Source: an uncultured Trueperaceae bacterium
GTDB lineage: Bacteria; Deinococcota; Deinococci; Deinococcales; Trueperaceae
Direction: 5' to 3'
Length of the DNA: 64,000 bases
Assembly: GCA_963799485.1 (NCBI GenBank)
Contig: CAWCXJ010000002.1
Coordinates: forward strand, 23,955-87,954
Part shown: one piece after another, positions 1-64,000 of the stretch
Numbering within the stretch: position 1 is the stretch's first letter
How the letters are laid out: every line of letters begins with the position of its first letter
The notes under the pieces: generated by a model
What the model saw: the letters and a program-made list of their open reading frames with translations, nothing else
Databases searched by the model: none
What the model was told of the DNA's origin: nothing
Position numbers and translations under genes: made by a program

Positions 1-2
1 CG

Positions 3-809
3 GTTACTTATAGGTACGTACCGGTCGAGACAGAAGCCGACAAACTGCACGGCGTCCCGTTGGCCCTCGCTGCAATCGAAGCCCTGGACCGCAAACGCAC
101 CCTCTTGACGGCAGAGCAGCGCATTATCAAGCTTAAGGAGAAGCTCGCGCTTGTGGTGGCGACGTTGCCGATGCCTTCCCCCTCGAGCCTCGGCTATCAG
201 ACAACCGATGACGAGGGCTACGCCGACGCTGCCGGTGAGCTGCTCAGCACCTACGTCAACCTGCTTGTTGAGACCGGCGACAAACTCGGTGTGTATGCGG
301 GTTGGGAGACCGCCGACGGCAAACCGAACATTCAAAGTACGCCGACCGACCAGAACGTTCAGGGGCTAGGCGATCTCACCAAAAGCAACCAGCACCGCGC
401 TTGGAACGGCTTAGGCATCCCGCCTTTTCTGGCGGGTGAGATGGGTAGCACGAATTACGCCCTTGCTAGGGTCGTCATGCCGTCGTTTTACACCATTGCG
501 GACAACATCCAGCGGGCAATTCTGGCGCAAATTGAACACGGTGTAAATCTGCATTTGCGTCTAGCAGGTATCCCGGCAAAGGTATGGGTAAGTTTTAAGC
601 CGCGTCCGTCGGCATTTGAAGACGATGAAGCGACCGCGCGCGAGACCCGCGCAAAAACCGACACGCTACTTTACAAACTCTTGGGTGAGGCTTACATCCC
701 GACCTTAGCAGCAAATTGGGACGTCAGCGTAGATGATCTTAAAAAGGCGCTTAAGGATAAACCCGAGCCGCCAGACCCGCCCGAAGGAGGCGACGATGGA
801 GAACAATAA
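3..809 (+). CDS. Phage portal protein, C-terminal part (5' truncated by window)
   Basis: Frame open from base 3; YGxP-like (LHGVPL) and GLGIPPFLAG...STNYA portal-type motifs; lies upstream of protease. Confidence 0.7.
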   Translation, partial: VTYRYVPVETEADKLHGVPLALAAIEALDRKRTLLTAEQRIIKLKEKLALVVATLPMPSPSSLGYQTTDDEGYADAAGELLSTYVNLLVETGDKLGVYAGWETADGKPNIQSTPTDQNVQGLGDLTKSNQHRAWNGLGIPPFLAGEMGSTNYALARVVMPSFYTIADNIQRAILAQIEHGVNLHLRLAGIPAKVWVSFKPRPSAFEDDEATARETRAKTDTLLYKLLGEAYIPTLAANWDVSVDDLKKALKDKPEPPDPPEGGDDGEQ

Positions 810-811
810 TA

Positions 812-820
812 TGCTATAAT
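812..820 (+). promoter_or_regulatory. Extended -10 promoter (TGcTATAAT) for HNH gene
   Basis: Sequence atgctataat directly after portal stop. Confidence 0.5.
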
Positions 821-884
821 ATATGTGCCACACGGTACTCTTTGGACGGATACCGGGCGGCACTAACCACGTTAGGAGTGGCTA

Positions 885-1598
885 ATGGACAGTGTACCCG
901 ATGGTATGAAAAAATGCGGCAAATGCTTAGGGGCAAAGCCTGCAACGCTCGAGTTTTTCACTAGTAATGGTGTTGGCAAATTAAAAGCCGTTTGTAAAGC
1001 TTGCAAAAAGAAGCCGCCCAGACACCCGCCTATCCCTGATGGTGAGCGGTGGTGTGCTTTATGCAAGAAAAGTTATCCTGCAACCTTTGAGTACTTTTCA
1101 AAACATAAGGGCAGTAAATTAGGCTTAGCGGCTCGTTGTAGAGAATGTAGTAAAAGGGTTACATTGGAGTGGCGAGAGCAGAATCCTGAACGCGCCTCTA
1201 AAGCTGGCATGAGATGGCACGCCAATAATCGCCAGTCTGCAAACTTACAGCGGCGCGAGAGGCGACTGTTAAATCTCGGACGTGAAAAGGCGACCCAAAA
1301 AGTCTACAGAGAGAAAAACCAGCTAAGCATAAGGGTTGCTAACCGGAATTATAAAGCACGTAAAAAGCAAGCGGAAGGTTCTTTTACCGCGCTAGAATGG
1401 CAAGCTAAGCTCGAGCTTTACAAAGGTCGCTGCCATTGGTGCAGTAAGAAAATCAAAGGTACGCCGCACGCTGACCATCTCATACCCATTACTCGCGGGG
1501 GGTCTAATTATATCTCAAACATCGTCCCATCGTGCAGTTTTTGTAATGTCAGCAAGCATAATAAGCTACCGCATGAATGGATAGGGCGGTTGCTTTGA
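885..1598 (+). CDS. HNH endonuclease with N-terminal CxxC zinc-finger repeats
   Basis: CHWC...DHLIPITRGGSNYISNIVPSCSFCNVSK HNH motif; repeated CxxC; AT-richer than neighbours. Confidence 0.9.
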   Translation: MDSVPDGMKKCGKCLGAKPATLEFFTSNGVGKLKAVCKACKKKPPRHPPIPDGERWCALCKKSYPATFEYFSKHKGSKLGLAARCRECSKRVTLEWREQNPERASKAGMRWHANNRQSANLQRRERRLLNLGREKATQKVYREKNQLSIRVANRNYKARKKQAEGSFTALEWQAKLELYKGRCHWCSKKIKGTPHADHLIPITRGGSNYISNIVPSCSFCNVSKHNKLPHEWIGRLL

Positions 1599-1607
1599 AA
1601 GGAGAAT

Positions 1608-2843
1608 ATGGATAAGCATCAAGGGGCTATTACCGGCCCCCTTAAACTTGCGCTTGACCCACCTAATGGTTTTCCAGATGGTCATATTGAAACCATAAAC
1701 GCGCTACAGGCAAAAGCCACCAAACAAACTCTGAATGAGGCCGACCTAATCAGTCGGCCTATTCTTTTGTTTGGCAATCAACTCACGGCTTACTTTACCC
1801 GCGTTCGGGACGAAGACCTTTATGCAATGGCAGAGCAGATAAATGACAAAGGCGGGTCGCTATTGAGTGGTCACGTAACCGACGAGATACCACTAGGACG
1901 TGTGTACAAGGCCGATGTGATATCCGGTAGTGCGCCGGGTGAGTTGCTTTTAACGACGTGGGCTTATTGGTTAAACGATACCGACGGGCAAAACCTAGCA
2001 GCTAAGATTGACGCAGGAATTGCAGGCCAAGCGAGTATCGGCTACTTTTATGACCGAGCTATTTGCTCTATTACCGGGCTTGATTATTGGGACAGCCCTT
2101 ATATCGCCGGTCAAGAATACGAAATAACCGATGCCGAAACAGGCCGCGTTACTCGCCAGCTCTGCTTCATCTGGACAGTTGAAAATGTCGAGTTTTCCGA
2201 AGCGTCTATCGTTTACGAAGGCGCTTATCCCAATACACGCGTCGGCGGCGAATCGTTAGCCGCTAGCGCGTCACCTACTCGCTTTGTCATGGCAGCGTCA
2301 CGAGACACTGTGAACCTGCTTTCAAAGACCAAGCCCAAAAACGAGCTTGGTAAACCTACCCCTCCGGTTGAGCCGGAGCGACACAAGGAGGTTTCGGTTG
2401 TGAAGCTGAAGCTGAAGATGCCCGATGGCTCAGTCAAGGAGCTAGAGGATAACGAAGTGCAGGGGGTACTTGACGCCCAACTGCAAACCGCTAGCGAGGG
2501 AGGGGAGCAAAAGTACAAAGAAGCGGTCGCTAAGACTTTGGGCCTCGAGCCTAAAGACCTGACCGACGCCAAGCTTGCCGAACTCAAAGCGCAAGCGGCA
2601 GCGGGTCTGGCCTACCGCGAATCTCTCAACGCCCGTTTGTCGGCTGCCGCTCTAGCGGTCGAGGGCGACGCACCCAAAGCCGAGCGCATTGTAAGGCTTG
2701 CCAAAAATGCCGAGCTGAGTGACCTCGAGGAACTCGTTGACGACTGGGAGACCAAACGTGACGAAACTATCCCGAACGGTCGCCTGAGCCGTGAAAACGA
2801 CCCTGACAAAAAACCTCACGCAGCCAATTACGACGCGGTTTAA
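1608..2843 (+). CDS. Prohead protease-scaffold fusion
   Basis: H...ASIGY...EASIVYEGAYP protease-like motifs, helical C-terminus, position between portal and capsid. Confidence 0.75.
   Translation: MDKHQGAITGPLKLALDPPNGFPDGHIETINALQAKATKQTLNEADLISRPILLFGNQLTAYFTRVRDEDLYAMAEQINDKGGSLLSGHVTDEIPLGRVYKADVISGSAPGELLLTTWAYWLNDTDGQNLAAKIDAGIAGQASIGYFYDRAICSITGLDYWDSPYIAGQEYEITDAETGRVTRQLCFIWTVENVEFSEASIVYEGAYPNTRVGGESLAASASPTRFVMAASRDTVNLLSKTKPKNELGKPTPPVEPERHKEVSVVKLKLKMPDGSVKELEDNEVQGVLDAQLQTASEGGEQKYKEAVAKTLGLEPKDLTDAKLAELKAQAAAGLAYRESLNARLSAAALAVEGDAPKAERIVRLAKNAELSDLEELVDDWETKRDETIPNGRLSRENDPDKKPHAANYDAV
2400..2843 (+). CDS. Nested in-frame scaffold protein (internal start)
   Basis: AAGGAGG at 2385-2391 followed by in-frame GTG at 2400 after a Pro-rich linker. 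Confidence 0.6.
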   Translation: MKLKLKMPDGSVKELEDNEVQGVLDAQLQTASEGGEQKYKEAVAKTLGLEPKDLTDAKLAELKAQAAAGLAYRESLNARLSAAALAVEGDAPKAERIVRLAKNAELSDLEELVDDWETKRDETIPNGRLSRENDPDKKPHAANYDAV

Positions 2844-2864
2844 GCCGCGCTTAAGGGAGACATC

Positions 2865-3224
2865 ATGAAGTTTGGAAACGTAGAGTACTCAGCTCAGCGT
2901 GTAGAGGGCGGCATTACCTACACCATCGCTGCGGGCGCACAAGAGGGCGACGCTGTGACGCTGACCGGAACCGCAACGATGGGGCGGGGTGCAGACGCGG
3001 ACGTGTTTGTCGGCAAACTCGCCAAGCTCGAGGCTGACGGGCTCGGCACAGTCGAAGCCCACGGCGTTATCACGGTGCCGTGTGTAGCGGGGCTCGCCGC
3101 AGGTTGGCAACCGCTCGTGGTTGACGGGGCCGGGAAGGTCAAAGCGGCGGCAGCGGGTGCAGCAGGTCGGCAAGCCTTGGTTATCGGCGTCGCTGACGAC
3201 ATGGCTGTAATCGATCTGCCGTAA
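2865..3224 (+). CDS. Capsid decoration/cement protein
   Basis: Small Gly/Ala-rich beta protein immediately before major capsid gene. Confidence 0.6.
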   Translation: MKFGNVEYSAQRVEGGITYTIAAGAQEGDAVTLTGTATMGRGADADVFVGKLAKLEADGLGTVEAHGVITVPCVAGLAAGWQPLVVDGAGKVKAAAAGAAGRQALVIGVADDMAVIDLP

Positions 3225-3244
3225 ACCCCAAACATTTATTCATC

Positions 3245-3264
3245 GCCGCCCTCGGGCGGTTTTT
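3245..3264 (+). terminator. Intrinsic terminator-like hairpin
   Basis: gccgccc-tc-gggcggt followed by T-run. Confidence 0.55.
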
Positions 3265-3288
3265 CCATGCCTACTTGAAGGAGGCGAC

Positions 3289-4389
3289 GTGTCTGTAACG
3301 ATTGCAAAACTTAAAGACTTAGACGAGGGTGTGTATTTAGAGGCCCGCAAAGAAGGGCTGAGCCTCTCGCAGTGGCTTGGCGAGCTTGGGCGTAAAGGTG
3401 AGTTGTCTGAAGACCTCTATCGCCCTGACGTGCGTAACAGCAAGGGTGAACTGGTTGACCCGTTCAAGCAGCTTATCGCCGCTGCAGGTATCCGGACGAA
3501 AGGCGAGCTAGCCCAGACCGGCGACGCGTTTTTTAGCGACCCTACCAACCGCGTGTTGTTTCCTGAGTACGTTTCAAGACAGTACCGCGATACCGAGCGA
3601 GCCTTACCGCCGCTGTTCGTGACCTTAGCCGACCTCGTGACAAACCGCGAGGGTATCAACTCGAACGCGTACCGTTCGGGCATCATCACCGGCACACCTG
3701 AAACTGAACTTGAGTTTGGACGCGTCGCCGAAGGTGCCGAGCTGCCCCGTTACGTGGTCAAGCTGTCAGACAAGGCCATCAACGTCTACAAATACGGCGG
3801 CATCTTGCAGATGACCTACGAATCGGTGCGCCGCGCCTCGCTGCCGATGCTCAACCGCTACATCGCTAAAATCGCGCGCGCACAGGTACGCCGCAAAATC
3901 AAGCACGCGCTTTCGGTCGCGCTTAATGGCGACGGCAACGCAAACCCGGCAGTCAACAGCGCCGCTTCGGGTAGCGCGTGGACGTATGCCGACCTGGTCG
4001 CGTTGCACTTCGCCGCTGCTACAGGCGGCACGATGCTCACCACAATTATTGGTGACAGCACGGAAATCGGCAGCATCCTCAACATGGCGCAGTTTGTTGA
4101 CGCGGGCGCAACCGGCACCGGCGCGGCGTTTCGTGACAACGGCGAACTCCCCAGCCCACTAGGTATCACCCTGAAACTTGCCCTACCCGGCTCGGTACTC
4201 GAAGGTTCACGTAAACTTCTGGGCGTCGATTCGCAAGACGCTCTAGTCGAGGTCTACGAAAACGGCTCAGAGATTACCGAGTCCGACAAACTGATTCACA
4301 CTCAGTTCGATATGATCTCGCTGTCCGAAAACCTCGCTTATGCCAAACCCGAAACTCTCGCCTTCGTGACGAAAACGCGAGCAGTTTAA
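3289..4389 (+). CDS. Major capsid protein (HK97-like)
   Basis: RVAEGAELP...KYGGILQMTYES...ALNGDG capsid motifs; strong RBS AAGGAGG. Confidence 0.85.
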   Translation: MSVTIAKLKDLDEGVYLEARKEGLSLSQWLGELGRKGELSEDLYRPDVRNSKGELVDPFKQLIAAAGIRTKGELAQTGDAFFSDPTNRVLFPEYVSRQYRDTERALPPLFVTLADLVTNREGINSNAYRSGIITGTPETELEFGRVAEGAELPRYVVKLSDKAINVYKYGGILQMTYESVRRASLPMLNRYIAKIARAQVRRKIKHALSVALNGDGNANPAVNSAASGSAWTYADLVALHFAAATGGTMLTTIIGDSTEIGSILNMAQFVDAGATGTGAAFRDNGELPSPLGITLKLALPGSVLEGSRKLLGVDSQDALVEVYENGSEITESDKLIHTQFDMISLSENLAYAKPETLAFVTKTRAV

Positions 4390-4610
4390 TGGCAGCCCTG
4401 ACTAAAGCGGAAGAATCCGAAGAGGCGACCGAAGAAACGCCTAAGACCATCAAAGTCAAGATTAGCCGGAAGGTCAGCGACAACACGAACGGGCAAGGCG
4501 CATATACCGACCCCGGCAGTAAGGCGAGCATCGGCGCTGAAGCGGCAGAAGTCCCTAACACGCCGTTCGTACAGGCGCTGCTGATGACGGGCGAAATCGT
4601 CAAGGGCTAA
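4389..4610 (+). CDS. Small phage protein after capsid
   Basis: Coupled TAATG overlap with capsid gene. Confidence 0.6.
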   Translation: MAALTKAEESEEATEETPKTIKVKISRKVSDNTNGQGAYTDPGSKASIGAEAAEVPNTPFVQALLMTGEIVKG

Positions 4611-4613
4611 GCC

Positions 4614-4964
4614 GTGCCTCACCCTGAAGGCGTAGATGCAACCGACTTTGGTGAGTCGTTAGAAGCGGCACTCAAACTTGTCGGCAAGTCCGATGATGGA
4701 ACAAGTGACCAGCTCAGCGATTTTCTTTACCAGACGGCCCACAAAGTAAGCGAAAACAACTACATCTACCGGCGCTTTTTAGCCGCTGCATTGTGGCTCG
4801 AGTCGCGTCCCAAGTGGCTGATTAAAGGTGATGGGGCCGAGTGGGAAGGACGTACGCTGGCAATCTCCGCATTAAAAAATCAGCAACGCAACATGGATGC
4901 GGATTATGGGTTGACGGTAACGCAAGCCCGGCCCGGCGGTATCTTTGCCGGTACGTCGCGCTAG
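4614..4964 (+). CDS. Putative head-tail adaptor
   Basis: Size and position. Confidence 0.5.
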   Translation: MPHPEGVDATDFGESLEAALKLVGKSDDGTSDQLSDFLYQTAHKVSENNYIYRRFLAAALWLESRPKWLIKGDGAEWEGRTLAISALKNQQRNMDADYGLTVTQARPGGIFAGTSR

Positions 4965-4979
4965 AGAGGAGCGTGTCAT

Positions 4980-5372
4980 GTGAGCGAGGGGCCTTTATTC
5001 TACGACAAGCCTCACTATCCGTTGACGTTTTCAAGCACCGCTTACCAAACCGACGCAGACGGGAACACTGTCTACGACGAATACAACGAACCCGCACTTG
5101 TTGAAGGCGCGGGTTTTACAATCCGCGCCCACGCCAAAAAACTTTCAGGTAACGAAGCCGAACGTTTAGGGCTAGACCGTACCCGCATGAACCTCGAGCT
5201 TTTATGTGCCGACCCCATGAGTGGTGACAGCCGCATTACGGGCGGTTCACGCTGCTCACTGTCGTTTATGGGCAAGACCGGCACGGTGACAATTAAAGCT
5301 GTGCCTGACGAACGTCTACACGATGTGGTGAAGGAAATTGGGGTGAAGTATTGGGGCGTTTGGGATGGCTAA
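4980..5372 (+). CDS. Putative head-closure/stopper protein
   Basis: Size, position, beta-rich. Confidence 0.5.
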   Translation: MSEGPLFYDKPHYPLTFSSTAYQTDADGNTVYDEYNEPALVEGAGFTIRAHAKKLSGNEAERLGLDRTRMNLELLCADPMSGDSRITGGSRCSLSFMGKTGTVTIKAVPDERLHDVVKEIGVKYWGVWDG

Positions 5373-5781
5373 AAAGGGCGGTAAGCTCTACCCGAACGCC
5401 GCCGCCATTATCGCTAAGCAGTTAGAGCGGCCTGTGCAGCGCGCCGCCGAGTCCAAGGCCGCCGACCTAAAGCGAAATGTCAGCCGTGGCCCGCGTAGCG
5501 GCGTTAAGTACGCGGGATTGCCCTATCAGTCGTCAGCACCGGGAGAGTTTCCTCAGCAACAGTCTTCAGGTGACGAGGCGCTTGTCAACAGCATAGAAGC
5601 AAACCCGACTAACGACCGGCTTAGATGGCAAGTAGGGTTCTTCGGGCAACCTCAAAAGAAGCTGAACGCACTCGAATGGGGTTATGAGCCGAATAACCTC
5701 GAGGCTCGAGCGCCGTTACAAAGGACGATGGACGACAACGAAAGCAACAACAGGGCGCTTGAGGCTACAAGGCGGCGTTAG
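5365..5781 (+). CDS. HK97 gp10-like neck/tail-completion protein
   Basis: SAPGEFP...LVNSI...LEWG...EARAPL motif pattern. Confidence 0.7.
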   Translation: MAKKGGKLYPNAAAIIAKQLERPVQRAAESKAADLKRNVSRGPRSGVKYAGLPYQSSAPGEFPQQQSSGDEALVNSIEANPTNDRLRWQVGFFGQPQKKLNALEWGYEPNNLEARAPLQRTMDDNESNNRALEATRRR

Positions 5782-6005
5782 GCCGGGACAAGTCTAATTT
5801 GTTTTATTTCGCATTGCATACCGTCAATTACGCTTTCAACCGTCACCCAAACAGCCCTGCTTTGCACGACCTCAATAGCCCCGTCAGGGCTTACCGACTG
5901 CACAGGGAATACCCAATTGTTTACGGCTGCCTGAGCAAAAAAGTCTGCTAACCGATTGTCTGCTTTTATCAAGCTGTCAATCGGTGAAGATGAGAGTTTT
6001 TCCAT
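5778..6005 (-). CDS. Antisense orphan moron protein (~75 aa), probably leaderless
   Basis: TGC-TAAACT extended -10 lies 5 nt before ATG 6005; the longer ORF-track start at 6098 would overlap the next gene. Confidence 0.55.
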   Translation of the reverse strand: MEKLSSSPIDSLIKADNRLADFFAQAAVNNWVFPVQSVSPDGAIEVVQSRAVWVTVESVIDGMQCEIKQIRLVPA

Positions 6006-6035
6006 AGCCAAGTTTAGCAAAAACGGGGGTGACGT

Positions 6036-6482
6036 CTGGACACCGTAGCTTTTCTCCGAACCCTTCACGCCGACCCTGAAAACGACTCGAGCCCCCATCT
6101 GCGTGTGTTTGAAAGTGACCTGACGCCGGACGATGAGGCGGCGCTTGCGGGTTATCCATATCCGTATGCGTTAGTGCTGGGCCTGCCCGAAAACGCACGC
6201 GCCTCAACACTTTCAGGCCAAACCGATATAGAAGGCGCACTTGATGTGGTGCTCGAGCATAGAGGCAGCGCCGCGCGCCCGCATAAACGGACGCTTACCG
6301 CGTTGCGTAACCAAGTCATGCGCGCGCCGCTCTACGTAACCCACGCCGCGCCACAGCTTGAACTTGTGCGCCCGCTTAAATATCTGTCCGGTACGCAACC
6401 GGCCTCAAGTTACCAGGACAACACCACCCTATTTGCTACCTGTCGGTTTCGGGCAGTGTGGCGTATGAAGCTAGGAGACTAA
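6036..6482 (+). CDS. Putative tail terminator protein (possible CTG start)
   Basis: Frame of 6105..6482 open back to 6033; GGGGGTGA RBS-like before CTG 6036; position before tail tube. Confidence 0.5.
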   Translation: MDTVAFLRTLHADPENDSSPHLRVFESDLTPDDEAALAGYPYPYALVLGLPENARASTLSGQTDIEGALDVVLEHRGSAARPHKRTLTALRNQVMRAPLYVTHAAPQLELVRPLKYLSGTQPASSYQDNTTLFATCRFRAVWRMKLGD

Positions 6483-6483
6483 C

Positions 6484-6642
6484 ATGCAAGTCGAGTTTAC
6501 CGGCAAGCAGACCGTGTATAACGGCAGAACCTACCGGGCCGGAGAAAAGTTACAGGTCTCCGACGACCGCGCCAAAGACCTCCTCAAAGCGGGCTTAGCT
6601 AAAGAAGCCGGTAAGAAAGAAGCCCCCGCCAAGTCGGGATGA
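6484..6642 (+). CDS. Small phage protein (52 aa, MQVEFTGKQTVYNGRTYRAGEKLQVSDDRAKDLLKAGLAK...)
   Basis: AGGAG RBS; not in ORF track; resembles small virion-associated proteins. Confidence 0.65.
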   Translation: MQVEFTGKQTVYNGRTYRAGEKLQVSDDRAKDLLKAGLAKEAGKKEAPAKSG

Positions 6643-6893
6643 AAGTCCGCTTACCCCGGCACCCCGCCGCTTACGTCGCCAACCTAGCCGAACCGGTCAA
6701 GCTCGAGCTTTACGACCGGGCGTGCTTTTTGAACGGCGTCGATCTCGCCGACCTGATATTTGCACTCGAGCTGCAATTTAAGGGCGGCTTTACAACTGCG
6801 ACTTTTACCCTGCAAGAAACCCTTGATTTCGACGGGCGGCTTGTCAAGGTCGCAAAGCGCGTCACCCTACCTTCTCAAAACTTTAAGGAGTAA
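6639..6893 (+). CDS. Hypothetical phage protein
   Basis: ATGA-coupled ORF. Confidence 0.55.
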   Translation: MKVRLPRHPAAYVANLAEPVKLELYDRACFLNGVDLADLIFALELQFKGGFTTATFTLQETLDFDGRLVKVAKRVTLPSQNFKE

Positions 6894-6895
6894 CC

Positions 6896-7399
6896 ATGCC
6901 CGAATTAACCGGCGTTTCCGTTACCGAGCCCGCAGCGGGTTCAGTTTTAACCATTCAGCCCGACGAGCACGGCTTTTATCTCAAAGCCTTCACGACCGGC
7001 ACGGCGTCGTTTGTAGACGCCGACAACTACGCCGACCTGATTATCGGCGCGCTGCCCTTTTCGGCCTCGGTTGACGCCGCTGACCTCCGCACACTTTCCG
7101 GTCGGCGTATCCGTGGCGACCGCACCATCACCGCAGATAACCAGACGGCGCGCTTCAACGTGTTTTTAGGCCAAGCCAAGCACACGCTGCTGTTTGACCG
7201 CCTGGTAACGCGCAAGAGTGCGCCGAACCAGGGCGACCCGCTCGCGTTCCTTCGTTCGTTCCCTGACTACGCGGGTATCGCCGGGGCTAGCACGGTTGAA
7301 AACATGAACCCCGAAGGCGACCCGGACGCCGACGCCTACGGCTGGGATGTCGAGTTTGCCTTTTCGGATTTCGACTGGGTAGACCTGACACCTGCTTAG
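6896..7399 (+). CDS. Putative major tail (tube) protein
   Basis: AAGGAG RBS, beta-rich, upstream of chaperone and tape measure. Confidence 0.6.
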   Translation: MPELTGVSVTEPAAGSVLTIQPDEHGFYLKAFTTGTASFVDADNYADLIIGALPFSASVDAADLRTLSGRRIRGDRTITADNQTARFNVFLGQAKHTLLFDRLVTRKSAPNQGDPLAFLRSFPDYAGIAGASTVENMNPEGDPDADAYGWDVEFAFSDFDWVDLTPA

Positions 7400-7402
7400 G
7401 CG

Positions 7403-7657
7403 TTGATACTGACACTAACCGCAGAGGGCTACGGCCCTCTGCATCTTTTGGACGTGCGAACAGAGGGGGACATGCTCCTGGCGCACGGTTACATGTACGA
7501 TGGCAACGCGCCTATCCCCCCGGGCGCGACTTTCCACGAGTCCGGCACCGTCTACCGCACGACACGGCGCTTAGAGGCGGGCCTGTTTTTTATGCATGAA
7601 GACGAACTCGGCTACAAGCTCGAGCTACCTCTCGTGCTTCTACAGGGGGAAACATAA
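7403..7657 (+). CDS. Hypothetical phage protein
   Basis: ORF fills gap in tail operon. Confidence 0.5.
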   Translation: MILTLTAEGYGPLHLLDVRTEGDMLLAHGYMYDGNAPIPPGATFHESGTVYRTTRRLEAGLFFMHEDELGYKLELPLVLLQGET

Positions 7658-7658
7658 A

Positions 7659-8315
7659 ATGGCAAACAAGATACAGGAAAAGCTGACGGCCTCGAGCCTC
7701 ATGAAAGCACCTGAGTTTATGGTGTGCGGCGTGGTGTTGTCCTCACGCTTGACGGTTGAGGAATACGCCATGCTCGAGGACTACGAAGCCGATAAAGACC
7801 TGATCGGCTTACGGGTCAAGCTCGAGGCCGTGCAGGACAAAAACAACCGCGACAATCGAGAGAACACCTCTCCCGCGTACCGGGCGCAGGTGCAAAAAGT
7901 TGCCGCGCTCACGGTTGCGCGTGAAAATAAACTAGACGGACTTAGGCAAGACCCGATGAGTTGGGACGACGACGATGACCTGTTCGTCGAGCGCCTCGAG
8001 GAAAAGCTGGGCGAAGCGCAAGACAAGCTCGACGCCTTAAAGCCCGACCCAAACAAAATATTGCAAGCGATATCTAAAAACCAAAAAGACTTAAACGACT
8101 TTAACCACGCGTACCGTAACTTTTATCTCGAGTACGCGCACGGCCTGGCGGTCTCACGCGGGTTGACCAAAGAAAAGTTTACCGCGTGGCAGGAACGGGC
8201 AAACGCGCAGGACACGGCGAACGTAATGGAAGTTATTAAAATGGGAAAAGCCCTATTCAACCATTCCGAGGAGCCCCGGACTTACGAGGCGCTCCCGAAC
8301 GCTCTGAAGAACTAA
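7659..8315 (+). CDS. Tail assembly chaperone (G-like)
   Basis: Likely ATG 7659; contains slippery G GGA AAA at 8243-8249. Confidence 0.7.
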   Translation: MANKIQEKLTASSLMKAPEFMVCGVVLSSRLTVEEYAMLEDYEADKDLIGLRVKLEAVQDKNNRDNRENTSPAYRAQVQKVAALTVARENKLDGLRQDPMSWDDDDDLFVERLEEKLGEAQDKLDALKPDPNKILQAISKNQKDLNDFNHAYRNFYLEYAHGLAVSRGLTKEKFTAWQERANAQDTANVMEVIKMGKALFNHSEEPRTYEALPNALKN

Positions 8316-8815
8316 CCGAACATCCGTATGACACGGTGCTCGAGCTTAAGGTCAAGGCCGCCGCGCTCGGTATCAAGAGTGAGGACTTTCCGAACGCCTA
8401 CATAGAAGACATTATCCTGGGCTGGGAAGCGGAGAAATTAAAAATCTACCACGCCTCAAGACCAGTACTAGACGCCCAACTCGCCAAACTCTCGCCTGTG
8501 AGCCTCGCCAAAGCCGAAGCTGAAGGCGAAACCGACGACGAGAAGAAATACGGCGCGAGAGGCCGCAAGATACTCGAGCGCATTACCAGCACCACGCACT
8601 TTAGACTGATGCCCGCGCATGAGCAAGGCGCGTTTGTAAGGGCTCGAGGCTGGCCTCAAGAACAGGGCGAAGTCTATCCGGTCGAGGGCTTAAGCAAAAC
8701 GCTTGCCGCCGACATTATCCGCTTGGGTGAGTCGGGTGCGGTAGCAGAGAGCGTTGAATACTGGCGTGCTTACCGGGCGCTTAGGTCGAGGCTTCACAAG
8801 ACGCTTAAGGGGTAG
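8243..8815 (+). CDS. Tail assembly chaperone -1 frameshift extension (GT-like)
   Basis: -1 frame from GGGAAAA is open continuously into ORF 8336..8815. Confidence 0.75.
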   Translation, partial: GKSPIQPFRGAPDLRGAPERSEELTEHPYDTVLELKVKAAALGIKSEDFPNAYIEDIILGWEAEKLKIYHASRPVLDAQLAKLSPVSLAKAEAEGETDDEKKYGARGRKILERITSTTHFRLMPAHEQGAFVRARGWPQEQGEVYPVEGLSKTLAADIIRLGESGAVAESVEYWRAYRALRSRLHKTLKG

Positions 8816-9032
8816 CCTTGCGCTCGAGCTGTTCAAGCCGTCCGATAACCTCAGCGATACCCCAAGGAATAATCCCGCCGGCAAATCCGCCTATTAGGTA
8901 AAGCGTCGCAATAATGCCGTAACTCGTATAAGCGCCCTCTACCCCGTAGGGAACGCTTGCCAGTGTGTAGCCAAACATTCCGAGGCCGGCTACAACTGAC
9001 AAGCAGCCTAGACCGATAAGCAAAGTTTTCAT
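8805..9032 (-). CDS. Antisense moron, small two-TM membrane protein
   Basis: Two hydrophobic segments; TGC-TAAGTT 6 nt before ATG (leaderless). Confidence 0.7.
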   Translation of the reverse strand: MKTLLIGLGCLSVVAGLGMFGYTLASVPYGVEGAYTSYGIIATLYLIGGFAGGIIPWGIAEVIGRLEQLERKATP

Positions 9033-9048
9033 TTTAATAACTTAGCAC

Positions 9049-9075
9049 GCCGCTCGCATGAGCGGCTTTTCTTTT
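9049..9075 (+). terminator. Intrinsic terminator-like hairpin before tape measure gene
   Basis: gccgctc-gcat-gagcggc + TTTTCTTTT. Confidence 0.6.
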
Positions 9076-9089
9076 GCCCCTGAGAGGCG

Positions 9090-12000
9090 GTGATGAAATT
9101 GGCAAGCAACTCAGAAAATTCGGTCGGGTTTTTGGCTTTCGACCTAGGGGTGGATCAGAGCGAAATCAACGATCTTACCAAACAGCTCGAGGCTATCCGT
9201 AAGGGTGCTGAGGCGGCCCTTAACATCAAATCCAGCGCTGGGATTACGCAAACTCTAAAAGATGCGAACGCTGCCGCCGCACCTCTCAGCAAAACGCTTC
9301 AGGCTTTAGCCAAAGACGGCAAGCTCGCAGGCGACGCTCTTAACGCCACAGGAAAAAGCGCAGGAGCAAGTGCTACCGGGGTTGCAAGGGTCAAAAAAGA
9401 AATTGACCCGCTGCAAAAATCTATTCTGTCACTGCGGAACGAAACTCAAGCCTACAGGAACACTGTTGAAAGTGCGGACGTTTCAAATCGTGACGCGGTT
9501 GCTAATTTCGTTAGGTTGAAAGACGCGTCGCTACAGCTTGCGTCTGGGCTCGAAAAAGATACGAAAGGATACAGAGATTTAACGGGCGTCGCGGCTAGTG
9601 CATCCCGATCAATAAAGACGCTAACCGGGGAAACCACACGCTTAGGCTTTTCTGGGAACACAACGGTCGGCGTTCTCGGTTCCATGCGTAAGGGCTTTGG
9701 GGGGCTTGGGGCGGTAATTACCCCATTAGTTGGGGTCGGCGGTCTTGCCGGGCTCGTTAAGGTCACGGGCGATTTTGTAGGCGAGGCACAACGCGCTAAC
9801 AGCGCCGCCGTACTTTTTGACAAGTCTATAGATCGCTTTGGCCTTAACGCAGGGGAGGCGAATGATCTTGTAGGCAAGCTGTCCGAACAGTTCGGCATTC
9901 TGCCGTCAAATGTCCAGAGCGCTGCTACGGTCATGCTCCGCGCCGGGGCAAGTCTCGAGGACGTAGACAAAGCGCTTACTGCTGCCGGAGCCAGCGCCGC
10001 CGCTTCAGGTTTTGATATTGGCAAGGCATTTGAAAATGTAGGTCAGGCCGTTGCTACCGGACGTTCGGAGTTGCTCGAGTCCAGCGGCATTATTACGAAT
10101 GCCTCAACTGCTTATGAGGCTTATGCCAAAACCGTAGGCTCATCAGTTGACGAACTGACGCAAGCACAAAAAGTGCAGGCGCTGAGTAACGCGATCTTTG
10201 AAGAATCACGCTATGAAATTGAAGATTTAGACAGCGTTCTAACCGACCAAGTTAAATCACAACAAGCTTTCCGCACCGCTCTGGCAGAGTCTCGGCAGGA
10301 ACTAGGCGAAAAATTTGCGCCTGTCTTGACAAAGGGTACAGAGGCGGTAACAGCTCTTGTCGGCGGGTTCGGCGAATTGCCCGGTACAGCACAAGCAAGC
10401 GCCGCAGGGCTTGGTGTCATGGCAACAAGCGCCGTAGGGCTTTCAGGTTCTTTTGGCCTACTCCGCACTGCTTCAGCAGCGTTATTCAGTGCGCCCACAG
10501 GCCTCATTCTCTTGGGTGTGGGCGCAGCAGCGGGGCTCGGCACGGCGCTCTACCAGGTCATTACCAGCGCAGAAGATTTAGGCGTGGCGGTTCAAACGTT
10601 GGGGGGCGAACTCGAGGCTAATGCCAAAGGGTTTGCTACCGTTCAAACCGCTGTCGGTGAATTAACCAAAGTTACCGATAAAAACGGGTTTATGGGCGTT
10701 GTCGAAACGCTCGCTACAACCTTAGACGAAAAGGGCGCAGCGTCGCTCAAGCGTTTTGCTACTGCTACGGCGCTGCCTTTAATCGCCCAGGGTGATTTAC
10801 AGGGCGCAATAAGCGAGACGATTGCCAAACTAGGCGAACTAGAGCAGGCGACTTTGCAAACTCAGCTTGCCGAGTCACAACGTCAATACAACGAAATCTT
10901 TAACCGGGCTACGTCGCTAAAGCGGATTGTAGACGATCTGGAAGTCCGGGCGTCGGGCGCTAACGCTGCTTTCGGTGAAGCGTCGCTACCCTTTACGGCG
11001 GCTGACGCGGCCTCGCTTAAAAACTACCAGACTCAGCTAGGCGAAACTTATGGATTACTGAGTCAGGCGCAGATCGGCCTAAACGAAACCCGTACCCAGA
11101 TGGACGCCGTAAATGAAGCGCAGCGGATCTTAAATGACAGCACGCTCACCGCTGAGGAACGTTTGCAAGGCTTTGCCGACGCTTTAGGTTTAGCCGCAGA
11201 TTTTGGTCTAGAAGCTAACACTGCCCTCACTGGCGCAGGCGCTGCCGGGGACAACGCAGCCGGGGGCGTCGGCGCGGTAGGTGACGCCGCAGGGAAAACC
11301 GCCTCACAGTTTGACGCCGCGCTCACCGCTTCAAGCGACTGGATTACCCGCCTGACCCGCGAGGTTGACCAAAACCTCAAACCCGCAAGCGACGTTATTG
11401 ATACGTTCAAGACCCGTATCAACGAACTCCAAGCCGAGCAGACACGGCTCGCTAATGCCGGACTTATCAACGGTGCTCAGTACGACCTGGCCCAAGAGAA
11501 AATCAAGCTGCTCGTTGCCGCCGTCGAGGACTTGACCGGCGCTAAGCTCGTCTTGCCGGACATTTCAGCAACCGTTCTGGACCCACTTGACGAGGTACGC
11601 AACGCCATCCTCGGCACACAACAAGAACTAGCCCTAAGCCAAGATGCTGGCGAGGCGTGGGGTGAGGCCTATACCCGCGTGTTTGGCGCAACCGGTAGAG
11701 CCGCCACCGAAGCCGACACCCTCGAGAAAAGCTTTTTTATCAACCGTACCAAACGGCAAAATGAAGACATCATCGCGCAAGAAAACTTAGCGTCGGCAGT
11801 TGAATACTATGGCCGCACAGTAGAAAGCAGCTCGAGTTTTTTAGAAGCGCAGATCGAGCAAAACCAGCGCCATATCAACGTCCTACGTGACACCATCGTT
11901 GCTCAAGACGACTGGAACGAACGGCTAGCAATCTCTAACAAGGACTTGCCGAAAACGACGCGGGCGACCGACGACTTTTCGACCGCTCTAGCCGGGTTAA

Positions 12001-15000
12001 ACGACAACGCCCAGGGTGTAACCAGCGCGTTTGACGATATAGACGACATTACGGGCGGCCTAGAGGACGCTGCCGATCTAGCCAAAGCGCTAGGTAAAAA
12101 GTTTGACGGCACAGGCACCGAGGCTAAGCTGCTCGAGGCCAAAATCACGTCTCTACTTGAGCGTGGCTTCGACCCTAGCAGCGAGAGCGTTGCAGGGCTA
12201 ACCGAGCGCCTTGTCGAGCTGCGTAAAGAGCAAAAAGAGGCCGAAAAAGCCAACAAAACGTATGCCGAGAACCTCAAAGTCACACGTGACGCCCAAGAGC
12301 AGCTAGCCGACGCCTCGAGTATCGCCACCGACGATATCGACGAGCTGATTCGGTCGTTAGACCGCGCTGCTGAGGGTGCCGGTTTACTCGGCCAACAGGC
12401 GCGACAGGCGCAGACTGATTTAGCCGCTTTGCAAGTTGCCCGTGACGTTGCTTTTGGCTTTGATTTACTAGGCCAAGCTGCTACGGGTGCACTTGAAGCG
12501 TTTCCCGAAATGGCGACAGAAGGCAAAGTCGCGCTAGGGGCACTTGAGGGTGCGGCGGGCTCGGCAACCGCCGCCTTACAAGACGGCCAAATCAGCATGG
12601 CCGACGGGTTTGGGATTGTCAGTAGCGCGATCGACGGCGTATTGTCGCAGCTCGGCGACGATGTACCGGCTGAAGTGAAGATAGCCGGTAGCGCTATCTC
12701 AAGCGTGTTTAGCGGCGCTGCCGCCGGGGCCGCGTTTGGGCCTTGGGGCGCGGTAGCAGGCGGGGTTATCGGCGGCATCTCAGGGCTGTTCGGCGGTATC
12801 ACTGAGGAGCAGAGACGGCAAGCCGAGGCACAAAGAGCGTTTAACGACGAGCTGCAAAATACCTATGAAATCACTGTTGATATTGCCGACCAGAACAAAG
12901 AAGGGCAGACACAAAGCAGTAACGCGCTGCTCGACTCCAAGCTCGATTACGCTCAATCGTCAGGCAATTATGAAGGCAAACGCGGTAAGGGTGCTTTAGG
13001 TCTCGCGCAACTTAAAATCGACTTGATTACCGAGTACGAAGACTTTCAAGCCACCATCGATGCCATGCAAGATCGTTACACGGCGATTGATACCCAGGTC
13101 AGAGCGATTAACCAGCAGCTCGAGACGGGTATCTCGGAAAGCGGCGCACGCCTTACCGAGGCCCAGAAAGCCGACCTGCAGGCCCAACGTACCGCCCTTC
13201 TTACCGAGCAGGGCAACCTGCAAACCGAGTACGACAACTACTTTGAGGCGTTCGGTTACAAAGTCGGCGCGCTCTTGGAGCAAACCGACCAGATCGCTAA
13301 GGATTTAGGAATCAGCCAACAAGAACTCTACACTGCACTGCTAACTGGTAACGACGAAATCTTGGGGCAGCTTACCGGCGAACAGCAAGAGGCTTTGCGG
13401 ATTAGTTTGGTGTCTTACTATCAAGCCTTTGGGGTATTGCCCGAAGGTGCCGCTGAGGCCGCTGAAGCTCTGGGCCTCAGTACCACGACGTTGCTTGCTG
13501 AACTCGAAGCGTCCGACCAGACGCTAGGCACAGCAGCGGCTAACGGGGCGACAGCGACCCGCGAGGGTGTTGACGCTCTAAATCAGCAGCTTATTGATTT
13601 CTTCGGGCCGGAGAAGTCCGCGCAAATCCGCGCTATGATTTTGGCGCTGTACGACGAACAGGCAACTGCGTTAGGTGAGGGCGACCAGACGCTTGCGGCC
13701 ACCGCGCAGGGCGTGAACGCCGCACCCGCAGCTTTAACCGGGATTTTAGACCAGATCAGCGCGATCTTCGGCGACAAAGCCGGGCCAATTATTGACCTTA
13801 TCAACCAGACTTACGCCGATATGAGCGGGGCGGTTGATACTAGCACCACGACTCTTTCTACACAGGCTACTACCAGCGGCACCACCCTTTCAGGCGACCT
13901 CAGCAGCATCTTTAACAGCGCCAAGGACGCCATTACCAACACCGCACCGGGCGCGTTTTCAAGCCTTACCGACGCCCTCAGTGGGATACGCGGCGGGCTG
14001 GGCGACGAAGGCGACCTCTTAGGGCAAAGTCTCTTCGCGCAGGAACAAGCGTTAGCCGAGCGGCAAAAGCAGCTTTTCCGAGAACAAGAGATTATGGCGG
14101 GCAGATACGGCCCCGACGCTAAAAAAGCGCTTGAAGACCAGATACAAGCCGAACGCGAGGCGCTAAAAATTGCCCTTTACTCCGCCAATGGTGGCGGCTT
14201 GATCGGCTACTTGAGCCTTAGTGAAACCAATGCCGCAAACGCCCTCGGTTCGTTTTTTAACAAACAAGGCACGACCCTTACCACACAGGGTAGCCAGACC
14301 GTCGGCAAAATCAACAATGTGACCGGCGATATTCGTACCGCGATGAACAAGCTTGTCGCGGCCTCGACCGTCGGCAAACCTGGCAGCGGCCTGTTCAGTT
14401 TCAAAAACCCAGGTAGCGGGGGAGGCGGCAGTAGACCCGGTGCAGCGGGATTCTTCGCACCCCTAAACGCCACTATCGACGAACATGCGCTAGGCGGCAT
14501 GTCTTCGGAGTTCGGCAACTTCGACACCTACGGGCTGATGCAAGAGATTGAAGCGCGGCCTTTCGGGTACGGCACGTCGTTTGCCCAGGTTGAGCCCGAC
14601 ACCTCTTACCGGAGCGGGAACGTCAGCTCTGCCGGGGCGCTAGGTGGCCTCCTTTTAAGCGTCCAGCGCGGCGTAGAGGGCTACAAGACGGGCGTGGTAG
14701 GCAGCATCAACAGCGCCATCAAAACGCAGCAAAAAGCCTTTAGTGCCCTCTCAAACAGCTTTGAGCAGGGCGTACAGACCGACACTGAGCGCACCTTAAA
14801 GGCGCTCACCGAGGCCGACCGTAAGCAACGCGCTTTCATTAAAAAGTACGGCGAGCGCAAATCCAGAGCGCCGAAAGAAGAGAAAGAAGCCTACGCCGCG
14901 AACAAGGCGGCGTTACTCGAGTTTGAACGCGACACCTTCGATATCATCTCAGGCCGCGCCCTGACCGGGTACGCCATTATCGGGCGGAGTGACGGCAACC

Positions 15001-15689
15001 TTACCGGGATACTCGGGCAGCTCTTGGGCTCAAAAGTCAAGCTCAAACAAGGGCTGACAGAATATCAGCAAGAAATCCTCGACTTTGCCAAGACGACCGG
15101 ACTCGCCCTCGAGCAGAGTGTTTCGGGCGGCATCTCGCAAGGACTCAAGACGGCGATCAAGTCGGGTGCGGCGCTTGACTTTCAAGCGACCCTCGAGGGG
15201 CTTTTCGACACGACCTTCGACGGACTTTTCGACCAGCTCAGCAAACAGGTCTTAGCGCAGTCGCTGGGGCCGCTCTTAACCGACCTCACCGCCGACATCA
15301 CCAAAGGCGACGTAAACGGAGCCGCCCAAGGTGTGCAGCAGATCGCCGACAAACTGCCCGGCATCTTCGGCAAACTCGAGCAGATTCTTGCGCCCTTACG
15401 CGGGGCGGCTGACCGGCTCGGTTTTAGTACGCCCGCGAACGAACCGACGTTTGAAAACTTAGGCCAGAGTATCAAGCTCGAGGCCCGTAGTCTCGGCTCC
15501 GCGACCCCGGACTGGTTTACCAGGATGGGGGCTTACTTCGATACCTTCGGGCGCGGTGCTGAACTCATCAGCCGCGCTGCCGATATGCAGTGGCGCGCCG
15601 CAAACAAGATAGACGCCGCCGCCGACAAGCTCTTAAAGGGGACAAATGCTTATGAGTCTCGCAACCCGCAGAAACTTACGAAAATCTAA
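9090..15689 (+). CDS. Tail tape measure protein (2199 aa)
   Basis: Very long Ala/Gly-rich helical ORF after chaperone; GAAAGAAFGPWGAVAGGVIGG segment. Confidence 0.9.
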   Translation: MMKLASNSENSVGFLAFDLGVDQSEINDLTKQLEAIRKGAEAALNIKSSAGITQTLKDANAAAAPLSKTLQALAKDGKLAGDALNATGKSAGASATGVARVKKEIDPLQKSILSLRNETQAYRNTVESADVSNRDAVANFVRLKDASLQLASGLEKDTKGYRDLTGVAASASRSIKTLTGETTRLGFSGNTTVGVLGSMRKGFGGLGAVITPLVGVGGLAGLVKVTGDFVGEAQRANSAAVLFDKSIDRFGLNAGEANDLVGKLSEQFGILPSNVQSAATVMLRAGASLEDVDKALTAAGASAAASGFDIGKAFENVGQAVATGRSELLESSGIITNASTAYEAYAKTVGSSVDELTQAQKVQALSNAIFEESRYEIEDLDSVLTDQVKSQQAFRTALAESRQELGEKFAPVLTKGTEAVTALVGGFGELPGTAQASAAGLGVMATSAVGLSGSFGLLRTASAALFSAPTGLILLGVGAAAGLGTALYQVITSAEDLGVAVQTLGGELEANAKGFATVQTAVGELTKVTDKNGFMGVVETLATTLDEKGAASLKRFATATALPLIAQGDLQGAISETIAKLGELEQATLQTQLAESQRQYNEIFNRATSLKRIVDDLEVRASGANAAFGEASLPFTAADAASLKNYQTQLGETYGLLSQAQIGLNETRTQMDAVNEAQRILNDSTLTAEERLQGFADALGLAADFGLEANTALTGAGAAGDNAAGGVGAVGDAAGKTASQFDAALTASSDWITRLTREVDQNLKPASDVIDTFKTRINELQAEQTRLANAGLINGAQYDLAQEKIKLLVAAVEDLTGAKLVLPDISATVLDPLDEVRNAILGTQQELALSQDAGEAWGEAYTRVFGATGRAATEADTLEKSFFINRTKRQNEDIIAQENLASAVEYYGRTVESSSSFLEAQIEQNQRHINVLRDTIVAQDDWNERLAISNKDLPKTTRATDDFSTALAGLNDNAQGVTSAFDDIDDITGGLEDAADLAKALGKKFDGTGTEAKLLEAKITSLLERGFDPSSESVAGLTERLVELRKEQKEAEKANKTYAENLKVTRDAQEQLADASSIATDDIDELIRSLDRAAEGAGLLGQQARQAQTDLAALQVARDVAFGFDLLGQAATGALEAFPEMATEGKVALGALEGAAGSATAALQDGQISMADGFGIVSSAIDGVLSQLGDDVPAEVKIAGSAISSVFSGAAAGAAFGPWGAVAGGVIGGISGLFGGITEEQRRQAEAQRAFNDELQNTYEITVDIADQNKEGQTQSSNALLDSKLDYAQSSGNYEGKRGKGALGLAQLKIDLITEYEDFQATIDAMQDRYTAIDTQVRAINQQLETGISESGARLTEAQKADLQAQRTALLTEQGNLQTEYDNYFEAFGYKVGALLEQTDQIAKDLGISQQELYTALLTGNDEILGQLTGEQQEALRISLVSYYQAFGVLPEGAAEAAEALGLSTTTLLAELEASDQTLGTAAANGATATREGVDALNQQLIDFFGPEKSAQIRAMILALYDEQATALGEGDQTLAATAQGVNAAPAALTGILDQISAIFGDKAGPIIDLINQTYADMSGAVDTSTTTLSTQATTSGTTLSGDLSSIFNSAKDAITNTAPGAFSSLTDALSGIRGGLGDEGDLLGQSLFAQEQALAERQKQLFREQEIMAGRYGPDAKKALEDQIQAEREALKIALYSANGGGLIGYLSLSETNAANALGSFFNKQGTTLTTQGSQTVGKINNVTGDIRTAMNKLVAASTVGKPGSGLFSFKNPGSGGGGSRPGAAGFFAPLNATIDEHALGGMSSEFGNFDTYGLMQEIEARPFGYGTSFAQVEPDTSYRSGNVSSAGALGGLLLSVQRGVEGYKTGVVGSINSAIKTQQKAFSALSNSFEQGVQTDTERTLKALTEADRKQRAFIKKYGERKSRAPKEEKEAYAANKAALLEFERDTFDIISGRALTGYAIIGRSDGNLTGILGQLLGSKVKLKQGLTEYQQEILDFAKTTGLALEQSVSGGISQGLKTAIKSGAALDFQATLEGLFDTTFDGLFDQLSKQVLAQSLGPLLTDLTADITKGDVNGAAQGVQQIADKLPGIFGKLEQILAPLRGAADRLGFSTPANEPTFENLGQSIKLEARSLGSATPDWFTRMGAYFDTFGRGAELISRAADMQWRAANKIDAAADKLLKGTNAYESRNPQKLTKI

Positions 15690-17366
15690 ATGACCCAACT
15701 TGCTGCACTTAACCGCGCCGTCTTGCCACAACCGCCGTCACAGGGCATTCAGGACTTTCACCTGATCGTGCTAAATCAGTCGGGGACGCAAGTCCTCAAC
15801 CAGTTTTCAGCTTTCAAGTACAACGGCCTTGACCGTGAAGTAGCGTGCGCGGTTGCGCCCGGTGGCGCGGTCAAGACGTTGACTTTTACCGGCCTACCTG
15901 AACTCGTGGCGTGTACCGGGGGCGAAATTATCGTGTTCCGCCTCAACGACGGCGACGGCTGGAAAGACGTGTTTTACGGCGCGATTACCGAGGGCTGGGC
16001 GGCAAAACCGTCACGGCAGCCCCGGCAGTACCTTGCCGACGCCGAATACCTCTTAGACGGCACTGTGACCGACGCCGTAAGCTATCCCGCACAAGACCCG
16101 GCTCTTATCGCCCAAGACCTCGTGCGCCGGTTGCGGCATCCGGCGCTGAACTTTAACGAAATCGACTTCCCGCAGACGGCGACCACGCTCGAGGGCGGCT
16201 TTGAACAGCCGGGCATCCCTTTGGGTGAGGCGCTTAAACTACTCGCGCAGAGTGTTGCCGACTCGGGGCGCACCATCACGACCGGCGTTGACGGGCGCGG
16301 GTTCGTGTTCTTTCGGGAGCTTTCGGGCACACTTGACGTACCGTACTACCCGGAAGACTATACCGACCTGCCGACAAATGCAGCGGATACGGTGACGGCG
16401 GTGTTGTGGGTGATTGGGAATGAGCCGAGCGTACCGGGATGGAGTGGGCCTTACAGCCCTAGCACGTTGACACATCTGAGCGTGCCTGACCCCGGCTTGC
16501 ACCAGCGCTATGGGCGGACTATTGCCTCATTACCGCCTACTGATAATTTGTGGATTGCCAAGCCCGGTGCTGCTGAAAGTGTGTTTTCTTCTAGTTTTCT
16601 AAACTCTCAAAACGTCAACGACGGCAACCCCTCCACCTTTGCACAACGAAATCCGGCAAACACAACGAGCAATGGTTACATAGGCGTGAGTCATTCGGGC
16701 ATGATAGCCGGTGAGCCAACTTATGGGGTTCGAGTAAGGTATAGGCGCGGCTATGACGCGACCGGGCTGTCGAGACTACAAATCGGTTTTCAAATCGAGA
16801 CGGTAAACGAGCCTATCTATGTCACTTCGGGCTACCTTAACGTGCCTCTTGGCTACACTGGAGACGCGGCGCAAAGTATCGACGTTTTGTTTCCATTATC
16901 AAAGCCGGTCTATGTGGACAACATTCTCGGGGAGCCTGTAGGGTTTTATCAAGCCTCGGGCGTAAGCAGTGTCATGCAAGCAACCGTGTACGCCGACAAT
17001 ATAGGCACGTATGAAGTCTACGAGCTTTCCTTTTTGACGCTCAACACCTCTCTCTTGGACGCCGCCGCTATCGCCGAACTCCGCACCCCCGCGCAAGAAC
17101 CCGCGCAGCTCGTGTTACGCCGCGCCCAAGACCGTAACCGGGTCGGTTACTACGCCCCGGCGTTGCCGAAAGTCAAGCTCGAGACCGGCCTCTCCGACGC
17201 CGCCGAGTACCGCTACGCGTTTGACCGCTCCAACGGCGTCAGCACCGTGGTGGATTTAGGCTCACCCTCACGTGAAGGGGACGCGGCGCTGGCTGAGCGC
17301 ATCCGGCTTGCGATTGACACCCGGACACGCCAAAGCGAGGTAAGAACTACGATTGGCAGGCTTTAG
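15690..17366 (+). CDS. Tail tip/baseplate hub-like protein
   Basis: Follows tape measure; TGVDGRGFVFFR hub-like motif. Confidence 0.55.
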   Translation: MTQLAALNRAVLPQPPSQGIQDFHLIVLNQSGTQVLNQFSAFKYNGLDREVACAVAPGGAVKTLTFTGLPELVACTGGEIIVFRLNDGDGWKDVFYGAITEGWAAKPSRQPRQYLADAEYLLDGTVTDAVSYPAQDPALIAQDLVRRLRHPALNFNEIDFPQTATTLEGGFEQPGIPLGEALKLLAQSVADSGRTITTGVDGRGFVFFRELSGTLDVPYYPEDYTDLPTNAADTVTAVLWVIGNEPSVPGWSGPYSPSTLTHLSVPDPGLHQRYGRTIASLPPTDNLWIAKPGAAESVFSSSFLNSQNVNDGNPSTFAQRNPANTTSNGYIGVSHSGMIAGEPTYGVRVRYRRGYDATGLSRLQIGFQIETVNEPIYVTSGYLNVPLGYTGDAAQSIDVLFPLSKPVYVDNILGEPVGFYQASGVSSVMQATVYADNIGTYEVYELSFLTLNTSLLDAAAIAELRTPAQEPAQLVLRRAQDRNRVGYYAPALPKVKLETGLSDAAEYRYAFDRSNGVSTVVDLGSPSREGDAALAERIRLAIDTRTRQSEVRTTIGRL

Positions 17367-17368
17367 GA

Positions 17369-19357
17369 ATGGCTAACCTCAGCAAATTACGCGTTTACAA
17401 ACCGCCCGATATCGAAGACCACGCCATCGTGACCGCCTCTGGGACGGTCTACAACGTGGCGATGGACGAACCCGAGTACACCGTGGGGAGCCTTGAAACC
17501 GCCATGATAGGGTTTGGCCCCGGTACGTGGCTCCCGGCGTCGTCCCTTTCCGACCCCGAACCCGCTAGTAAAGACTTTAATCTGGTCGTTGACGACCGGG
17601 TAGGGCGCAACGTCAAGCGGCGTGTGGAGGGGATAGAGGACGCGCTGCTCTACGCCGCTGAAGTGTGGCGACCCGACGGGCTGATGCTGCCGGTCACACG
17701 TGGCGCGGTGCGGAGCGCGACCCGCAACACTTTAGAAGCGACCGTCTACCCGACCGGCCCGCACTGGCAGCACCCCCTACTCGACCGGGTGACGGGCAAG
17801 GTGCCGTATGCGCTCGAGTCGAGCGCCGCCGCACCCATCGTCAACACGGTTGACAGTAGCGCCCTGCACGCGTTCCTGACCCCGGCCCGGATGCCCGAAG
17901 GCTCGCTTTGCGTCGGCGTGTTTTGCAACGAACCGGCGCTCTACAGCGTCGCCTCGGTAGGCGCGACGATTAGCGCGCAGGGACAGGCGAACGCGGCCTC
18001 TGCCGGGATTTTCTACAGCCTCGGGACGTTCTACGCGCACGCGTTTGGACAGCAGACCTCACTACTCGGGACAACACAGGTGTTGCGGCTGTTCGCGCTC
18101 ACGTGGCAAGAGGAACGGCAAGCGCGGTTTTACAGCTACACCGCCGACGGGCTTATCGAACACGGGTCGTTTCCGGTTGGCAGCGTCCCGGCTTTTAGCG
18201 AACGCGAGCTGAGCCTCGGCTATATCAGCGGGGTCGGCGGGATAGAGGGCGCGTTTATGCCCGGCGCGCCGCGTCTGGGTAAAACAGGCGTACCGTTCCT
18301 GACGCAGCGGGTACTGACGTGGCCTGAGCTTAATGACGGCTTAGGCGCGTGGTATCGGCACCTCACCGGCTTTAGCCAATTCACCCCAACGCCGGTTGCA
18401 GCGGGCCTCGAGCTACTCAAACCCGCAGCCGCACAAATCGTTATCGGCGTGCCCAAGGAAATCCTCGTCACCGTCTTACGCACCGGCGGGCTCACTGAAG
18501 CCATCAAACTCACGGCGACGCCGGATAATATCTCGCTACGCGCCGCAAGCCTCGTGGAAGTGGTAGACAGCGACTTCACGACCGACATTTTCAAACTGAC
18601 GCTGCTCGCCGAGGAAGGACTGACGCTAGGCGACCACAGCGTATCGCTGACAGCGACCACGGTTTCAGGACTCCGCAGCACTGCCGTGCTAGACCTCCGC
18701 ACCTTTAACGAGCTGCCCGCCCTGCCGCCGAACACCACGCACGAATGGCGGCTATACGACCCGGTCAACAAATCATTGGCGACGATGCGACAAAACACCG
18801 GGACAGCCGGGGCAGCGGGCGATTTAGTCCTGAACGGTCTTGCCCGTTTTTCAAACGGTTGGGACGCGGTCGTGGGTGATGGTAGCGATATCGCGCCCTA
18901 CGGCCCAGCTATCGTCACGGTAGACAACGCTTTCGATATGGCGACCGACTACACCGTGTCGTGGGCATTTTGGGACGTGGACAAGTTGCCGCTGCTGAGT
19001 ATCCTCTTTAGTGGCTCGAGCATGACGAACAAATGGGACTTCTGGCAAATCTACATTGCAAGTACCGGCCTTCGCTTACGTGTCAGCAAGGGTACGACTT
19101 CGCAGACGGTAAACGCTACCGACGCCGCGCTGAGTATTCAGGCGGGCGTTATGCACCTGTCGGTAAAGTGTGACGCCGACGGTAACTTCACGCTTGAAAA
19201 TCCAACACTCGACCAGACGGCAGTGTTCAGAAACCCCGGCCTGTCCGGTAGTGGACGCCTGACGCTGTTTGGCACGAAACTCTCAGACGGCACGGTGCAA
19301 GGACTCTCGGCAGGTACGGCGCTCGTGGGGAGCATACAGACAGGCATCGTGACGTGA
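17369..19357 (+). CDS. Multidomain minor tail protein (Ig-like/LamG-like domains likely)
   Basis: Beta-rich; position in tail-tip cluster. Confidence 0.5.
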   Translation: MANLSKLRVYKPPDIEDHAIVTASGTVYNVAMDEPEYTVGSLETAMIGFGPGTWLPASSLSDPEPASKDFNLVVDDRVGRNVKRRVEGIEDALLYAAEVWRPDGLMLPVTRGAVRSATRNTLEATVYPTGPHWQHPLLDRVTGKVPYALESSAAAPIVNTVDSSALHAFLTPARMPEGSLCVGVFCNEPALYSVASVGATISAQGQANAASAGIFYSLGTFYAHAFGQQTSLLGTTQVLRLFALTWQEERQARFYSYTADGLIEHGSFPVGSVPAFSERELSLGYISGVGGIEGAFMPGAPRLGKTGVPFLTQRVLTWPELNDGLGAWYRHLTGFSQFTPTPVAAGLELLKPAAAQIVIGVPKEILVTVLRTGGLTEAIKLTATPDNISLRAASLVEVVDSDFTTDIFKLTLLAEEGLTLGDHSVSLTATTVSGLRSTAVLDLRTFNELPALPPNTTHEWRLYDPVNKSLATMRQNTGTAGAAGDLVLNGLARFSNGWDAVVGDGSDIAPYGPAIVTVDNAFDMATDYTVSWAFWDVDKLPLLSILFSGSSMTNKWDFWQIYIASTGLRLRVSKGTTSQTVNATDAALSIQAGVMHLSVKCDADGNFTLENPTLDQTAVFRNPGLSGSGRLTLFGTKLSDGTVQGLSAGTALVGSIQTGIVT

Positions 19358-19370
19358 TAGGGGGCAAGAT

Positions 19371-22205
19371 GTGTCACTAGATTCACAAGCCGCGTATTTC
19401 GCGCAATATGTAGCCTCGTCCCGATTGACGGGGCCTTCTCTCGAGCTACCTATCGGCACCGTAGCAGCTTATCGTGCCGACCTGCCGATGCCGGGGCAGA
19501 ACGACCAGCCGTACACGAGTACACAGGCGCTTGTTTTTGGCACTGGCACAACCAGCGCTGACGGGACACTGACGACGTTCGGCAGCACCCTGATACGCAC
19601 ACCCTACCTGCTCGGCACCGACGCTTCAAAAGCCTTTGATGTGATGTTTACCCTTATCGACGCGGGGCCGGGTACGGGTGACAGCTCACTCGCCCTCTTT
19701 AGTGTCGGCGCTGAAGACGACCTCGACGCCTACGCCAAGCTCACCCTGTCAGCCGACCCGGTAGGGCAGCGCTCGCTAGTCTTAAACGCTTTCGACAAGG
19801 GCGTGTCGGGCGGCGTGACGGCAAAACTCCCGGCGGGGCTAGGACTCGGCGGCGTTCATAGCTTCTGGCTCAAGGTCAACCCTGTAGCAAAGCAGCTCAC
19901 TCTCATGCACCTCGGTAGCCTTACCGCCGTTACAGCGACGCTCGCCTCCTACGCCTGGACAGGCAAGCTCTGTATGGCGCTAGGCGGCGCGTACCGGGGT
20001 TTGCAGGGTACGACCGGCAACCGGACGCCACGTGGCGCTGAGAAGTACCTCGAGGCCCGTAGTGTCGGCTTTGCCCTCGTCGCCCGCGCCCTGCTCTCGA
20101 GCGAAGCACAGGACACCGCGAGCATTTTAGTCGGCACCTACCGTCACCCGACGATTACCGTGCAGCCAGTAACCGCGTTTATCAAGGCGGGCGACCCCTC
20201 GACGACGTTCCGCGCGACGCTCGTCAACAGCGAGGCAAATCCGGTGTGGACATTGACCGGGCCGGGTACGCTGACGCTTGACGGCTTGAACGTCATCTAT
20301 ACCCCACCGGGCAGCATCAGCGCCACGAGCACCGCCATCATCCGGGCGCAAGCGGTCGGCGGGAACACCTTTGAAAGTATCATCACCCTCAGCCCTGCGG
20401 GGAACGCCGGAACGCCCGTCATCAACAGCTTTACGGCCCTACCTGCGAACGTCACAGCGGGGGGTGAAATCACCCTCGCGTGGAACGTGGCGGGGGCTAC
20501 GAGCCTCACCGACGGCGACGGGGTAGCCCTCTCGCCGGTCACATCGGGCAGCGTCAAACGGACGCCCTACAGCGACACGACGTACATCCTCAAGGCGACG
20601 AACAGCAACGGGACGGTCACGGCGCGGGCGACGGTCACGGTCACGGGTAGCGTCACCGTCAACAGCTACAGCTACGACCCGAACTTCAGGGAGTCGGCGC
20701 TCGTCAACGGGCAAAGCGACCTGTACCGGCGGGCCATCGACGGGGCGCTGGGCTTTTTGGACACCGGCAAAAACTACGTGCACGGGGCGTCGAACCCGCA
20801 CTGGAACGACGCGAACGCAAACACGGCGGGGCGGCCCAACACCGCTGTCATGAACTTTTTGCTGGCGCTCTACACCCAGACGAAAGCGCCGGAACTTATC
20901 GGGATTTTTGCCGACCGTATCGAACTCAATATCAACGCGATGCGTGCGCTCGGGCAGGGCACGCCGCCGCCGTCCAGGTATTACCCCGAAGGTAAAGGAC
21001 GGTACTTGCTGGCGCTCGAGAAGGAGGCGTATTACAACACGCCCGTCACGGTGCAAAACGACAACGGCACGAGTTTTCAAACCTCGTGGCTGACCATGCC
21101 GAAGCCGCTGTTTGTCCGCAAAACAACCAAGGCGACGCCGGAAGGCAAGACTGCCAGCGGCGCGGACGCGAACCCGCACGATTTGACGCCGCGCCTGTCC
21201 GGGTACGTGGCGCTCCTGATGGTGCTAGACCAGAACCGCAACTACAACCGGGGCGCGGGTAAAGAGTCGATTGCGAGCCTGTGCGACTGGGGTTACGACT
21301 GGTTTTACAAATACCTGGCGTTTTATCGCTACCGGGCGGATAACTCAACACAGGAGCCCGACTTCAGGGGACTAGGCCGGTTCCGCGACGGGATGATCGA
21401 CTGGAAAGAGGACATCGCCCACGACTTCGTGCAGCACCTTTACCTCGACTTCATGAGCTGGGAGTGGGCGCGGCTCCGCGAAGGCCCCGCAAGCCTGCGC
21501 GCTGTGTTCTGGGAGAACTCGTACCGGAAGCGGCTGTCATGGATTGAACTCTCCACCAATTACGCCCCCACGCCCAACGGCAAGGAGACCGCCGTGTTCG
21601 GGCATCAAATGTCGAAACCACGTATGACGTGGCGTAATGCGTCGCAGACGGCGGCGTTTTCCGGCGGCGGCTGGTTTGCGCGCTACTCGTCCGACCTGTA
21701 CCACTGCATCAACGTCATGGCGCTTTTGGGCGCGCCGGGAATGAAGCGCTTCGCCGAGGCGCTGGCAAACAACTTTTCGCAAGTCGGCTGGATTAGCAAT
21801 ACGAAACTCTCGACGCGGATTGCCGGGCCGGGTAACAAGTTTGTCGATGGCTCGAATATCCCTTACGGCCCACCTTGGCCCAGCGGCCTGAAGCTCGACC
21901 AGCCGAGTAGTAAGTTTTACGAGTACGTCACGACACAGGCCCAGGTCACGCCGGTAGACCAGGCGGACTCGCTCGCCTCGTTGCAAAACCGTTTTCGTCA
22001 GACGCAGGGGTTTGAATTAGCCGCGTTCGACCCGACAAGTGATAAAGAGAACATCAAACGGGTGTACGAAATCTCGGCTATCTACCCGAACTACACCCCG
22101 GCACGCGGGCAGACGATTACAAAAAGCGACGATAACTGGTGCAAGCGTCAGATTATCGATTTCATTATCTCGAGGCGCTTTGGCGTCAACCCTAAAAATA
22201 TCTAA
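19371..22205 (+). CDS. Tail-associated protein: beta/Ig-like N-half plus large aromatic-rich helical C-domain
   Basis: PVINSFTA...ITLAWNV...TTYILKATN Ig-like repeat followed by globular domain. Confidence 0.55.
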   Translation: MSLDSQAAYFAQYVASSRLTGPSLELPIGTVAAYRADLPMPGQNDQPYTSTQALVFGTGTTSADGTLTTFGSTLIRTPYLLGTDASKAFDVMFTLIDAGPGTGDSSLALFSVGAEDDLDAYAKLTLSADPVGQRSLVLNAFDKGVSGGVTAKLPAGLGLGGVHSFWLKVNPVAKQLTLMHLGSLTAVTATLASYAWTGKLCMALGGAYRGLQGTTGNRTPRGAEKYLEARSVGFALVARALLSSEAQDTASILVGTYRHPTITVQPVTAFIKAGDPSTTFRATLVNSEANPVWTLTGPGTLTLDGLNVIYTPPGSISATSTAIIRAQAVGGNTFESIITLSPAGNAGTPVINSFTALPANVTAGGEITLAWNVAGATSLTDGDGVALSPVTSGSVKRTPYSDTTYILKATNSNGTVTARATVTVTGSVTVNSYSYDPNFRESALVNGQSDLYRRAIDGALGFLDTGKNYVHGASNPHWNDANANTAGRPNTAVMNFLLALYTQTKAPELIGIFADRIELNINAMRALGQGTPPPSRYYPEGKGRYLLALEKEAYYNTPVTVQNDNGTSFQTSWLTMPKPLFVRKTTKATPEGKTASGADANPHDLTPRLSGYVALLMVLDQNRNYNRGAGKESIASLCDWGYDWFYKYLAFYRYRADNSTQEPDFRGLGRFRDGMIDWKEDIAHDFVQHLYLDFMSWEWARLREGPASLRAVFWENSYRKRLSWIELSTNYAPTPNGKETAVFGHQMSKPRMTWRNASQTAAFSGGGWFARYSSDLYHCINVMALLGAPGMKRFAEALANNFSQVGWISNTKLSTRIAGPGNKFVDGSNIPYGPPWPSGLKLDQPSSKFYEYVTTQAQVTPVDQADSLASLQNRFRQTQGFELAAFDPTSDKENIKRVYEISAIYPNYTPARGQTITKSDDNWCKRQIIDFIISRRFGVNPKNI

Positions 22206-22213
22206 GGAGGCTC

Positions 22214-22696
22214 ATGTCGCAACTGGCGAATTATCTGCCGCTCAAGCAGGGGCGCGACGCGGTCATCGTGCTGACCGCCGAGGACGCCGCAACGGGCGCG
22301 GCACTGGCGGTGGGCTGGCTCCCAACCGACGCCGCCCGTATGCAAATCCGGGAGTATCTCAACGGCCCGGTCATAGGCGAGCTGACGAGTGAACGGCACA
22401 TTGGCATTTTTGCCGCTGCCGGCCCTGAATCGGCGTACATCACGCTCTCATTTTACGGGGAGGAAACGATTACCTGGAGGCTGAGCGCGGCTAAAGAATT
22501 GTTGCCGCTCGAGCCTATAGCCGAAACGTTTGTCGATGGCGACCTCGTGCTACCGGGTCAAAAACTTTACGGGACGCTGTTCCTGACCGACCAGAACGAT
22601 ACAGACCGGCCCGGTAGCGGGGCGGATTTTGCTTTTCTAATGGAGGTTAGCTTGACCCGCGAGGCTGAGGTCGAAGTGGTGGTAGACGATGCCTGA
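22214..22696 (+). CDS. Baseplate/fibre adaptor-like protein (module 1)
   Basis: ARMQIREYLNGPVIGEL, similar to 28773 ORF. Confidence 0.5.
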   Translation: MSQLANYLPLKQGRDAVIVLTAEDAATGAALAVGWLPTDAARMQIREYLNGPVIGELTSERHIGIFAAAGPESAYITLSFYGEETITWRLSAAKELLPLEPIAETFVDGDLVLPGQKLYGTLFLTDQNDTDRPGSGADFAFLMEVSLTREAEVEVVVDDA

Positions 22697-23561
22697 GGTT
22701 GCAATCAGGGCGCAAATCGACGATGTGGTTATCCTTATCGGCGCGGGGACGCTTACGCTCATCCCCCAAATCCCCTTCCCGGGTGGTTCAAACATTCCGC
22801 CCGGTACACAAAACGAAGCGCTTGGATATGTAGACGCCAACTTCGCGCTAACGGTGAATACGGTAGGCCCCGCTGAACTTGGAGCGCTGCGCGGGCAGTT
22901 TGACCTGACCCGCGAACAGGTAGACAACTTCGACGCCGCGCTAGAGGGACTCGAGACCAATCAGACGGGGCTCCGAAACGACCTCAACACCCTGGACAGC
23001 ACCGTGCAAAGCCTCAACACGGCGGGGCTGAGTTCGGTCGCGGTCGATAACGTCGGCAATCTGATTTTCACCTACGCCGATGGTGGTACGAATAACTACG
23101 GCTTTTTCCCGGCCCCCCGCACGTTTCGCGGGTACGCGACGGCAAAGCCTACGGCCTCCGGTGTACAGGGCGATATTTTCTTTAACTTCGGCCCTGCCCT
23201 GAACATCGTGTGGTGGCTCTGCACGACAACGGGGGTAGCCACCGGCGGCACGGGAACGGTAGCGGTCTGGGAGGCGCGAGGCGTGCCAGATTACGCGCCG
23301 ATGGTGTTCGATTTCAACGCGAACGGCGTGTATCTGAACTTCGTCGGCAAGGTGGGCGAAGTCTACGCCGCGCCTACCTACTTCGGGGTCGCTACCGGCT
23401 CTAACGTTGTCTGGCGCGCCTACACGAACGCCGCGCTCACGGGTGGCACGGTTATCAGCTTTCCCTATACCGTCACTGCCGACCTCACGACGATAGAAGC
23501 AACCGTTTCAGGTCTGGCAGCCGGGGTCAAGGCCGGAGCGCGGCTGAAGCGCACAGCGTAA
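22689..23561 (+). CDS. Tail fibre-like protein
   Basis: Coiled-coil, then VDNVGNLIFTYADG and GDIFFN...WLCTTTG fibre-type motifs. Confidence 0.55.
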   Translation: MPEVAIRAQIDDVVILIGAGTLTLIPQIPFPGGSNIPPGTQNEALGYVDANFALTVNTVGPAELGALRGQFDLTREQVDNFDAALEGLETNQTGLRNDLNTLDSTVQSLNTAGLSSVAVDNVGNLIFTYADGGTNNYGFFPAPRTFRGYATAKPTASGVQGDIFFNFGPALNIVWWLCTTTGVATGGTGTVAVWEARGVPDYAPMVFDFNANGVYLNFVGKVGEVYAAPTYFGVATGSNVVWRAYTNAALTGGTVISFPYTVTADLTTIEATVSGLAAGVKAGARLKRTA

Positions 23562-24199
23562 TGCCGCTAGCTATCCGGCGGCGCATCACAGCGGGTGGTA
23601 CGACGCGGGACACGCTCCTGTTTGCTGCTACCGCAGCTGCCGATACCCGGTATATCTACGATGGCGCAGACAGCCCGAGCAGCTTGGCAACGACAAACTA
23701 CCTTTACGTGCGGCACATCAGCAGCACGCGCTTCAACTATCGCAGCTTCATGTACCTCACAGCCGAGAGCGGACGAAGCTTACCCGCGAACGCGACTATC
23801 GTTTCAGCACTGGCGCATATCTACCCGGACGGCGGTGCTACGACGCCGCATCCCTCACGCTGGGCGTTTGAAAAAGCAATCAATCCGACCCGGATTACCC
23901 AGAAGTCTGAATTGACGATGCCGAACGTTGGCGGCGGGCGCGTCAAAACGTCGCTGTATACCTGGACACCGCCGGGTAGCTGGACAGCCCCGAACCTCTA
24001 TGACGTGGACGTGACGGCGCAGGCGCAAGAGGTGCGAGCGTTCGGGTCAGGTGCAATCACCAACTTGTGCCTCTTTTGGCTGCCTGAGAATAACAACGGA
24101 TACGCAGGCGACAACAACAATCACCGGACGCTTTCGTATCAGGGCGACCCGGCAAAGACGGTGACGCTTACGGTTACATTCGACGTGCCGACGCCATGA
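23561..24199 (+). CDS. Putative carbohydrate-binding tail accessory domain protein
   Basis: LPANATIVSA...VDVTAQAQE pattern. Confidence 0.45.
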   Translation: MPLAIRRRITAGGTTRDTLLFAATAAADTRYIYDGADSPSSLATTNYLYVRHISSTRFNYRSFMYLTAESGRSLPANATIVSALAHIYPDGGATTPHPSRWAFEKAINPTRITQKSELTMPNVGGGRVKTSLYTWTPPGSWTAPNLYDVDVTAQAQEVRAFGSGAITNLCLFWLPENNNGYAGDNNNHRTLSYQGDPAKTVTLTVTFDVPTP

Positions 24200-24543
24200 C
24201 CCAAGTCAACTCGCAACTCAACACCGATATTTTAGGAGGCCCTGTGGCGACCAACCCCGCATTCAAAAGTGTGAACACCCGCGTACTCGTGGACGCGCTG
24301 CAAAAAGAGACGATTGCGCGTACCGAAGCTCATCTGGTGAAAATAAAAACCCTGTCGTGGCGTCAGCAGTTTTTAGACCCGACGAGTGAACTTATCGGCG
24401 AGTTAAAAGCCTCTAACGCGCTGCTCGACATTTTGATGACCGGACACGGGTTTCTTACCAACCCGACAAACGACACGGCGGCGGGCTTCGAGGGCGCATA
24501 TAGCTACCTGACGGGCAAGGGTATCGCGCCGGGAATCGACTGA
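24196..24543 (+). CDS. Hypothetical phage protein
   Basis: ATGA-coupled ORF. Confidence 0.5.
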   Translation: MTQVNSQLNTDILGGPVATNPAFKSVNTRVLVDALQKETIARTEAHLVKIKTLSWRQQFLDPTSELIGELKASNALLDILMTGHGFLTNPTNDTAAGFEGAYSYLTGKGIAPGID

Positions 24544-24544
24544 A

Positions 24545-24576
24545 AAGATGCTCGAGAATAACTCTCGAGCATCTTC
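24545..24576. terminator. Hairpin between convergent genes
   Basis: aagatgctcgaga-ataac-tctcgagcatctt perfect 13-bp stem. Confidence 0.65.
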
Positions 24577-24616
24577 GGTAGATATGCCTTTGGGGTCGCC
24601 GTGACGACCTAACTCC

Positions 24617-24826
24617 TCAACCCCCCAAACCCTTCACCCGTTCGGATTCAAAGAGGATGAGCGTCAAAAACTCTCCCTGCGTGCCGTCCGTTTCGGTGTG
24701 CCAAAAATCGAAAGCCAACTCGAATGCAGCCTTGACTCTGGGCTCGAGCGAAAACCCCTTCGTAATGAGGGGTTCGCTATTCTTGGGCTTCCTGCCCGCA
24801 CCCTTGCGGGTGCCGCCTTTAGGCAC
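24617..24826 (-). CDS. Small DNA-binding protein (GGTRKGAGRKP motif)
   Basis: GTG 24826 start gives MPKGGTRKGAGRKPK..., overlapping stop of upstream gene. Confidence 0.65.
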   Translation of the reverse strand: MPKGGTRKGAGRKPKNSEPLITKGFSLEPRVKAAFELAFDFWHTETDGTQGEFLTLILFESERVKGLGG

Positions 24827-25067
24827 GGGCGGCCTTCGCCCGAAGCCTCCACTCGAGGCCGTCGGGGTCGGCCCATAAGAAGGTAAACTTCTGGTCGCCA
24901 TGCTGGAGGCTGTGAAACTCCAGCACGTGCTGGGTAGCGTCCAACCACGCGACCAACTGTTTCCCGCTGTGTAAAGTCACAGGCGGGAAACCGTAATAAA
25001 AGATGGTAAAGTCTCCGTCCAGTTCTTTCAAATCTTCTGCTCGTTTTTCAATCATGTTATTTCCCAT
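24819..25067 (-). CDS. Small hypothetical moron protein
   Basis: GGAGG RBS; within minus-strand operon. Confidence 0.6.
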   Translation of the reverse strand: MGNNMIEKRAEDLKELDGDFTIFYYGFPPVTLHSGKQLVAWLDATQHVLEFHSLQHGDQKFTFLWADPDGLEWRLRAKAARA

Positions 25068-25104
25068 CCTCCCCGGATTACGCGCCGGGGACGCGGTGAA
25101 AGGT

Positions 25105-25293
25105 CTAGCTCACTTCGGTGATGGTGGCGATATCGTCGATATCCCACTGAGCTTCCCACTCAAAAGCCCCGGTCTGGTCAAAGCTGCTGGGCTGAGTGAC
25201 GCTCTGCCATTCACAGTAGGCGTTCAGGGCGTCGCGGGCGGTGTCGCCCTCGAAGGTATGCGTCTCATCGGCGACGCGGATTTCGTAGGTCAT
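25105..25293 (-). CDS. Small highly acidic protein (62 aa)
   Basis: ATGA overlap with upstream ORF; MTYEIRVADETHTFEGD... Confidence 0.65.
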   Translation of the reverse strand: MTYEIRVADETHTFEGDTARDALNAYCEWQSVTQPSSFDQTGAFEWEAQWDIDDIATITEVS

Positions 25294-25511
25294 GCCATCA
25301 ACCGGGCGAGAATCCGTTTTGCCTCGGGGTTTTGCATGGCCGGGACTTCCTCGACGCCCCGGTCGGCGGCTTCCCAGGTGTACTCGAAAACTTCTTCGTT
25401 GCTGACGCCCGCCCGCTCGAGCGTGTTTAAGTTCGTCATGCATTCGCCGAGAATCTGACCCTCGGTGAAACCAGCTGCGGCTAATGCTTCGGTATAATCG
25501 TTAAGTGTCAT
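25290..25511 (-). CDS. Small acidic protein (73 aa)
   Basis: AAGGGAG RBS; first gene after consensus promoter. Confidence 0.7.
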   Translation of the reverse strand: MTLNDYTEALAAAGFTEGQILGECMTNLNTLERAGVSNEEVFEYTWEAADRGVEEVPAMQNPEAKRILARLMA

Positions 25512-25562
25512 TTCGTTCTCCCTTTAAGCGGTGCCTCTCGGCCTCCCCGCTTTGATAGATAT

Positions 25563-25591
25563 ATAATACACGTTTCATAGGATAATGTCAA
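25563..25591 (-). promoter_or_regulatory. Near-consensus sigma70 promoter TTGACA-17-TATTAT
   Basis: Read directly on minus strand. Confidence 0.8.
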
Positions 25592-25658
25592 TAGCTAAAT
25601 CAGAGTGTGAAGTATTTACATTTCTCGCCCGTCTACACGGGATTTTCAAGGAGGTTTT

Positions 25659-26096
25659 ATGCACGCAGATATCACTGAAGTCATTACCGCCGCGCAAAAA
25701 TACGCCGCAGCCGCAGCCGCCGAGTTCAAAGCAAGAGACGAGACCATCAGCACGCTCGAGACCAGGCTTGCCAACGCCGGGCTCACCGAAGCGCAGCTCG
25801 CCGACGCCATCGAGCAGGTCGGCGCACTCCAGGCCCAACTCCAGGCGATGCAAGACAACCTGAACGCGACACCCGACGATAGCCGCATCGCCGAACTCGA
25901 GGGCGCACTGGCAAAAGCCGAGACGAACGCGGCTAACTGGCGGAAAGCGAAACAGGACGCCCAGACCGAGAGTAACGGCCTAAAAAAGCAGGTCGCGGAT
26001 TTCGAGGCGCAGAAGGCCGAGTACGCCGTGGAGGTCGCGGGCTATAAAGCCGAGTACGCCGGGCTCGAGGCCAAAATCACGAAGCTGGGTGCTTGA
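25659..26096 (+). CDS. Coiled-coil phage protein
   Basis: AAGGAGG RBS; heptad pattern. Confidence 0.7.
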   Translation: MHADITEVITAAQKYAAAAAAEFKARDETISTLETRLANAGLTEAQLADAIEQVGALQAQLQAMQDNLNATPDDSRIAELEGALAKAETNAANWRKAKQDAQTESNGLKKQVADFEAQKAEYAVEVAGYKAEYAGLEAKITKLGA

Positions 26097-27654
26097 TATG
26101 CAAAACCTCATCAACGACGTAAAGCAGCTGCGGCGTAACGTCGCAAACCTCAGTGAACGGGCAAAGGCTTTAAGCGCTCAAAAGGTGAAGCGGAAGCTCG
26201 TAGGCAGCAGCCTTGTGCCCGACTCGGCCTTTACCCTGGCGGCGTTTTCCGGCGTACTGTTTACGCTGCTGAGCTACATCGGGAAAATGGTCGCCGCGAA
26301 CGCGAAAGAGGCGTGGCCAAAGTTCAAAGACCTGCACTACGGCAACCTCGGCAAAGTGAACTACGCCGTCACCGCTGCGACGATGCAGCAGGTAGGCCGG
26401 AGTGTTGGCGCGTACCTGTTTATGCTCGAGTTGCTGGGCCGGGCTTTCGGCACGGACTGGCACATCACCGAGTCGAAGCGGCTGTACGAACAGTTGCGTA
26501 AGAATCTAATTTGGGACACCGCGACGATTTGGGGTGTGAAAATCAGCCTCTGGCGACCGCGCTCTAACTGGAAAGGCGTAGAGCCGCTCGACTCCGGGCC
26601 GAACGGCATCACGACCATCAAGAACGACAAAGAGTTGAACCTGCTCACCGGCACGGTCGGCGGGATGGTCTACCGCTTCTTCGAGATGCTGCGCTCGGGG
26701 GTAAAAGCGTTCGCCGCTCTCGCTGAGGACAGCCTCGAGGTCGTTTTGCGGCTAGAGCTGCTTCAAGCGCTGCTGGGTAGAGGCGACCTGATGGGCTACA
26801 CCGACCGGGTGATTCACCCGTTCGTGTGCATCATGAAATATATGTGGCAGCAAGGCCGAATTGCCGAGGCGCACCCCGCCATTTACGAGCGGGTAGTAGC
26901 TAAGCTTCACAAAGAGATGGGCGACAAAATCAAAGGCATCCTGCCCGCCAAAGCAGCCGACCGGGTAAAGCAGTGCGATGACCGGGTAGCGCGTATGACC
27001 ATCATGCTCGAGAACGAAATCGCCGACGTTGAGCAAGACGTAAACGGTCAAACGCTTAAAAGTTACACCTGGGCGTACAACGTCCTGGGGATGACACCGG
27101 GCGCTTCGAAAGAGGACGGATACCAGCCACTTGTATACGTTCGCTTGCTTCAAACCATGATGATGGAGCTGGGCGTCTACGGCATCGGCATGTTTGCCAC
27201 CGACGAGTTTCAGCGCAGGCTCAGCAACACGCAGTATTCCGGGGTGCAGCCGGAACCGCTCAAGTACCGTTGCATCGATGAAGAGACCTGGAACGACACC
27301 TTCAACTGGAACACCCACTGTCCAATTGCCGAGCGCTGGGTAGACGGGAAAGACGCCAAAGGGCAGGTTCATAAGTTCCGCTTTCAGGCGCGGCACGGGG
27401 GTTACACCCGCGTCCTCGTCACCCGTCCTACGGTGAAAAATAGCGACGGCGAGCGCTACTTCGAGACCGCCAAAAAGACCTGGGGGCATGAGGTCGGCCC
27501 GTCTTTAATGTTCGCTACAGACGAACACGTAAAGTTTTCGCAGCGCGAATGGGGCACGCCTGACGACATTAAAAGCCGGGGCGATGGTGTGGGCTGGCTG
27601 GTCGGCATGGCGCTGCGGTTGGGTTTAGCGCAGGGGCTTGTGAAATGGGACTAA
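26089..27654 (+). CDS. Large hypothetical protein, possible distant paralog of the C-domain of 19371..22205
   Basis: Long ORF; weak motif parallels by eye. Confidence 0.55.
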   Translation: MLDMQNLINDVKQLRRNVANLSERAKALSAQKVKRKLVGSSLVPDSAFTLAAFSGVLFTLLSYIGKMVAANAKEAWPKFKDLHYGNLGKVNYAVTAATMQQVGRSVGAYLFMLELLGRAFGTDWHITESKRLYEQLRKNLIWDTATIWGVKISLWRPRSNWKGVEPLDSGPNGITTIKNDKELNLLTGTVGGMVYRFFEMLRSGVKAFAALAEDSLEVVLRLELLQALLGRGDLMGYTDRVIHPFVCIMKYMWQQGRIAEAHPAIYERVVAKLHKEMGDKIKGILPAKAADRVKQCDDRVARMTIMLENEIADVEQDVNGQTLKSYTWAYNVLGMTPGASKEDGYQPLVYVRLLQTMMMELGVYGIGMFATDEFQRRLSNTQYSGVQPEPLKYRCIDEETWNDTFNWNTHCPIAERWVDGKDAKGQVHKFRFQARHGGYTRVLVTRPTVKNSDGERYFETAKKTWGHEVGPSLMFATDEHVKFSQREWGTPDDIKSRGDGVGWLVGMALRLGLAQGLVKWD

Positions 27655-28088
27655 ACAAAACCGAACCCCCACAGAACCGCGAAGTGTCCGCGCTCGACCC
27701 GCTTACAAGCGGGCTTTTTTTGACCTACCTGGCTTTGCTCGAGCGTACCTTCCCGCAATTTTCAATCATCGTCGTAGAAACCCGGCGGAGTAAAGAGCGC
27801 CAGGAGTGGCTCGTCGCGCAGGGCGAAAACACCAGCCGCACGCTCTACAGTAACCATCTGCTCGGACGGGCTATGGACGTCGGATTTTTGCGTAAGGCAA
27901 CGGGCGAAATGGATTGGTCGCCCGAAACCTATATGAACGTCTATACCAGGTTAGACCCGCGTTTGTTCGGCTTGATCGCGGGGGCACAAATGTGGCGCGG
28001 TTGGGATTCACCCCACCTTCAACTCCAGGATGTGCGGCTCTGCTACGAGGCTCTTGTCGGGACTAAAGAGGATGTTTGGCTCTCTTGA
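27645..28088 (+). CDS. M15-family peptidase endolysin (L-Ala-D-Glu/D-Ala-D-Ala type)
   Basis: ETRRSKERQ...SNHLLGRAMD...WDSPHLQ Zn-peptidase motifs. Confidence 0.85.
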   Translation: MGLNKTEPPQNREVSALDPLTSGLFLTYLALLERTFPQFSIIVVETRRSKERQEWLVAQGENTSRTLYSNHLLGRAMDVGFLRKATGEMDWSPETYMNVYTRLDPRLFGLIAGAQMWRGWDSPHLQLQDVRLCYEALVGTKEDVWLS

Positions 28089-28131
28089 ACCGTCAGTCTT
28101 TCTCGAGTTGCCGCGAAAGGCGGTGGTCTTT

Positions 28132-28758
28132 ACGTCGCTAGCCGTCTATATCCGCGTCGGTGACGCCCAGATTCTCGCTGCGGACAGCCGCATGACGCTC
28201 CGTACCGATACACCGGGGCGCGGTCGTGAGATCTCTTTTTTAGACGGTGGCTCGAAAGTTTGGGGTTTGCCTCCTCCGCTCGCGCATATCGGCGTGGCGG
28301 GGTTTGGCGATTTTGGCGAGGGCGGGCGTTCGGTCGGTGACATCCTGCTTGAGTTCGCCAGAGGACAAAAGGTCGCCACGGTTGAGGAGACCGCGCTCTC
28401 TCTCGGGCCGTTTATCGCCGCTCGGCTCCAGGGCCGCACCTCGTTTTTCGTCTGCGGCTATGACGAGACAGCCTATTTCGGGCGCTCGTTTCTGGTCTCG
28501 GGTAACGCGGTGTCCGACATGCACGGGCACGGCACGACGGGCCTCAGTTTGGGCGGTCAGAAAGCGGTAGCGGACGCGGTGGTCGGCTCCTTGAAAATTC
28601 CGCTCGAGTTTATGTCGCCGGACGACGCGGTGATGATGGCTAGGTGGCTCATCCGGCTGACAAGGCAAGCGCAGGCGTTCTCAAAAACGACGCCGACAGT
28701 GGGCGGCAGGGCGCGGGTGCTGCTGCTTAAACGCGGGCTGGCCGCACAAATGCTTTAG
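28132..28758 (+). CDS. Proteasome-beta/Ntn-hydrolase-like protein
   Basis: (T)SLAVYI...ILAADSRMT...KV...AGFG...TVGGRARVLLL; start uncertain. Confidence 0.65.
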   Translation, partial: TSLAVYIRVGDAQILAADSRMTLRTDTPGRGREISFLDGGSKVWGLPPPLAHIGVAGFGDFGEGGRSVGDILLEFARGQKVATVEETALSLGPFIAARLQGRTSFFVCGYDETAYFGRSFLVSGNAVSDMHGHGTTGLSLGGQKAVADAVVGSLKIPLEFMSPDDAVMMARWLIRLTRQAQAFSKTTPTVGGRARVLLLKRGLAAQML

Positions 28759-28772
28759 AAAGGAGGCAAAAC

Positions 28773-29177
28773 TTGAGACCACTCATCGACTTGACCGCGC
28801 CGGCCCTGAATAACCCGCCGTATTCGCAGAGTAGCGATATAGACCTCTGCACACTGACGCTGCCGGAGGTGAACGAAGGCGACGTCTGCGAGATGATGGT
28901 GCGCGAGGATTTAGGCGGGCCGGTCGTCGGGACACTGGGGAGCATAGCGGGCAACTTCATCCTCGACCCGCCAAACAATAAAATCCGGGTAAGGCTGACC
29001 GACGAAACGACACGAAAATGGTTTCGCAAAGCGGATGTCACCCCGGACACGGCTGTAAGAACACTGACCGGGACGATGTTGCACCGAAACGCGGCGGGCG
29101 AGTCGTACAGTTTTGAGCCGGATATTCGTTTTGAGTTTGAAATCAGCTATACCAGTAACAGGCGCGGTAATGGCTGA
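28773..29177 (+). CDS. Baseplate/fibre adaptor-like protein (module 2)
   Basis: CEMMVREDLGGPVVGTL, similar to 22214 ORF; AGGAGG RBS. Confidence 0.5.
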   Translation: MRPLIDLTAPALNNPPYSQSSDIDLCTLTLPEVNEGDVCEMMVREDLGGPVVGTLGSIAGNFILDPPNNKIRVRLTDETTRKWFRKADVTPDTAVRTLTGTMLHRNAAGESYSFEPDIRFEFEISYTSNRRGNG

Positions 29178-29526
29178 CATTCTAGTTGAAATCAACCGCC
29201 CGACTTTTGAGGTCGCGGTCAGCGTGACGCAACCCCCGGATGTGAGTATCGGGGTGCAACTCGTGCGGCCTCAAGTAAATGTCGAGGTGATGCAGGGCGG
29301 GAGTGGCCCGCCGACGGCGGCTTCTGCTTTCGTCTACACCCAAAACACGCCCGCGACCGAGTGGAGCGTAGCGCATCCCTTCGGCGCTCGCCCCGCTTCG
29401 CTGCTGCTTATCGACGATGCGGGTGTTTTTCTCGTCCCCGACGCTGTAGAAATATCTGCTGAGCGAGTCGTACTCGTTTTTGCCCTGCCTACCGCAGGGA
29501 GTTTAACCCTCCTGAAAGGAAGTTAA
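29170..29526 (+). CDS. Tail fibre accessory protein
   Basis: YTQNTPATEWSVAHPFGARP motif typical of fibre-associated proteins. Confidence 0.55.
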   Translation: MADILVEINRPTFEVAVSVTQPPDVSIGVQLVRPQVNVEVMQGGSGPPTAASAFVYTQNTPATEWSVAHPFGARPASLLLIDDAGVFLVPDAVEISAERVVLVFALPTAGSLTLLKGS

Positions 29527-29529
29527 ATC

Positions 29530-30324
29530 ATGCCTACCCGAATTTCAAACGGCCTGGATTTACAAGGCGCACGTATTCAAAATGTTGGCTCACCCTCGGC
29601 ACCGATGGACAGCGTTAATAAGGCTTATGTCGACGCTGCTGCTTACGGCGTGGACTGGAAAAACAGCGTACGCGCACTTGCAACGGGCAATATCAGCCTG
29701 TCGGCTCCAGGTGCGAGTATTGACGGCGTGACGTTAGCGGCAGGCGACAGCATTGCGCTCATCGGACAGACAAACGCCTCACAAAACGGTATCTACATTT
29801 GGAACGGTGCGTCTACGGCACTTGTTCGCAGAACGGACAGCGACGCGAACGCAGAAGTCACGGCGGGGTTGACGTTCACTGTCACTGAAGGCACGACCTA
29901 CGCTAACAAAAGTTACCGCCTGATTACTCCCGACCCTATCGTTCTGGACACTACAAACCTTTCTTTTACCGACGCCGGGGGAGCCTCGCCACCCAACTCT
30001 GCCGGTGATGGTCTAAACCTTACCGGACAGACCTTCAGCGTCAAGCCTAAGCCTTCCGGCAATATCATCGTAGACAGTACGGGTGTCTCGGTAGACACCT
30101 CCATAATCGCCCGGAAGTTTGCGGCGAACGTCGGCGACGGCAGCGCAACTTCCTACACCGTGACGCATAACCTGGGGACGCTCGACGCGTCCGTGTCGCT
30201 TGTCGAGGTCGCTACCGGCGTACAGTGGGTGCCTGACGTGACCGCCCGAACGACTAATACGGTTACGCTGGCTTTCAACACCGCCCCGGCTTCTGGCGCG
30301 TTCAGGGCGATTGTCACAGGCTAG
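29530..30324 (+). CDS. Tail fibre/head fibre protein
   Basis: DSVNKAYVD, WKNSVRALAT...QTNASQNGIY, VTHNLGT motifs. Confidence 0.7.
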   Translation: MPTRISNGLDLQGARIQNVGSPSAPMDSVNKAYVDAAAYGVDWKNSVRALATGNISLSAPGASIDGVTLAAGDSIALIGQTNASQNGIYIWNGASTALVRRTDSDANAEVTAGLTFTVTEGTTYANKSYRLITPDPIVLDTTNLSFTDAGGASPPNSAGDGLNLTGQTFSVKPKPSGNIIVDSTGVSVDTSIIARKFAANVGDGSATSYTVTHNLGTLDASVSLVEVATGVQWVPDVTARTTNTVTLAFNTAPASGAFRAIVTG

Positions 30325-32234
30325 TGCCTAAGTTCGCTAACGGCGCGGACTTCGGCGGGGCTCGAGTAAGAAACGTAGGCGACGCCGTAGACCCTAGTGA
30401 CGGGATAAGTAAAAGTTTGCTCGAGAGCGCCATGTACGGGACACGGGTACTCAGCCCCGAATACTACGGCGCGGTCGGCGACAGCGTAACAGACGATACT
30501 GCCGCCATTCAAGCATGCTTTACCGCAGCAGCGCAGAAAAAAGCCATCGTTTCATTCAGCCCGGGCGTGGAGTACAGGGTTAGTGCGTCCCTGACCTATC
30601 CATCCGGGCTCGTGCAAATCGAAGGTAACGGGGCGGAGCTGGTGTTCACCTCCAACGCTTTTGATTTGCTCTCGCTTGGTACGCCCGGGCTGACTCAAGT
30701 CAATCAGACCGGCGGTTATGTCCGTAACCTCTCGGTTTTTGGGCCGGGGGGAGACAACGCCAACGCCGTGCCGCCGAGCAATTACAAGGCCGGTATCGTC
30801 GTTAATAGTACGCGGCACTTTCGCATAATTGATTGCCGCACCAATAATGTAGACATCGGGTTCGACCTGCGCGGCAACTGTTACGGCAGTAAGTTCCTCA
30901 CCTGCCGCACGCTCTCGACCTGTAACGTCGGCATCCTTTTACGTGGCGGCTCCGGCCTTATCGCCGGGTCGGGTTCGGATATTCAAATCGAGGGCTTTTG
31001 GGGTGGCGGTCACAAGGCCGCTTTCTGGTGTGAAGGCAACGCGGGAGGCTATTGGTTCACCGACTGCAAACCGGGCGGCGGCTGGCAGAGCGCCCCTGCC
31101 CCTATCGACTATTACGGCGTCTGGGTATTCGGGGCGACCTATGAGCCGCAGACGACGGTAACGGCGGCGGTTGCGGTCAACGCCTCGACCATTCAGGTAG
31201 CAGACGCCTCCAAGCTGTTTACCAATGAAATCATTATCAACGGGCAAGAAATCCAAATCCTCAGTAAGTCTGGGAACACCCTCACGGTGGCGACTACGGC
31301 AACCGGCGGCTGGCAAGCAAACTACAACGTCAAGGCGGCTATCGCTAGTGGGGCGGGGGTGCAGGTCACAAGCGGCGTCGGTAACATCAGTATCAAGGGC
31401 GGTGGCGTCGAAGGCACGCACGATATGCACGCGCTCCGGCTTTTCCGGGACGTCGCGGGGTTAGGCGTCAGCGACTTCAGCTTTTTCTCCAACGGCTCGG
31501 GCGGCGTAAATCAGATGATTCAGGTGCTCAAACACACGGGCGAGGGTAGCGCGTCGGTCACGTTTACGAACTGCATCATTCAAGGCGCGTGGACAGGGCC
31601 CAGCCCCATCACCATGACGACGCGCTGGAAGAACGCCAACCAGTTCACTGAAATCGGAACGACGCATAACTACGACGTGCCGCCGTCGTTTGCAGGTACG
31701 ACCATGAACCTCATCGACCGCCCGATGGTGAGCTGGTCGAGCGTTACGGGCGGTATGGCACTCGTTCCCAAAACGGGCGTGGTTTTTCTTAGCAGTCGCG
31801 GCGTGCGGGTGAATGCCGGAGCGCTCGAGGTAAGTACGAGTAACACGCTGGCAAGTTGGGCGGCAGTGGGTGGCGGCGGGACGGCGAGCACGAACGAGTT
31901 CCCCGGCCCGGTTAAAGTGGTCAATACAAACGGATACGTCTTGCAAGCAGGCGACGCGGGCGGGCTAGTGATTTACGACGTGGGCGGTACTGCCGGAACC
32001 TACTCGCTACCTAACGGAGTCGCCGCAGGCTACACCGTGTCGGTATCACAGGGTTTTTCAGGGCAGCTCACCGTGACGGCGGCAGGGTCACAGGGGCCTG
32101 ATGGAATACGGACGCCAACGGGGATTTTCGGCACGGTCAAAACGAAATCGTCGGGTAGCATCATCAAGTTCGTTAAAGATGCTGGTACGCGCTGGTACGC
32201 GCTGCCATTCGGGGATAGCTACGTGGCACCGTGA
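30324..32234 (+). CDS. Tailspike with pectate-lyase/GH55-like beta-helix (putative depolymerase)
   Basis: PEYYGAVGDSVTDDTAAIQAC N-terminal beta-helix signature. Confidence 0.8.
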   Translation: MPKFANGADFGGARVRNVGDAVDPSDGISKSLLESAMYGTRVLSPEYYGAVGDSVTDDTAAIQACFTAAAQKKAIVSFSPGVEYRVSASLTYPSGLVQIEGNGAELVFTSNAFDLLSLGTPGLTQVNQTGGYVRNLSVFGPGGDNANAVPPSNYKAGIVVNSTRHFRIIDCRTNNVDIGFDLRGNCYGSKFLTCRTLSTCNVGILLRGGSGLIAGSGSDIQIEGFWGGGHKAAFWCEGNAGGYWFTDCKPGGGWQSAPAPIDYYGVWVFGATYEPQTTVTAAVAVNASTIQVADASKLFTNEIIINGQEIQILSKSGNTLTVATTATGGWQANYNVKAAIASGAGVQVTSGVGNISIKGGGVEGTHDMHALRLFRDVAGLGVSDFSFFSNGSGGVNQMIQVLKHTGEGSASVTFTNCIIQGAWTGPSPITMTTRWKNANQFTEIGTTHNYDVPPSFAGTTMNLIDRPMVSWSSVTGGMALVPKTGVVFLSSRGVRVNAGALEVSTSNTLASWAAVGGGGTASTNEFPGPVKVVNTNGYVLQAGDAGGLVIYDVGGTAGTYSLPNGVAAGYTVSVSQGFSGQLTVTAAGSQGPDGIRTPTGIFGTVKTKSSGSIIKFVKDAGTRWYALPFGDSYVAP

Positions 32235-32617
32235 CCCCGGCTGAAAATTTGTATTGGTATCGCGTTGACCGCATTATCTCAGCATTTGACGGCGATACCT
32301 TTAGGGCCGAGTTGTCACTCGGCTTCCACATGAGCGCAGAGCTGATATTCCGAGTAGCCGGAATTGACACGCCTGAGATGGGGCAGCCCGGCGCGCTCGA
32401 GGCCAGGGACTACCTGCGAAAAAGGTTTGCTGACGCGCTGCCTAACAGTCTGACGATTCGTACCTACAAGGGAGACAAGTACGGACGCTGGTTGGCTCAG
32501 ATTTTTATAGGCGACGAGCACCTAAACCAGACGATGATTGACCTTGGCTACGCCGTTTTTTACGACGGCGGGCCGCGAGGAGGCCAGGAACGTGTTGAAA
32601 CGTCACAGAAGTTCTGA
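32231..32617 (+). CDS. Thermonuclease (SNase-like) family protein
   Basis: DGDTF...RVAGIDTPE...DKYGRWLA...LNQTMIDLGYA. Confidence 0.9.
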   Translation: MTPAENLYWYRVDRIISAFDGDTFRAELSLGFHMSAELIFRVAGIDTPEMGQPGALEARDYLRKRFADALPNSLTIRTYKGDKYGRWLAQIFIGDEHLNQTMIDLGYAVFYDGGPRGGQERVETSQKF

Positions 32618-32822
32618 ATCCGGGCAATTTATAAACTCCGAAGCTGCCGCCCAAAGGCCCGCCGAAACCGTAGCCGAAGCCGTCAAGCAACCCGACACAG
32701 AAGCCGGGGTGCGTGCCCTTTATGGGGCGCTCGTACAAGATGGCGTCGAGTTTGACGATTTAAGTCAAGAGACCAGGGACAACTATCGGGCAGCTTTGAA
32801 AGCTGCCCTTGCCAAACTTTAG
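32592..32822 (+). CDS. Hypothetical phage protein
   Basis: Part of ORF 32538..32822; start uncertain. Confidence 0.45.
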   Translation: MLKRHRSSESGQFINSEAAAQRPAETVAEAVKQPDTEAGVRALYGALVQDGVEFDDLSQETRDNYRAALKAALAKL

Positions 32823-32833
32823 GAGAAAAAACT

Positions 32834-33484
32834 ATGCTCAAGAAAACCTTATTCTCGCTAACGCTCGTCTTAATGACGGGCGTCGTTTTTGCTCAAGACC
32901 CGGGCATCATGGTCAACCTTCCGAGTTGGGGAACTAGCTTACTCTCGTTCGCTGCCGCCCTCACGCTACTAACCCAAGCTGTAAAGGTGCGCCTTAAAAA
33001 ACGCCTGGACAACGTACCTAACGGCGTGATTCAGGGCGTGACGGTGCTACTCGGTATCGGTATTTCAGGAGCCATTCAGCAGCAGGGGCTACTCACCGAC
33101 CCGCTCTTTGCTTCCATCGCCGACCCTTGGGGCTGGATTTTGTACGGCACGTTAGCTGGTATCGGCTCGGTCGGTGGATATGATTTGCTCATGGCAGCCA
33201 TCAGCATGACCGGCGGCAAGACGACGATGGTTGACACGTCTGCGCTGCCGCAGAGCCCCGAAGATTTGCTCGAGATCGTCAAAAGTTCGGACATCGCTCT
33301 GGACGTTCGCAAGCGGGCGGTGGAAACGCTCAAGGCAATCAACCCGCTTGCCGGGGCTGCTGCCGAGATCGCGCTGAATCAACTCGCTACGCGGCCCCTA
33401 ACCGAAACCGAGGCCAAAGACCGGGTAAAAGACGAAATCGAGAAGCGCGGGACACAGAATCCGACGGTGGTTGAGGGTGGCTAA
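32834..33484 (+). CDS. Multi-TM membrane protein with signal peptide (holin-like candidate)
   Basis: AGGAG RBS; several hydrophobic segments; GIGSVGGYD. Confidence 0.55.
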   Translation: MLKKTLFSLTLVLMTGVVFAQDPGIMVNLPSWGTSLLSFAAALTLLTQAVKVRLKKRLDNVPNGVIQGVTVLLGIGISGAIQQQGLLTDPLFASIADPWGWILYGTLAGIGSVGGYDLLMAAISMTGGKTTMVDTSALPQSPEDLLEIVKSSDIALDVRKRAVETLKAINPLAGAAAEIALNQLATRPLTETEAKDRVKDEIEKRGTQNPTVVEGG

Positions 33485-33803
33485 GCTTGAGCCGATCAAC
33501 CACTACAACAGCAACGAGCTTTACGGCTACACGTTTGAGTGTCCGGGGTGCGGCTGTTCACACATGCCTGTTGTCAACGATAAGCAAGGTGGGCCGCAGT
33601 GGGAGTTTAACGGCGACCTTGATCATCCAACTTTTTCGCCGTCGCTTCTAGTGCGTTGGGAAGAGCATCAGGACGAAGGGCAGCCTACCAAAAAACACAT
33701 ATGCCACAGCTTCGTTCGCGGTGGTCACATTCAGTTTCTGGGCGATTCCACCCACCCGCTTGCAGGGCAGACCGTAGAGCTACCGGAGGTAGACGATGAT
33801 TAG
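33471..33803 (+). CDS. DUF6527-like metal-binding protein
   Basis: CPGCGCSH...WEFNGD...PTFSPSLL...CHSFVRGG.IQFL.DSTH.LAGQTV. Confidence 0.75.
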   Translation: MRVAKLEPINHYNSNELYGYTFECPGCGCSHMPVVNDKQGGPQWEFNGDLDHPTFSPSLLVRWEEHQDEGQPTKKHICHSFVRGGHIQFLGDSTHPLAGQTVELPEVDDD

Positions 33804-34152
33804 ATTTGCACCCCTACTTTTACTTCTACTCGTGTCGTGTACGCCTAGCGTCAGGCAGGCCGCACAGGATGAAACTCTCAGCGTGCGAGACGGAGCACTC
33901 GTGCTGCAAATGGCGTCGCCGATAGTCTCTTTCGAGGGCGCGGTCAAGGGGACGATAGTCTGTACATCGCCGGTTGTCTGTGCGCCTCTGTCCGGGCCGT
34001 GGGTGGGCGTGTCGCTGCCGTCCGGGGAGTATCCGGCGCGGGTCGTCCTGGGGCGCGTAGAGAAGCCTCCGGGCGACGCGTTCGGGTTTGTGAACCTTGC
34101 TTCTGGTCGTAAGTCTGTGCAGGTCGAGTTGACGCCGCGACGGAATGAATGA
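33796..34152 (+). CDS. Lipoprotein
   Basis: Lipobox LLVS-C after hydrophobic leader. Confidence 0.65.
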   Translation: MIRFAPLLLLLLVSCTPSVRQAAQDETLSVRDGALVLQMASPIVSFEGAVKGTIVCTSPVVCAPLSGPWVGVSLPSGEYPARVVLGRVEKPPGDAFGFVNLASGRKSVQVELTPRRNE

Positions 34153-34441
34153 CGTGCCCGAAGACGCGCTGAGTGAAATCGCGGAGCTTAAAACGCAACT
34201 GAGAGACTTGCGCCTCGAGCTGAGCCATCTCGACACCGTGACGCTCGGCAACCGCCGCGACCGTGAAGAGTTCCGTAAGAGCTTACAGGGGCGGCTCGAG
34301 CAAGCTGAACAAAAACTCGAGGAGGTCGCGGTGACGGTCACCGCGTACCAGGGCACCATCAACAAATACCTGGGCATCTTTCTCACGGCCCTCGTCGCCG
34401 GGGGCGCGGGGCTGGTCGTCTCGAGACTGTGGGGCGGCTGA
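34145..34441 (+). CDS. Coiled-coil protein with C-terminal TM (XhlA/holin-like architecture)
   Basis: Heptads then one TM. Confidence 0.55.
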   Translation: MNDVPEDALSEIAELKTQLRDLRLELSHLDTVTLGNRRDREEFRKSLQGRLEQAEQKLEEVAVTVTAYQGTINKYLGIFLTALVAGGAGLVVSRLWGG

Positions 34442-34935
34442 TGAGAAAGCGCACCTATGCCTATATTCTGCTGATGGGCAGCCTTGCCGCTTTACTGGGG
34501 CTTTACATTCTGTTCGCGGGTCTGGTGTTGCCGTTCGGCGGTTACACCATTCACGGTTACAAAAGTATCCCGCCGGTCGTCTGTCCGGGTGAGACGTTGC
34601 AACTCAGCACCGACGTCGAGTTTGCGCCGCCCCGTTACGCCCGACTTGGAAGCTACCGGCTCGTGACGTACTGGGTCAACACGCAGGGGACGCGCACCGA
34701 AGGCGAGACGTTCCGGGGGTCGTTCGCGGACTCGCAAGCAGGGCGGCGCTTTGTCCTTTCGCCCGTGCTGCGTACCGCGCCGCCGACCGAAGGCGACTGG
34801 AAACTTGTGAGTAACGTCTATTACGAAGGAACGGTATTGCGCGCCAGGCGGAGCGCAGAGGCTATGTACACGACCCCCGAACCCGTCTTGCGCACCCTGC
34901 CTCTGGAGGCCACAGAATGCCGTTTACAACCCTAG
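34441..34935 (+). CDS. Membrane-anchored hypothetical protein
   Basis: N-terminal TM; TGATG coupling. Confidence 0.55.
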   Translation: MRKRTYAYILLMGSLAALLGLYILFAGLVLPFGGYTIHGYKSIPPVVCPGETLQLSTDVEFAPPRYARLGSYRLVTYWVNTQGTRTEGETFRGSFADSQAGRRFVLSPVLRTAPPTEGDWKLVSNVYYEGTVLRARRSAEAMYTTPEPVLRTLPLEATECRLQP

Positions 34936-35240
34936 CGACCATCAATACCAGTATTATTTTCGGGCTTTCCTTACTCGTGATACTCGCGTTCGGGCACGTG
35001 TTGCAAAGGTTCCGGCTGACACAACGAGAAGAAAATACGGTCATGGTCTTTTTCGGCGTTTACGTGCTGTTCGGTATCGCCGACCGGGCGCTGGCATCGC
35101 ACCTGACCAGGCTGGCGATGTCGCAAGAGCCGCTAGGTATCTGGTCGCAAATTGCTATCGACGTGCGCCTCGGGTTCGGCGTCGTTATTTGGGCGTTCTT
35201 ACTGTATGCGTTTTTCGGCATATGGCGGCGGCGGCTTTAG
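34917..35240 (+). CDS. Three-TM membrane protein
   Basis: Hydrophobic segments, basic C-tail. Confidence 0.6.
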   Translation: MPFTTLATINTSIIFGLSLLVILAFGHVLQRFRLTQREENTVMVFFGVYVLFGIADRALASHLTRLAMSQEPLGIWSQIAIDVRLGFGVVIWAFLLYAFFGIWRRRL

Positions 35241-35243
35241 GGC

Positions 35244-35283
35244 AAAAAGAAATGCCGCGCCCGGTTTGACGACGGGCGCGGGG
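35244..35283 (-). terminator. Terminator-like hairpin between convergent genes
   Basis: ccgcgcccg...cgggcgcgg with A-run on left. Confidence 0.5.
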
Positions 35284-35313
35284 TGGGGGCGCAAGTTATT
35301 TTTCTAACACAAT

Positions 35314-35514
35314 TCAAAAATCAGCTTGTCGCACATATTCGGCAAAAATCGCTGAAGCTACCGAGCGCAAATCTAGCCACCTCTGTGTTTCGCCCATCTT
35401 ATACAGGCGGTGACACTCCGCCTCAACCTGGTCGTAAAGCTCGAGCGTAACAGCCCTTGCTATCGTGGCGGCGTCTTCGGGGCCGACGTTTGGCAGGTGG
35501 GGAGCTAGAGGCAC
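35314..35514 (-). CDS. Small hypothetical protein
   Basis: Overlap-coupled in minus operon. Confidence 0.5.
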   Translation of the reverse strand: MPLAPHLPNVGPEDAATIARAVTLELYDQVEAECHRLYKMGETQRWLDLRSVASAIFAEYVRQADF

Positions 35515-35825
35515 GGGAGGTCGCCTAAAGACGGGTGTAGCAGCACTGGCAGGCCGCTACGCCGACCTAAGGTAGCGGCGACGTGCAAAAGTATTACGGC
35601 GTCGGGGCAGTCAGTTACAGCTTCGCTGGTTTCGTCAGGCCGGATGCCGTAAACGGTAAAAAATTCGGCGCGTTTTGCCGGTATCATCGGGATGATGTGC
35701 GTTTCGTCCTCAGTTGATTCGTCGGCGTCGTCACGACAACCCGACACCTCGAGCCGAGTGAACTCTGTCCAGTCCGGCTCGTCTTGCGCGTAGGCCATAT
35801 TGAAAAATATCGAACCGTCTAGCAT
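35505..35825 (-). CDS. Acidic hypothetical protein
   Basis: Likely ATG 35825 coupled to upstream TGA. Confidence 0.6.
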   Translation of the reverse strand: MLDGSIFFNMAYAQDEPDWTEFTRLEVSGCRDDADESTEDETHIIPMIPAKRAEFFTVYGIRPDETSEAVTDCPDAVILLHVAATLGRRSGLPVLLHPSLGDLPCL

Positions 35826-36232
35826 CACAACCAGCCCCTCTCTCTTGCAAAAGCATACTCGAGCGCGAGCACTTCGGGCGGCATCTCGTCGGCGCGGGTG
35901 AGGCCGTCGACGAAGCACGGGCCGCAGATCGAATCTATCTCTGCCGGGTTTGGCGTCCCTTCACACGTCTCGCAGCGCGGGGTATTGCAGGCACACAAAT
36001 CAGTGTCTACGGTTGGCTCTACCCCGCATATCGGGCAGACCGAGAGGACACTCGCGCCCTGACACACGTCACATTCTACGGGCCACTCTTCACCGGATGC
36101 GTCTACCGCGTAATCTATGACGCCGCATCCACCGCACGTGCTGCACTGCGTCTCGACGAGAATGCTGAGGGGGCTGTGCGCCCCCAGAGCGAGTAACGGT
36201 GTGCCGGATGGGTCGGAGATAATGAGGCCCAT
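35825..36232 (-). CDS. Cys-rich multi-CxxC zinc-ribbon protein
   Basis: CSTCGGCG, CDVCQG, CPICG, CETCEG, CGPC. Confidence 0.7.
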   Translation of the reverse strand: MGLIISDPSGTPLLALGAHSPLSILVETQCSTCGGCGVIDYAVDASGEEWPVECDVCQGASVLSVCPICGVEPTVDTDLCACNTPRCETCEGTPNPAEIDSICGPCFVDGLTRADEMPPEVLALEYAFARERGWL

Positions 36233-36233
36233 A

Positions 36234-36545
36234 TCAGAGCCCCAACAATTCTAAGCAAGCTTCGTCGCTGTAATCGTCGTGTGCGTAGGTCAGGCCGTTC
36301 TTGGCACAGCGCACAGTGTTGAAATGCTCAGCTACCCGGATGCGCTCGGCTCGGCTTGCTTGGCGAGTGCTCGTGCGTCCAATCGCCTTCATGACCTCAG
36401 CCTCATACGCGGCTCTACCGGGCTTGCCGGGGCGGGGGTCAAACCCTGCGTTACGGGCGCTCTGGTGCAGATCGCGGAGCTGTTTCGTCCGGGTCGGGGT
36501 GCGGGTGGCAACTTTGCGGGGTGCTGCTGTGGTGGTAGTCTGCAT
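36234..36545 (-). CDS. Small basic hypothetical protein
   Basis: GGAGGT RBS; first gene after promoter. Confidence 0.7.
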   Translation of the reverse strand: MQTTTTAAPRKVATRTPTRTKQLRDLHQSARNAGFDPRPGKPGRAAYEAEVMKAIGRTSTRQASRAERIRVAEHFNTVRCAKNGLTYAHDDYSDEACLELLGL

Positions 36546-36617
36546 CTGTCTTACCTCCAGGTGAGATGTCGGGTAAGGGCGCGGCTTCTTGGTCGGAGTG
36601 CGTCCTTATCTGTTATT

Positions 36618-36646
36618 ACTATAAGCTTTTTGCCTATATGTGTCAA
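36618..36646 (-). promoter_or_regulatory. sigma70 promoter TTGACA-17-TATAGT with overlapping ATAAGCTT operator-like site
   Basis: Read directly; second palindrome CATAAGCTTATG at 36652-36663. Confidence 0.75.
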
Positions 36647-36675
36647 TAGTCCATAAGCTTATGCTAAAGTGATGT

Positions 36676-36894
36676 GTGGATTTTAACGAACAGCTCAAAA
36701 CCAGGATGCGTGAGACTATGGCAAAAGACGGTGTTAGCCAGCTCGAACTTGCGCGGCGTTTAGGGATAACCCAGCCTGCCGTCTCTGAACTGCTATCACA
36801 AAAAAGAGGGATAGTGCCCCGGAGTTTGCTTAGGGCGCTCGACGCCCTCAACCTGCGCCTCGAGGTCGTGCCGAAGGGGGCCGACAATGCCTGA
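36676..36894 (+). CDS. XRE-family HTH regulator (leaderless)
   Basis: SQLELARRLGITQPAVSELL; TGC-TAAAGT 5 nt before GTG. Confidence 0.85.
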   Translation: MDFNEQLKTRMRETMAKDGVSQLELARRLGITQPAVSELLSQKRGIVPRSLLRALDALNLRLEVVPKGADNA

Positions 36895-37228
36895 CTACTA
36901 CGACCGGCAAGGCAACCCGATAAGCCAAGCCGAGATGATTAGACTTTTTGCAAACTCTGAAGAACGTATGGTGGCGCTTGACATTATAGGTGACACTCAG
37001 GTCTCAACCGTACATCTTGTGATTGACCATAGCTGGGAAGATGGGCCACCGGTCATCTTTGAGACAATGTGTTTCGGCGGGACTCGAGACCAGGAGCAGA
37101 TTCGTTACGGCACCGAGGCACAGGCGAGGGCTGGACATCAAAAACTTGTGGCTGAAATTCAGGCTGAAGCGGGCGTGACGTTAGAGGAAATCGAACTCGA
37201 ACTGGCAGGGTTGGAGGGCAACGCATGA
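36887..37228 (+). CDS. Phage hypothetical protein
   Basis: VSTVHL.IDH...PPVIFETMCFGG...YGTEAQARAGH, resembles a small phage protein family. Confidence 0.7.
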   Translation: MPDYYDRQGNPISQAEMIRLFANSEERMVALDIIGDTQVSTVHLVIDHSWEDGPPVIFETMCFGGTRDQEQIRYGTEAQARAGHQKLVAEIQAEAGVTLEEIELELAGLEGNA

Positions 37229-37352
37229 CCCAAAAACAGCAAGCCGAAAGCGCAGCAGCACGGCGCGAGAAAATGTGCAGGGAGAAAGCGGGAAAGCAAC
37301 GCTACGAGGACGGTGGGGTTTTGGGGGAGCTCGAGGGGGCCGAACGCTAATA

Positions 37353-38090
37353 AAAGCCGTCTTTTTAGATGTCGGGCAGGGTGACAGCACACTGATCCGT
37401 TTGCCGCGCCGCACTGAAATCCTGGTCGATGGTGGCGGGACGCCTTCTAGCGACTTTGATACGGGCAAGAACACCGTCGTTCCGGCCCTCCGGGCGCTGG
37501 GGGTGGACGAACTCGAGCTGGTCGTCGCCTCACATACCGACGTCGACCACATCGAAGGGTTGGCGAGCGTTCTCCGCGATATGCCGGTCGGCGGGCTTGT
37601 TATCGGCTATCCGTCTTCTGATTCTGAAACGTTCAGGGCACTTGTAGACGTTGCCGAAGCGCGCGGCGTCCCGGTAACCGAAGTACGGCGTGGCGAGAGG
37701 TTGCGCGTCGGCGACGCACGTTTGGATATTCTTAACCCACCGATGCAACCTTTTGAAGCGAGTAACGACAACTCGGTCGCGTTTGTGCTGAACGCCCTCG
37801 GCAGCAAAGCGCTCTTTTTGGGCGATCTGCCGAGCGAGGTTGAAGCTGCTTTAGCGGTGCCGGACGTAGACATCATGATGGTCGCGCACCACGGCTCGAG
37901 GTTTTCCACCTCAGACGCGCTCCTCACCGCCGCCAAACCCGAAACCGCCGTCCTGTCGTATGGTCGCAACAATTACGGGCATCCCAACCCGGACGTTTTA
38001 GCGAGGCTTAAAGCGCACGGCGCGGAGATTTTTGAAACGTATAAGGTAGGTGCGGTGCGGCTTCCGCTGGGACAGACAGACAAGCAATGA
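37353..38090 (+). pseudogene. comEC: comEC 3' part (metallo-beta-lactamase domain), 5' part replaced by prophage
   Basis: FLDVGQGDS, ILVDGG, SHTDVDHIEG, NDNSV, FLGD, HHGS, NNYGHP; no membrane domain upstream; holA nearby. Confidence 0.85.
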
Positions 38091-38247
38091 GTACCGAGCT
38101 ATGAGCAACGCGTAAAAGCTTTTCTCATGGCTCGGCGCTCGTTGCTTCTGTAGGGGCTGACGTTCTGTTGACCCGGTAGCTGGTGAACCTACTATCTAAG
38201 CATACTTTTCCGCGCCGACGTGTTAATTTGTCCTCAGTGATAGTCCG

Positions 38248-39006
38248 ATGATTACCCCGGTGCGTGTGCTCTCGAGCGGTGGCCCGGTGCGGGTCGAACT
38301 CGCCCGCTGGCAGGGCAAGCTCGTCGTCGTCAAGCAGCTTCAGGCCGCCTCGTCGGTACTCGCCAACCGTTTGGGCCGTGAAGCCGCCGTCGTCACGCAT
38401 TTGGAGCACGAAAACATCGTGCCTTTGTTGGCTGTTCAAGATACCAGCCTGATTTACGCCTACTGTCCCGGCGTCAGCCTCAGCGAAGCGCTCGCTGCGG
38501 GGCCGCTCGGCACGGCGAACAGCTTGCGGTTTATCCGCGACGTGCTCGCGGCGCTCGCCTACGCGCACGCGCAAAACGTGATTCACCTAGACGTCAAACC
38601 CTCGAACATTTTAATCAACGGTGAAAAGGCGCTCCTGACCGACTTCGGTTTTGCCAAAGACTTGGCGCTCGCCTCGATTACGCAGCAGGGCGTGTCTTTG
38701 GGGACGCCCAACTATATGGCCCCCGAGCAGTTTACCGGTGAGCGCAGCGACCCCCGCAGCGACCTCTACGCGGTCGGCGCGGTTTTGTATCACATGCTGA
38801 CGGGTGCGCCGCCTTTTGAACGCGATATTTTCAGGTTTTTAACCGGCGACCGTACCGTAAAGCTCGCGCCTCTGCCCGAGGCGGCAGCGCCGCTCGCGGG
38901 GTTCTTGGGTAGGGCGCTAGCGTACGACCCCGAAAAGCGCTTTAACAGTGCCGCCGAGATGCGCGCGGCGCTCGCGCATATCTATCTGGACGATCTGTTT
39001 TTTTGA
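38248..39006 (+). CDS. Ser/Thr protein kinase
   Basis: VVKQL, HLDVKPSN, DFG, GTPNYMAPE, DLYAVG. Confidence 0.95.
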   Translation: MITPVRVLSSGGPVRVELARWQGKLVVVKQLQAASSVLANRLGREAAVVTHLEHENIVPLLAVQDTSLIYAYCPGVSLSEALAAGPLGTANSLRFIRDVLAALAYAHAQNVIHLDVKPSNILINGEKALLTDFGFAKDLALASITQQGVSLGTPNYMAPEQFTGERSDPRSDLYAVGAVLYHMLTGAPPFERDIFRFLTGDRTVKLAPLPEAAAPLAGFLGRALAYDPEKRFNSAAEMRAALAHIYLDDLFF

Positions 39007-39164
39007 TGTGCCTAGTTGGATGAAAATTCGACTGCATATGACGAAAGAAAATGGAGAAGGCAGCAGGAACAACAAGCAGCTTCAAGCGGTATTCTTTATT
39101 CTGTTTTATGCTGCTTTCAGCCCGCCGGGTTGCAAGCAGGTCATCATCTTGGCTTCTGTTTCAA

Positions 39165-40103
39165 ATGATTCTATCTTTTAGCGGCGACCCCTTTTTAGCG
39201 ACGCGCGCGGCGCGGCGGGCGCTCCGGTCGCGCGGTTTTCGCACGGAAGAAATCACCGAACTCGGTGAAGGGATGAACGCCCCGCAGGTCGCGCAGCTCG
39301 CCGCGCAGTCGGGGCTTTTCGGGCAGGTGGCGCTGCTCCTAGACTTCGACGCAGCCTTTCGGGGTCAGGGCGGCGTCAAACCACGAAACGAAACGCTCAA
39401 GGTGCTAGCAGCCGTTTCAAAGGACACACTGGTCGTCGTCCTCGACCTGAGCGCGACCCCGGCGCGGCAAAAAACCTATAACGCGCTCGGCACGCACGAA
39501 AACCTGCCGACACCGCGTTTTAGCGCCCTGACGCACTGGGTCAGGCAGGAGCTGTACGCCGCCGAACTCGAGGTCGAAAAAGACGTGCCCGACACCCTCG
39601 CCGACCTTTTTGGCGAAGACCTGCCGGGCATCGCTGCCGAAATCCAAAAGCTCGCGGTGTTAGACGAAACCTTGACGAGTACGCGCGTCCGCGAAATTGC
39701 CAACAGGCCGGCCGCGAGAGACGCCTTCAGCCTTATCGAAGCGGTTACGGACAGGGACGCAAGGCGCGCGCTGAGCGTGACGCGCAGTTTGGTCGCGCAG
39801 GGCGAAGCGCCGCCCCGCGTATTGGGCGCGCTGACCTGGCAGTACACCCTGGTGGCGCGCTGCGTGGGTTTACAAGCAGGTCGGGCTAGAGTTGACGCGG
39901 GCTTGGTCGCGCAAACCCTCAAGGTCAAACCGTTCGTCGCGCAAAAAGCCTTGACTATCGCTAAAAACCTCGACGAAGCGGGCTTAAGACGGGTGCTGAC
40001 GAGCCTCTTAAGCGCAGATGTTGCGATGAAAACGGGAAAAGACGAGGTGTGGGCGCTGGAGAGTTTGGCGCTCGAGCTGTCGAACCGTCTACCCCACAGT
40101 TAA
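39165..40103 (+). CDS. holA: DNA polymerase III delta subunit
   Basis: MILSFSGDPFL..., EIQKL, AFSLIEAV, ADVAMKTG; comEC-holA synteny. Confidence 0.85.
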   Translation: MILSFSGDPFLATRAARRALRSRGFRTEEITELGEGMNAPQVAQLAAQSGLFGQVALLLDFDAAFRGQGGVKPRNETLKVLAAVSKDTLVVVLDLSATPARQKTYNALGTHENLPTPRFSALTHWVRQELYAAELEVEKDVPDTLADLFGEDLPGIAAEIQKLAVLDETLTSTRVREIANRPAARDAFSLIEAVTDRDARRALSVTRSLVAQGEAPPRVLGALTWQYTLVARCVGLQAGRARVDAGLVAQTLKVKPFVAQKALTIAKNLDEAGLRRVLTSLLSADVAMKTGKDEVWALESLALELSNRLPHS

Positions 40104-40151
40104 ACATCAGTTTGCGCATCACGTACATCTGCATGTAGGCAGGTGGTGCAG

Positions 40152-40331
40152 ATGCAAACGACGGTCAACTTAAGCAACGACTTGGTTGGTGAAGCGCAGC
40201 ACGAGTAGCAAGGAGTATACCGGCTTCCCGCGGGCCTTAAGATGCTCATAGAGCGCGAGCGTGCTAGACGGTTGGCCCGCTTGGGCGGTAGTAAACCGCA
40301 ACTAAAAGAGGTTCGTCGTTGCCGCTCGTGA
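40152..40331 (+). pseudogene. Degenerate VapB-like (DUF2191-type) antitoxin
   Basis: MQTTVNLSNDLV.EAQ / EYTG / LIERERARRLARLGGS with internal stop and indels; no toxin follows. Confidence 0.6.
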
Positions 40332-40446
40332 ACTGACGCTGACTAAAAAATTTCAAAAGCTGAAAATCCTTCTGCTCGCGCCTTCACCGTAAACAGCAGG
40401 CCGACGTCTGGCAGCTCAGGCTATTTTATAGGTCATACTGAGGGGC

Positions 40447-41307
40447 GTGCGCCCACCCTACACCCGCGCCGTTTTCGGCCTGCTCGCTTTTTTGGTGGCA
40501 GTCCTCATTATGTGGGTCGGCTTGCCGCTACTCGCGCCCGCGTACCTCATCTTGATGCTCGCGTCACTCCGGGAATACTCACTCCTGATGAACCTGCGCG
40601 GCATCCCGATTCGCCGCCGCAGCCTCTACGTTGCAACCGTGCTGACGCTACCCGCGTCGCTACCGGTCACGTATCAGGGTATTTTCGACATGCAGCCCCT
40701 GTTTGCCGGGGTGAGCTGGCGTGAGGCGCTTTTGGGGCTTTTGGCGCTCTATCTGATCGGCTTGGAGGTCGTCAATCCGAACGACCGCTCAGTTGAAAGC
40801 GTCGTGTACAGTCTGTTCGGCTATCTCTACATCCCGTGGCTCTCGGGTTACGCCATCACGCTCCGCTACACACCCGACGGGGTTTTGGGGCTCTGGTATC
40901 TGGTCATTCCGATTCTGGCGATTATCGCCAGCGACGTAGGCGCGTATACGGTAGGCAAGCTGTTCGGCAGGCGTAAACTCGCGCCGCAAGTCAGCCCGAA
41001 CAAAACGCTCGAGGGCGCGTTCGGCGGGCTCGGCTTTGCGGTTTTAATCGTCTCGCTGACGACTTACGGGCTCGGCCAACTTTACGGCCTGCACGTCGAT
41101 ATTTACGACACGCTGCTATTCAGTGTGCTGGTCTCGAGCGCGGCGCAACTCGGCGATTTGTTCGAATCGCTCATAAAACGCTGGGCCGGTGTCAAAGATG
41201 CCGGGTTCTTTTTGCCCGGTCACGGCGGCGCACTAGACCGCATCGACGGGATGCTCTTCGCCGTGCCGGTCGCGTATTATTTTGTCACGCTGGTGATTTT
41301 GCGCTAA
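40447..41307 (+). CDS. cdsA: Phosphatidate cytidylyltransferase
   Basis: SDVGAY.VGKLFGRRKLAPQVSPNKTLEG...GDLFESLIKR..GVKD...PGHGGALDRID. Confidence 0.95.
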   Translation: MRPPYTRAVFGLLAFLVAVLIMWVGLPLLAPAYLILMLASLREYSLLMNLRGIPIRRRSLYVATVLTLPASLPVTYQGIFDMQPLFAGVSWREALLGLLALYLIGLEVVNPNDRSVESVVYSLFGYLYIPWLSGYAITLRYTPDGVLGLWYLVIPILAIIASDVGAYTVGKLFGRRKLAPQVSPNKTLEGAFGGLGFAVLIVSLTTYGLGQLYGLHVDIYDTLLFSVLVSSAAQLGDLFESLIKRWAGVKDAGFFLPGHGGALDRIDGMLFAVPVAYYFVTLVILR

Positions 41308-41328
41308 GGCTAACGTAAGTGGCTGTGC

Positions 41329-41997
41329 TCAGATAAGCGACTGCGCGTCTTGCATGAAGGTTACGGCGGCGGCGCTGGTTTCAGGGTTGCCGAGCAGCTC
41401 GGCAAAAAGTGCCGGGGGCAGCGTGAGACTGCCGACGCCGGACGCCAAAAGGCTTAAAACAGCCTCACGCGTCCTGACGCTGGCGACGAGCAGCCGCGTC
41501 GGGTGCGGCGCGTAGAGCTCGAGCAGCGTCTGCATCTGCCCGATAACCGCGAGCCCGTCGTGTCCGGCGTCTTGCAACCGGCCCAGATAGGGGGCGGCGT
41601 AGCTTGCCCCGACCTGCGCGGAAAAAAGGGCTTGTTCGGGACGATACACGGCGGTCGTGGTGACGCCGAAACCGTCTTTAGTCAGCCGGGCGGCGGCGTC
41701 AAAGCCTTCGCGGGTGGCGGGAAGTTTGACAAAGATGCGCCGGGTGTCGCCGAGCCCGGCGAGTTCACGTCCCGAACGAGTCAGCGTGTCGGCGCTCTCG
41801 CCCACGGCCTGGAGCTGGAGTGCCCGCACGCCGAGGTCGAAAATCCGGTCTACCAACTCCGGCAGGTCGCGCCACTTTACCCCGGCCCGTTTGAGTAGCG
41901 TCGGATTGGTCGTTACGCCGTAAACGAGCGGGTTGGGTAAAACCTGTTTTAAGGCCGCCAGATCGGCGCTGTCCAGGTAAAGATGCAGCGCGTCCAT
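41329..41997 (-). CDS. Transaldolase/fructose-6-phosphate aldolase family protein
   Basis: YLDSAD, GVTTNPT, FVKLP, YAAPYLGR, LVASVR. Confidence 0.9.
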   Translation of the reverse strand: MDALHLYLDSADLAALKQVLPNPLVYGVTTNPTLLKRAGVKWRDLPELVDRIFDLGVRALQLQAVGESADTLTRSGRELAGLGDTRRIFVKLPATREGFDAAARLTKDGFGVTTTAVYRPEQALFSAQVGASYAAPYLGRLQDAGHDGLAVIGQMQTLLELYAPHPTRLLVASVRTREAVLSLLASGVGSLTLPPALFAELLGNPETSAAAVTFMQDAQSLI

Positions 41998-42186
41998 CTA
42001 CGGTCTGCTTGGCAAAGTTGCGGTCGGTTCGGACTTGGGTACGCTCATGGACACGCTCCTCGAGGAATTCGTTTGTTAGCCGCCTTCTAGCTCACTTTAT
42101 ATCCAAATCGCCTTGCACCGCTGAGGCGGGAGACTTTGGGGCCATTACAGAAGCAGTGCTGAAGTCGGGTTTATCGCCGCCTCGAG

Positions 42187-42951
42187 TCAGGGTGCTTCGC
42201 GGTAGTGATAGTGGTAAAGCGTGCTGAACCCAAGCCGTTCGTACACTGCCTGCGCGCCGGTATTGTTTTCCGCGACCTGCAGGTACGCCGACGCCAGCCC
42301 CCGCGCCCGACCCCACGCCAGCAGCGCCGCCACGACCGCGCGCCCCAACCCGCGCCGCCGCGCCGACGGGTGCGTCGCGATATTAAAAAGTCCGAGCAGG
42401 CCGCCGTGCGCGACCCCGACGCCCGTAGCTGCCGGGCGACCCCCCAAGTGAGCGAGCGCGAACACGGTCTCTCCCGGAAGCTTGCCGAGCATCTCCTTAA
42501 ACGCTTTGGCCTGAATCCCGGCAAGTTGTTCGGTTTCGCAGTAGAGCTCGAGCAAAGCCTCGGCAGGTTTTTTAGACAAGACTACTTTTACGGGGGACGG
42601 TGGCAAGCCCGCGCCAAGCGGTAACGACCTGACCTGAACGCACACGGCCTCAGGCACGCGCACATAACCCCGCGCCGCCAAAAGCGCGTCCAGACCTTCC
42701 GGTTGCGACGCCGGCGAGAGCTGAAAGCGCGCCTTCAGGCCGTAAAACGCGTAAAACGCCTCGGCGCGTGCGATTTTGGCCCCTATTTCTAAACTGCCGT
42801 CGTCAGAGTTTGCCAAAACCGAATTGGGGCGGCGTTTGACCCCGTGGTTAAAACGCAAGCGCCAGCCGCCCAAAACCTCGGCGACAGCAGCAGGAACGGC
42901 GTCGGCAGCGACGTTTTCGATTTTACGGATGGGCTCGAGATTCGTTGACAC
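42187..42951 (-). CDS. GNAT acetyltransferase
   Basis: ATHPSARRRGLG...AYLQV...N..A..VYERLGF. Confidence 0.9.
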   Translation of the reverse strand: MSTNLEPIRKIENVAADAVPAAVAEVLGGWRLRFNHGVKRRPNSVLANSDDGSLEIGAKIARAEAFYAFYGLKARFQLSPASQPEGLDALLAARGYVRVPEAVCVQVRSLPLGAGLPPSPVKVVLSKKPAEALLELYCETEQLAGIQAKAFKEMLGKLPGETVFALAHLGGRPAATGVGVAHGGLLGLFNIATHPSARRRGLGRAVVAALLAWGRARGLASAYLQVAENNTGAQAVYERLGFSTLYHYHYREAP

Positions 42952-42980
42952 GCACTATCTTAAAACGAACGGCAACCCGT

Positions 42981-43006
42981 AAAAAAGCCGCCCCGAACGA
43001 GGCGGC
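42981..43006 (-). terminator. Intrinsic terminator of SRPBCC gene
   Basis: gccgcc...ggcggc with T6 on minus strand. Confidence 0.65.
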
Positions 43007-43040
43007 CCTGAAGGTGTTCAGCTAAATGTGCAGCCGGGGG

Positions 43041-43721
43041 TTAGAGGCTGAGCGACAGGGTGCCGCCTTCGACGGACTGCTTAAAGGTTTGCAGGTCGTC
43101 TTTAATCTGCTGCGCGGGCTCCTCACCGAAAAGCTTGGCGACGGCTGCGCCGACCGGCCCGAGTGGGGGGTGGTACGTCAGCGAGACGATAATTTCGGTG
43201 CTGGTATCGCTGCGTTTGCTAAACCGCACGGTGCCTTCGTTCGGGACTTGCGCGTCCGGGAGAGACCGCCACGAGATCGTCTCGTTTTCGCGCTCGTCGG
43301 TGATCACGGCGTCCCATTCGGGGCTTGTGCCGAACGGCCCTTCGGCTTTCCAGTGCGAACGGCTGCCCATTTCCGTAACCGACTCGAGGTGACTCATGAT
43401 GTTCGGGAGGTTCTCGAGCTTGCGCCAGTAACGGTAGAGCTCGCTGTCGGATTTTTCGACGACGATGCTCTCCCGAACTTGAATGCCCGCGCCCTGCTTG
43501 CGGTAGGGCGCGTACCGGTCGTTGCCGTACTGCTTGGCGTACTGCGGCGCGCCGTCGTCTTGGTTGACGCCGCGAAAAATCAGGTACGCCCCGGCTGCGA
43601 CGAGCAGGCCGCCGATCGCAACGTAACCCCAGTTGGTATCGTCGCCGGAGTCGTCGCTGGAGCGGGCACGGTAGCTCGAGCTTGGGCCGTAGGTTTGGTT
43701 GTACTTTTGCGTGTAACTCAT
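43041..43721 (-). CDS. SRPBCC/cyclase family protein
   Basis: YRYWRKLENLPNIMSHLESV...SHW...WDAVIT...ISWRS; GGAGG RBS before ATG 43721. Confidence 0.9.
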   Translation of the reverse strand: MSYTQKYNQTYGPSSSYRARSSDDSGDDTNWGYVAIGGLLVAAGAYLIFRGVNQDDGAPQYAKQYGNDRYAPYRKQGAGIQVRESIVVEKSDSELYRYWRKLENLPNIMSHLESVTEMGSRSHWKAEGPFGTSPEWDAVITDERENETISWRSLPDAQVPNEGTVRFSKRSDTSTEIIVSLTYHPPLGPVGAAVAKLFGEEPAQQIKDDLQTFKQSVEGGTLSLSL

Positions 43722-44263
43722 ATGTTTCCTCCAATGACAACTGCTACGTAAACTTCTGCTGTTCGCGCCGGTACTGCGGCCTCTGAATCTCAGGACCGTA
43801 ACAATGTATCGTAGGCGCTTCGCCAAAACAGTTTTTCGGGTCAAGTCACAGTTTGGGGGGGTGTCGTCACAATTTTAGCGTGGCCGAAGGTTACCGAAAC
43901 AAGTCTGAATACCACGTGCAACTTTCCCCAACGTGTCGTGTAGCCCGGTTGTCAATCATTCCTGCCAGATTTTCCGGGCAAGTTTTCGCCTGAAATCAAG
44001 CTACCGGCTGAGACCACGCTTAAAGACCATCGCTAAAGCTTCAGGTAGCGGCTGACCCGACAACCCGTTCGACCTGCGGCGTCAGCCGCACAATCAGCTC
44101 AGCTCTAGCGAATTCGCCGAGTTCACTGTACGAGCTCACTGTACATGAGCGCGAAAATACGTTCTGCACGATTCTCGCGCCGGGCGTGGAGGACGCCCTG
44201 AAACCGCGCCTAGACCTCTTCAGTGCCTTCCGGGACGTTCTGCCGTTTGCTTGCCTACGCGCG

Positions 44264-44308
44264 CCGAGCTGTGTCTCCCCGAACTGTGTTTCCCCGCACT
44301 GTGTCTCG
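44264..44308. repeat. Three imperfect 15-bp tandem repeats (ccgNNctgtgtYtcN)
   Basis: ccgagctgtgtctcc/ccgaactgtgtttcc/ccgcactgtgtctcg. Confidence 0.7.
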
Positions 44309-44478
44309 GATACCGGGCTGTTCCGGGCTGAGGTTTCGTACCGACGTGGTTCTCGCAGACGTGGCCTGTGCGGGGAGCTGCACAGCCGTGTGCATAGCCG
44401 CACCCGGTTCGGCTTCGCCGACTACGCACAACATCTGCTCTTGCCAGACAATCTAGGTCAAGCGGCCCGCCCTCATTA

Positions 44479-45350
44479 GACCTCCTGCGAAAGTCAGGTT
44501 TGGAGCTGAGCGTTGATGAGCCCGGCGATGAGGCGAAAACGTAAGGAGAAGCGCTTGCGGCGGTTGCGGTAGGGGTCTTTGAGGATGTGCCAGATTTTCA
44601 GTGAGCGGATAGTGTGTTCGACGGTGACGCGGAAGCGGGCGAGCGAGCGGTTGTGGGCTTTGTCTTCAGGTTTAGGTTCAGCTCCGCGCGGTTTGCGGAT
44701 AGGTAGACAGCGCTGCCGATGGTCTTTGGCATAACCTTGATAACCGCCGTCGGCGACGACCCAGACGTGGGCTTGCAGCTTGGGGTCAGCCGTTCTCAGG
44801 AGGGTGAGGTCGTTCGTTGACCCCGGGGCGTGGGCGGTGGCGAGAAGCTTGTGGCTTCTCGCGTCGAGGACGACCTGACTTTTCAAGGTATGGCACTTTT
44901 TCTTGCCGCTGTAGTAGCGCCGCTGGTTTTTTTGGGGCGTTCGGTGCGCGTCTCGGTGGCGTCGACCAAGACCACCACCCAGTCATGCTCGGCGACTTCA
45001 CGGCGTTGGGGCAAGCTGAACTGACCCGAGCTGACCAGCGCGTCTTCAGTCTGCCTGATGATGCGACAGGCGGTTGCTTCATGTACCCCGTAACTCGCCG
45101 CAATATGAAACTGCGTCCGGTACTCTCGCCAATACATCAGCGTCAACAACACCTTGTCTTCAAGAGAAAGCTTGCCCGGGCGGCCTGACTTCTTGTGCCT
45201 CTGCGCTTCTCGAAGCACCCCGATCATCTCCCCGAACACCACCGGTTTGACACCCGTCAGCCGTTTGAACGCTTTTGGACTTAAGTCTTTCACTGCTTCG
45301 TAACGCATCTGACCACCTTGCAACAGCTCGCCTTACTTCTGCAAGAGGTC
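44479..45350 (-). mobile_element. IS5-family element (two ORFs joined by A-run frameshift)
   Basis: IRs gacctcctgcgaaagt / acttctgcaagaggtc, TA on both sides; ORFs 44883..45323 and 44494..44886. Confidence 0.9.
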
Positions 45351-46145
45351 TACTAGCAAACCGAGCGCATAGACTTATCAAATTGAGTGAAGAGGACGAT
45401 AGCAGGCTTAGAGCGATAGAGCAGAACCCTCACATGAATGCCAACGTACGTCTGCGCGCCCAGGTTCTGAGATTATCGAATAAGGCGATGGCGATAGAAA
45501 GTATCTCAGGCCATGTCGCCAGGAACTACGAAACCATCAGAAGAACGCTTGAACGCTGGGAACAAGAAGGCTACGCAGGTTTAGCCGACCATGACGAGGC
45601 ACCTGGACAAAAACCGGTTATTACCGACGACATCGAAAGCTTCCTAGCAGCGAAGCTGAAAGAAAGAACCTGGACATGTGAGCAACTCTCAGACGCGATA
45701 GTTCAGACCCACCAGGTAAAAGTCGGGCCTGAAGGTATTCGCAAACGCCTCAAAAAGATGGGCTACCGCTGGAAAAAAGGCCGCTTCGTACCTGCCAAAC
45801 GACCTGCCGAGGATGACCTCAAGCAGCATAAAGCAGCGTTGGAAACGCTAAAAAGGGGGCATTGGAGCAAAGGCTGAAGCTGCTTTATCTGGATCAGGTA
45901 GGCTTCAGCCTTGCGGCTCAAGCCCATCAAGACCTGGACACCTAAAGGCTCTGGCAGCCAGTTTGAGATTCCTTCGCGTCAGGGTTCGGTCGGTCGCTTA
46001 AACCTGATAGGGGCTCTGGACTTCGCTTCGAACAAACTTTTCTACCGGGACTTAGCAGGGAGTTGCGACGCGCTAAAGTGTGAGGCTTTCCTTGACAGAC
46101 TTGCTAAACAAGCCGACCCCGGAGGTTTAACGGTCGTGGTGCTTG

Positions 46146-46172
46146 GTCCGAGCGCAGCGAGAACACAACGTA
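46146..46172 (+). mobile_element. 27-nt in-frame micro-insertion type B
   Basis: Removing GTCCGAGCGCAGCGAGAACACAACGTA restores GTG CTT GAT AAT GCT (VLDNA). Confidence 0.8.
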
Positions 46173-46395
46173 ATAATGCTCGCTTTCATAAAGCCAAAAA
46201 TATCAGGGCCAAAGCGCCTGTTTGGCGAGAGAAGGGCTTGTTCCTTCGTTACCTGCCCCCTTACTCCCCACAGCTAAACCCCATTGAAACACTTTGGCGC
46301 GTCCTCAAAGGCTTTCTGCTTCCCAGACTTTTGTATGCTTCGCTCAAACACCTCAAAGACGCCGTCTTCGCCGCCCTTACCCTCTTAAATGCTGT

Positions 46396-47372
46396 GGCTC
46401 ATGTTCAGAGAAAGTGAATAAGCGGTTAAGATGAAGGCATGGACTTTCCGATAGATGAGCTGATGGATAGAGCAGCCTGCTTAGCGTGGTTAGCGAGGTA
46501 CTTTCATCCCGAAGGCGTGAGCTGTCCCCATTGCGAGGCACCCATTGAGGAAGCGGGCATCTTCCGCCGAACAAAGTCGAGTGAGTTAGAAGTCTACCGC
46601 TGTAAAGGGTGTCAAGGTATCTATAACTTGTACAGCGGGACAGTGTTCGAAGCACGTCACTTCCGCCCTGAACAGGTGGTGCTGTTTATCCGAGGGGTGG
46701 GTCAAGGGAAAGCGACGGCTCAGCTAGCAAGAGAGCTGCGTATGAGCCGCACCACCGCTACTGAGGTACGCCATTTGCTACAAGCAAATGCAGAGCGAGC
46801 ACAACCCCAAAGCAAGCTTGACGACGATGAAGCAGAAACCGACGAGATGTTTCAAAACGCGGGGGAAAAAAAGCGAACACCACCCCGACCCGGCAGACCC
46901 ACCGCGCAGACGGGCTAACAAGCGCCGTGGACGAGGCACCTACGCTAATGACCGTCCGCCTATCTGCGCTGTCATGGGACGCGCCTCGAAACAAGTCCGC
47001 ATCCGGGTCATGAAAAACACCCAAGGCAAAACGCTCTGTCCCTTTGTCGAAGCCTACACCCGCGAAGACGCCACGGTTTACACCGATGAGTACGACAGTT
47101 ACAACAGACTCGAACGGGTGCGCTTAACGGTTTGTCACAGCAAGCACGAATGGGCGCGTGATGAAAACGGTGATGGCATTCGTGAAGTTCATGTCAACGG
47201 CAATGAAGGGGGCTGGACGGGCTTGCGTAACTTCCTAAGACCTTTTCGAGGCGCTCATAAAAAGTACCTCTCAGGCTATGTCGCTATTCACGAAGCGGCT
47301 GTCAACTACAAGCGAGTTACCCCAGCTTTCGTCTCGGCTATGGTCGGCTCTCACTTATGTTGAACATGAGCC
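46396..47372 (+). mobile_element. IS1595-family element
   Basis: IRs ggctcatgttca.../...tgaacatgagcc; 8-bp TSD AATGCTGT; CPHC/CKGC zinc finger; GGGGGAAAAAAAG frameshift. Confidence 0.9.
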
Positions 47373-47434
47373 AATGCTGTTATCCTATAAGTTCAACTTG
47401 GATATACTTGAGGGGTGTGCAAGCTCACCTACTA

Positions 47435-48317
47435 ACCTCGGGTGCTAGTCGAACAGAAACAGGATGAGGTTGTGAGCCGCGACTTTGCGGCAGACACTGG
47501 CACGAATGCTCCAAAAAGAGTTGAGCTGTTGCAAGGCAATATTGCGACATCTTGCGAGTGAGGAGAAAACAGCCTCGACAGACTTTCTGGCACGAGCGAA
47601 GAAGTCACACCAGCAGCCGGGTTCTTTGGCGTTTTGCTTGGGTGGGGTGTAGATGCCTAAACCCTGATAGCCTTTGTCGCCGATGCTGCTGTTTAGGTCA
47701 TCGCCAGAAGCGTCCAAGCGACACTTGCCCACGGTGACATCACTTTCATTGGCTGGCACGATGGCAAAACGACAGCTAGCACCCTGACCCGTGCAAACGG
47801 CGTGAAGTTTAAAGCCGTAGAAGCGTTTGGTTGCCCCACCGCGTCCAGAGGTAGCTTCGGTCATCCTTCTTGGTCTTGGGTAGCGAACACCCTTGCAGAT
47901 AGGCAGCGGCTTGGAGTCGACCAGCTACACCCCATCATGCTGAGCAATCAGCATAGCTAAGTCCGCATAGATGCGTTCGAAGTTACGGCTCACTCGGTAA
48001 AAACGTGTGATATGAGGCAGGTCGGGGAACAAAGCGCCGTATTCACGCTGCACCAGCAAGTACCACAAGCCTTGATTTTTCTGCTGAAGTATCTCGCCGA
48101 CCAGAACAATGGTGAGCAACTCGGCGTAGCTGGATTTTTGTTGGCGCTTTTTAGGCAACTTGAAGCGTCCTAAGCGTTCTGAGGCTTGTAGATAGTCGTC
48201 TATCAGGACATATACGATTGTGAAAAGGTCTGTTACATTATGCTTTGAGAGAAGATCAACGGCTCGCATGACCTATCTTCTCTCATCTTTTACCCCTTTT
48301 CTACTAGCACTCGAGGT
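47435..48317 (-). mobile_element. IS982-family element, copy 1 (internal TAG)
   Basis: IR acctcg(a/g)gtgctagt; VDSKPLPIC, FYGFKLH, IGDKGY. Confidence 0.9.
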
Positions 48318-48416
48318 TATTAAATGTAATTGTCTTGTCGGAGGCTTTTGGGGGTGAAGTCGCTTCACGCGACGGCGATGTCTCGCTTTCGGGTAGTAAT
48401 GAACCGAGAACTGCCA

Positions 48417-49667
48417 TGAGGGGATCCCTAAGCTTGGGCCATTTCGGATGTGAGTCTAGGCAGGTGTAGCTTACCTGTTTCGAGGGCTTCTGCCAAGACA
48501 GCTTGGGGTGTCCGGTAGCCAAGTGCTCCGTGAGGTCGGTGTTCGTTATAGTCTTGCCGCCACTTTTCGCTTAGTACACGGGCTTCGGGGGTAGAGGTAA
48601 ATACTTCCAGGTTCAAGAGTTCATCCCGGAAACGGCTGTTGAAGCTTTCACAGTAACCGTACGGCAAAGCCTCGGCGCTGCGCTGAATTTGCCAGGGTGA
48701 GCCGGGGTCGATGTAAAGCGTTTTGATGGTAGCGTCGGTGACGAACTTTTGCAGTGTTTGGGCGATGAACTCGGGGCCGTTATCACAGCGGATGAAGCTG
48801 GGCGCTCCGTGCAGGGTGATAAGACGCTCGAGTTCGGTTACAACGTTATGGCTGGTCATATTGCGCTCGACCTTAATACTTAAACAGGAGCGAGAGAACT
48901 CGTCAATGACCGTTAAGAACTTGAGCCGTCCGCCACTTAAAGTCGTGTCCATGATGAAGTCAAGCGCCCAAACATGATGGGCGTATTCTGGTTTACGCCG
49001 GTGGCAGGCGTTCTCGCCATTACCCAAACGGGTTCGTTTATGCGTCCGGCTTGGCACCTTTAGTCCTTCAGCCCGCCATAGCCGCTGAACTCTCTTACGG
49101 TTCACGTGCCAGTGTTCTTCGTTAAGCTTGGCGGTGATCCGCCGATAGCCGTAACGGGGATGTTCCAAAGCTAGTTCGTGCAAGCGTTTAACCAGCACTT
49201 TGTCCTTCTCTATCCGTAGGGGCTGATATCGCTGCGTACTCCTAACTTGCCCAAGTACTCGGCAGATCCGCCGTTCGCTCACGCCCAGTTCGCGCCGGAC
49301 ATGAGTTACAGCGTCACGGCGCGTTCTGGGCGTTAGAACTTTGTTTTTAGTGCCTCCTTAAGAATATCGTTATCAAGGTCCTTCTCCGCCAGCAGTTTCT
49401 TCAGCCGGGCGTTTTCCTTCTCCAACTCTCTTAACTGCTTAGCATCGCTTTTCCCCATGCCACCGTACTTTTGCCGCCAGCGGTAAAAGCTCCACTCACT
49501 GATACCGAGGGTGCGACACGCCTCCGCCGCCGTCTTTCCCTGGTTAGTTGCCTTCTCGACGTTGCGGAGAATGTCGATGATCTGCTCGGGGGTATGAGTC
49601 TTTCGCATGGCCATTCCTCTCAGCCTGACTCACATTCCGCTTGGCTCAGGTTTCGGGGGTCACGTCA
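48417..49667 (-). mobile_element. IS3-family element, copy 1 (orfA 49333..49614, orfB 48428..49282)
   Basis: TG...CA ends; YGYRRI, WALDF, IRCDNGPEF; same translation as 62746..63996. Confidence 0.95.
48661..48687 (-). mobile_element. 27-nt in-frame micro-insertion type A
   Basis: Removing TTCAGCGCAGCGCCGAGGCTTTGCCGT restores PWQNGYCESFN. Confidence 0.85.
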
Positions 49668-50531
49668 TGGTCATCAAAGCCTCCGTCACCCAAGAGGACC
49701 TGCGTTTGTCCGGGTATAGAGGAGGCGAGTTGGTCTTTGAACACCTTGGCATCTTTGATGTTTGCCGGGGCAACGTCTACATCGCACGGTAAGGCGGCAG
49801 CTGTACAGCCGCTCACCAAGCAGTGAACACGGTAGCCATAAACCCACGTACCACAGCCGCTCTTACCCCAGTGCGCTTCTATATCGATATTGCCACATTT
49901 GGGCGACTCCCCTTTGTCACGTTGTTTCTTATGCCAGACGTTACCTTGAGCGTGCATCAGAGAAAAATCAACGCTCATGGCCTCAACAAGGGTGACATTC
50001 TCAGCCACAAAGTCAGCGTGGATGCTGCGAACTTGTTCCCGCAGGACTAAGGGCAGTTGCTTGAAGCGCCGACTCAAAATCGTTCTATGAGGGCAGCTTG
50101 TTAAGCTAAATTTCCCTAGCAGTTCCTCTTTGAGTCGCAACTGTTTTGCCAATGTTTTGAAGCCCTTGATACGCTTGACAAGCATGTACAGGTAAAGCTT
50201 CAGCATACTTCTGGTTGAATACTCGGTATGACCTGAAGCGGCTTGCAGCTCTAGCTCATCAACCATGTTCAGCAAGGTCTCTAAGTCTGGTGTTACCGTA
50301 TTTTGAGCCTTCGTTTTCTGGTTCATAGCATTTCTAGACTAACGAAGGCTCATCCCTTATTCACTGAGCTGGATTCTTATATGCACACCCCTCAAGTATC
50401 TAACAGCCTCGGGGACGTTACAGTCTTGTTAGCTAATGCGCTGGGTGGTACGTTTTTAGGGTGATAACTCGACAGCCTGCGCGTTACCTTCCCCTCAAAA
50501 ACAGTCTTCGTCACCTTGCAAGGCCTTAGCC

Positions 50532-51401
50532 GTGCAGACCACGCTTATCCAAAGAGGTCGTTCGCGTTCGTGGAACCGATTAAAACATAACTACCTCGGC
50601 CTCTTCGGTGCGGCTATCGTCACAGCGGTCGTTATCATCGCTCTTTTGGCTCCGCTCCTAGCACCTTACGATCCAGCAGAGCAGTTTTTTGAGGGCCTCA
50701 CACTTGAAGGTGCACCGTTGCCGCCCAACGGAAAGTTTCTTCTCGGCACCGACCTGCTTGGGCGCGACCTGCTCTCCCGCCTTGTCTACGGTGCGCGCGT
50801 TTCACTGGCTGTAGGCGTTATCGCTAACGTTGCCGCACTCTTGATTGGTACACTTCTAGGGACAGTTGCAGGCTACCTGCAGGGGTTTGTTGGCAGGCTC
50901 ATCATGCGTTTTACCGATGTAATGACGGCGTTTCCCGCACTTTTACTGGCAATCGCCCTAAGTGCTATCTTGCGTCCAAGTTTGTGGATTGTCGCGCTCG
51001 TTATCGCACTTGTCAACTGGGTTCAGATTGCGCGCGTCGTCTACGCACAGGTGCTTACGCTCGCCGAATCAGAGTTTGTAAGTGCAGCAGCGGCACTCGG
51101 CGCAAAGCGGGGTCGTATCTTGCTGCGCCACCTTGTTCCTCACCTTATTCCCACCATGCTCGTCTACGGGACGCTGGGCGTTTCTACAACTGTCTTGCTC
51201 GAAGCTACCCTTTCGTATCTAGGGGTCGGCGTGCAACCTCCGACGCCGAGCTGGGGCGGCATTATCAACGAGAGCCAGTCATACTTTTTAACCGCGCCTT
51301 GGCTCGTTACCTTTCCAGGTGCCGCGATCTTGCTCACTGCCGTGTCGTTTAACCTTGTCGGCGACGCCTTACGCGACGCCCTTGACCCGCGGAGCCGCTG
51401 A
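50532..51401 (+). CDS. Peptide/nickel ABC transporter permease (DppC-type)
   Basis: LGTDLLGRDLLSRLVYGARVSL; EATLSYLGVG..PP.PSWG. Confidence 0.95.
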   Translation: MQTTLIQRGRSRSWNRLKHNYLGLFGAAIVTAVVIIALLAPLLAPYDPAEQFFEGLTLEGAPLPPNGKFLLGTDLLGRDLLSRLVYGARVSLAVGVIANVAALLIGTLLGTVAGYLQGFVGRLIMRFTDVMTAFPALLLAIALSAILRPSLWIVALVIALVNWVQIARVVYAQVLTLAESEFVSAAAALGAKRGRILLRHLVPHLIPTMLVYGTLGVSTTVLLEATLSYLGVGVQPPTPSWGGIINESQSYFLTAPWLVTFPGAAILLTAVSFNLVGDALRDALDPRSR

Positions 51402-52321
51402 TGCTCGGCTACTTCGCCTCGCGCGTTTTGCAGACCGTTTTTGTCCTCTTAGGCGTGGCGACGGTCGCGTTTCTCATTACCAACCTTGTGCCCGCCGATC
51501 CCGCCCGGCTCCTGGCAGGGCGACAGGCAAGCACCGAGACGGTCGAGAACATCCGCACGCAGCTCGGCCTCGACCGGCCCCTCTATGAGCAATATGGGCG
51601 CTACGTGTCACGCCTGGCGCGGGGTGACTTGGGCCGCTCGTACAACCAGCGTACGGAGGTGCGGACGCTCCTTTTTTCGCGGCTGCCCGCCACCTTGCAG
51701 CTCACCGCTGGCGGCATCCTTGTAGAACTTCTTATCGGCGTGCCACTGGGTATTTTGGCCGCGCTTAGCGCCGGACGGCTTCTCGACCGGACAGTCATGC
51801 TCTTTTCATTCGTGGGCGTGTCCGCGCCGCAATTTGCGCTGGGCCTTATTCTCCTTTACGTAGTGGCCTACCGCTGGGCGCTGCTGCCGTTAGGCGGGTA
51901 CGGCAGCGTCGCGCACCTTGTGCTACCCGCCGTGACGCTCGGCATCTCCGGGGCCGGATGGTACGCTCGCGTCGTGCGCTCGGCGATGCTCGAAACGCTC
52001 CGGGCCGATTATGTCCGCACAGGCACGGCAAAAGGGCTACCGAGGCAGCGCGTCGTTCTCAAACACGCACTGCGCAACGCCCTTTTACCGGTTATCGCCA
52101 TGATCGGCCTTGATATCGGGCTTTTAATGGGCGGCGTGGTGGTTGTGGAGTCGGTATTTGGCTGGCCCGGTATCGGGCAGCTCGCTTGGCAAGCAATTCA
52201 GGTGCTCGACCTCCCGGTCATCATGGGCACCGTACTCTTAACCGCACTCTTTATTGTTCTCGGCAACTTTTTAGCGGACGTTCTCTACCCGCTTGCCGAC
52301 CCGCGTATTCGCTACGGGTAG
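51401..52321 (+). CDS. Peptide/nickel ABC transporter permease (DppB-type)
   Basis: LGLDRPLYEQY; DYVRT..AKGL; VESVFGWPGIG. Confidence 0.95.
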   Translation: MLGYFASRVLQTVFVLLGVATVAFLITNLVPADPARLLAGRQASTETVENIRTQLGLDRPLYEQYGRYVSRLARGDLGRSYNQRTEVRTLLFSRLPATLQLTAGGILVELLIGVPLGILAALSAGRLLDRTVMLFSFVGVSAPQFALGLILLYVVAYRWALLPLGGYGSVAHLVLPAVTLGISGAGWYARVVRSAMLETLRADYVRTGTAKGLPRQRVVLKHALRNALLPVIAMIGLDIGLLMGGVVVVESVFGWPGIGQLAWQAIQVLDLPVIMGTVLLTALFIVLGNFLADVLYPLADPRIRYG

Positions 52322-52371
52322 CTGGCATAGAATAGTTAAGAGCAGCTTATATGCTCATCGAAAGGGGAAGC

Positions 52372-53964
52372 ATGAAACGTTTGGGATTCGTGATTTTATG
52401 TATACTTTGCTCATTCGCGCTAGCACAGCAGCAGGGCGGGAACATGACTGTCACCTATAAGGATGACATCTCGACGCTCGACCCAGCCATCGGCTACGAC
52501 TGGCAGAACTGGTCGATCATTAAAAGCATGTTCGACGGACTTATGGATTACGAACCCGGCACCACGACCCTGAGGCCGCAGCTCGCCACCTCTTACGAGG
52601 TCTCTAAAGACGGCACCACCTACACCTTCAAGCTGCGTGAGGGCGTGCGCTTTCATAACGGACGCGAAATGCAAGCCGAAGACGTAAAATACTCGCTCGA
52701 GCGCACTCTGAACCCGGAGACGCGTAGCCCCGGTCAGGGCTTTTTTCTAGGTATCAGGGGCGCGCAAGCCTTTATCGACGGTCAAGCGGACGAGGTTACG
52801 GGCATCAAGGTGGTAGACCCGGCGACGGTCCAGATCACGCTCGACGAACCCAACGCCTCGTTTTTGCACCTTATGGCGATCAACTTCTCGTATGTCGTCC
52901 CGCGCGAGGAGGTCGAGCGCTACGGCGAGGACTTCGGTCGTAACCCGGTCGGTACGGGCGCGTTCAAAATGCGCGAGTGGCAGCTCGGGCAGCAACTCGT
53001 TTTAGAGCGCAACCCCGACTATTTCTTGGAGAACCTTCCCTACCTCGACGAGATCACCTTCGAGATTGGCGTAGAACCGACCGTCGCCCTTTTGCGGCTT
53101 CAGCGCGGCGAGGTGGACATTCTCGGCGACGGCATCCCGCCCGCGCAGTTCGTGAGCATTTCAGGCAATCCCGCCAACGAAGAGCTGATCGCCTCGGGGC
53201 CGCAACTCCACACTGGCTACGTGACACTTAACACCAACGTTGCGCCCTTCGACAATGTAAAGGTGCGCCAAGCGCTTAACATGGCTGTAAACAAAGAGCG
53301 CATCGTACAGGTCATTAACGGACGTGCCACTCCCGCGAACCAGCCCCTGCCCCCGCTCATGCCCGGTTACGCTGAGGATTATAAAGGCTACAGCTACGAC
53401 CCTGAAGGGGCCAAAGCGCTCCTTACCGAAGCGGGCTTTCCGGACGGCTTTTCCACCCAGCTCTACGCCAACAATACCGACCCGAATCCGCGCATCGCCC
53501 AGGCCATCCAGCAAGACCTAGCTGCTATTGGCATCGACGCAGAGCTGCGGACGCTCGCGCAGAGTGCGGTGATCGCCGCTGGGGGCGAGCCCGAGGGCGC
53601 GCCGATGGTTTGGTCAGGAGGCATGGCCTGGATCGCCGATTACCCCGACCCGAGCAACTTTTACTGGCCTATTTTGGGTTGTGCGGGAGCTGTCCAGGGC
53701 GGTTGGAACTGGGCTTGGTACTGTAACGAAAAGCTCGAGGCTCAGGCTGCAGAGGCGGACGCAATGGTGCAACCGGACCAAGAGGAGGCGCGCACCGAGC
53801 TGTGGCGAAATATCTACCTGAGCATCATGGAGGACGCGCCGTGGGTGCCCGTGTTTAACGAGACGCGCTACACCATGCATAGCGCCCGGTTAAAGGGGCC
53901 GGAGGGCGTCTTTATCGACCCCATCCACATCCCGGTAAACTACGAAAACGTTTATGTCGAGTAA
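52372..53964 (+). CDS. Family-5 ABC substrate-binding protein
   Basis: Signal peptide; YTFKLREGVRFHNG; PVGTGAF. Confidence 0.95.
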   Translation: MKRLGFVILCILCSFALAQQQGGNMTVTYKDDISTLDPAIGYDWQNWSIIKSMFDGLMDYEPGTTTLRPQLATSYEVSKDGTTYTFKLREGVRFHNGREMQAEDVKYSLERTLNPETRSPGQGFFLGIRGAQAFIDGQADEVTGIKVVDPATVQITLDEPNASFLHLMAINFSYVVPREEVERYGEDFGRNPVGTGAFKMREWQLGQQLVLERNPDYFLENLPYLDEITFEIGVEPTVALLRLQRGEVDILGDGIPPAQFVSISGNPANEELIASGPQLHTGYVTLNTNVAPFDNVKVRQALNMAVNKERIVQVINGRATPANQPLPPLMPGYAEDYKGYSYDPEGAKALLTEAGFPDGFSTQLYANNTDPNPRIAQAIQQDLAAIGIDAELRTLAQSAVIAAGGEPEGAPMVWSGGMAWIADYPDPSNFYWPILGCAGAVQGGWNWAWYCNEKLEAQAAEADAMVQPDQEEARTELWRNIYLSIMEDAPWVPVFNETRYTMHSARLKGPEGVFIDPIHIPVNYENVYVE

Positions 53965-54883
53965 CCACACCATTCATAGGCACCACGCTCACTACGGCTG
54001 GGACAACGCGCTGGAACCGGTGCTCGAGGTTACTCCCGGTGAAACCATTACGTTTGAGACAGTAGACTCTTCTGGTGGGCAGCTGAGCCCAGCCTCGACG
54101 GTCGAGAGTGTCGCCGCGCTCGACTTCTCCAAAGTCAACCCGGTCACCGGGCCAGTGCGTATTTTAGGTGCGGAACCGGGCGACGCGCTCAGCGTCAAGG
54201 TTCGTGAGTTTAGACCGAGCGGCTGGGGCTGGACGGCGAACATTCCTGGCTTCGGCCTGCTCACCGAAGACTTTAGAGACCCGCACCTTAAGCTGTGGAG
54301 CTTTGAAGGCGACGTTGCCGAGTTTGCCGACGACATCCGGGTGCCCCTTAAGGCGTTCCCTGGCACCATCGGGCTCGCCCCAGCTGAGATGGGTCTCCAT
54401 AGCGTCGTGCCGCCCAGGGTGTGCGGCGGCAACATGGACACCCGCGACCTCGGGGCGGGCACAACGCTCTTTCTTCCCGTTCAGGTTTCGGGAGCACTCT
54501 TTTCGGTCGGCGATACACACGCGGCTCAAGGGGATGGCGAGGTCTGCGGCACGGCTATCGAGTCGCCGATGGAAGTGACGCTTCAGTTTGACCTTCTTAA
54601 AGAGGCAAATCTGGGTGCGCCACAGTTTCAGACACCCGGTCCCGTCACACGGCATCTCGATAGTAAGGGCTATTACGTGACGACAGGGGTCGGCCCCGAC
54701 CTCATGGAAGCTTCTAAAGACGCCGTGCGCGCCATGATTGAGTACCTTAGCAAACACTACGGCCTTTCACCCGAAGACGCTTACTTGCTATGCAGCGTCG
54801 GCTGCGACCTCCGCATCAGCGAGATCGTCGATATGCCCAACTGGGTTGTGTCGCTCTATCTGCCGCTACAGCTTTTCGCTTAA
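53954..54883 (+). CDS. Acetamidase/formamidase family protein
   Basis: NPVTGP..I.GAEPGD; GGNMD; GDTHAAQGDGEVCGTAIE. Confidence 0.95.
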   Translation: MSSNHTIHRHHAHYGWDNALEPVLEVTPGETITFETVDSSGGQLSPASTVESVAALDFSKVNPVTGPVRILGAEPGDALSVKVREFRPSGWGWTANIPGFGLLTEDFRDPHLKLWSFEGDVAEFADDIRVPLKAFPGTIGLAPAEMGLHSVVPPRVCGGNMDTRDLGAGTTLFLPVQVSGALFSVGDTHAAQGDGEVCGTAIESPMEVTLQFDLLKEANLGAPQFQTPGPVTRHLDSKGYYVTTGVGPDLMEASKDAVRAMIEYLSKHYGLSPEDAYLLCSVGCDLRISEIVDMPNWVVSLYLPLQLFA

Positions 54884-54884
54884 A

Positions 54885-54931
54885 GCAACCCTTACAGGGT
54901 TTTGTAAAAAACAAAGCCCTGTAAGGGTTGC
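54885..54931. repeat. Long palindrome (21-bp arms, one mismatch), REP-like
   Basis: gcaacccttacagggttttgt-aaaaa-acaaagccctgtaagggttgc. Confidence 0.8.
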
Positions 54932-54989
54932 CTCAGCAAGTTTATGGACGCGGCCACGACTGTAGCTGCGCTGCTTCGAACGGCTACCT

Positions 54990-55280
54990 ATGCGCCTGTT
55001 TATCGCCCTCAACATACCCAGCGACCTGCGCGCCCGCATCGCCAGAGACGTACTTACGCCGTTGCAAGCGCAACTCCCCGGCGCGCGTTGGGTGCAAAGT
55101 GAGACGCTGCACGTCACGCTGCCTTTCCTGAGGGAGCGCAGCCACGCCGAGGCCGAGGAAGCTAAAGCTGTTTTGCAGGAGGTTGCGACCACGCAAGAGC
55201 CGTTTTCAGCTTCCCTAAGCGGACCCGGCGTGTTTCGTCCGGCGCGTCCACGCGTCATCTGGCTGGGTCTTAAGGGTTTA
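54990..55280 (+). pseudogene. thpR: RNA 2',3'-cyclic phosphodiesterase, 3' truncated
   Basis: MRLFIAL...LHVTL.FL...PRVIWLG; second HxT motif missing. Confidence 0.75.
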
Positions 55281-55334
55281 GTTCCAATCCTCCTACACTG
55301 CGCCTTGGAGCGCGAGCATGACCAGCTCGGCACT

Positions 55335-55722
55335 GGCCTTGGTCTATAACTTTGGACAGCCGAAGTATACCCTAAGCTGCTAGCCGAGCCAAATCTTCCG
55401 GCAATTGCTTGAGGCGCTCGAAGGTTTCCGGGGTCTCGTAATTGAGTGAACTGTGTAGCCGTTCGCAGTTGTAGTAAATCTCGATAAACTCGAAGGTCGC
55501 AGCGCAAGCCTCAGCGCGGGTCGTAAAGCGTTCCCGAGGATAGACCAACTCTCTCTTGAGCGTCGCCCAGAAGCTTTCGATGACCGCATTGTCGAAGCAG
55601 GCTCCTTTACCCGTGAAGCTTGGCAGCATCCCCCGAGCCGTGAGCTTTGTGCCGTAGAGGTGGCTAGTGTATCGACTACCCCGATCCGACTGGTGGATGA
55701 CACGCCTTTTGCACGCCAGCAA
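55335..55722 (-). mobile_element. IS3-family (IS150-like) 3' fragment
   Basis: HQSDRGSRY...CFDNAVIESFWATLKRE...RLHSSLNY. Confidence 0.85.
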
Positions 55723-55769
55723 GTCGGCACGTCACCTCCTTAAAGGCTCGGTCATCGTCCCAAGGTCCG

Positions 55770-56767
55770 TGATGCGACCCGTGGTAAGCCGACCGGCGAA
55801 CCCGCAAGTTATCAGCGAGGCCGTCCGCGAGGCTGCCGGGGCAAAGCCAGCAGGCACCTCCCCACGCCCAACCTCTCCCCTTCCCGCCATACCGCAGCTC
55901 GAGATCACCTCAGCCTCCACACGCAACCACGCTCAGAGCAAACCAGGACCCGCGCCTAGCACGCGGCACTTCTCCGACCCCCGCCTCCACGAACTCAGAC
56001 ATGCCAGCAGCGCAAAAAAGCGCCAGGCGGCGGCCCTAAAGCACCCGAAGCTGCGGCCTCCACATGACGCCTTGGCCTATCACGAGAACACCACACTCGA
56101 GCTTGCCTACTGGCAGGGACTCACCTACCGGGAGGTCGGTGAGAAGCTCGGCTTTTCGTCGAACCGAGCTTTGCAGATCTGCAACAAGGCGCTACGCAAG
56201 CTCACGTATCAGTTGCTTAAAGGCGCGCGTCCCGGCACAGCCATACATGAATCACGCAACCCGTCCTGTGACCCGCACCACGACAAGCTCGGCGAGGACA
56301 TGCTCACCACAAACGCGCTTTCTCCCCAAGCCGTGGTTCTGGGTGAGGACACCCGCATCACTGCGCTCCGCAGGATGGGACAAGCCGAGAAAAGGCGGGA
56401 GGTGGCCCGGCGCTACCCTGAACTCCGCCCGCCCCATGCTTGCCTGAGCGACGACGAGAACGACCTGCTCGAGCTAAGTCTCTGGCAGGCGCGAACCTAC
56501 GGCGAGACCGCCAGCCTTAAGAGTCTCTCCCGAAGGCAGGTCAGTACAGGTGTTCGTCACGCGCTCAAAAAGCTCAACTGGCACCTGTGCAGAGAGTCTC
56601 ACCATCACGAAGATCACCTCGATGCGGTTCTTTTGGCACTGAACGAGTGCGGCTCGGTGAGGCGGGCTGCGAAAAAGCTTGAGGTGTGCAAGTACGTGCT
56701 CAACGCCTTTATGGAACGTGTGGGCATAAGAGCCCGCACTGTGTTCGAGGTCGACACGGGCGAGTAA
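55770..56767 (+). CDS. Protein with two tandem sigma70 region-4-like HTH domains plus C-terminal HTH (start uncertain)
   Basis: GLTYREVGEKLGFSSNRALQICNKALRKL and ARTYGETASLKSLSRRQVSTGVRHALKKL; GSVRRAAKKL. Confidence 0.6.
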
Positions 56768-56841
56768 CACCACTGAAAGACGCACGTGCCGCGCACTCTG
56801 CCCCTTGAGGCTTGGGCCTCCTATACTGTAGGCACCAAAAG

Positions 56842-57345
56842 GAGGTAGACGTGACGACCCAGGTACAGCTCACTACAGCCGACGAACTCCTCCGGATGCA
56901 GGGCGACGGCTACCGCTACGAGCTAGTAAGGGGGGAGCTGAAGAAGACGGCACCCGCAGGATTTGAACATGGCACGCTTGCGGTCGAGTTCGCTGCTGAG
57001 CTGAGGAACTTCGTGAAAGCGAACAAGCTCGGCAGAGTCACCGCCGCTGAGACCGGCTTCAAGCTCACCACGAACCCCGACACCGTCCGCGCTCCCGACA
57101 TCGCTTTCGTCAGCCAGAAGCGTTTAGACGAGGTAGGCCCCGTGCAAGGCTACTGGCCCGGTGCGCCCGACCTGGCCGTCGAAGTCGTCTCCCCCAACGA
57201 CCTCTACACCGAAGTGAGCGACAAGGTGGCCGAGTGGCTGGAAGCGGGCTCCAAGGTGGTCGTGGTCATCAACCCGCGCAGGCGGCAAGTCTTCGTCCAC
57301 GCTCCCGATGTCGATGTAAAGGTGCTGGGGATAGACGATACGCTC
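56842..57345 (+). pseudogene. Uma2-family endonuclease, C-terminus truncated
   Basis: RYELVRGEL...APDIAFV...APDLAVEVVSPND; AGGAGG RBS. Confidence 0.85.
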
Positions 57346-57355
57346 ATTGCTATTT

Positions 57356-58238
57356 ACCTCGAGTGCTAGTAGAAAAGGGGTAAAAGATGAGAGAAGATAG
57401 GTCATGCGAGCCGTTGATCTTCTCTCAAAGCATAATGTAACAGACCTTTTCACAATCGTATATGTCCTGATAGACGACTATCTACAAGCCTCAGAACGCT
57501 TAGGACGCTTCAAGTTGCCTAAAAAGCGCCAACAAAAATCCAGCTACGCCGAGTTGCTCACCATTGTTCTGGTCGGCGAGATACTTCAGCAGAAAAATCA
57601 AGGCTTGTGGTACTTGCTGGTGCAGCGTGAATACGGCGCTTTGTTCCCCGACCTGCCTCATATCACACGTTTTTACCGAGTGAGCCGTAACTTCGAACGC
57701 ATCTATGCGGACTTAGCTATGCTGATTGCTCAGCATGATGGGGTGTAGCTGGTCGACTCCAAGCCGCTGCCTATCTGCAAGGGTGTTCGCTACCCAAGAC
57801 CAAGAAGGATGACCGAAGCTACCTCTGGACGCGGTGGGGCAACCAAACGCTTCTACGGCTTTAAACTTCACGCCGTTTGCACGGGTCAGGGTGCTAGCTG
57901 TCGTTTTGCCATCGTGCCAGCCAATGAAAGTGATGTCACCGTGGGCAAGTGTCGCTTGGACGCTTCTGGCGATGACCTAAACAGCAGCATCGGCGACAAA
58001 GGCTATCGGGGTTTAGGCATCTACACCCCACCCAAGCAAAACGCCAAAGAACCCGGCTGCTGGTGTGACTTCTTCGCTCGTGCCAGAAAGTCTGTCGAGG
58101 CTGTTTTCTCCTCACTCGCAAGATGTCGCAATATTGCCTTGCAACAGCTCAACTCTTTTTGGAGCATTCGTGCCAGTGTCTGCCGCAAAGTCGCGGCTCA
58201 CAACCTCATCCTGTTTCTGTTCGACTAGCACCCGAGGT
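57356..58238 (+). mobile_element. IS982-family element, copy 2 (same internal TAG)
   Basis: Near-identical inverted copy of 47435..48317. Confidence 0.9.
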
Positions 58239-58280
58239 TATAAAGGAGCTGTTCGAAAGCTAGCCGGAAGTGTCGATGCT

Positions 58281-58305
58281 CGAGCCCCCACACGGGGGCT
58301 TTTTC
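58281..58305 (+). terminator. Intrinsic terminator-like hairpin
   Basis: agccccc-acac-gggggct + TTTT. Confidence 0.6.
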
Positions 58306-58313
58306 GTCGTTGG

Positions 58314-60253
58314 TGTGTATTTCATCATAAATTGACCGCCGAATGGCTCTTACGAAAGTTTTGTGGTAGATGTAGATGCATCGGGACTTGAAACCTAGCG
58401 GTGCAGCTAGCAGCATAGAGGATGCTTGACATCCTTTTCCCAGGTTGCATCGTTGAAATGTTCGAAATCCACGAGCAAGGCTTGGTGCTCACGGCTCGGT
58501 CAAACAAAACGGCGGCGAGGTGCCCAGTATGTGGGGTGACGTCAGCGAAGGTAAGCGGCTACTACCGACGGCATCCTCACGATTTGCCCCTGGCTGGTCA
58601 CCTGACCAAGTTTTGCCTGAAAGTTAAACGGTTCTACTGTTTGAACCATAGCTGTACGAGAACGACGTTTGCGGAATCTTTCGACCCCTGGTTAGCACGT
58701 TACGCCCACAGGAGCGGACGCCTGAGCGATACCCAAAGCTACGTCGCTGTGATGCTGAGTGCCAAAGCCAGTGAAGACCTGCTCGAGAAGTTAGCGATAC
58801 CCGTGAGCCACGACACAGCCCTCAATCTCGTTTGTAAAAGAACCGCAGTGCCACAAGGTACGCCACGGGTGCTAGGCGTCGATGATTTCGCTCTCCGAAA
58901 AAGGGAAACCTATGGCACCTTACTGCTGGACTTAGAGACACACAAGGTGGTGGACGTTTTACCCGACAGAACCTCGGCTACACTTATAAGCTGGCTAAAG
59001 GCCCACCCTGGGATCGAGGTTATCTCGAGAGACCGCTCTCAGGAGTACAAATCCGCTTGTGACGAGGGCGCACCCGAGGCCGTCCAGGTCGCTGACCGCT
59101 GGCATCTACTCAAAAACTTCAGCGATCTCTTGAAGCGTTGGTTCGAGCGCCACAAGAAATACCTCGTTGAGCCTCTGCCAGACGGCGAGTTCGCAACTGG
59201 TGCCGAAATGCCACGCCAGCTGCGCGCCCGCACCAGCTATGAGAGAGCGCTGCAAGCCAAGCTCGAAACGCGCCGCAAACGGCAAACAACCTTTGAAACG
59301 GCTAAGCGTCTGAAAGCGGAGGGTTTTAGCCTGTCCACCATCGCGGCCAAACTCGGCGTCGGCAGGAGTACCTTGAGCCGTTGGTTCGCCCAAGGCACTT
59401 ATGCCAATAAGCAGCGCAGTCGCATCCTCGAAGCCTATCGACCCTATCTCAGACAAAGGTGGGAAGCGGGCATAAGTAACAAGATGCAGCTTTACCGGGA
59501 GATTATGGCGCAAGGATTTACCGGTGCCTACGGACTCGTCTACGCCTACTTCGCCGAGCTAGAAGCTGGGATTGGGCTTTTGAGTGCGAGCAAGAAGCAA
59601 AACGTTCAACGCTATTCGGCGTACGAGGCGACCCGGTTATTCACACGTCAACGAGCTACGTTAAATCGGCACGAGATCAGACGGCTCGAGCAACTCTTCA
59701 AGAATGTGAAGGAGGCTGAGCTTTGCTATGAGCTGGCGCAACGCTTCGTGTTCTTGTTTGAGCAGGAGCAAGCACCCGAGCAGACCCTCGCGGCGTTTGA
59801 CCGTTGGCTCAAAGACACCATAAATAGTGGCATCGACGAACTTGCCCGCTTGGCAAAGGGCTTTAGTAACGACAGGCTCGCTATCGGAGCGGCTTTAACC
59901 CTGCCCTGGAGCAACGGTCCGACGGAAGGTAAAATTACTAGGCTCAAACTTCTGAAGCGGCAAATGTACGGACGAGCCAGCTTTGATCTACTTAGACAAA
60001 AGGTGCTTCTTGCGGCCTGACCACAAAACTTTCGTAAGAGCCAGCTAATTTTACCGAACTTGACCACTGTTTTACCGAATTTGACCACCTCAAGCTGAGG
60101 CGCAAGACACTCTAGCGACAGGCCGACAATAAGGCATGTCTAGAAAGCGAGCGTCAATGCGAAAGGTCAAAGAAATCCTGCGGTTACGCCATGCCTGCGG
60201 ACTGAGTGAGCGGCAGATCGCCCAGAGCTGCAACCTCAGCAAAGGCAGTGTCA
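58314..60253 (+). mobile_element. IS21-family left end and istA 5' fragment, split by ISL3
   Basis: Repeated ttttaccgaaYttgaccac motifs at ~60047-60088; MRKVKEILRL...GLSERQIA. Confidence 0.7.
58345..60042 (+). mobile_element. ISL3-family element A (transposase 58422..60020)
   Basis: Perfect IR ggctcttacgaaagttttgtgg; GVDDFA, RDR, ADRWH, SNGPTEG. Confidence 0.95.
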
Positions 60254-60577
60254 TACTCATTCCGGCTAAATCCCTAATCAAACGAGGGGCCACCAGTGAA
60301 AGAGGGTGTGCTGGGAGATGAGGTCAGGTTGGGTACGCAAGTAAGCGCAGCGTTTGGAGAGGACCGCTTGCAGGTCGTCAAGGGTGTCGAACACACGGTT
60401 AGCAAGGGGTTCGTCGGAGAGGTTACACAGACGTTGGGCAGGTTGCAACTCTGGCGAGTAGGGGGGCAGAAAGAGTAGTTCTACCCCTTCGGGAACGCGC
60501 AACTTACCGCTGGTATGCCAACGGGCTTGGTCCAGCACCAGGAGCATAGCATGGTCTTTAGCCGCGCCCAGGTCGTG
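60254..60577 (-). mobile_element. IS630-family 3' fragment
   Basis: VLDQARWH...FLPPYSPELQPA; TA at end. Confidence 0.8.
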
Positions 60578-60596
60578 TGAGGGGACCCCTATACCT

Positions 60597-62298
60597 GGTT
60601 CTCCCGCGCTTTTGATGAACTTCATTTGTCGAGCGGTTACAACCAACGACATGACACCCCTACCTTGGCTAGCTGATCCCGATGTGCTCGAGTTGAGAAG
60701 CGTCGTTTCAGAACAGAAAAACGTCACCTTGCTCATTCGTTATACCCAAGCCGCCAGCTGCTGCCCAGGCTGTAGGCAGGCATCGCCCCATGTCCATAGT
60801 CGGTACCAGCGTTTCCCCGATGATCTTCCTTGGCAAGGCGTGCGCGTGACACTCAAGCTGAGCGTTCGGAGGTTCTTCTGCCGCAACGCGAGCTGTGAGC
60901 GCCGCATCTTCTGCGAACGCCTCGACCACGTGCTCACCCCCTATGCGCGGCAGACGCTCCGGCTAGTCGAGACCCTACAGGCTATAGGCTTCGGTCTTGG
61001 CGGGGAGGCGGGTACTCGCACTGCCCGCTTGCTCGGCATCTCCAGCAGCGCCGACACGCTTTTGCGTCGTGTCCGGCAAAGCCGCATTCCGGCGGTCGAA
61101 GCGCCGCGGGTGATTGGTGTAGACGATTGGGCCTACCGCAAAGGCGAACGCTACGGCACCTTGATCGTCGACCTTGAGCGGCGCACGCCCATCGAACTTC
61201 TGCCGGACCGCGAAGCCGACACGCTCACAGCGTGGCTTAAAGCTCACCCGAGCATCGAGATCGTCGCGCGCGACCGCGCCTCGGCGTATGCCGACGCCGC
61301 CCACCGCGGTGCCCCCCAGGCGGTGCAAATCGCCGATCGGTGGCATTTGCTGAACAACCTCCAGGAAGCTGCGCAGCGCTTTCTCACCCGGCAGAGCCAG
61401 CTGCTCAAGCAAGCGAGCAACGAAACGCGAGTGGCGCAGGCAGAGGCGATCCCGTTCTCGCGGGGGTCGCTGCTCGCCTCGGCAACGCTAGCGCGGCGTC
61501 AGGAGAACAGAGCTAAACGCGAGCGCCTCTACGAGGAGATGCTGAGTCTGCACCAGCAGGGCAAGTCTCAGTGTCGCATCGCCCGGGAACTGGGCGTGAG
61601 CCGCGGCCGCGTGGTGGCCTACCTGCGGGAAGGCGTTCCCGACGGAGCGCGGGTTCGGCGCGGCAGCATCCTCGATCCCTACCTGCCGTACCTCCACCGC
61701 AGGTGGCTCGAGGGCTGTCGGGGAGCCGTGTCGCTCTTTCGTGAGCTCAAGGCGCGAGGCTACCCGGGCGGTAGCGGCATGGTCAAGCGCTATGGCAAAA
61801 ACTTGCGTAAGCGCCTGGCCGTCATGACGGCCCAAGAGCAGCGCCACTTTCTGGAGGCCACGGCGCAGTTTAAAGCGCCGTCCGTGCGCCGGGCCGCGTG
61901 GTGGCTGTTGGAGGACGAGCAGGAGCTCGGCAAGAAACAGCAGGTGTTTCTGAAAGAGCTGGGACAGCTACGTCCTGAGATCGTGCGGTTCCGGCAGCTT
62001 GGACTCGACTTCAAACGCATGGTGCGAGAACGCGACGCCGATGCGCTTGTTGCCTGGCTTGAGGAAGCAGAGGCGGGCGGCGTGCAGGAGCTGAAGGGTT
62101 TCGCCTTCGGCATTCGGAAAGACCTCGCGGCGGTAACGGCGGCGCTTTGCTTTGAGTGGAGCAACGGCCAGACGGAAGGCCAGATCAACCGCCTGAAGAT
62201 GCTCAAGTGGCAGATGTTCGGACGAGCCAACTTCGATCTGCTGTGAGCTCGGGTGCTGCACGCGGCCTGAGCCGTGTCATCAAAAGCGCGGGAGAACC
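60597..62298 (+). mobile_element. ISL3-family element B (transposase ~60651..62246, premature TGA near end)
   Basis: IR ggttctcccgcgcttttgatga; 8-bp TSD CTATACCT. Confidence 0.95.
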
Positions 62299-62531
62299 CT
62301 ATACCTGGGCCAGTTTGGATGTGAGTCTAGGCGTCTGTAGTTTAGTCGTTTTGAGTGCTTGATCCAATACCTGTTTCGGTGTTTGATAGCCGAGTGCTCC
62401 GTGAGGTCGGTGTTCGTTGTAGTCTCGTCGCCACTGTTCGCTTAGTACACGTGCTTCGAGGGTAGACGTGAACACTTCCAGGTTCAGGAGTTCGTCGCGG
62501 AAACGCCCGTTGAAGCTTTCGCAATAGCCGT

Positions 62532-62558
62532 ACGGCAAAGCCTCGGCGCTGCGCTGAA
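62532..62558 (-). mobile_element. 27-nt in-frame micro-insertion type A in diverged IS3
   Basis: Identical to 48661..48687 although flanking codons differ. Confidence 0.85.
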
Positions 62559-62745
62559 TTTGCCAGGGCGAGCCGGGGTCGATGTAAAGGGTTTCAACGG
62601 TGGCGTCTGCAAGAAACCGCCGTGTGGCTTGGGCGATGAACTCAGGGCCATTGTCGCAGCGGATGAACATGGGCGATCCATGCATGGTGATGAGGCGCTC
62701 GAGTTCACCTCTCACGTCGTAGCTGGTCAGGCTGCGCTCGACCTT

Positions 62746-63996
62746 TGACGTGACCCCCGAAACCTGAGCCAAGCGGAATGTGAGTCAGGCTGAGAGGAAT
62801 GGCCATGCGAAAGACTCATACCCCCGAGCAGATCATCGACATTCTCCGCAACGTCGAGAAGGCAACTAACCAGGGAAAGACGGCGGCGGAGGCGTGTCGC
62901 ACCCTCGGTATCAGTGAGTGGAGCTTTTACCGCTGGCGGCAAAAGTACGGTGGCATGGGGAAAAGCGATGCTAAGCAGTTAAGAGAGTTGGAGAAGGAAA
63001 ACGCCCGGCTGAAGAAACTGCTGGCGGAGAAGGACCTTGATAACGATATTCTTAAGGAGGCACTAAAAACAAAGTTCTAACGCCCAGAACGCGCCGTGAC
63101 GCTGTAACTCATGTCCGGCGCGAACTGGGCGTGAGCGAACGGCGGATCTGCCGAGTACTTGGGCAAGTTAGGAGTACGCAGCGATATCAGCCCCTACGGA
63201 TAGAGAAGGACAAAGTGCTGGTTAAACGCTTGCACGAACTAGCTTTGGAACATCCCCGTTACGGCTATCGGCGGATCACCGCCAAGCTTAACGAAGAACA
63301 CTGGCACGTGAACCGTAAGAGAGTTCAGCGGCTATGGCGGGCTGAAGGACTAAAGGTGCCAAGCCGGACGCATAAACGAACCCGTTTGGGTAATGGCGAG
63401 AACGCCTGCCACCGGCGTAAACCAGAATACGCCCATCATGTTTGGGCGCTTGACTTCATCATGGACACGACTTTAAGTGGCGGACGGCTCAAGTTCTTAA
63501 CGGTCATTGACGAGTTCTCTCGCTCCTGTTTAAGTATTAAGGTCGAGCGCAATATGACCAGCCATAACGTTGTAACCGAACTCGAGCGTCTTATCACCCT
63601 GCACGGAGCGCCCAGCTTCATCCGCTGTGATAACGGCCCCGAGTTCATCGCCCAAACACTGCAAAAGTTCGTCACCGACGCTACCATCAAAACGCTTTAC
63701 ATCGACCCCGGCTCACCCTGGCAAATTCAGCGCAGCGCCGAGGCTTTGCCGTACGGTTACTGTGAAAGCTTCAACAGCCGTTTCCGGGATGAACTCTTGA
63801 ACCTGGAAGTATTTACCTCTACCCCCGAAGCCCGTGTACTAAGCGAAAAGTGGCGGCAAGACTATAACGAACACCGACCTCACGGAGCACTTGGCTACCG
63901 GACACCCCAAGCTGTCTTGGCAGAAGCCCTCGAAACAGGTAAGCTACACCTGCCTAGACTCACATCCGAAATGGCCCAAGCTTAGGGATCCCCTCA
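62746..63996 (+). mobile_element. IS3-family element, copy 2 (orfA 62799..63080, orfB 63131..63985)
   Basis: Inverted twin of 48417..49667. Confidence 0.95.
63726..63752 (+). mobile_element. 27-nt in-frame micro-insertion type A
   Basis: TGG CAA A|TTCAGCGCAGCGCCGAGGCTTTGCCGT|AC GGT TAC. Confidence 0.85.
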
Positions 63997-64000
63997 CCAG

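Follow-up and report, generated by a model that had tools for sequence, protein, structure and literature searches.

The window, by which is meant the whole 64,000-nt stretch of DNA that was analysed, has four inserts lying within transposase genes of the IS630 and IS3 families (Table 1). Its source genome is labelled G000, and the other G-numbers used below denote related genomes. A prior sequence-only reading had described the four as in-frame and free of target duplication. Direct reading agrees: each is 27 nts long and none has a duplicated flank. Type A splits g|at, the codon for the second catalytic Asp of the IS630-family transposase, giving the peptide VVVL[GPSAARTQR]NNARFH; its excision yields gtg ctt g|at aat gct (VLDNA). 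Excision of type B1 from the IS3 gene yields tgg caa a|ac ggt tac (WQNGY, of the PWQNG motif). That removal restores both family motifs, as had been claimed, is confirmed, and homologs are without the inserts. Also confirmed are the two features said to be shared by types A and B: the core AGCGCAGCG, and CGTA at the 3′ junction (within the element in type A, as CCGT|a in type B).

Table 1. Inserts in the window and the transposase genes that carry them
Feature	Position	Strand	Remarks
IS630-family transposase gene with type A	45275..46417	+	two ORFs: 45275-45877, 45911-46417
Type A micro-element, 27 nt	46146..46172	+	sequence GTCCGAGCGCAGCGAGAACACAACGTA; read directly
IS3-family (IS407-like) element, 1,251 bp, carries B1	48417..49667	-	one of six near-identical genome copies
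Type B1 micro-element, 27 nt	48661..48687	-	exact reverse complement of TTCAGCGCAGCGCCGAGGCTTTGCCGT; IS3-family OrfB, PWQ[IQRSAEALP]YGYCESFN
Truncated diverged IS3 OrfB, 157 aa	62299..62772	-	interrupted at 62746 by insertion of main IS3 copy
Type B1 micro-element	62532..62558	-	27/27 identical; in diverged, truncated IS3 relative
Second window copy of 1,251-bp IS3 with B1	62746..63996	+	one of the six near-identical copies
Type B1 micro-element, 27 nt	63726..63752	+	sequence TTCAGCGCAGCGCCGAGGCTTTGCCGT; in IS3-family OrfB

The IS630 host gene has a frameshift between its two ORFs, near AAAAAGGGGG. Its C-terminal ORF matches Pfam DDE_3 (E 4.9e-19), and comparison with relatives gives dN/dS of 0.08-0.10 at dS of 1.6-1.8. 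The minus-strand 1,251-bp IS3 has Pfam domains rve, rve_3 and HTH_21 (found on an identical copy), and at the plus-strand copy one metagenome contig matches positions 62746-63998 without any difference. The truncated IS3 protein shares 74% identity with the main copy and is nearer to empty homologs; the flanks of its B1 are 82% identical to those in the main copy.

The window holds the core 9-mer AGCGCAGCG 7 times where 2.1 copies would be expected; 0 of 100 shuffles yielded 7, and three of the seven are outside any insert. Over-representation of 14-mers revealed no high-copy family, words containing GCTCGAGC being dominant, and the window has no Rfam match at gathering score. When four metagenome runs were assembled, the source organism's own contigs retained the insert, and no joint skipping exactly 27 nts was found. 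A run X4 contig, from IS3 homologs of other organisms, bridges 62529-62641 by 84 letters, not 111. Loose ends of metagenome contigs start at or beside the insert boundary.

A family of micro-repeats and its hosts

The inserts belong to a set of micro-repeat types, of which A, B and C27 are 27 nts, D36 is 36 nts and E42 is 42 nts. Type B consists of a 5′ module, N-TCAGCG-N-AGCGCCG, and a 3′ module, GGC-NNN-GCCGT, while type A matches the inner module (GCCCGAGCGAAGCGAG..GAGAAC) of longer forms in a relative. GCGNAGC is present in both A and B, and sequence variation is focused on its N and on the NNN of GGC-NNN-GCC. An unbiased screen for short repeats in unrelated contexts has B, D36, E42 and F26 among its larger families.

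There are 22 insertion sites in G000: 19 in transposase ORFs, one in topA and two unassigned, although repeated DNA makes up at most 7.75% of the genome. Near-identical 27-mers recur across unrelated genes. The transposase hosts are IS630, IS3, IS1, IS4-like, IS701 and IS21 (Pfam matches on hosts: DDE_3, rve, DDE_5, DDE_Tnp_IS1, IS21-type rve with Mu-transpos_C_2, and, for topA, topoisomerase I). A Transposase_mut gene is a host in the relative G025, and type B is found in an IS256 transposase of a related genome. Many of the sites are at, or within a few codons of, what we take to be catalytic residues. For IS21 the motif PDNLK was confirmed on 49 homologs, and the insert there removes the second catalytic Asp; the IS4 insert abolishes what is presumably an E-x6-K spacing.

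Among 121 genomes of the family, the 5′ module is most numerous in G023 (36), G064 (21), G000 (14), G083 (9) and G025 (8), with 0-3 in most of the remainder and 0-2 in controls. The relatives searched represent one non-cyanobacterial family, and the best IS3 homolog is from a Truepera MAG. Copies in related genomes are mostly intergenic; those of G000 are intragenic. G023 has long modular and tandem forms, including tandem arrays upstream of lepA (such arrays also occur in metagenome contigs), and in G064 the 5′ module is nested inside a MITE-like repeat. Metagenomes gave 34 matches in about 22 contexts, among them an IS1634-like transposase (by motifs), IS3 OrfB at the G000 site and an apparent IS1 InsA, all three assigned by reading and not by Pfam. 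Viral contigs had 0 matches to the type A and type B patterns. An Rfam search of four repeat-rich loci of relatives yielded nothing beyond one chance match below threshold (AsrC, 21.8 bits where the gathering score is 111). An inverted pair (G000:C13:448312/448570) considered as possible MITE ends was rejected as such; it is two separate inserts in an IS3 remnant.

The absence of inserts from housekeeping genes, as originally reported, stands for the window but not for the genome. In G000 a type A element of 27 nts sits cleanly within topA, at a loop whose length varies; it is missing in 10 of 10 other genomes aligned, including five congeners (74-90% identical over a 210-aa segment). A clean insertion unique to G000 shows that the elements are mobile and are not confined to transposases; the supposed restriction to transposases fails on this and on the mostly intergenic copies in relatives. 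Synonymous drift within the topA copy was rejected: orthologs show recent insertion of a variant subfamily.

Filled and empty sites, and recurrence at one codon

An IS630 paralog 75% identical to the window's gene (G000:C7:481430-482390) has a clean 27-nt gap at the type A site, while three IS630 copies of the congener G001 have type A at the identical codon. A pair of IS1 copies, 95% identical, is told apart by exactly D36, without a flanking repeat that could drive slippage. For IS3, 0 of 47 loci from other taxa (those with a readable motif, of 80 fetched) have extra residues, and in a protein database 96 of 97 motif-bearing homologs are empty, the sole filled one being the window's own cluster. 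The suggestion that these are discrete micro-elements and not ordinary loops is supported. The 1,251-bp IS3 with B1 is present at six different loci in copies 99.8-100% identical, and the genome is without an empty copy.

Re-use of one position is clearest for IS630, where 9 of 120 homologs carry GPS-x-ARTQR at the same codon, the element in the further filled homologs being recognised from its peptide alone. On a maximum likelihood tree of 33 IS630 proteins the five filled ones need five changes, and the starred branches force at least three. The filled proteins form one clade in 0 of 200 bootstrap trees, and a single clade is rejected (p-AU 0.00013). On a 99-protein tree eight filled proteins need eight changes (shuffled mean 7.8). 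The two B1-bearing IS3 lineages are likewise non-sister, with starred branches forcing at least two changes, and a single IS1 site is occupied by D36 in two lineages and by an A-like element in another, and is empty in further ones. In all 18 of 18 diverged IS pairs the insert is better conserved (88-100% identical) than its flanks (58-82%; Fisher p 7e-5 to 7e-3, the pairs being non-independent). One shared insert, in IS1 InsA (G000:C9:105126), has diverged at 6 of 27 bases, so not all copies are unusually conserved.

The scatter of filled IS630 proteins, together with inserts better conserved than their flanks, implies that one codon has gained, or lost, its insert precisely and more than once. 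In non-sister IS lineages the same exact codons of DDE transposase genes are targeted repeatedly, in keeping with the initial proposal of insertion into exact conserved transposase codons, and this recurrent re-use suggests a mechanism that inserts precisely. The trees are fitted equally well by repeated gain and by repeated precise loss of an old insert held by nucleotide-level constraint.

Origin and movement of the inserts

The reading we favour, as probable though by no means secure, is that each of the four inserts is a copy of a very small, non-autonomous mobile repeat, of a kind that occurs across one bacterial family, probably Trueperaceae-like Deinococcota. Insertion, and possibly removal, is precise, with neither target duplication nor terminal inverted repeats. 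The lengths are multiples of three (27, 27, 27, 36, 42) and the elements are therefore simply translated and persist inside ORFs. In an AlphaFold2 model of IS3 OrfB, B1 is in a low-confidence loop (residues 195-209, pLDDT <50) between a strand and the helix starting at ESFN. It may widen a flexible loop ahead of the catalytic Glu and be tolerated there, since the IS3 carrying it kept spreading. Six filled copies with no empty one indicate that B1 did not stop this spread, and the notion that the inserts disable transposons is not supported for IS3; the IS630 insert does destroy the codon of the second catalytic Asp. Type A would remove the second catalytic Asp, and that IS630 copy is probably inactivated by its loss. 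The excess in IS genes would reflect a real target preference, to which would be added that inserts there are harmless to the host and are amplified and carried between genomes.

The elements may move as structured, single-stranded DNA on which an enzyme supplied in trans acts. GCGNAGC is described as a very stable DNA mini-hairpin (abstract of PMC13037366). Under nearest-neighbour DNA folding the elements score no better than shuffles do (z +1.9 to -1.9), with 3-bp stems only, so the hairpin idea rests on the location of the variation and on published chemistry. No mobilising gene was found, and although a donor array, recombinase or reverse transcriptase had been proposed and was sought, none could be tied to the elements. 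G000 has seven Y1_Tnp matches, of IS200 type; the ends of these elements are unrelated to the repeats, and across genomes repeat counts do not follow whether Y1 genes are present. In G023 one IS605 element has B-like repeats just 3′ of it. Entry of type A is always at G|A (3 of 3 host genes). Neither a target consensus nor element-flank complementarity was convincing by reading, and 5′ flanks vary (CAAA, CAAC, CGAA, CCTG, CCCG, CAGC and others). Only the C27, D36, E42 and topA sites have GAYGAR upstream.

Several other origins have to be weighed. One is that the inserts are lineage-specific protein loops of the ordinary sort, or products of slippage, passed on by descent and similar by chance; it is scarcely credible and is refuted by the results. 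Protein loops often vary in length by nine residues, and topA has its insert in a loop of variable length, but identical 27-mers are in unrelated genes (by our own estimate, chance with up to 5 mismatches would give about 0.01 per genome), homologs lack the inserts, and the tree test rejects a single clade of filled IS630 proteins. Homing by repair, in which a break at or near an empty site is repaired from a filled related IS in the way introns and inteins spread, would explain why inserts are in the most conserved DNA, that coding for catalytic motifs. It is favoured by the filling of the same site in non-sister lineages within one genome (IS3, IS1) and by the proximity of many sites to presumed catalytic residues, of which the IS21 motif was the one checked on homologs. 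However, flanks differ within 2-5 nts of the insert boundaries, so that no co-conversion tract is visible, donor and recipient are only 58-82% identical, and unrelated IS families and topA call for a homology-independent route. Further, another assembly appears to pair a filled IS3 with an 81%-identical empty one, as judged only from P0002 and P0062 sharing a 152,554-nt longest contig. We consider homing unlikely.

A removable micro-intron or DNA switch would make the inserts old sequences under nucleotide-level selection, cut exactly from mRNA or from the DNA of some cells and so restoring the catalytic codon. Type A destroys a catalytic Asp codon in host genes whose dN/dS is nevertheless about 0.09, the inserts are far better conserved than saturated synonymous sites, their variation is restricted to presumed loop bases, and the IS1 pair differs by its exact 36 nts with no slippage repeat. 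Against this, we know of no splicing machinery for 27-nt bacterial inserts, the boundaries are without a common motif, the purifying selection may predate recent insertions, the scattered tree pattern demands many more losses than gains, and six filled IS3 copies with none empty speak against DNA excision before transposition. Nor can ribosome hopping rebuild g|at; translational bypass was rejected for that reason and for the mismatch of take-off and landing codons. Such removal seems quite unlikely. Very unlikely, in our estimate, is a host defence or IS hyperparasite that writes cassettes into catalytic codons of transposases to silence them. In its favour are the excess of sites in transposase ORFs over the share of repeated DNA, the second catalytic Asp lost from both IS630 and IS21 and the presumed E-x6-K spacing lost from IS4. 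Against it, the B1-bearing IS3 rose to six copies, hits also fell in topA and, in relatives, at many intergenic sites, and an associated gene or donor array was not found. A wider proposal, which we put forward tentatively and regard as doubtful, is of dedicated trans-acting machinery that recognises catalytic-motif DNA of DDE transposases, writes structured cassettes of 27-42 nts and may erase them exactly, the cassettes being IS hyperparasites or reversible transposase switches. Its examples would be the G|AY of the second Asp (IS630, IS21) and the Glu-adjacent sites (IS3, IS4, IS1, IS630).

Known counterparts and significance

The closest known kind to the mobile repeats favoured here is the small dispersed repeats (SDR) of heterocyst-forming cyanobacteria, and the resemblance noticed at the outset is supported. 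SDR were reportedly described by Elhai et al. in 2008 as being of 21-27 nts and several sequence families, and to our knowledge their mechanism has been open since. The likeness extends from unit length (27 nts for A, B and C27) and dispersal as several families to filled and empty homologous sites without target duplication (here topA orthologs and IS630 and IS1 paralogs), and to nesting in larger repeats and tandem copies (the G064 MITE-like repeat and the G023 lepA arrays). The present elements differ in being from another phylum and of apparently unrelated sequence, in their strong excess in transposase ORFs, in the statistically supported re-use of one exact codon and in the 36- and 42-nt families that accompany the 27-nt ones. 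Cyanobacterial SDR are mentioned in PMC2884548 and PMC3116915.

Rickettsia palindromic elements (RPE) are selfish repeats in frame in protein genes and translated as extra peptide, according to the review PMC10969869. They share with the present inserts an in-frame, translated, intragenic position, but they are about 150 bp (unit 100-150 bp), palindromic and in unrelated metabolic genes, whereas those here are of 27-42 nts, non-palindromic and nearly all in transposase genes. The ‘peel and paste’ transposition of IS200/IS605 is a seamless single-strand insertion and excision with no duplication or inverted ends, a mode that would fit the present anatomy. However, IS200/IS605 elements have a fixed 4-5-nt target 5′ of the insertion, and here 5′ flanks differ. 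REP/REPIN with RAYT tyrosine transposases and IS200/IS605 involve very short structured repeats (PMC3116915, PMC3733652). REP lie outside genes, are clearly palindromic and are found on either side of a RAYT gene. The G000 copies are intragenic, with predicted stems of 3 bp only, and the GTAG or CGTC tag of REP is absent from the element ends; as to a Y1 gene with flanking repeats, the IS200-type elements of G000 have unrelated ends and one IS605 element of G023 has B-like repeats beside it. The terminal inverted repeats and target-site duplication of MITEs are absent at all sites read. Mobile introns and inteins home into conserved catalytic motifs, and group II introns home into IS630-family elements; insertion at the most conserved gene sites, non-sister lineages and patchy presence are common to them and to the micro-repeats. 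In contrast, 27-42 nts is too short to encode any known splicing or homing apparatus or to fold into one, and 27 nts or 9 aa is, as far as we know, far below any known ribozyme or intein.

These micro-elements would rank among the smallest mobile DNA units known. Their placement is non-random, with the same 27-mer at the catalytic Asp codon of IS630 in several lineages and sister elements beside catalytic residues elsewhere. We know of no transposition, homing or repair pathway that explains a seamless, site-faithful insertion of 27 nts. The filled and empty pairs, the relatives with high or zero copy number and the clean, recent event in topA open the question to testing. Should the cassettes modulate the activity of transposases, the mutual restraint of bacterial genomes and transposons would gain a new layer.

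Short inserts in transposase genes of the window and of the source genome

The four 27-nt segments picked out in the sequence-only reading are all in place (see the table) and, as it held, at none of them is the flank duplicated. Type A lies in an IS630-family ORF (VVVL[GPSAARTQR]NNARFH in translation; Pfam DDE_3) and type B1, the window's form of type B, in IS3-family OrfB (PWQ[IQRSAEALP]YGYCESFN; Pfam rve and rve_3). Taking out the 27 nt restores VLDNA and PWQNGY respectively, which had also been claimed. The 9-mer AGCGCAGCG, common to types A and B, occurs 7 times in the window, with 2.1 expected.

Homologous sites without the element (empty, as opposed to filled) indicate that the inserts are insertions and not loops of the protein families. 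An IS630 paralog in the source genome (G000), 75% identical, has a clean 27-nt gap, GTGCTTG being directly followed by ATAATGC. Extra residues are present in 0 of the 47 IS3 loci with a readable motif (80 were fetched from other taxa and the search pattern is unmatched in the other 33); the closest locus, from a Truepera MAG at 76% identity, is also empty. Among 5.8 billion proteins, the IS3 motif is readable in 97 of the 120 best homologs, with 96 empty and the sole filled protein being the window's own cluster. Ordinary 9-aa loops in distant taxa, the outcome that the sequence-only reading had set against its own proposal, are not what these homologs have.

The census of G000 (3.66 Mb, 15 contigs, with the window at C2:23955-87954) was by mismatch-tolerant scans, seeded from IS genes and blind to context, with translation of each context. 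Comparison of IS paralogs gave three further micro-element families, C27 (27 nt), D (36 nt, 12 codons) and E42 (42 nt). The total is 22 distinct sites: 19 in transposase ORFs (six hosts Pfam-confirmed in G000, the rest assigned from motifs by eye), one in topA and two unassigned. The elements are not restricted to transposases, as topA is filled too. Repeated DNA makes up at most 7.75% of G000. When short repeats in unrelated surroundings were searched for without bias, the larger families returned included D, B, E42 and F26, alongside IS-end fragments.

Micro-element sites in the window (with positions) and elsewhere in the source genome
Element	Window position	Host and site	Sequence or identity	Basis
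Type A	46146-46172		GTCCGAGCGCAGCGAGAACACAACGTA	direct reading of window
Type B1	63726-63752		TTCAGCGCAGCGCCGAGGCTTTGCCGT	direct reading of window
Type B1, reverse complement	48661-48687			direct reading of window
Type B1, reverse complement	62532-62558			direct reading of window
Type A		second, very different IS630 element, same Asp codon (QIVIL/DNYSIHT)	26/27 identical
Type A		topA
Type B		seven IS3 copies
Type B		IS1 InsB; also apparent IS1 InsA
Type B		IS4-like transposase, immediately 3′ of Glu in RWQIE
Type B		DDE_5 (IS701-type) transposase
Type B		IS21 IstA, in place of PDNLK	VVVP[GQLCAEAKPS]NLKAGV
Type B		two sites within one IS3 remnant
D		two other IS630 subfamilies, two residues ahead of presumed catalytic Glu	WLNM[..]AEIE and LN[..]LIE
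D		also IS1 InsA
E42		also second IS630 element

[Several other features of these transposons were seen. The IS630 frame at 45840-45880 is broken into two ORFs near AAAAAGGGGG, as it is in relatives in a congener (G001) and on G000:C7, and the break may be a programmed frameshift site, not a lesion. At 62746 a copy of the 1,251-bp IS3 is inserted into its own diverged relative (62299-62772), which it truncates; both carry the identical 27-nt insert. A 26-nt segment at 59601-59626 (G000:C2:83555-83580), inside a 532-aa transposase ORF (58422-60020), recurs in inverted orientation 263 nt upstream within two copies of this IS elsewhere in the genome, 96-98% identical (G000:C6:714215 and G000:C9:158871). 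The second occurrence, missing from the window's copy and not a multiple of three in length, looks like a templated inverted micro-duplication. One IS1 copy (G000:C9:89000-89700) has a 42-nt insert, GTGAGCATCGCAGATGCAATGCGC.., and one G001 IS630 copy (L114) a 24-nt insert, GGTTCGCTGATGCGACCAGCTCTG-like.]

Recurrence at the same codon

GPS-x-ARTQR is at one identical position in 9 of 120 IS630 homologs, from two subfamilies ~50% identical to each other. Its x stands for A, V, G, K or E and corresponds to the variable core base. When 99 of the proteins are placed on a tree (21 shorter than 135 aa, one of them filled, are left out), the 8 that are filled call for 8 changes, the mean for shuffles being 7.8. 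For one subfamily (33 proteins, 5 of them filled) a maximum likelihood tree calls for 5 changes, with a minimum of 3 imposed by starred branches, and the filled proteins are united in 0 bootstrap trees. A single clade of these filled proteins is rejected by the AU test (delta lnL 64, p 0.00013). The sequence-only reading was right in taking the micro-elements to be precise and site-faithful.

Between the two IS3 lineages of G000 that carry B1, identity is 74%; each is nearer to empty homologs (87-88%). IS1 copies are a mosaic of filled and empty at at least five sites; at CCTGATGA/ACACCACC, D is present in two lineages (flanks 76% identical) and an A-like element in a third, while a copy 95% identical to one filled copy is empty. 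In 18 of 18 comparable pairs, which are not independent, the insert is 88-100% identical as against 58-82% over 300 nt of flank. For the IS630 hosts dS is 1.6-1.8 and dN/dS 0.08-0.10; their insert has 0 to 1 differences, where ~7 of 27 bases are estimated for a translated segment of the age of the host split.

The data allow two readings: repeated entry of one element into one codon, or frequent exact loss of an old insert that is held invariant. Under both, the process at work has to be precise and active. Direct repeats that could drive slippage were not found beside the inserts in the IS630 and IS1 filled/empty comparisons.

Occurrence in relatives and known repeats

Among 121 same-family genomes, the 14-nt 5′ module of type B is common in a few genera and no more than background in the others (36 in G023, 21 in G064, 14 in G000, 9 in G083, 8 in G025; controls 0-2). 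[The tally includes unpublished G061, on which no result depends.] All seven 27-nt type B copies of G025 (7/7) are in an IS256-family transposase. The copies in G023 are mainly intergenic, with one within a signal peptide; 27-mers stand in tandem upstream of lepA, and there are longer units of ~41 and 75-85 nt consisting of the 5′ module, GCCCGAGCGAAGCGAG.., ..GAGAAC.. and GCGAAGCCGT. The make-up of these longer units shows types A and B to be parts of a single modular repeat. In G064 the module is embedded, in both relative orientations, in a MITE-like intergenic repeat.

[That G064 repeat (L191-L210) is ~150 nt, in some 20 copies, with a central CCGCGG..CCGCGG hairpin and arms, in both orientations with respect to the embedded GTCAGCGNAGCGCCGAG module. 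At three G023 loci (L122, L127 and L133) 2-4 repeats of a motif, TACTTGAATAC, lie directly upstream of several genes beside micro-repeats. Two G001 loci (L107 and L111) have a type A-bearing IS630 copy inside a segment, 3 kb long or more, that is duplicated at 99.9% identity, with a Y1 transposase gene ~2.6 kb from the IS630 copy in both.]

A metagenome scan gave 34 exact matches in ~22 contexts. By motif reading, not Pfam, these include an IS1634-like transposase, IS1 InsA and IS3 OrfB, the last filled between F and YN, the same site as in the G000 IS3 remnant. Viral contigs scanned gave 0 matches, and neither the window nor four repeat-rich loci of relatives matched an Rfam family.

The closest known kind is the small dispersed repeats of cyanobacteria, reportedly described by Elhai in 2008. 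They are alike in size, dispersal, nesting and absence of duplication, and are of another phylum and another sequence. Rickettsia palindromic elements have only the in-frame life style in common. REP/RAYT elements, MITEs and IS200/IS605 miniatures each have a defining feature that is absent here. As far as open-access text shows, codon-exact recurrence in transposase genes has no description. The feature is real, and the initial observation is confirmed and extended. [The most frequent 14-mers of G000 are dominated by words with GCTCGAGC, an XhoI-site palindrome that may be highly iterated in the manner of cyanobacterial HIP1.]

Effect on host genes and candidate mechanism

Type A splits the codon g/at, so that the second catalytic Asp of IS630 is replaced by Gly..Asn. 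The IS21 IstA copy also lacks the Asp of PDNLK, which is intact in 49 of 49 pattern-matched IS21 homologs (of 150 listed, 101 are unmatched by the pattern). Because of this loss the type A-bearing IS630 and type B-bearing IS21 copies are probably inactive. The type B insert after the RWQIE Glu breaks the E-x6-K spacing of the IS4-like transposase.

B1 differs from these. The 1,251-bp IS3 that bears it has six copies in G000, 99.8-100% identical and each in different surroundings, and none of its copies there is empty. AlphaFold2 (mean pLDDT 76) places the insert in a low-confidence loop (residues 195-209) that follows a strand and precedes the helix starting at ESFN, with the surrounding core confident; the alignment is gapped there, which alone depresses confidence. 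Copy number and loop placement together argue against a general disabling role, and the defence role proposed in the sequence-only reading is unsupported. Rivals to the best reading below are an anti-transposon system, homing by repair and an excisable micro-intron or switch.

Insertion is seamless, with neither duplication nor inverted ends, and micro-element lengths are multiples of three. No target consensus was found at the inserts. Nor was a donor array or a linked gene for the elements, the recombinase, reverse transcriptase or HUH gene that had been suggested as a neighbour included. [The Y1 transposases of G000 are IS200-type, with ends unrelated to the repeats; one IS605 element of G023 is adjoined by B-like repeats, a single case that proves nothing.] Sequence variation clusters at the N of GCGNAGC and the NNN of GGC-NNN-GCC. 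In standard folding the elements score no higher than shuffles. A DNA mini-hairpin matching the GCGNAGC core is called extraordinarily stable (PMC13037366).

The best reading is a non-autonomous micro-transposon that would travel as structured single-stranded DNA and be mobilised by a putative trans-acting enzyme with marked site preference. The 27 nt in topA (GPSEARTQR), at a loop of naturally variable length, are present only in G000 among 11 aligned genomes. Five congeners have GAGCA(A/G)G directly followed by A(A/G)GGC, with nothing between, in an aligned 210-aa segment that is 74-90% identical. Since the insert is only in G000 and the congeners are empty, the element has moved within the G000 lineage, where a housekeeping gene, too, can be entered.

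Follow-up and report, generated by a model that had tools for sequence, protein, structure and literature searches.

A 27-nucleotide unit in the transposase genes of an uncultured Trueperaceae bacterium: a probable, very small mobile DNA

Small repeats of bacterial genomes and a unit that resembles them

Filamentous cyanobacteria reportedly contain small dispersed repeats (SDRs) of approximately 20-27 nt, which are found dispersed, in tandem and nested. SDRs are said to be thought mobile, with evidence of insertion, also inside other mobile elements; to our knowledge, no enzyme is known for them. The small noncoding repeats (SNRs) of Deinococcus radiodurans are 60-215 bp in length. Elements of the IS200/IS605 family have neither target duplications nor terminal inverted repeats; they insert beside a target that is short and specific, and depend on small hairpins of the single-stranded DNA.

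SDRs are mentioned briefly in two papers (PMC3116915, PMC2884548). REPs are described as hairpin-forming sequences of 20-40 bp that are non-autonomous, encode no protein and sometimes lie within coding regions (PMC3733652, PMC3116915), with one imperfect palindrome whose stem spans 5-13 bp, tagged with GTAG or CGTC, commonly as inverted dimers, and with RAYT (Y1) transposases (PMC3733652). The Rickettsia palindromic elements (RPEs) are portrayed, in a paper that also gives the MITE size range as 50-500 bp, as palindromic sequences of approximately 150 bp that lie in frame in housekeeping genes and are translated (PMC10969869). The SNRs of D. radiodurans appear in one paper as noncoding repeats between genes with an 'unusual, mosaic structure' (PMC1978522), and another deals with IS200/IS605-family elements and their miniature derivatives (PMC6006769).

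The window studied here, a stretch of 64,000 nt of DNA from an uncultured Trueperaceae bacterium (genome G000), contains a unit that resembles cyanobacterial SDRs or REPs most closely in kind. With SDRs it shares the size class (26-27 nt), dispersed, tandem and interrupted copies and evidence of insertion, a likeness of kind only, judged by description; SDRs are cyanobacterial, whereas the unit belongs to another phylum, G000 being no cyanobacterium and lacking any phycobilisome gene. Its own features are filled and empty sites at 99.9% flank identity, an AC target, an in-frame position in transposase genes and, in G000, restriction to insertion sequences. The unit is like REPs and REPINs in being short and non-autonomous, in having hairpin motifs, in lying in coding regions and in encoding no protein; however, it has two clamped mini-hairpins of 2-3 bp and no long palindrome, it lacks GTAG, and CGTC arises only when a C follows it. 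RPEs are also mobile repeats in frame within protein genes that are translated as an extra peptide, but they are approximately 150 bp long and reside in housekeeping genes, while the unit is 27 nt long and, in G000, resides in transposase genes only. SNRs belong to the same phylum and form mosaics between genes, as do the modular arrays of another genome described below (G023), but they are noncoding, and the unit has no clear copy in 125 genomes of family f2, which we take to be the Deinococcus family. The likeness to IS200/IS605 elements is confined to the missing target duplication and the fixed short target, which for the unit is just AC (GT on the other strand), and the hairpins of the unit are far smaller. 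Finally, the unit differs from MITEs in its length of 27 nt, in ends that are not mutually inverted and in the absence of a target duplication. No description of the unit or of the phenomenon was found in the literature covered, which lay mostly outside subscription journals.

Two diverged IS3 elements with an identical insert

The end of the window is the end of contig 2, where two elements, IS3a (copy 2) and IS3b, lie side by side on opposite strands, IS3b being truncated exactly at the start of IS3a (Table 1). IS3a has the layout of an IS3 element, namely an HTH-containing orfA and, after it, an overlapping orfB that carries an rve (DDE) domain, and its orfB scores 208.5 bits against the NCBIfam model transpos_IS3, for which the cut-off is 160. 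Members of the IS3 family have catalytic residues in D..D(35)E spacing, terminal inverted repeats of the form TG...CA and target duplications of 3-5 bp. The D35E spacing is absent from IS3a as it stands: 44 residues lie between D167 and E212, and subtraction of nine inserted residues leaves 35. The Pfam rve_3 profile aligns 74 residues of the protein to 65 profile positions. In IS3a and IS3b alike, the unit splits the near-invariant Asn codon of PWQNGYCESFN (A^AC; the caret marks the insertion point) and changes Asn to Tyr. In an AlphaFold model of the IS3a transposase, residues 193-208 have pLDDT values below 50 and the next helix, residues 210-223, holds Glu212. The low confidence of residues 193-208 fits a loop and is silent on activity, and the model is consistent with the insert forming a loop ahead of the helix that bears the catalytic Glu.

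Table 1. Coordinates of the elements and unit copies in the window (positions in the window) and of further unit-bearing genes of G000 (contig:position); a caret marks the insertion point
Feature	Position	Strand	Remarks
IS3a copy 1	48417..49667	-	100% identical to copy 2
Unit in IS3a copy 1	48661..48687	-	identical 27 nt
IS3-like orfB relic (G000:C2:79286-79526)	55332..55572	-	insert-free; paralogue of site GAGATTTACT^ACAAC
IS3b, C-terminal 152 codons of diverged IS3 orfB	62291..62745	-	76% aa, ~80% nt identity to IS3a
Unit in IS3b (truncated)	62532..62558	-	identical 27 nt, same codon
IS3a copy 2	62746..63996	+	1251 nt; ends TGACGTGACCCCC... and ...GGGGATCCCCTCA
orfA of IS3a copy 2	62799-63080	+	HTH_Tnp_1 (Pfam)
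orfB of IS3a copy 2	63131-63985	+	HTH_21, rve, rve_3; NCBIfam IS3 family
Unit in orfB of IS3a copy 2	63726..63752	+	variant TTCAGCGCAGCGCCGAGGCTTTGCCGT; splits Asn codon A^AC, AC follows
27-mer in the register first reported	48662-48688	-	0 mismatches
27-mer in the register first reported	62533-62559	-	0 mismatches
27-mer in the register first reported	63725-63751	+	0 mismatches
IS4-family relics with unit	C8:270821, C12:17502, C13:445741
IS1 relic with unit	C10:22839
IS701-family gene with unit	C13:457613		reverse orientation
IS21 istA with unit	C11:3035
IS3-like relic with two 26-nt units	C13:448304, C13:448568		opposite orientations

A sequence-only reading of this DNA had reported that the diverged elements share an identical 27-mer at the same codon. 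The identity is confirmed by three exact matches in the window, where none is expected (100 shuffles), but the register then chosen is displaced: we prefer one that lies one base further to the right, because excision of TTCAGCGCAGCGCCGAGGCTTTGCCGT gives CAA AAC GGT TAC TGT GAA (Q-N-G-Y-C-E), with the Q-N-G of all relatives. A codon alignment also bears out the quoted residue differences between the elements (RSLTSYDVRG versus RNMTSHNVVT) and the synonymous differences beside the insert, TCG/TCA on the left and GGC TAT TGC versus GGT TAC TGT on the right.

Over 444 aligned nt, IS3a and IS3b are 80.4% identical, the ungapped arms of the IS3b fragment matching IS3a at 84% and 80%. The longest identical run is 41 nt and includes the 27-mer, beyond which identity continues leftwards for 9 nt and rightwards for 5 nt. 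In the comparison of synonymous divergence that the same reading had proposed, degenerate conserved codons differ at 0 of 10 positions overlapping the insert and, elsewhere, at 32 of 103 (P = 0.024). Shuffling of the codons reached a run of at least 41 nt in 360 of 20000 trials, and 27 unchanged bases in an unconstrained unit as old as the split have a probability of 0.8^27, or approximately 0.002. The identity of the insert is real, and is moderately, not overwhelmingly, improbable under evolution like that of synonymous sites.

Among the 120 homologues listed, the motif PW(Q/E)N(G/A) is uninterrupted in 113, the insert is present in the window's own protein (P0001) only, and in the remaining six the motif was missed by the search pattern. 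The closest GTDB match, from an uncultured Truepera MAG (L033, 76% amino acid identity), reads CCC TGG CAG AAC GGC without the insert. The insert is also absent from six of six further related loci examined, all of the same bacterial family, and the relatives carry CAG/CAA AAC/AAT GGC at its position. The sequence-only reading had looked to insert-free copies in the same genome for comparison; none of this IS3 group is present there, the other IS3-family genes being approximately 26% identical.

IS3a is present in six copies in the genome, 99.84-100% identical, with six different flanks and intact frames, which upholds the earlier view that the element moved after gaining the insert. In public runs X1 and X2, which come from one study and possibly from the source sample, contigs contain the unit-bearing IS3a with 0 differences, and in an independently assembled contig of X1 the left flank is a different one. 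No empty IS3a variant was seen in the public-run contigs (X1 and X2, with X3 and X4 covering parts only). None of the six copies shows a recognisable target duplication; in one of them the contig ends 4 nt into the right flank. This is unusual for IS3 and makes the mode of IS3a spread less certain. Judging by copy number only, the insert-bearing transposase is probably active, and would tolerate the nine-residue loop.

Copies, target and relatives of the unit in this and other genomes

A search of the whole genome (3.66 Mb, 15 contigs) with few mismatches allowed located the unit at seven sites in six kinds of host gene, in both orientations, in different frames and with 0-4 mismatches. All seven lie within transposase genes, which Pfam and NCBIfam assign to the IS3, IS4, IS1, IS701 and IS21 families, two of the sites being in an IS3-like relic. 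Repeats of at least 150 nt make up 8.1% of G000, yet all seven sites are in IS DNA. The genome contains no unit between genes, no long form and no separate half, and a search of it for unit halves as ends of a larger element returned 1-mismatch matches at chance level only. Occurrence in other transposase families, in other frames and in the opposite orientation supports the inserted unit of the sequence-only reading, and shows the 27 nt to be discrete as opposed to a loop that evolved slowly.

The consensus is N-TCAGCG-N-AGCGCCGAGGC-NNN-GCCGT, with a length of 27 nt, or 26 nt in some copies. Thirteen distinct 27-nt variants were collected with a pattern that fixed most other positions, including most stem positions; they vary mostly at position 1 and in two trinucleotide 'loops' (GAA, GCA, GGA, GTA or TTT). 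The variant of IS3a and IS3b occurs nowhere else in the genome, one variant is common to unrelated IS4 and IS701 sites, and in the IS4 relics units that are 27/27 identical sit between flanks that are 75-77% identical. The unit is free of stop codons in five of six frames (examined by hand) and adds a net 27 nt. By read-through it lengthens the predicted host transposases by nine residues (FSEAPRRSR, FSAAPRLDR or IQRSAEALP, or TASPRRFAE from the reversed unit). Since several reading frames are used, the unit would be an element at the level of DNA and not a peptide motif; origin as a conserved peptide is ruled out by its being read in three forward frames and in reverse.

Other origins were also considered. 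An assembly artefact is ruled out by the presence of the unit in several genomes, in metagenome contigs and in the contigs of an independent assembler. A crude scan of G000 (20-mers, at least four repeats, spacing 45-95) found no CRISPR arrays, and Rfam gave 0 matches at the gathering score in L001:4000-5800, a segment with two units inside.

Insert-free paralogues in G000 align across the sites without target duplication. The empty IS1 site reads TTCAACAAC^ACTGTT (AAC^ACT), and that of IS4 paralogues ATCGAG^TGTCTG. The empty site of the IS3-like relic, GATTTACT^ACAACCG (TACT^ACAAC), is found in three paralogues, including the relic within the window; the filled counterpart holds the 26-nt unit at C13:448568. 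Aligned with the IS21 protein, the solved IS5376 IstA (8q4d) has a nine-residue gap at ...FDNMK..., where the unit interrupts the codon for Asp (G^AC). All six sites with a known or inferred empty state have N^AC as target, namely IS3 (A^AC), IS3-like relic site E1, IS1, IS256 (in genome G025, below), IS21 (G^AC) and IS701, for which G^AC was inferred from the motif NC^Q. The four sites for which empty paralogues or copies are available show no target duplication. Insertion is less than perfectly clean at the IS1, IS21 and IS256 sites, where C follows the unit in place of the A of empty relatives, and in 26 metagenome contexts the 3' neighbour is AC (12), CC (8) or another sequence (6). The mobile piece may be one of 28 nt that replaces one base.

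Clear matches, defined as several copies with 0-1 mismatch against a noise level set by reversed-pattern controls, were found in only a few of 364 genomes of the phylum: G000 (13), G023 (9), G025 (7), G337 (1) and, in variant form, G283 and G284, in which a CG-to-TA change of the stem is compensatory. All these genomes belong to the same family, and G000 alone represents the window's own genus, five other genomes of which have no clear copy. This genome-wide and family-wide nature of the mobile repeat lay out of sight of the sequence-only reading, whose discrete unit, later movement of the element and short conversion tract all stand.

In G025, seven units, all reversed, occur in one IS256-family element (VVSLG-GRQSLGASLT-LIVTG). 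There are seven filled copies of this element and one empty copy (L202), with 1 substitution in approximately 1140 nt besides the site, and in a further copy (L207) the unit is partly deleted. Because L202 retains GTG, the codon found in all six outgroup homologues, and no 27-nt deletion of the filled sequence yields it, we read the polymorphism as a probable gain, a loss being possible in principle; the empty copy also has a private change 3 nt from the site.

In G023, the unit lies between genes, and 36 copies of its 5' module were counted, compared with 0 for the control. Among the 29 copies listed, some are ends-only and the rest have inner modules, many ending in the 3' module. Tandem arrays are present, as are perfect tandem pairs upstream of lepA. 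The long elements have the 5' end NTCAGCGAAGCGCCG and the 3' end GGCG-A/T-AGCCGT around one to several small repeat modules, from which we infer that a modular family has the 27-mer as its ends-only form. Scanning of metagenomes added 34 loci with 37 copies in 26 contexts. The unit-spanning ORFs scanned (24 of 38 with at least 70 aa) include one IS4-type and one IS3-type transposase; other matches are to the end of a GNAT gene and the leader of lepA, and the rest of the 24 are without a family. In the IS3-type locus (L219), the unit occupies the (F/Y)Y^N site that holds the 26-nt copy in G000, with another variant and very different flanks, and is best read as an independent insertion at a homologous site.

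Acquisition, movement and alternative explanations

From these observations, we consider it probable that the 27 nt represent one copy of a mobile DNA unit that is very small and non-autonomous. The unit inserts in either orientation, directly 5' of AC, without target-site duplication, and a trans-acting enzyme would recognise its two conserved ends, NTCAGCGNAGCGCCG and GGCGNAGCCGT, each of which would present a GC-clamped mini-hairpin motif with a 3-nt loop, probably on single-stranded DNA. The 27-mer would be the minimal, ends-only form of longer elements. G000 would probably have received most of its units as passengers on incoming insertion sequences, the mobilising activity belonging to other lineages of the family. 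Set against the passenger view are the identical units in relics approximately 24% apart (IS4 on C8 versus C12/C13) and in IS3a and IS3b. Identical units in diverged relics look like recent site-specific acquisition after the divergence of the hosts.

ViennaRNA folding of the unit as DNA gives two 3-bp hairpins and no long stem, and the stability of these hairpins does not exceed that of shuffles (z 0.30 and 0.65). A compensatory pair change was found once only (CG to TA, G283/G284), most stem positions being fixed by the search pattern. GCGNAGC is a published 'mini-hairpin' DNA motif, described as stable (PMC13037366). An autonomous element with unit ends, or a mobilising enzyme, was not found in the genomes searched. 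Y1_Tnp genes are present in four of the five unit-bearing genomes searched, and no Y1 gene flanked by the unit was seen. In G023 (C110), one 5' module lies approximately 1.4 kb from a Y1 gene. Origin from IS200/Y1 elements was rejected on the ends of the resident 570-nt IS200 element (five copies), which are unlike the unit, and a GIY-YIG cassette on the small GIY-YIG genes of five unit-bearing genomes, which have no flanking unit modules.

How the IS3 pair came by the unit is a narrower question, for which the sequence-only reading had offered independent site-specific insertion or strong selection on the nucleotides. In a protein tree of 72 rows and 152 columns, from which the insert was dropped by the column filter, IS3a pairs with the insert-free P0061 (SH-aLRT 95) within a clade of eight (97) that excludes IS3b, and IS3b groups with the insert-free P0065, P0012 and P0013 (81). 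Identities are 87% for IS3a and P0061, 86% for IS3b and P0065 and 76% for IS3a and IS3b. This separation favours independent insertion, but the AU test does not reject a clade of IS3a and IS3b (p 0.452, log-likelihood difference 2.3). The phylogeny with the insert mapped onto it, which had been proposed as a check, places each IS3 beside insert-free relatives, and a DNA tree of nine rows is a star in which the pair has support of 37/48.

We lean slightly towards the view that the unit was acquired by IS3a and IS3b separately, or by copying, after their split. Recent acquisition is favoured because the unit has zero changes against approximately 20% divergence of the flanks, a pattern repeated in the IS4 pair; the unit would then be younger than the split of the IS lineages, either one preferred and tolerated site having been struck twice or a short patch having been copied.

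A single ancient insertion in the common ancestor of IS3a and IS3b, with the 27 nt kept by selection on DNA or RNA or by chance low divergence, seems to us rather doubtful, though several points speak for it: position, orientation and variant are alike in the two elements, the variant is private to them in this genome, the AU test tolerates the clade, the DNA tree joins the pair weakly, and the left flank is itself highly conserved (29/30 nt). Against it, 0 changes in 27 nt stand beside approximately 20% divergence overall and 31% in synonymous codons (P approximately 0.002 to 0.02), the combination of identical unit and diverged flanks recurs in the IS4 relics, the separation in the protein tree would demand at least two precise losses, and copies of the unit elsewhere vary at the loop positions; we know of no function that would conserve its nucleotides. 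A single ancient insertion is compatible with a mobile unit and concerns the IS3 pair only.

A further idea, which we regard as unlikely, concerns the role of the unit: as a homing-type mini-element it may parasitise, or tame, insertion sequences, being targeted to the conserved catalytic core of DDE transposase genes or persisting only there. By our reckoning, four of eight transposase sites presumably lie no more than four residues away from a catalytic one (Glu in IS3, IS4 and IS1; Asp in IS21), and a fifth adjoins an A-AAA-AAG frameshift heptamer. The same codon would have been struck repeatedly in diverged elements: in the IS3 pair, in the IS4 trio and, in two unrelated IS3-family members, at the (F/Y)Y^N site (C13:448568, L219). 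A unit so placed would remodel or cripple the active site. If true, this would add a new layer of mobile-element conflict, or a host device that damps transposition.

Gene conversion, in which a short patch was copied in either direction between IS3a copy 2 and the adjoining IS3b, appears unlikely. The two are inverted and approximately 1.07 kb apart, in a phylum noted for efficient recombinational repair, and identity runs past the unit on both sides. However, as the sequence-only reading foresaw, the tract would have to be very short: at most 41 nt, bounded by the mismatches TCA/TCG and GGT/GGC, with 9 + 5 nt of homology beside a 27-nt heterology. Moreover, the parallel IS4 relics sit on three different contigs, and the origin of the first copy would be left unexplained.

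It is very unlikely that the 27-mer is a footprint, namely the two tips left behind by a larger transposable element upon excision. The long elements of G023 do share its 5' and 3' ends, so that the 27-mer equals both ends joined by a single A, and a target duplication is absent. A footprint is nevertheless at odds with a length and sequence that are constant across unrelated sites, with perfect tandem pairs, with the lack of a long form or separate half in G000, and with the absence of a gene from any long form seen.

Short GC-rich mobile inserts of yeast mitochondria are bypassed in translation, for which like junction codons are required. Removal of the 27 nt during expression, as a mini-intron or by translational bypass, would yield a canonical transposase, excision in the right register does restore Q-N-G exactly, and an insert-bearing element is multi-copy in G000 and another in G025, but such removal is highly improbable, given that the two junction codons are dissimilar, that excision at three sites fails to restore the ancestral codon, and that the unit has a length divisible by three and an open frame, in the phase used, at the seven 27-nt sites read, reverse included (IS3, IS4, IS1, IS701, IS21 and IS256 in G025), which fits a need for read-through that splicing would not impose.

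If the 27 nt are a mobile unit, as we consider probable, then it would, with less than 30 nt, stand at the lower limit of the DNA known to move, a size class whose mechanism is an unsolved problem. With clean filled and empty sites, the AC target, defined ends and longer relatives that share these ends, the question of movement becomes testable. For annotation, such inserts would explain odd 'lineage-specific loops' and the apparent loss of catalytic residues in transposases. Units borne by insertion sequences would mark the horizontal traffic of these sequences between lineages. The unit also maps where six families of DDE transposases accept, or suffer, nine residues by the active site, and the IS3 and IS256 elements still multiplied while bearing it.

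Empty, filled and decayed copies of unit-bearing transposase genes

Together with an empty copy and copies filled with the 26-27 nt unit, one further IS256 copy (L207) in G025, a genome of the same family, makes up a natural empty, filled and decayed series. The unit of L207 lacks about 13 nt between its two similar halves, and because of this deletion the reading frame of the transposase gene is broken. In the studied genome, G000, the IS21 istA gene that carries the unit is the only istA gene present. The Asp codon of its DNxK motif now reads G..CC, which becomes Ala when the unit is removed; a catalytic residue has probably been lost from the gene.

Two unit-like stretches on contig C9 of G000 may represent either a decayed unit or chance. 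An IS1-like paralogue lies about 150 nt from the unit-like sequence on this contig. The closest insert-free relative of P0001, the unit-bearing IS3 protein of the window, is P0061 (87% over the C-terminal part). A longest contig of 152554 nt is given for both proteins, and in another assembly they may share a contig.

Features of G000, G025 and the window
Feature	Location	Strand	Remark
IS256 copy, unit partly deleted	G025:C1:3891764-3892375 (L207)		
IS21 istA	G000:C11:2635-3461 (L006:1350-2693)	-	unit within Asp codon of DNxK
Unit-like GTGACGCCAGCGCCGCGGCTTTGCCGT, then CC	G000:C9:105126-105152		6 mismatches to unit
Unit-like GTGACGCCAGCGCCGCGGCTTTGCCGT, then CC	G000:C9:122213-122239		6 mismatches to unit
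Inverted repeat	window 47433-48322 and 57351-58240		890 nt, 100% identical; another insertion-sequence pair
ISL3-type gene	window 58422-60020		
ISL3-type gene	window 60612-62246		
IS200-type copy	G000:C1:227973-228546		
IS200-type copy	G000:C1:274111-274684		
IS200-type copy	G000:C13:319304-319873		
IS200-type copy	G000:C13:485263-485831		
IS200-type copy	G000:C12:2852-3421		

Other insertion sequences of G000

The contig end in the window is a nest of insertion sequences, comprising the inverted repeat pair and the ISL3-type genes. The truncated IS3b stops exactly where IS3a copy 2 starts (62745/62746), so that IS3a apparently inserted into IS3b. The remaining half of IS3b is out of view, since the contig stops 4 nt past IS3a. 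Elsewhere, G000 holds a 570-nt IS200-type element whose only gene encodes a Y1 transposase, in four near-identical copies and one at 82%; these often adjoin relics of other insertion sequences.

Module mosaics in G023

In G023, another unit-bearing genome of the family, the upstream regions of many genes (loci L246-L274, for example G023:C102:1750-1960) are mosaics of the small modules GCCCGAACGAAGTGAG, AGCGATAAAGCGATA, AGGGTTCACCCCGAAG and tandem runs of TTGAATAC, enclosed by a larger palindrome, GGCGAAC...GTTCGCC. On contig C110, a Y1 transposase gene (370-726) and a unit-family 5' module (2148-2161) lie about 1.4 kb apart. The upstream mosaics resemble the 'mosaic' small repeats described for D. 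radiodurans in PMC1978522.
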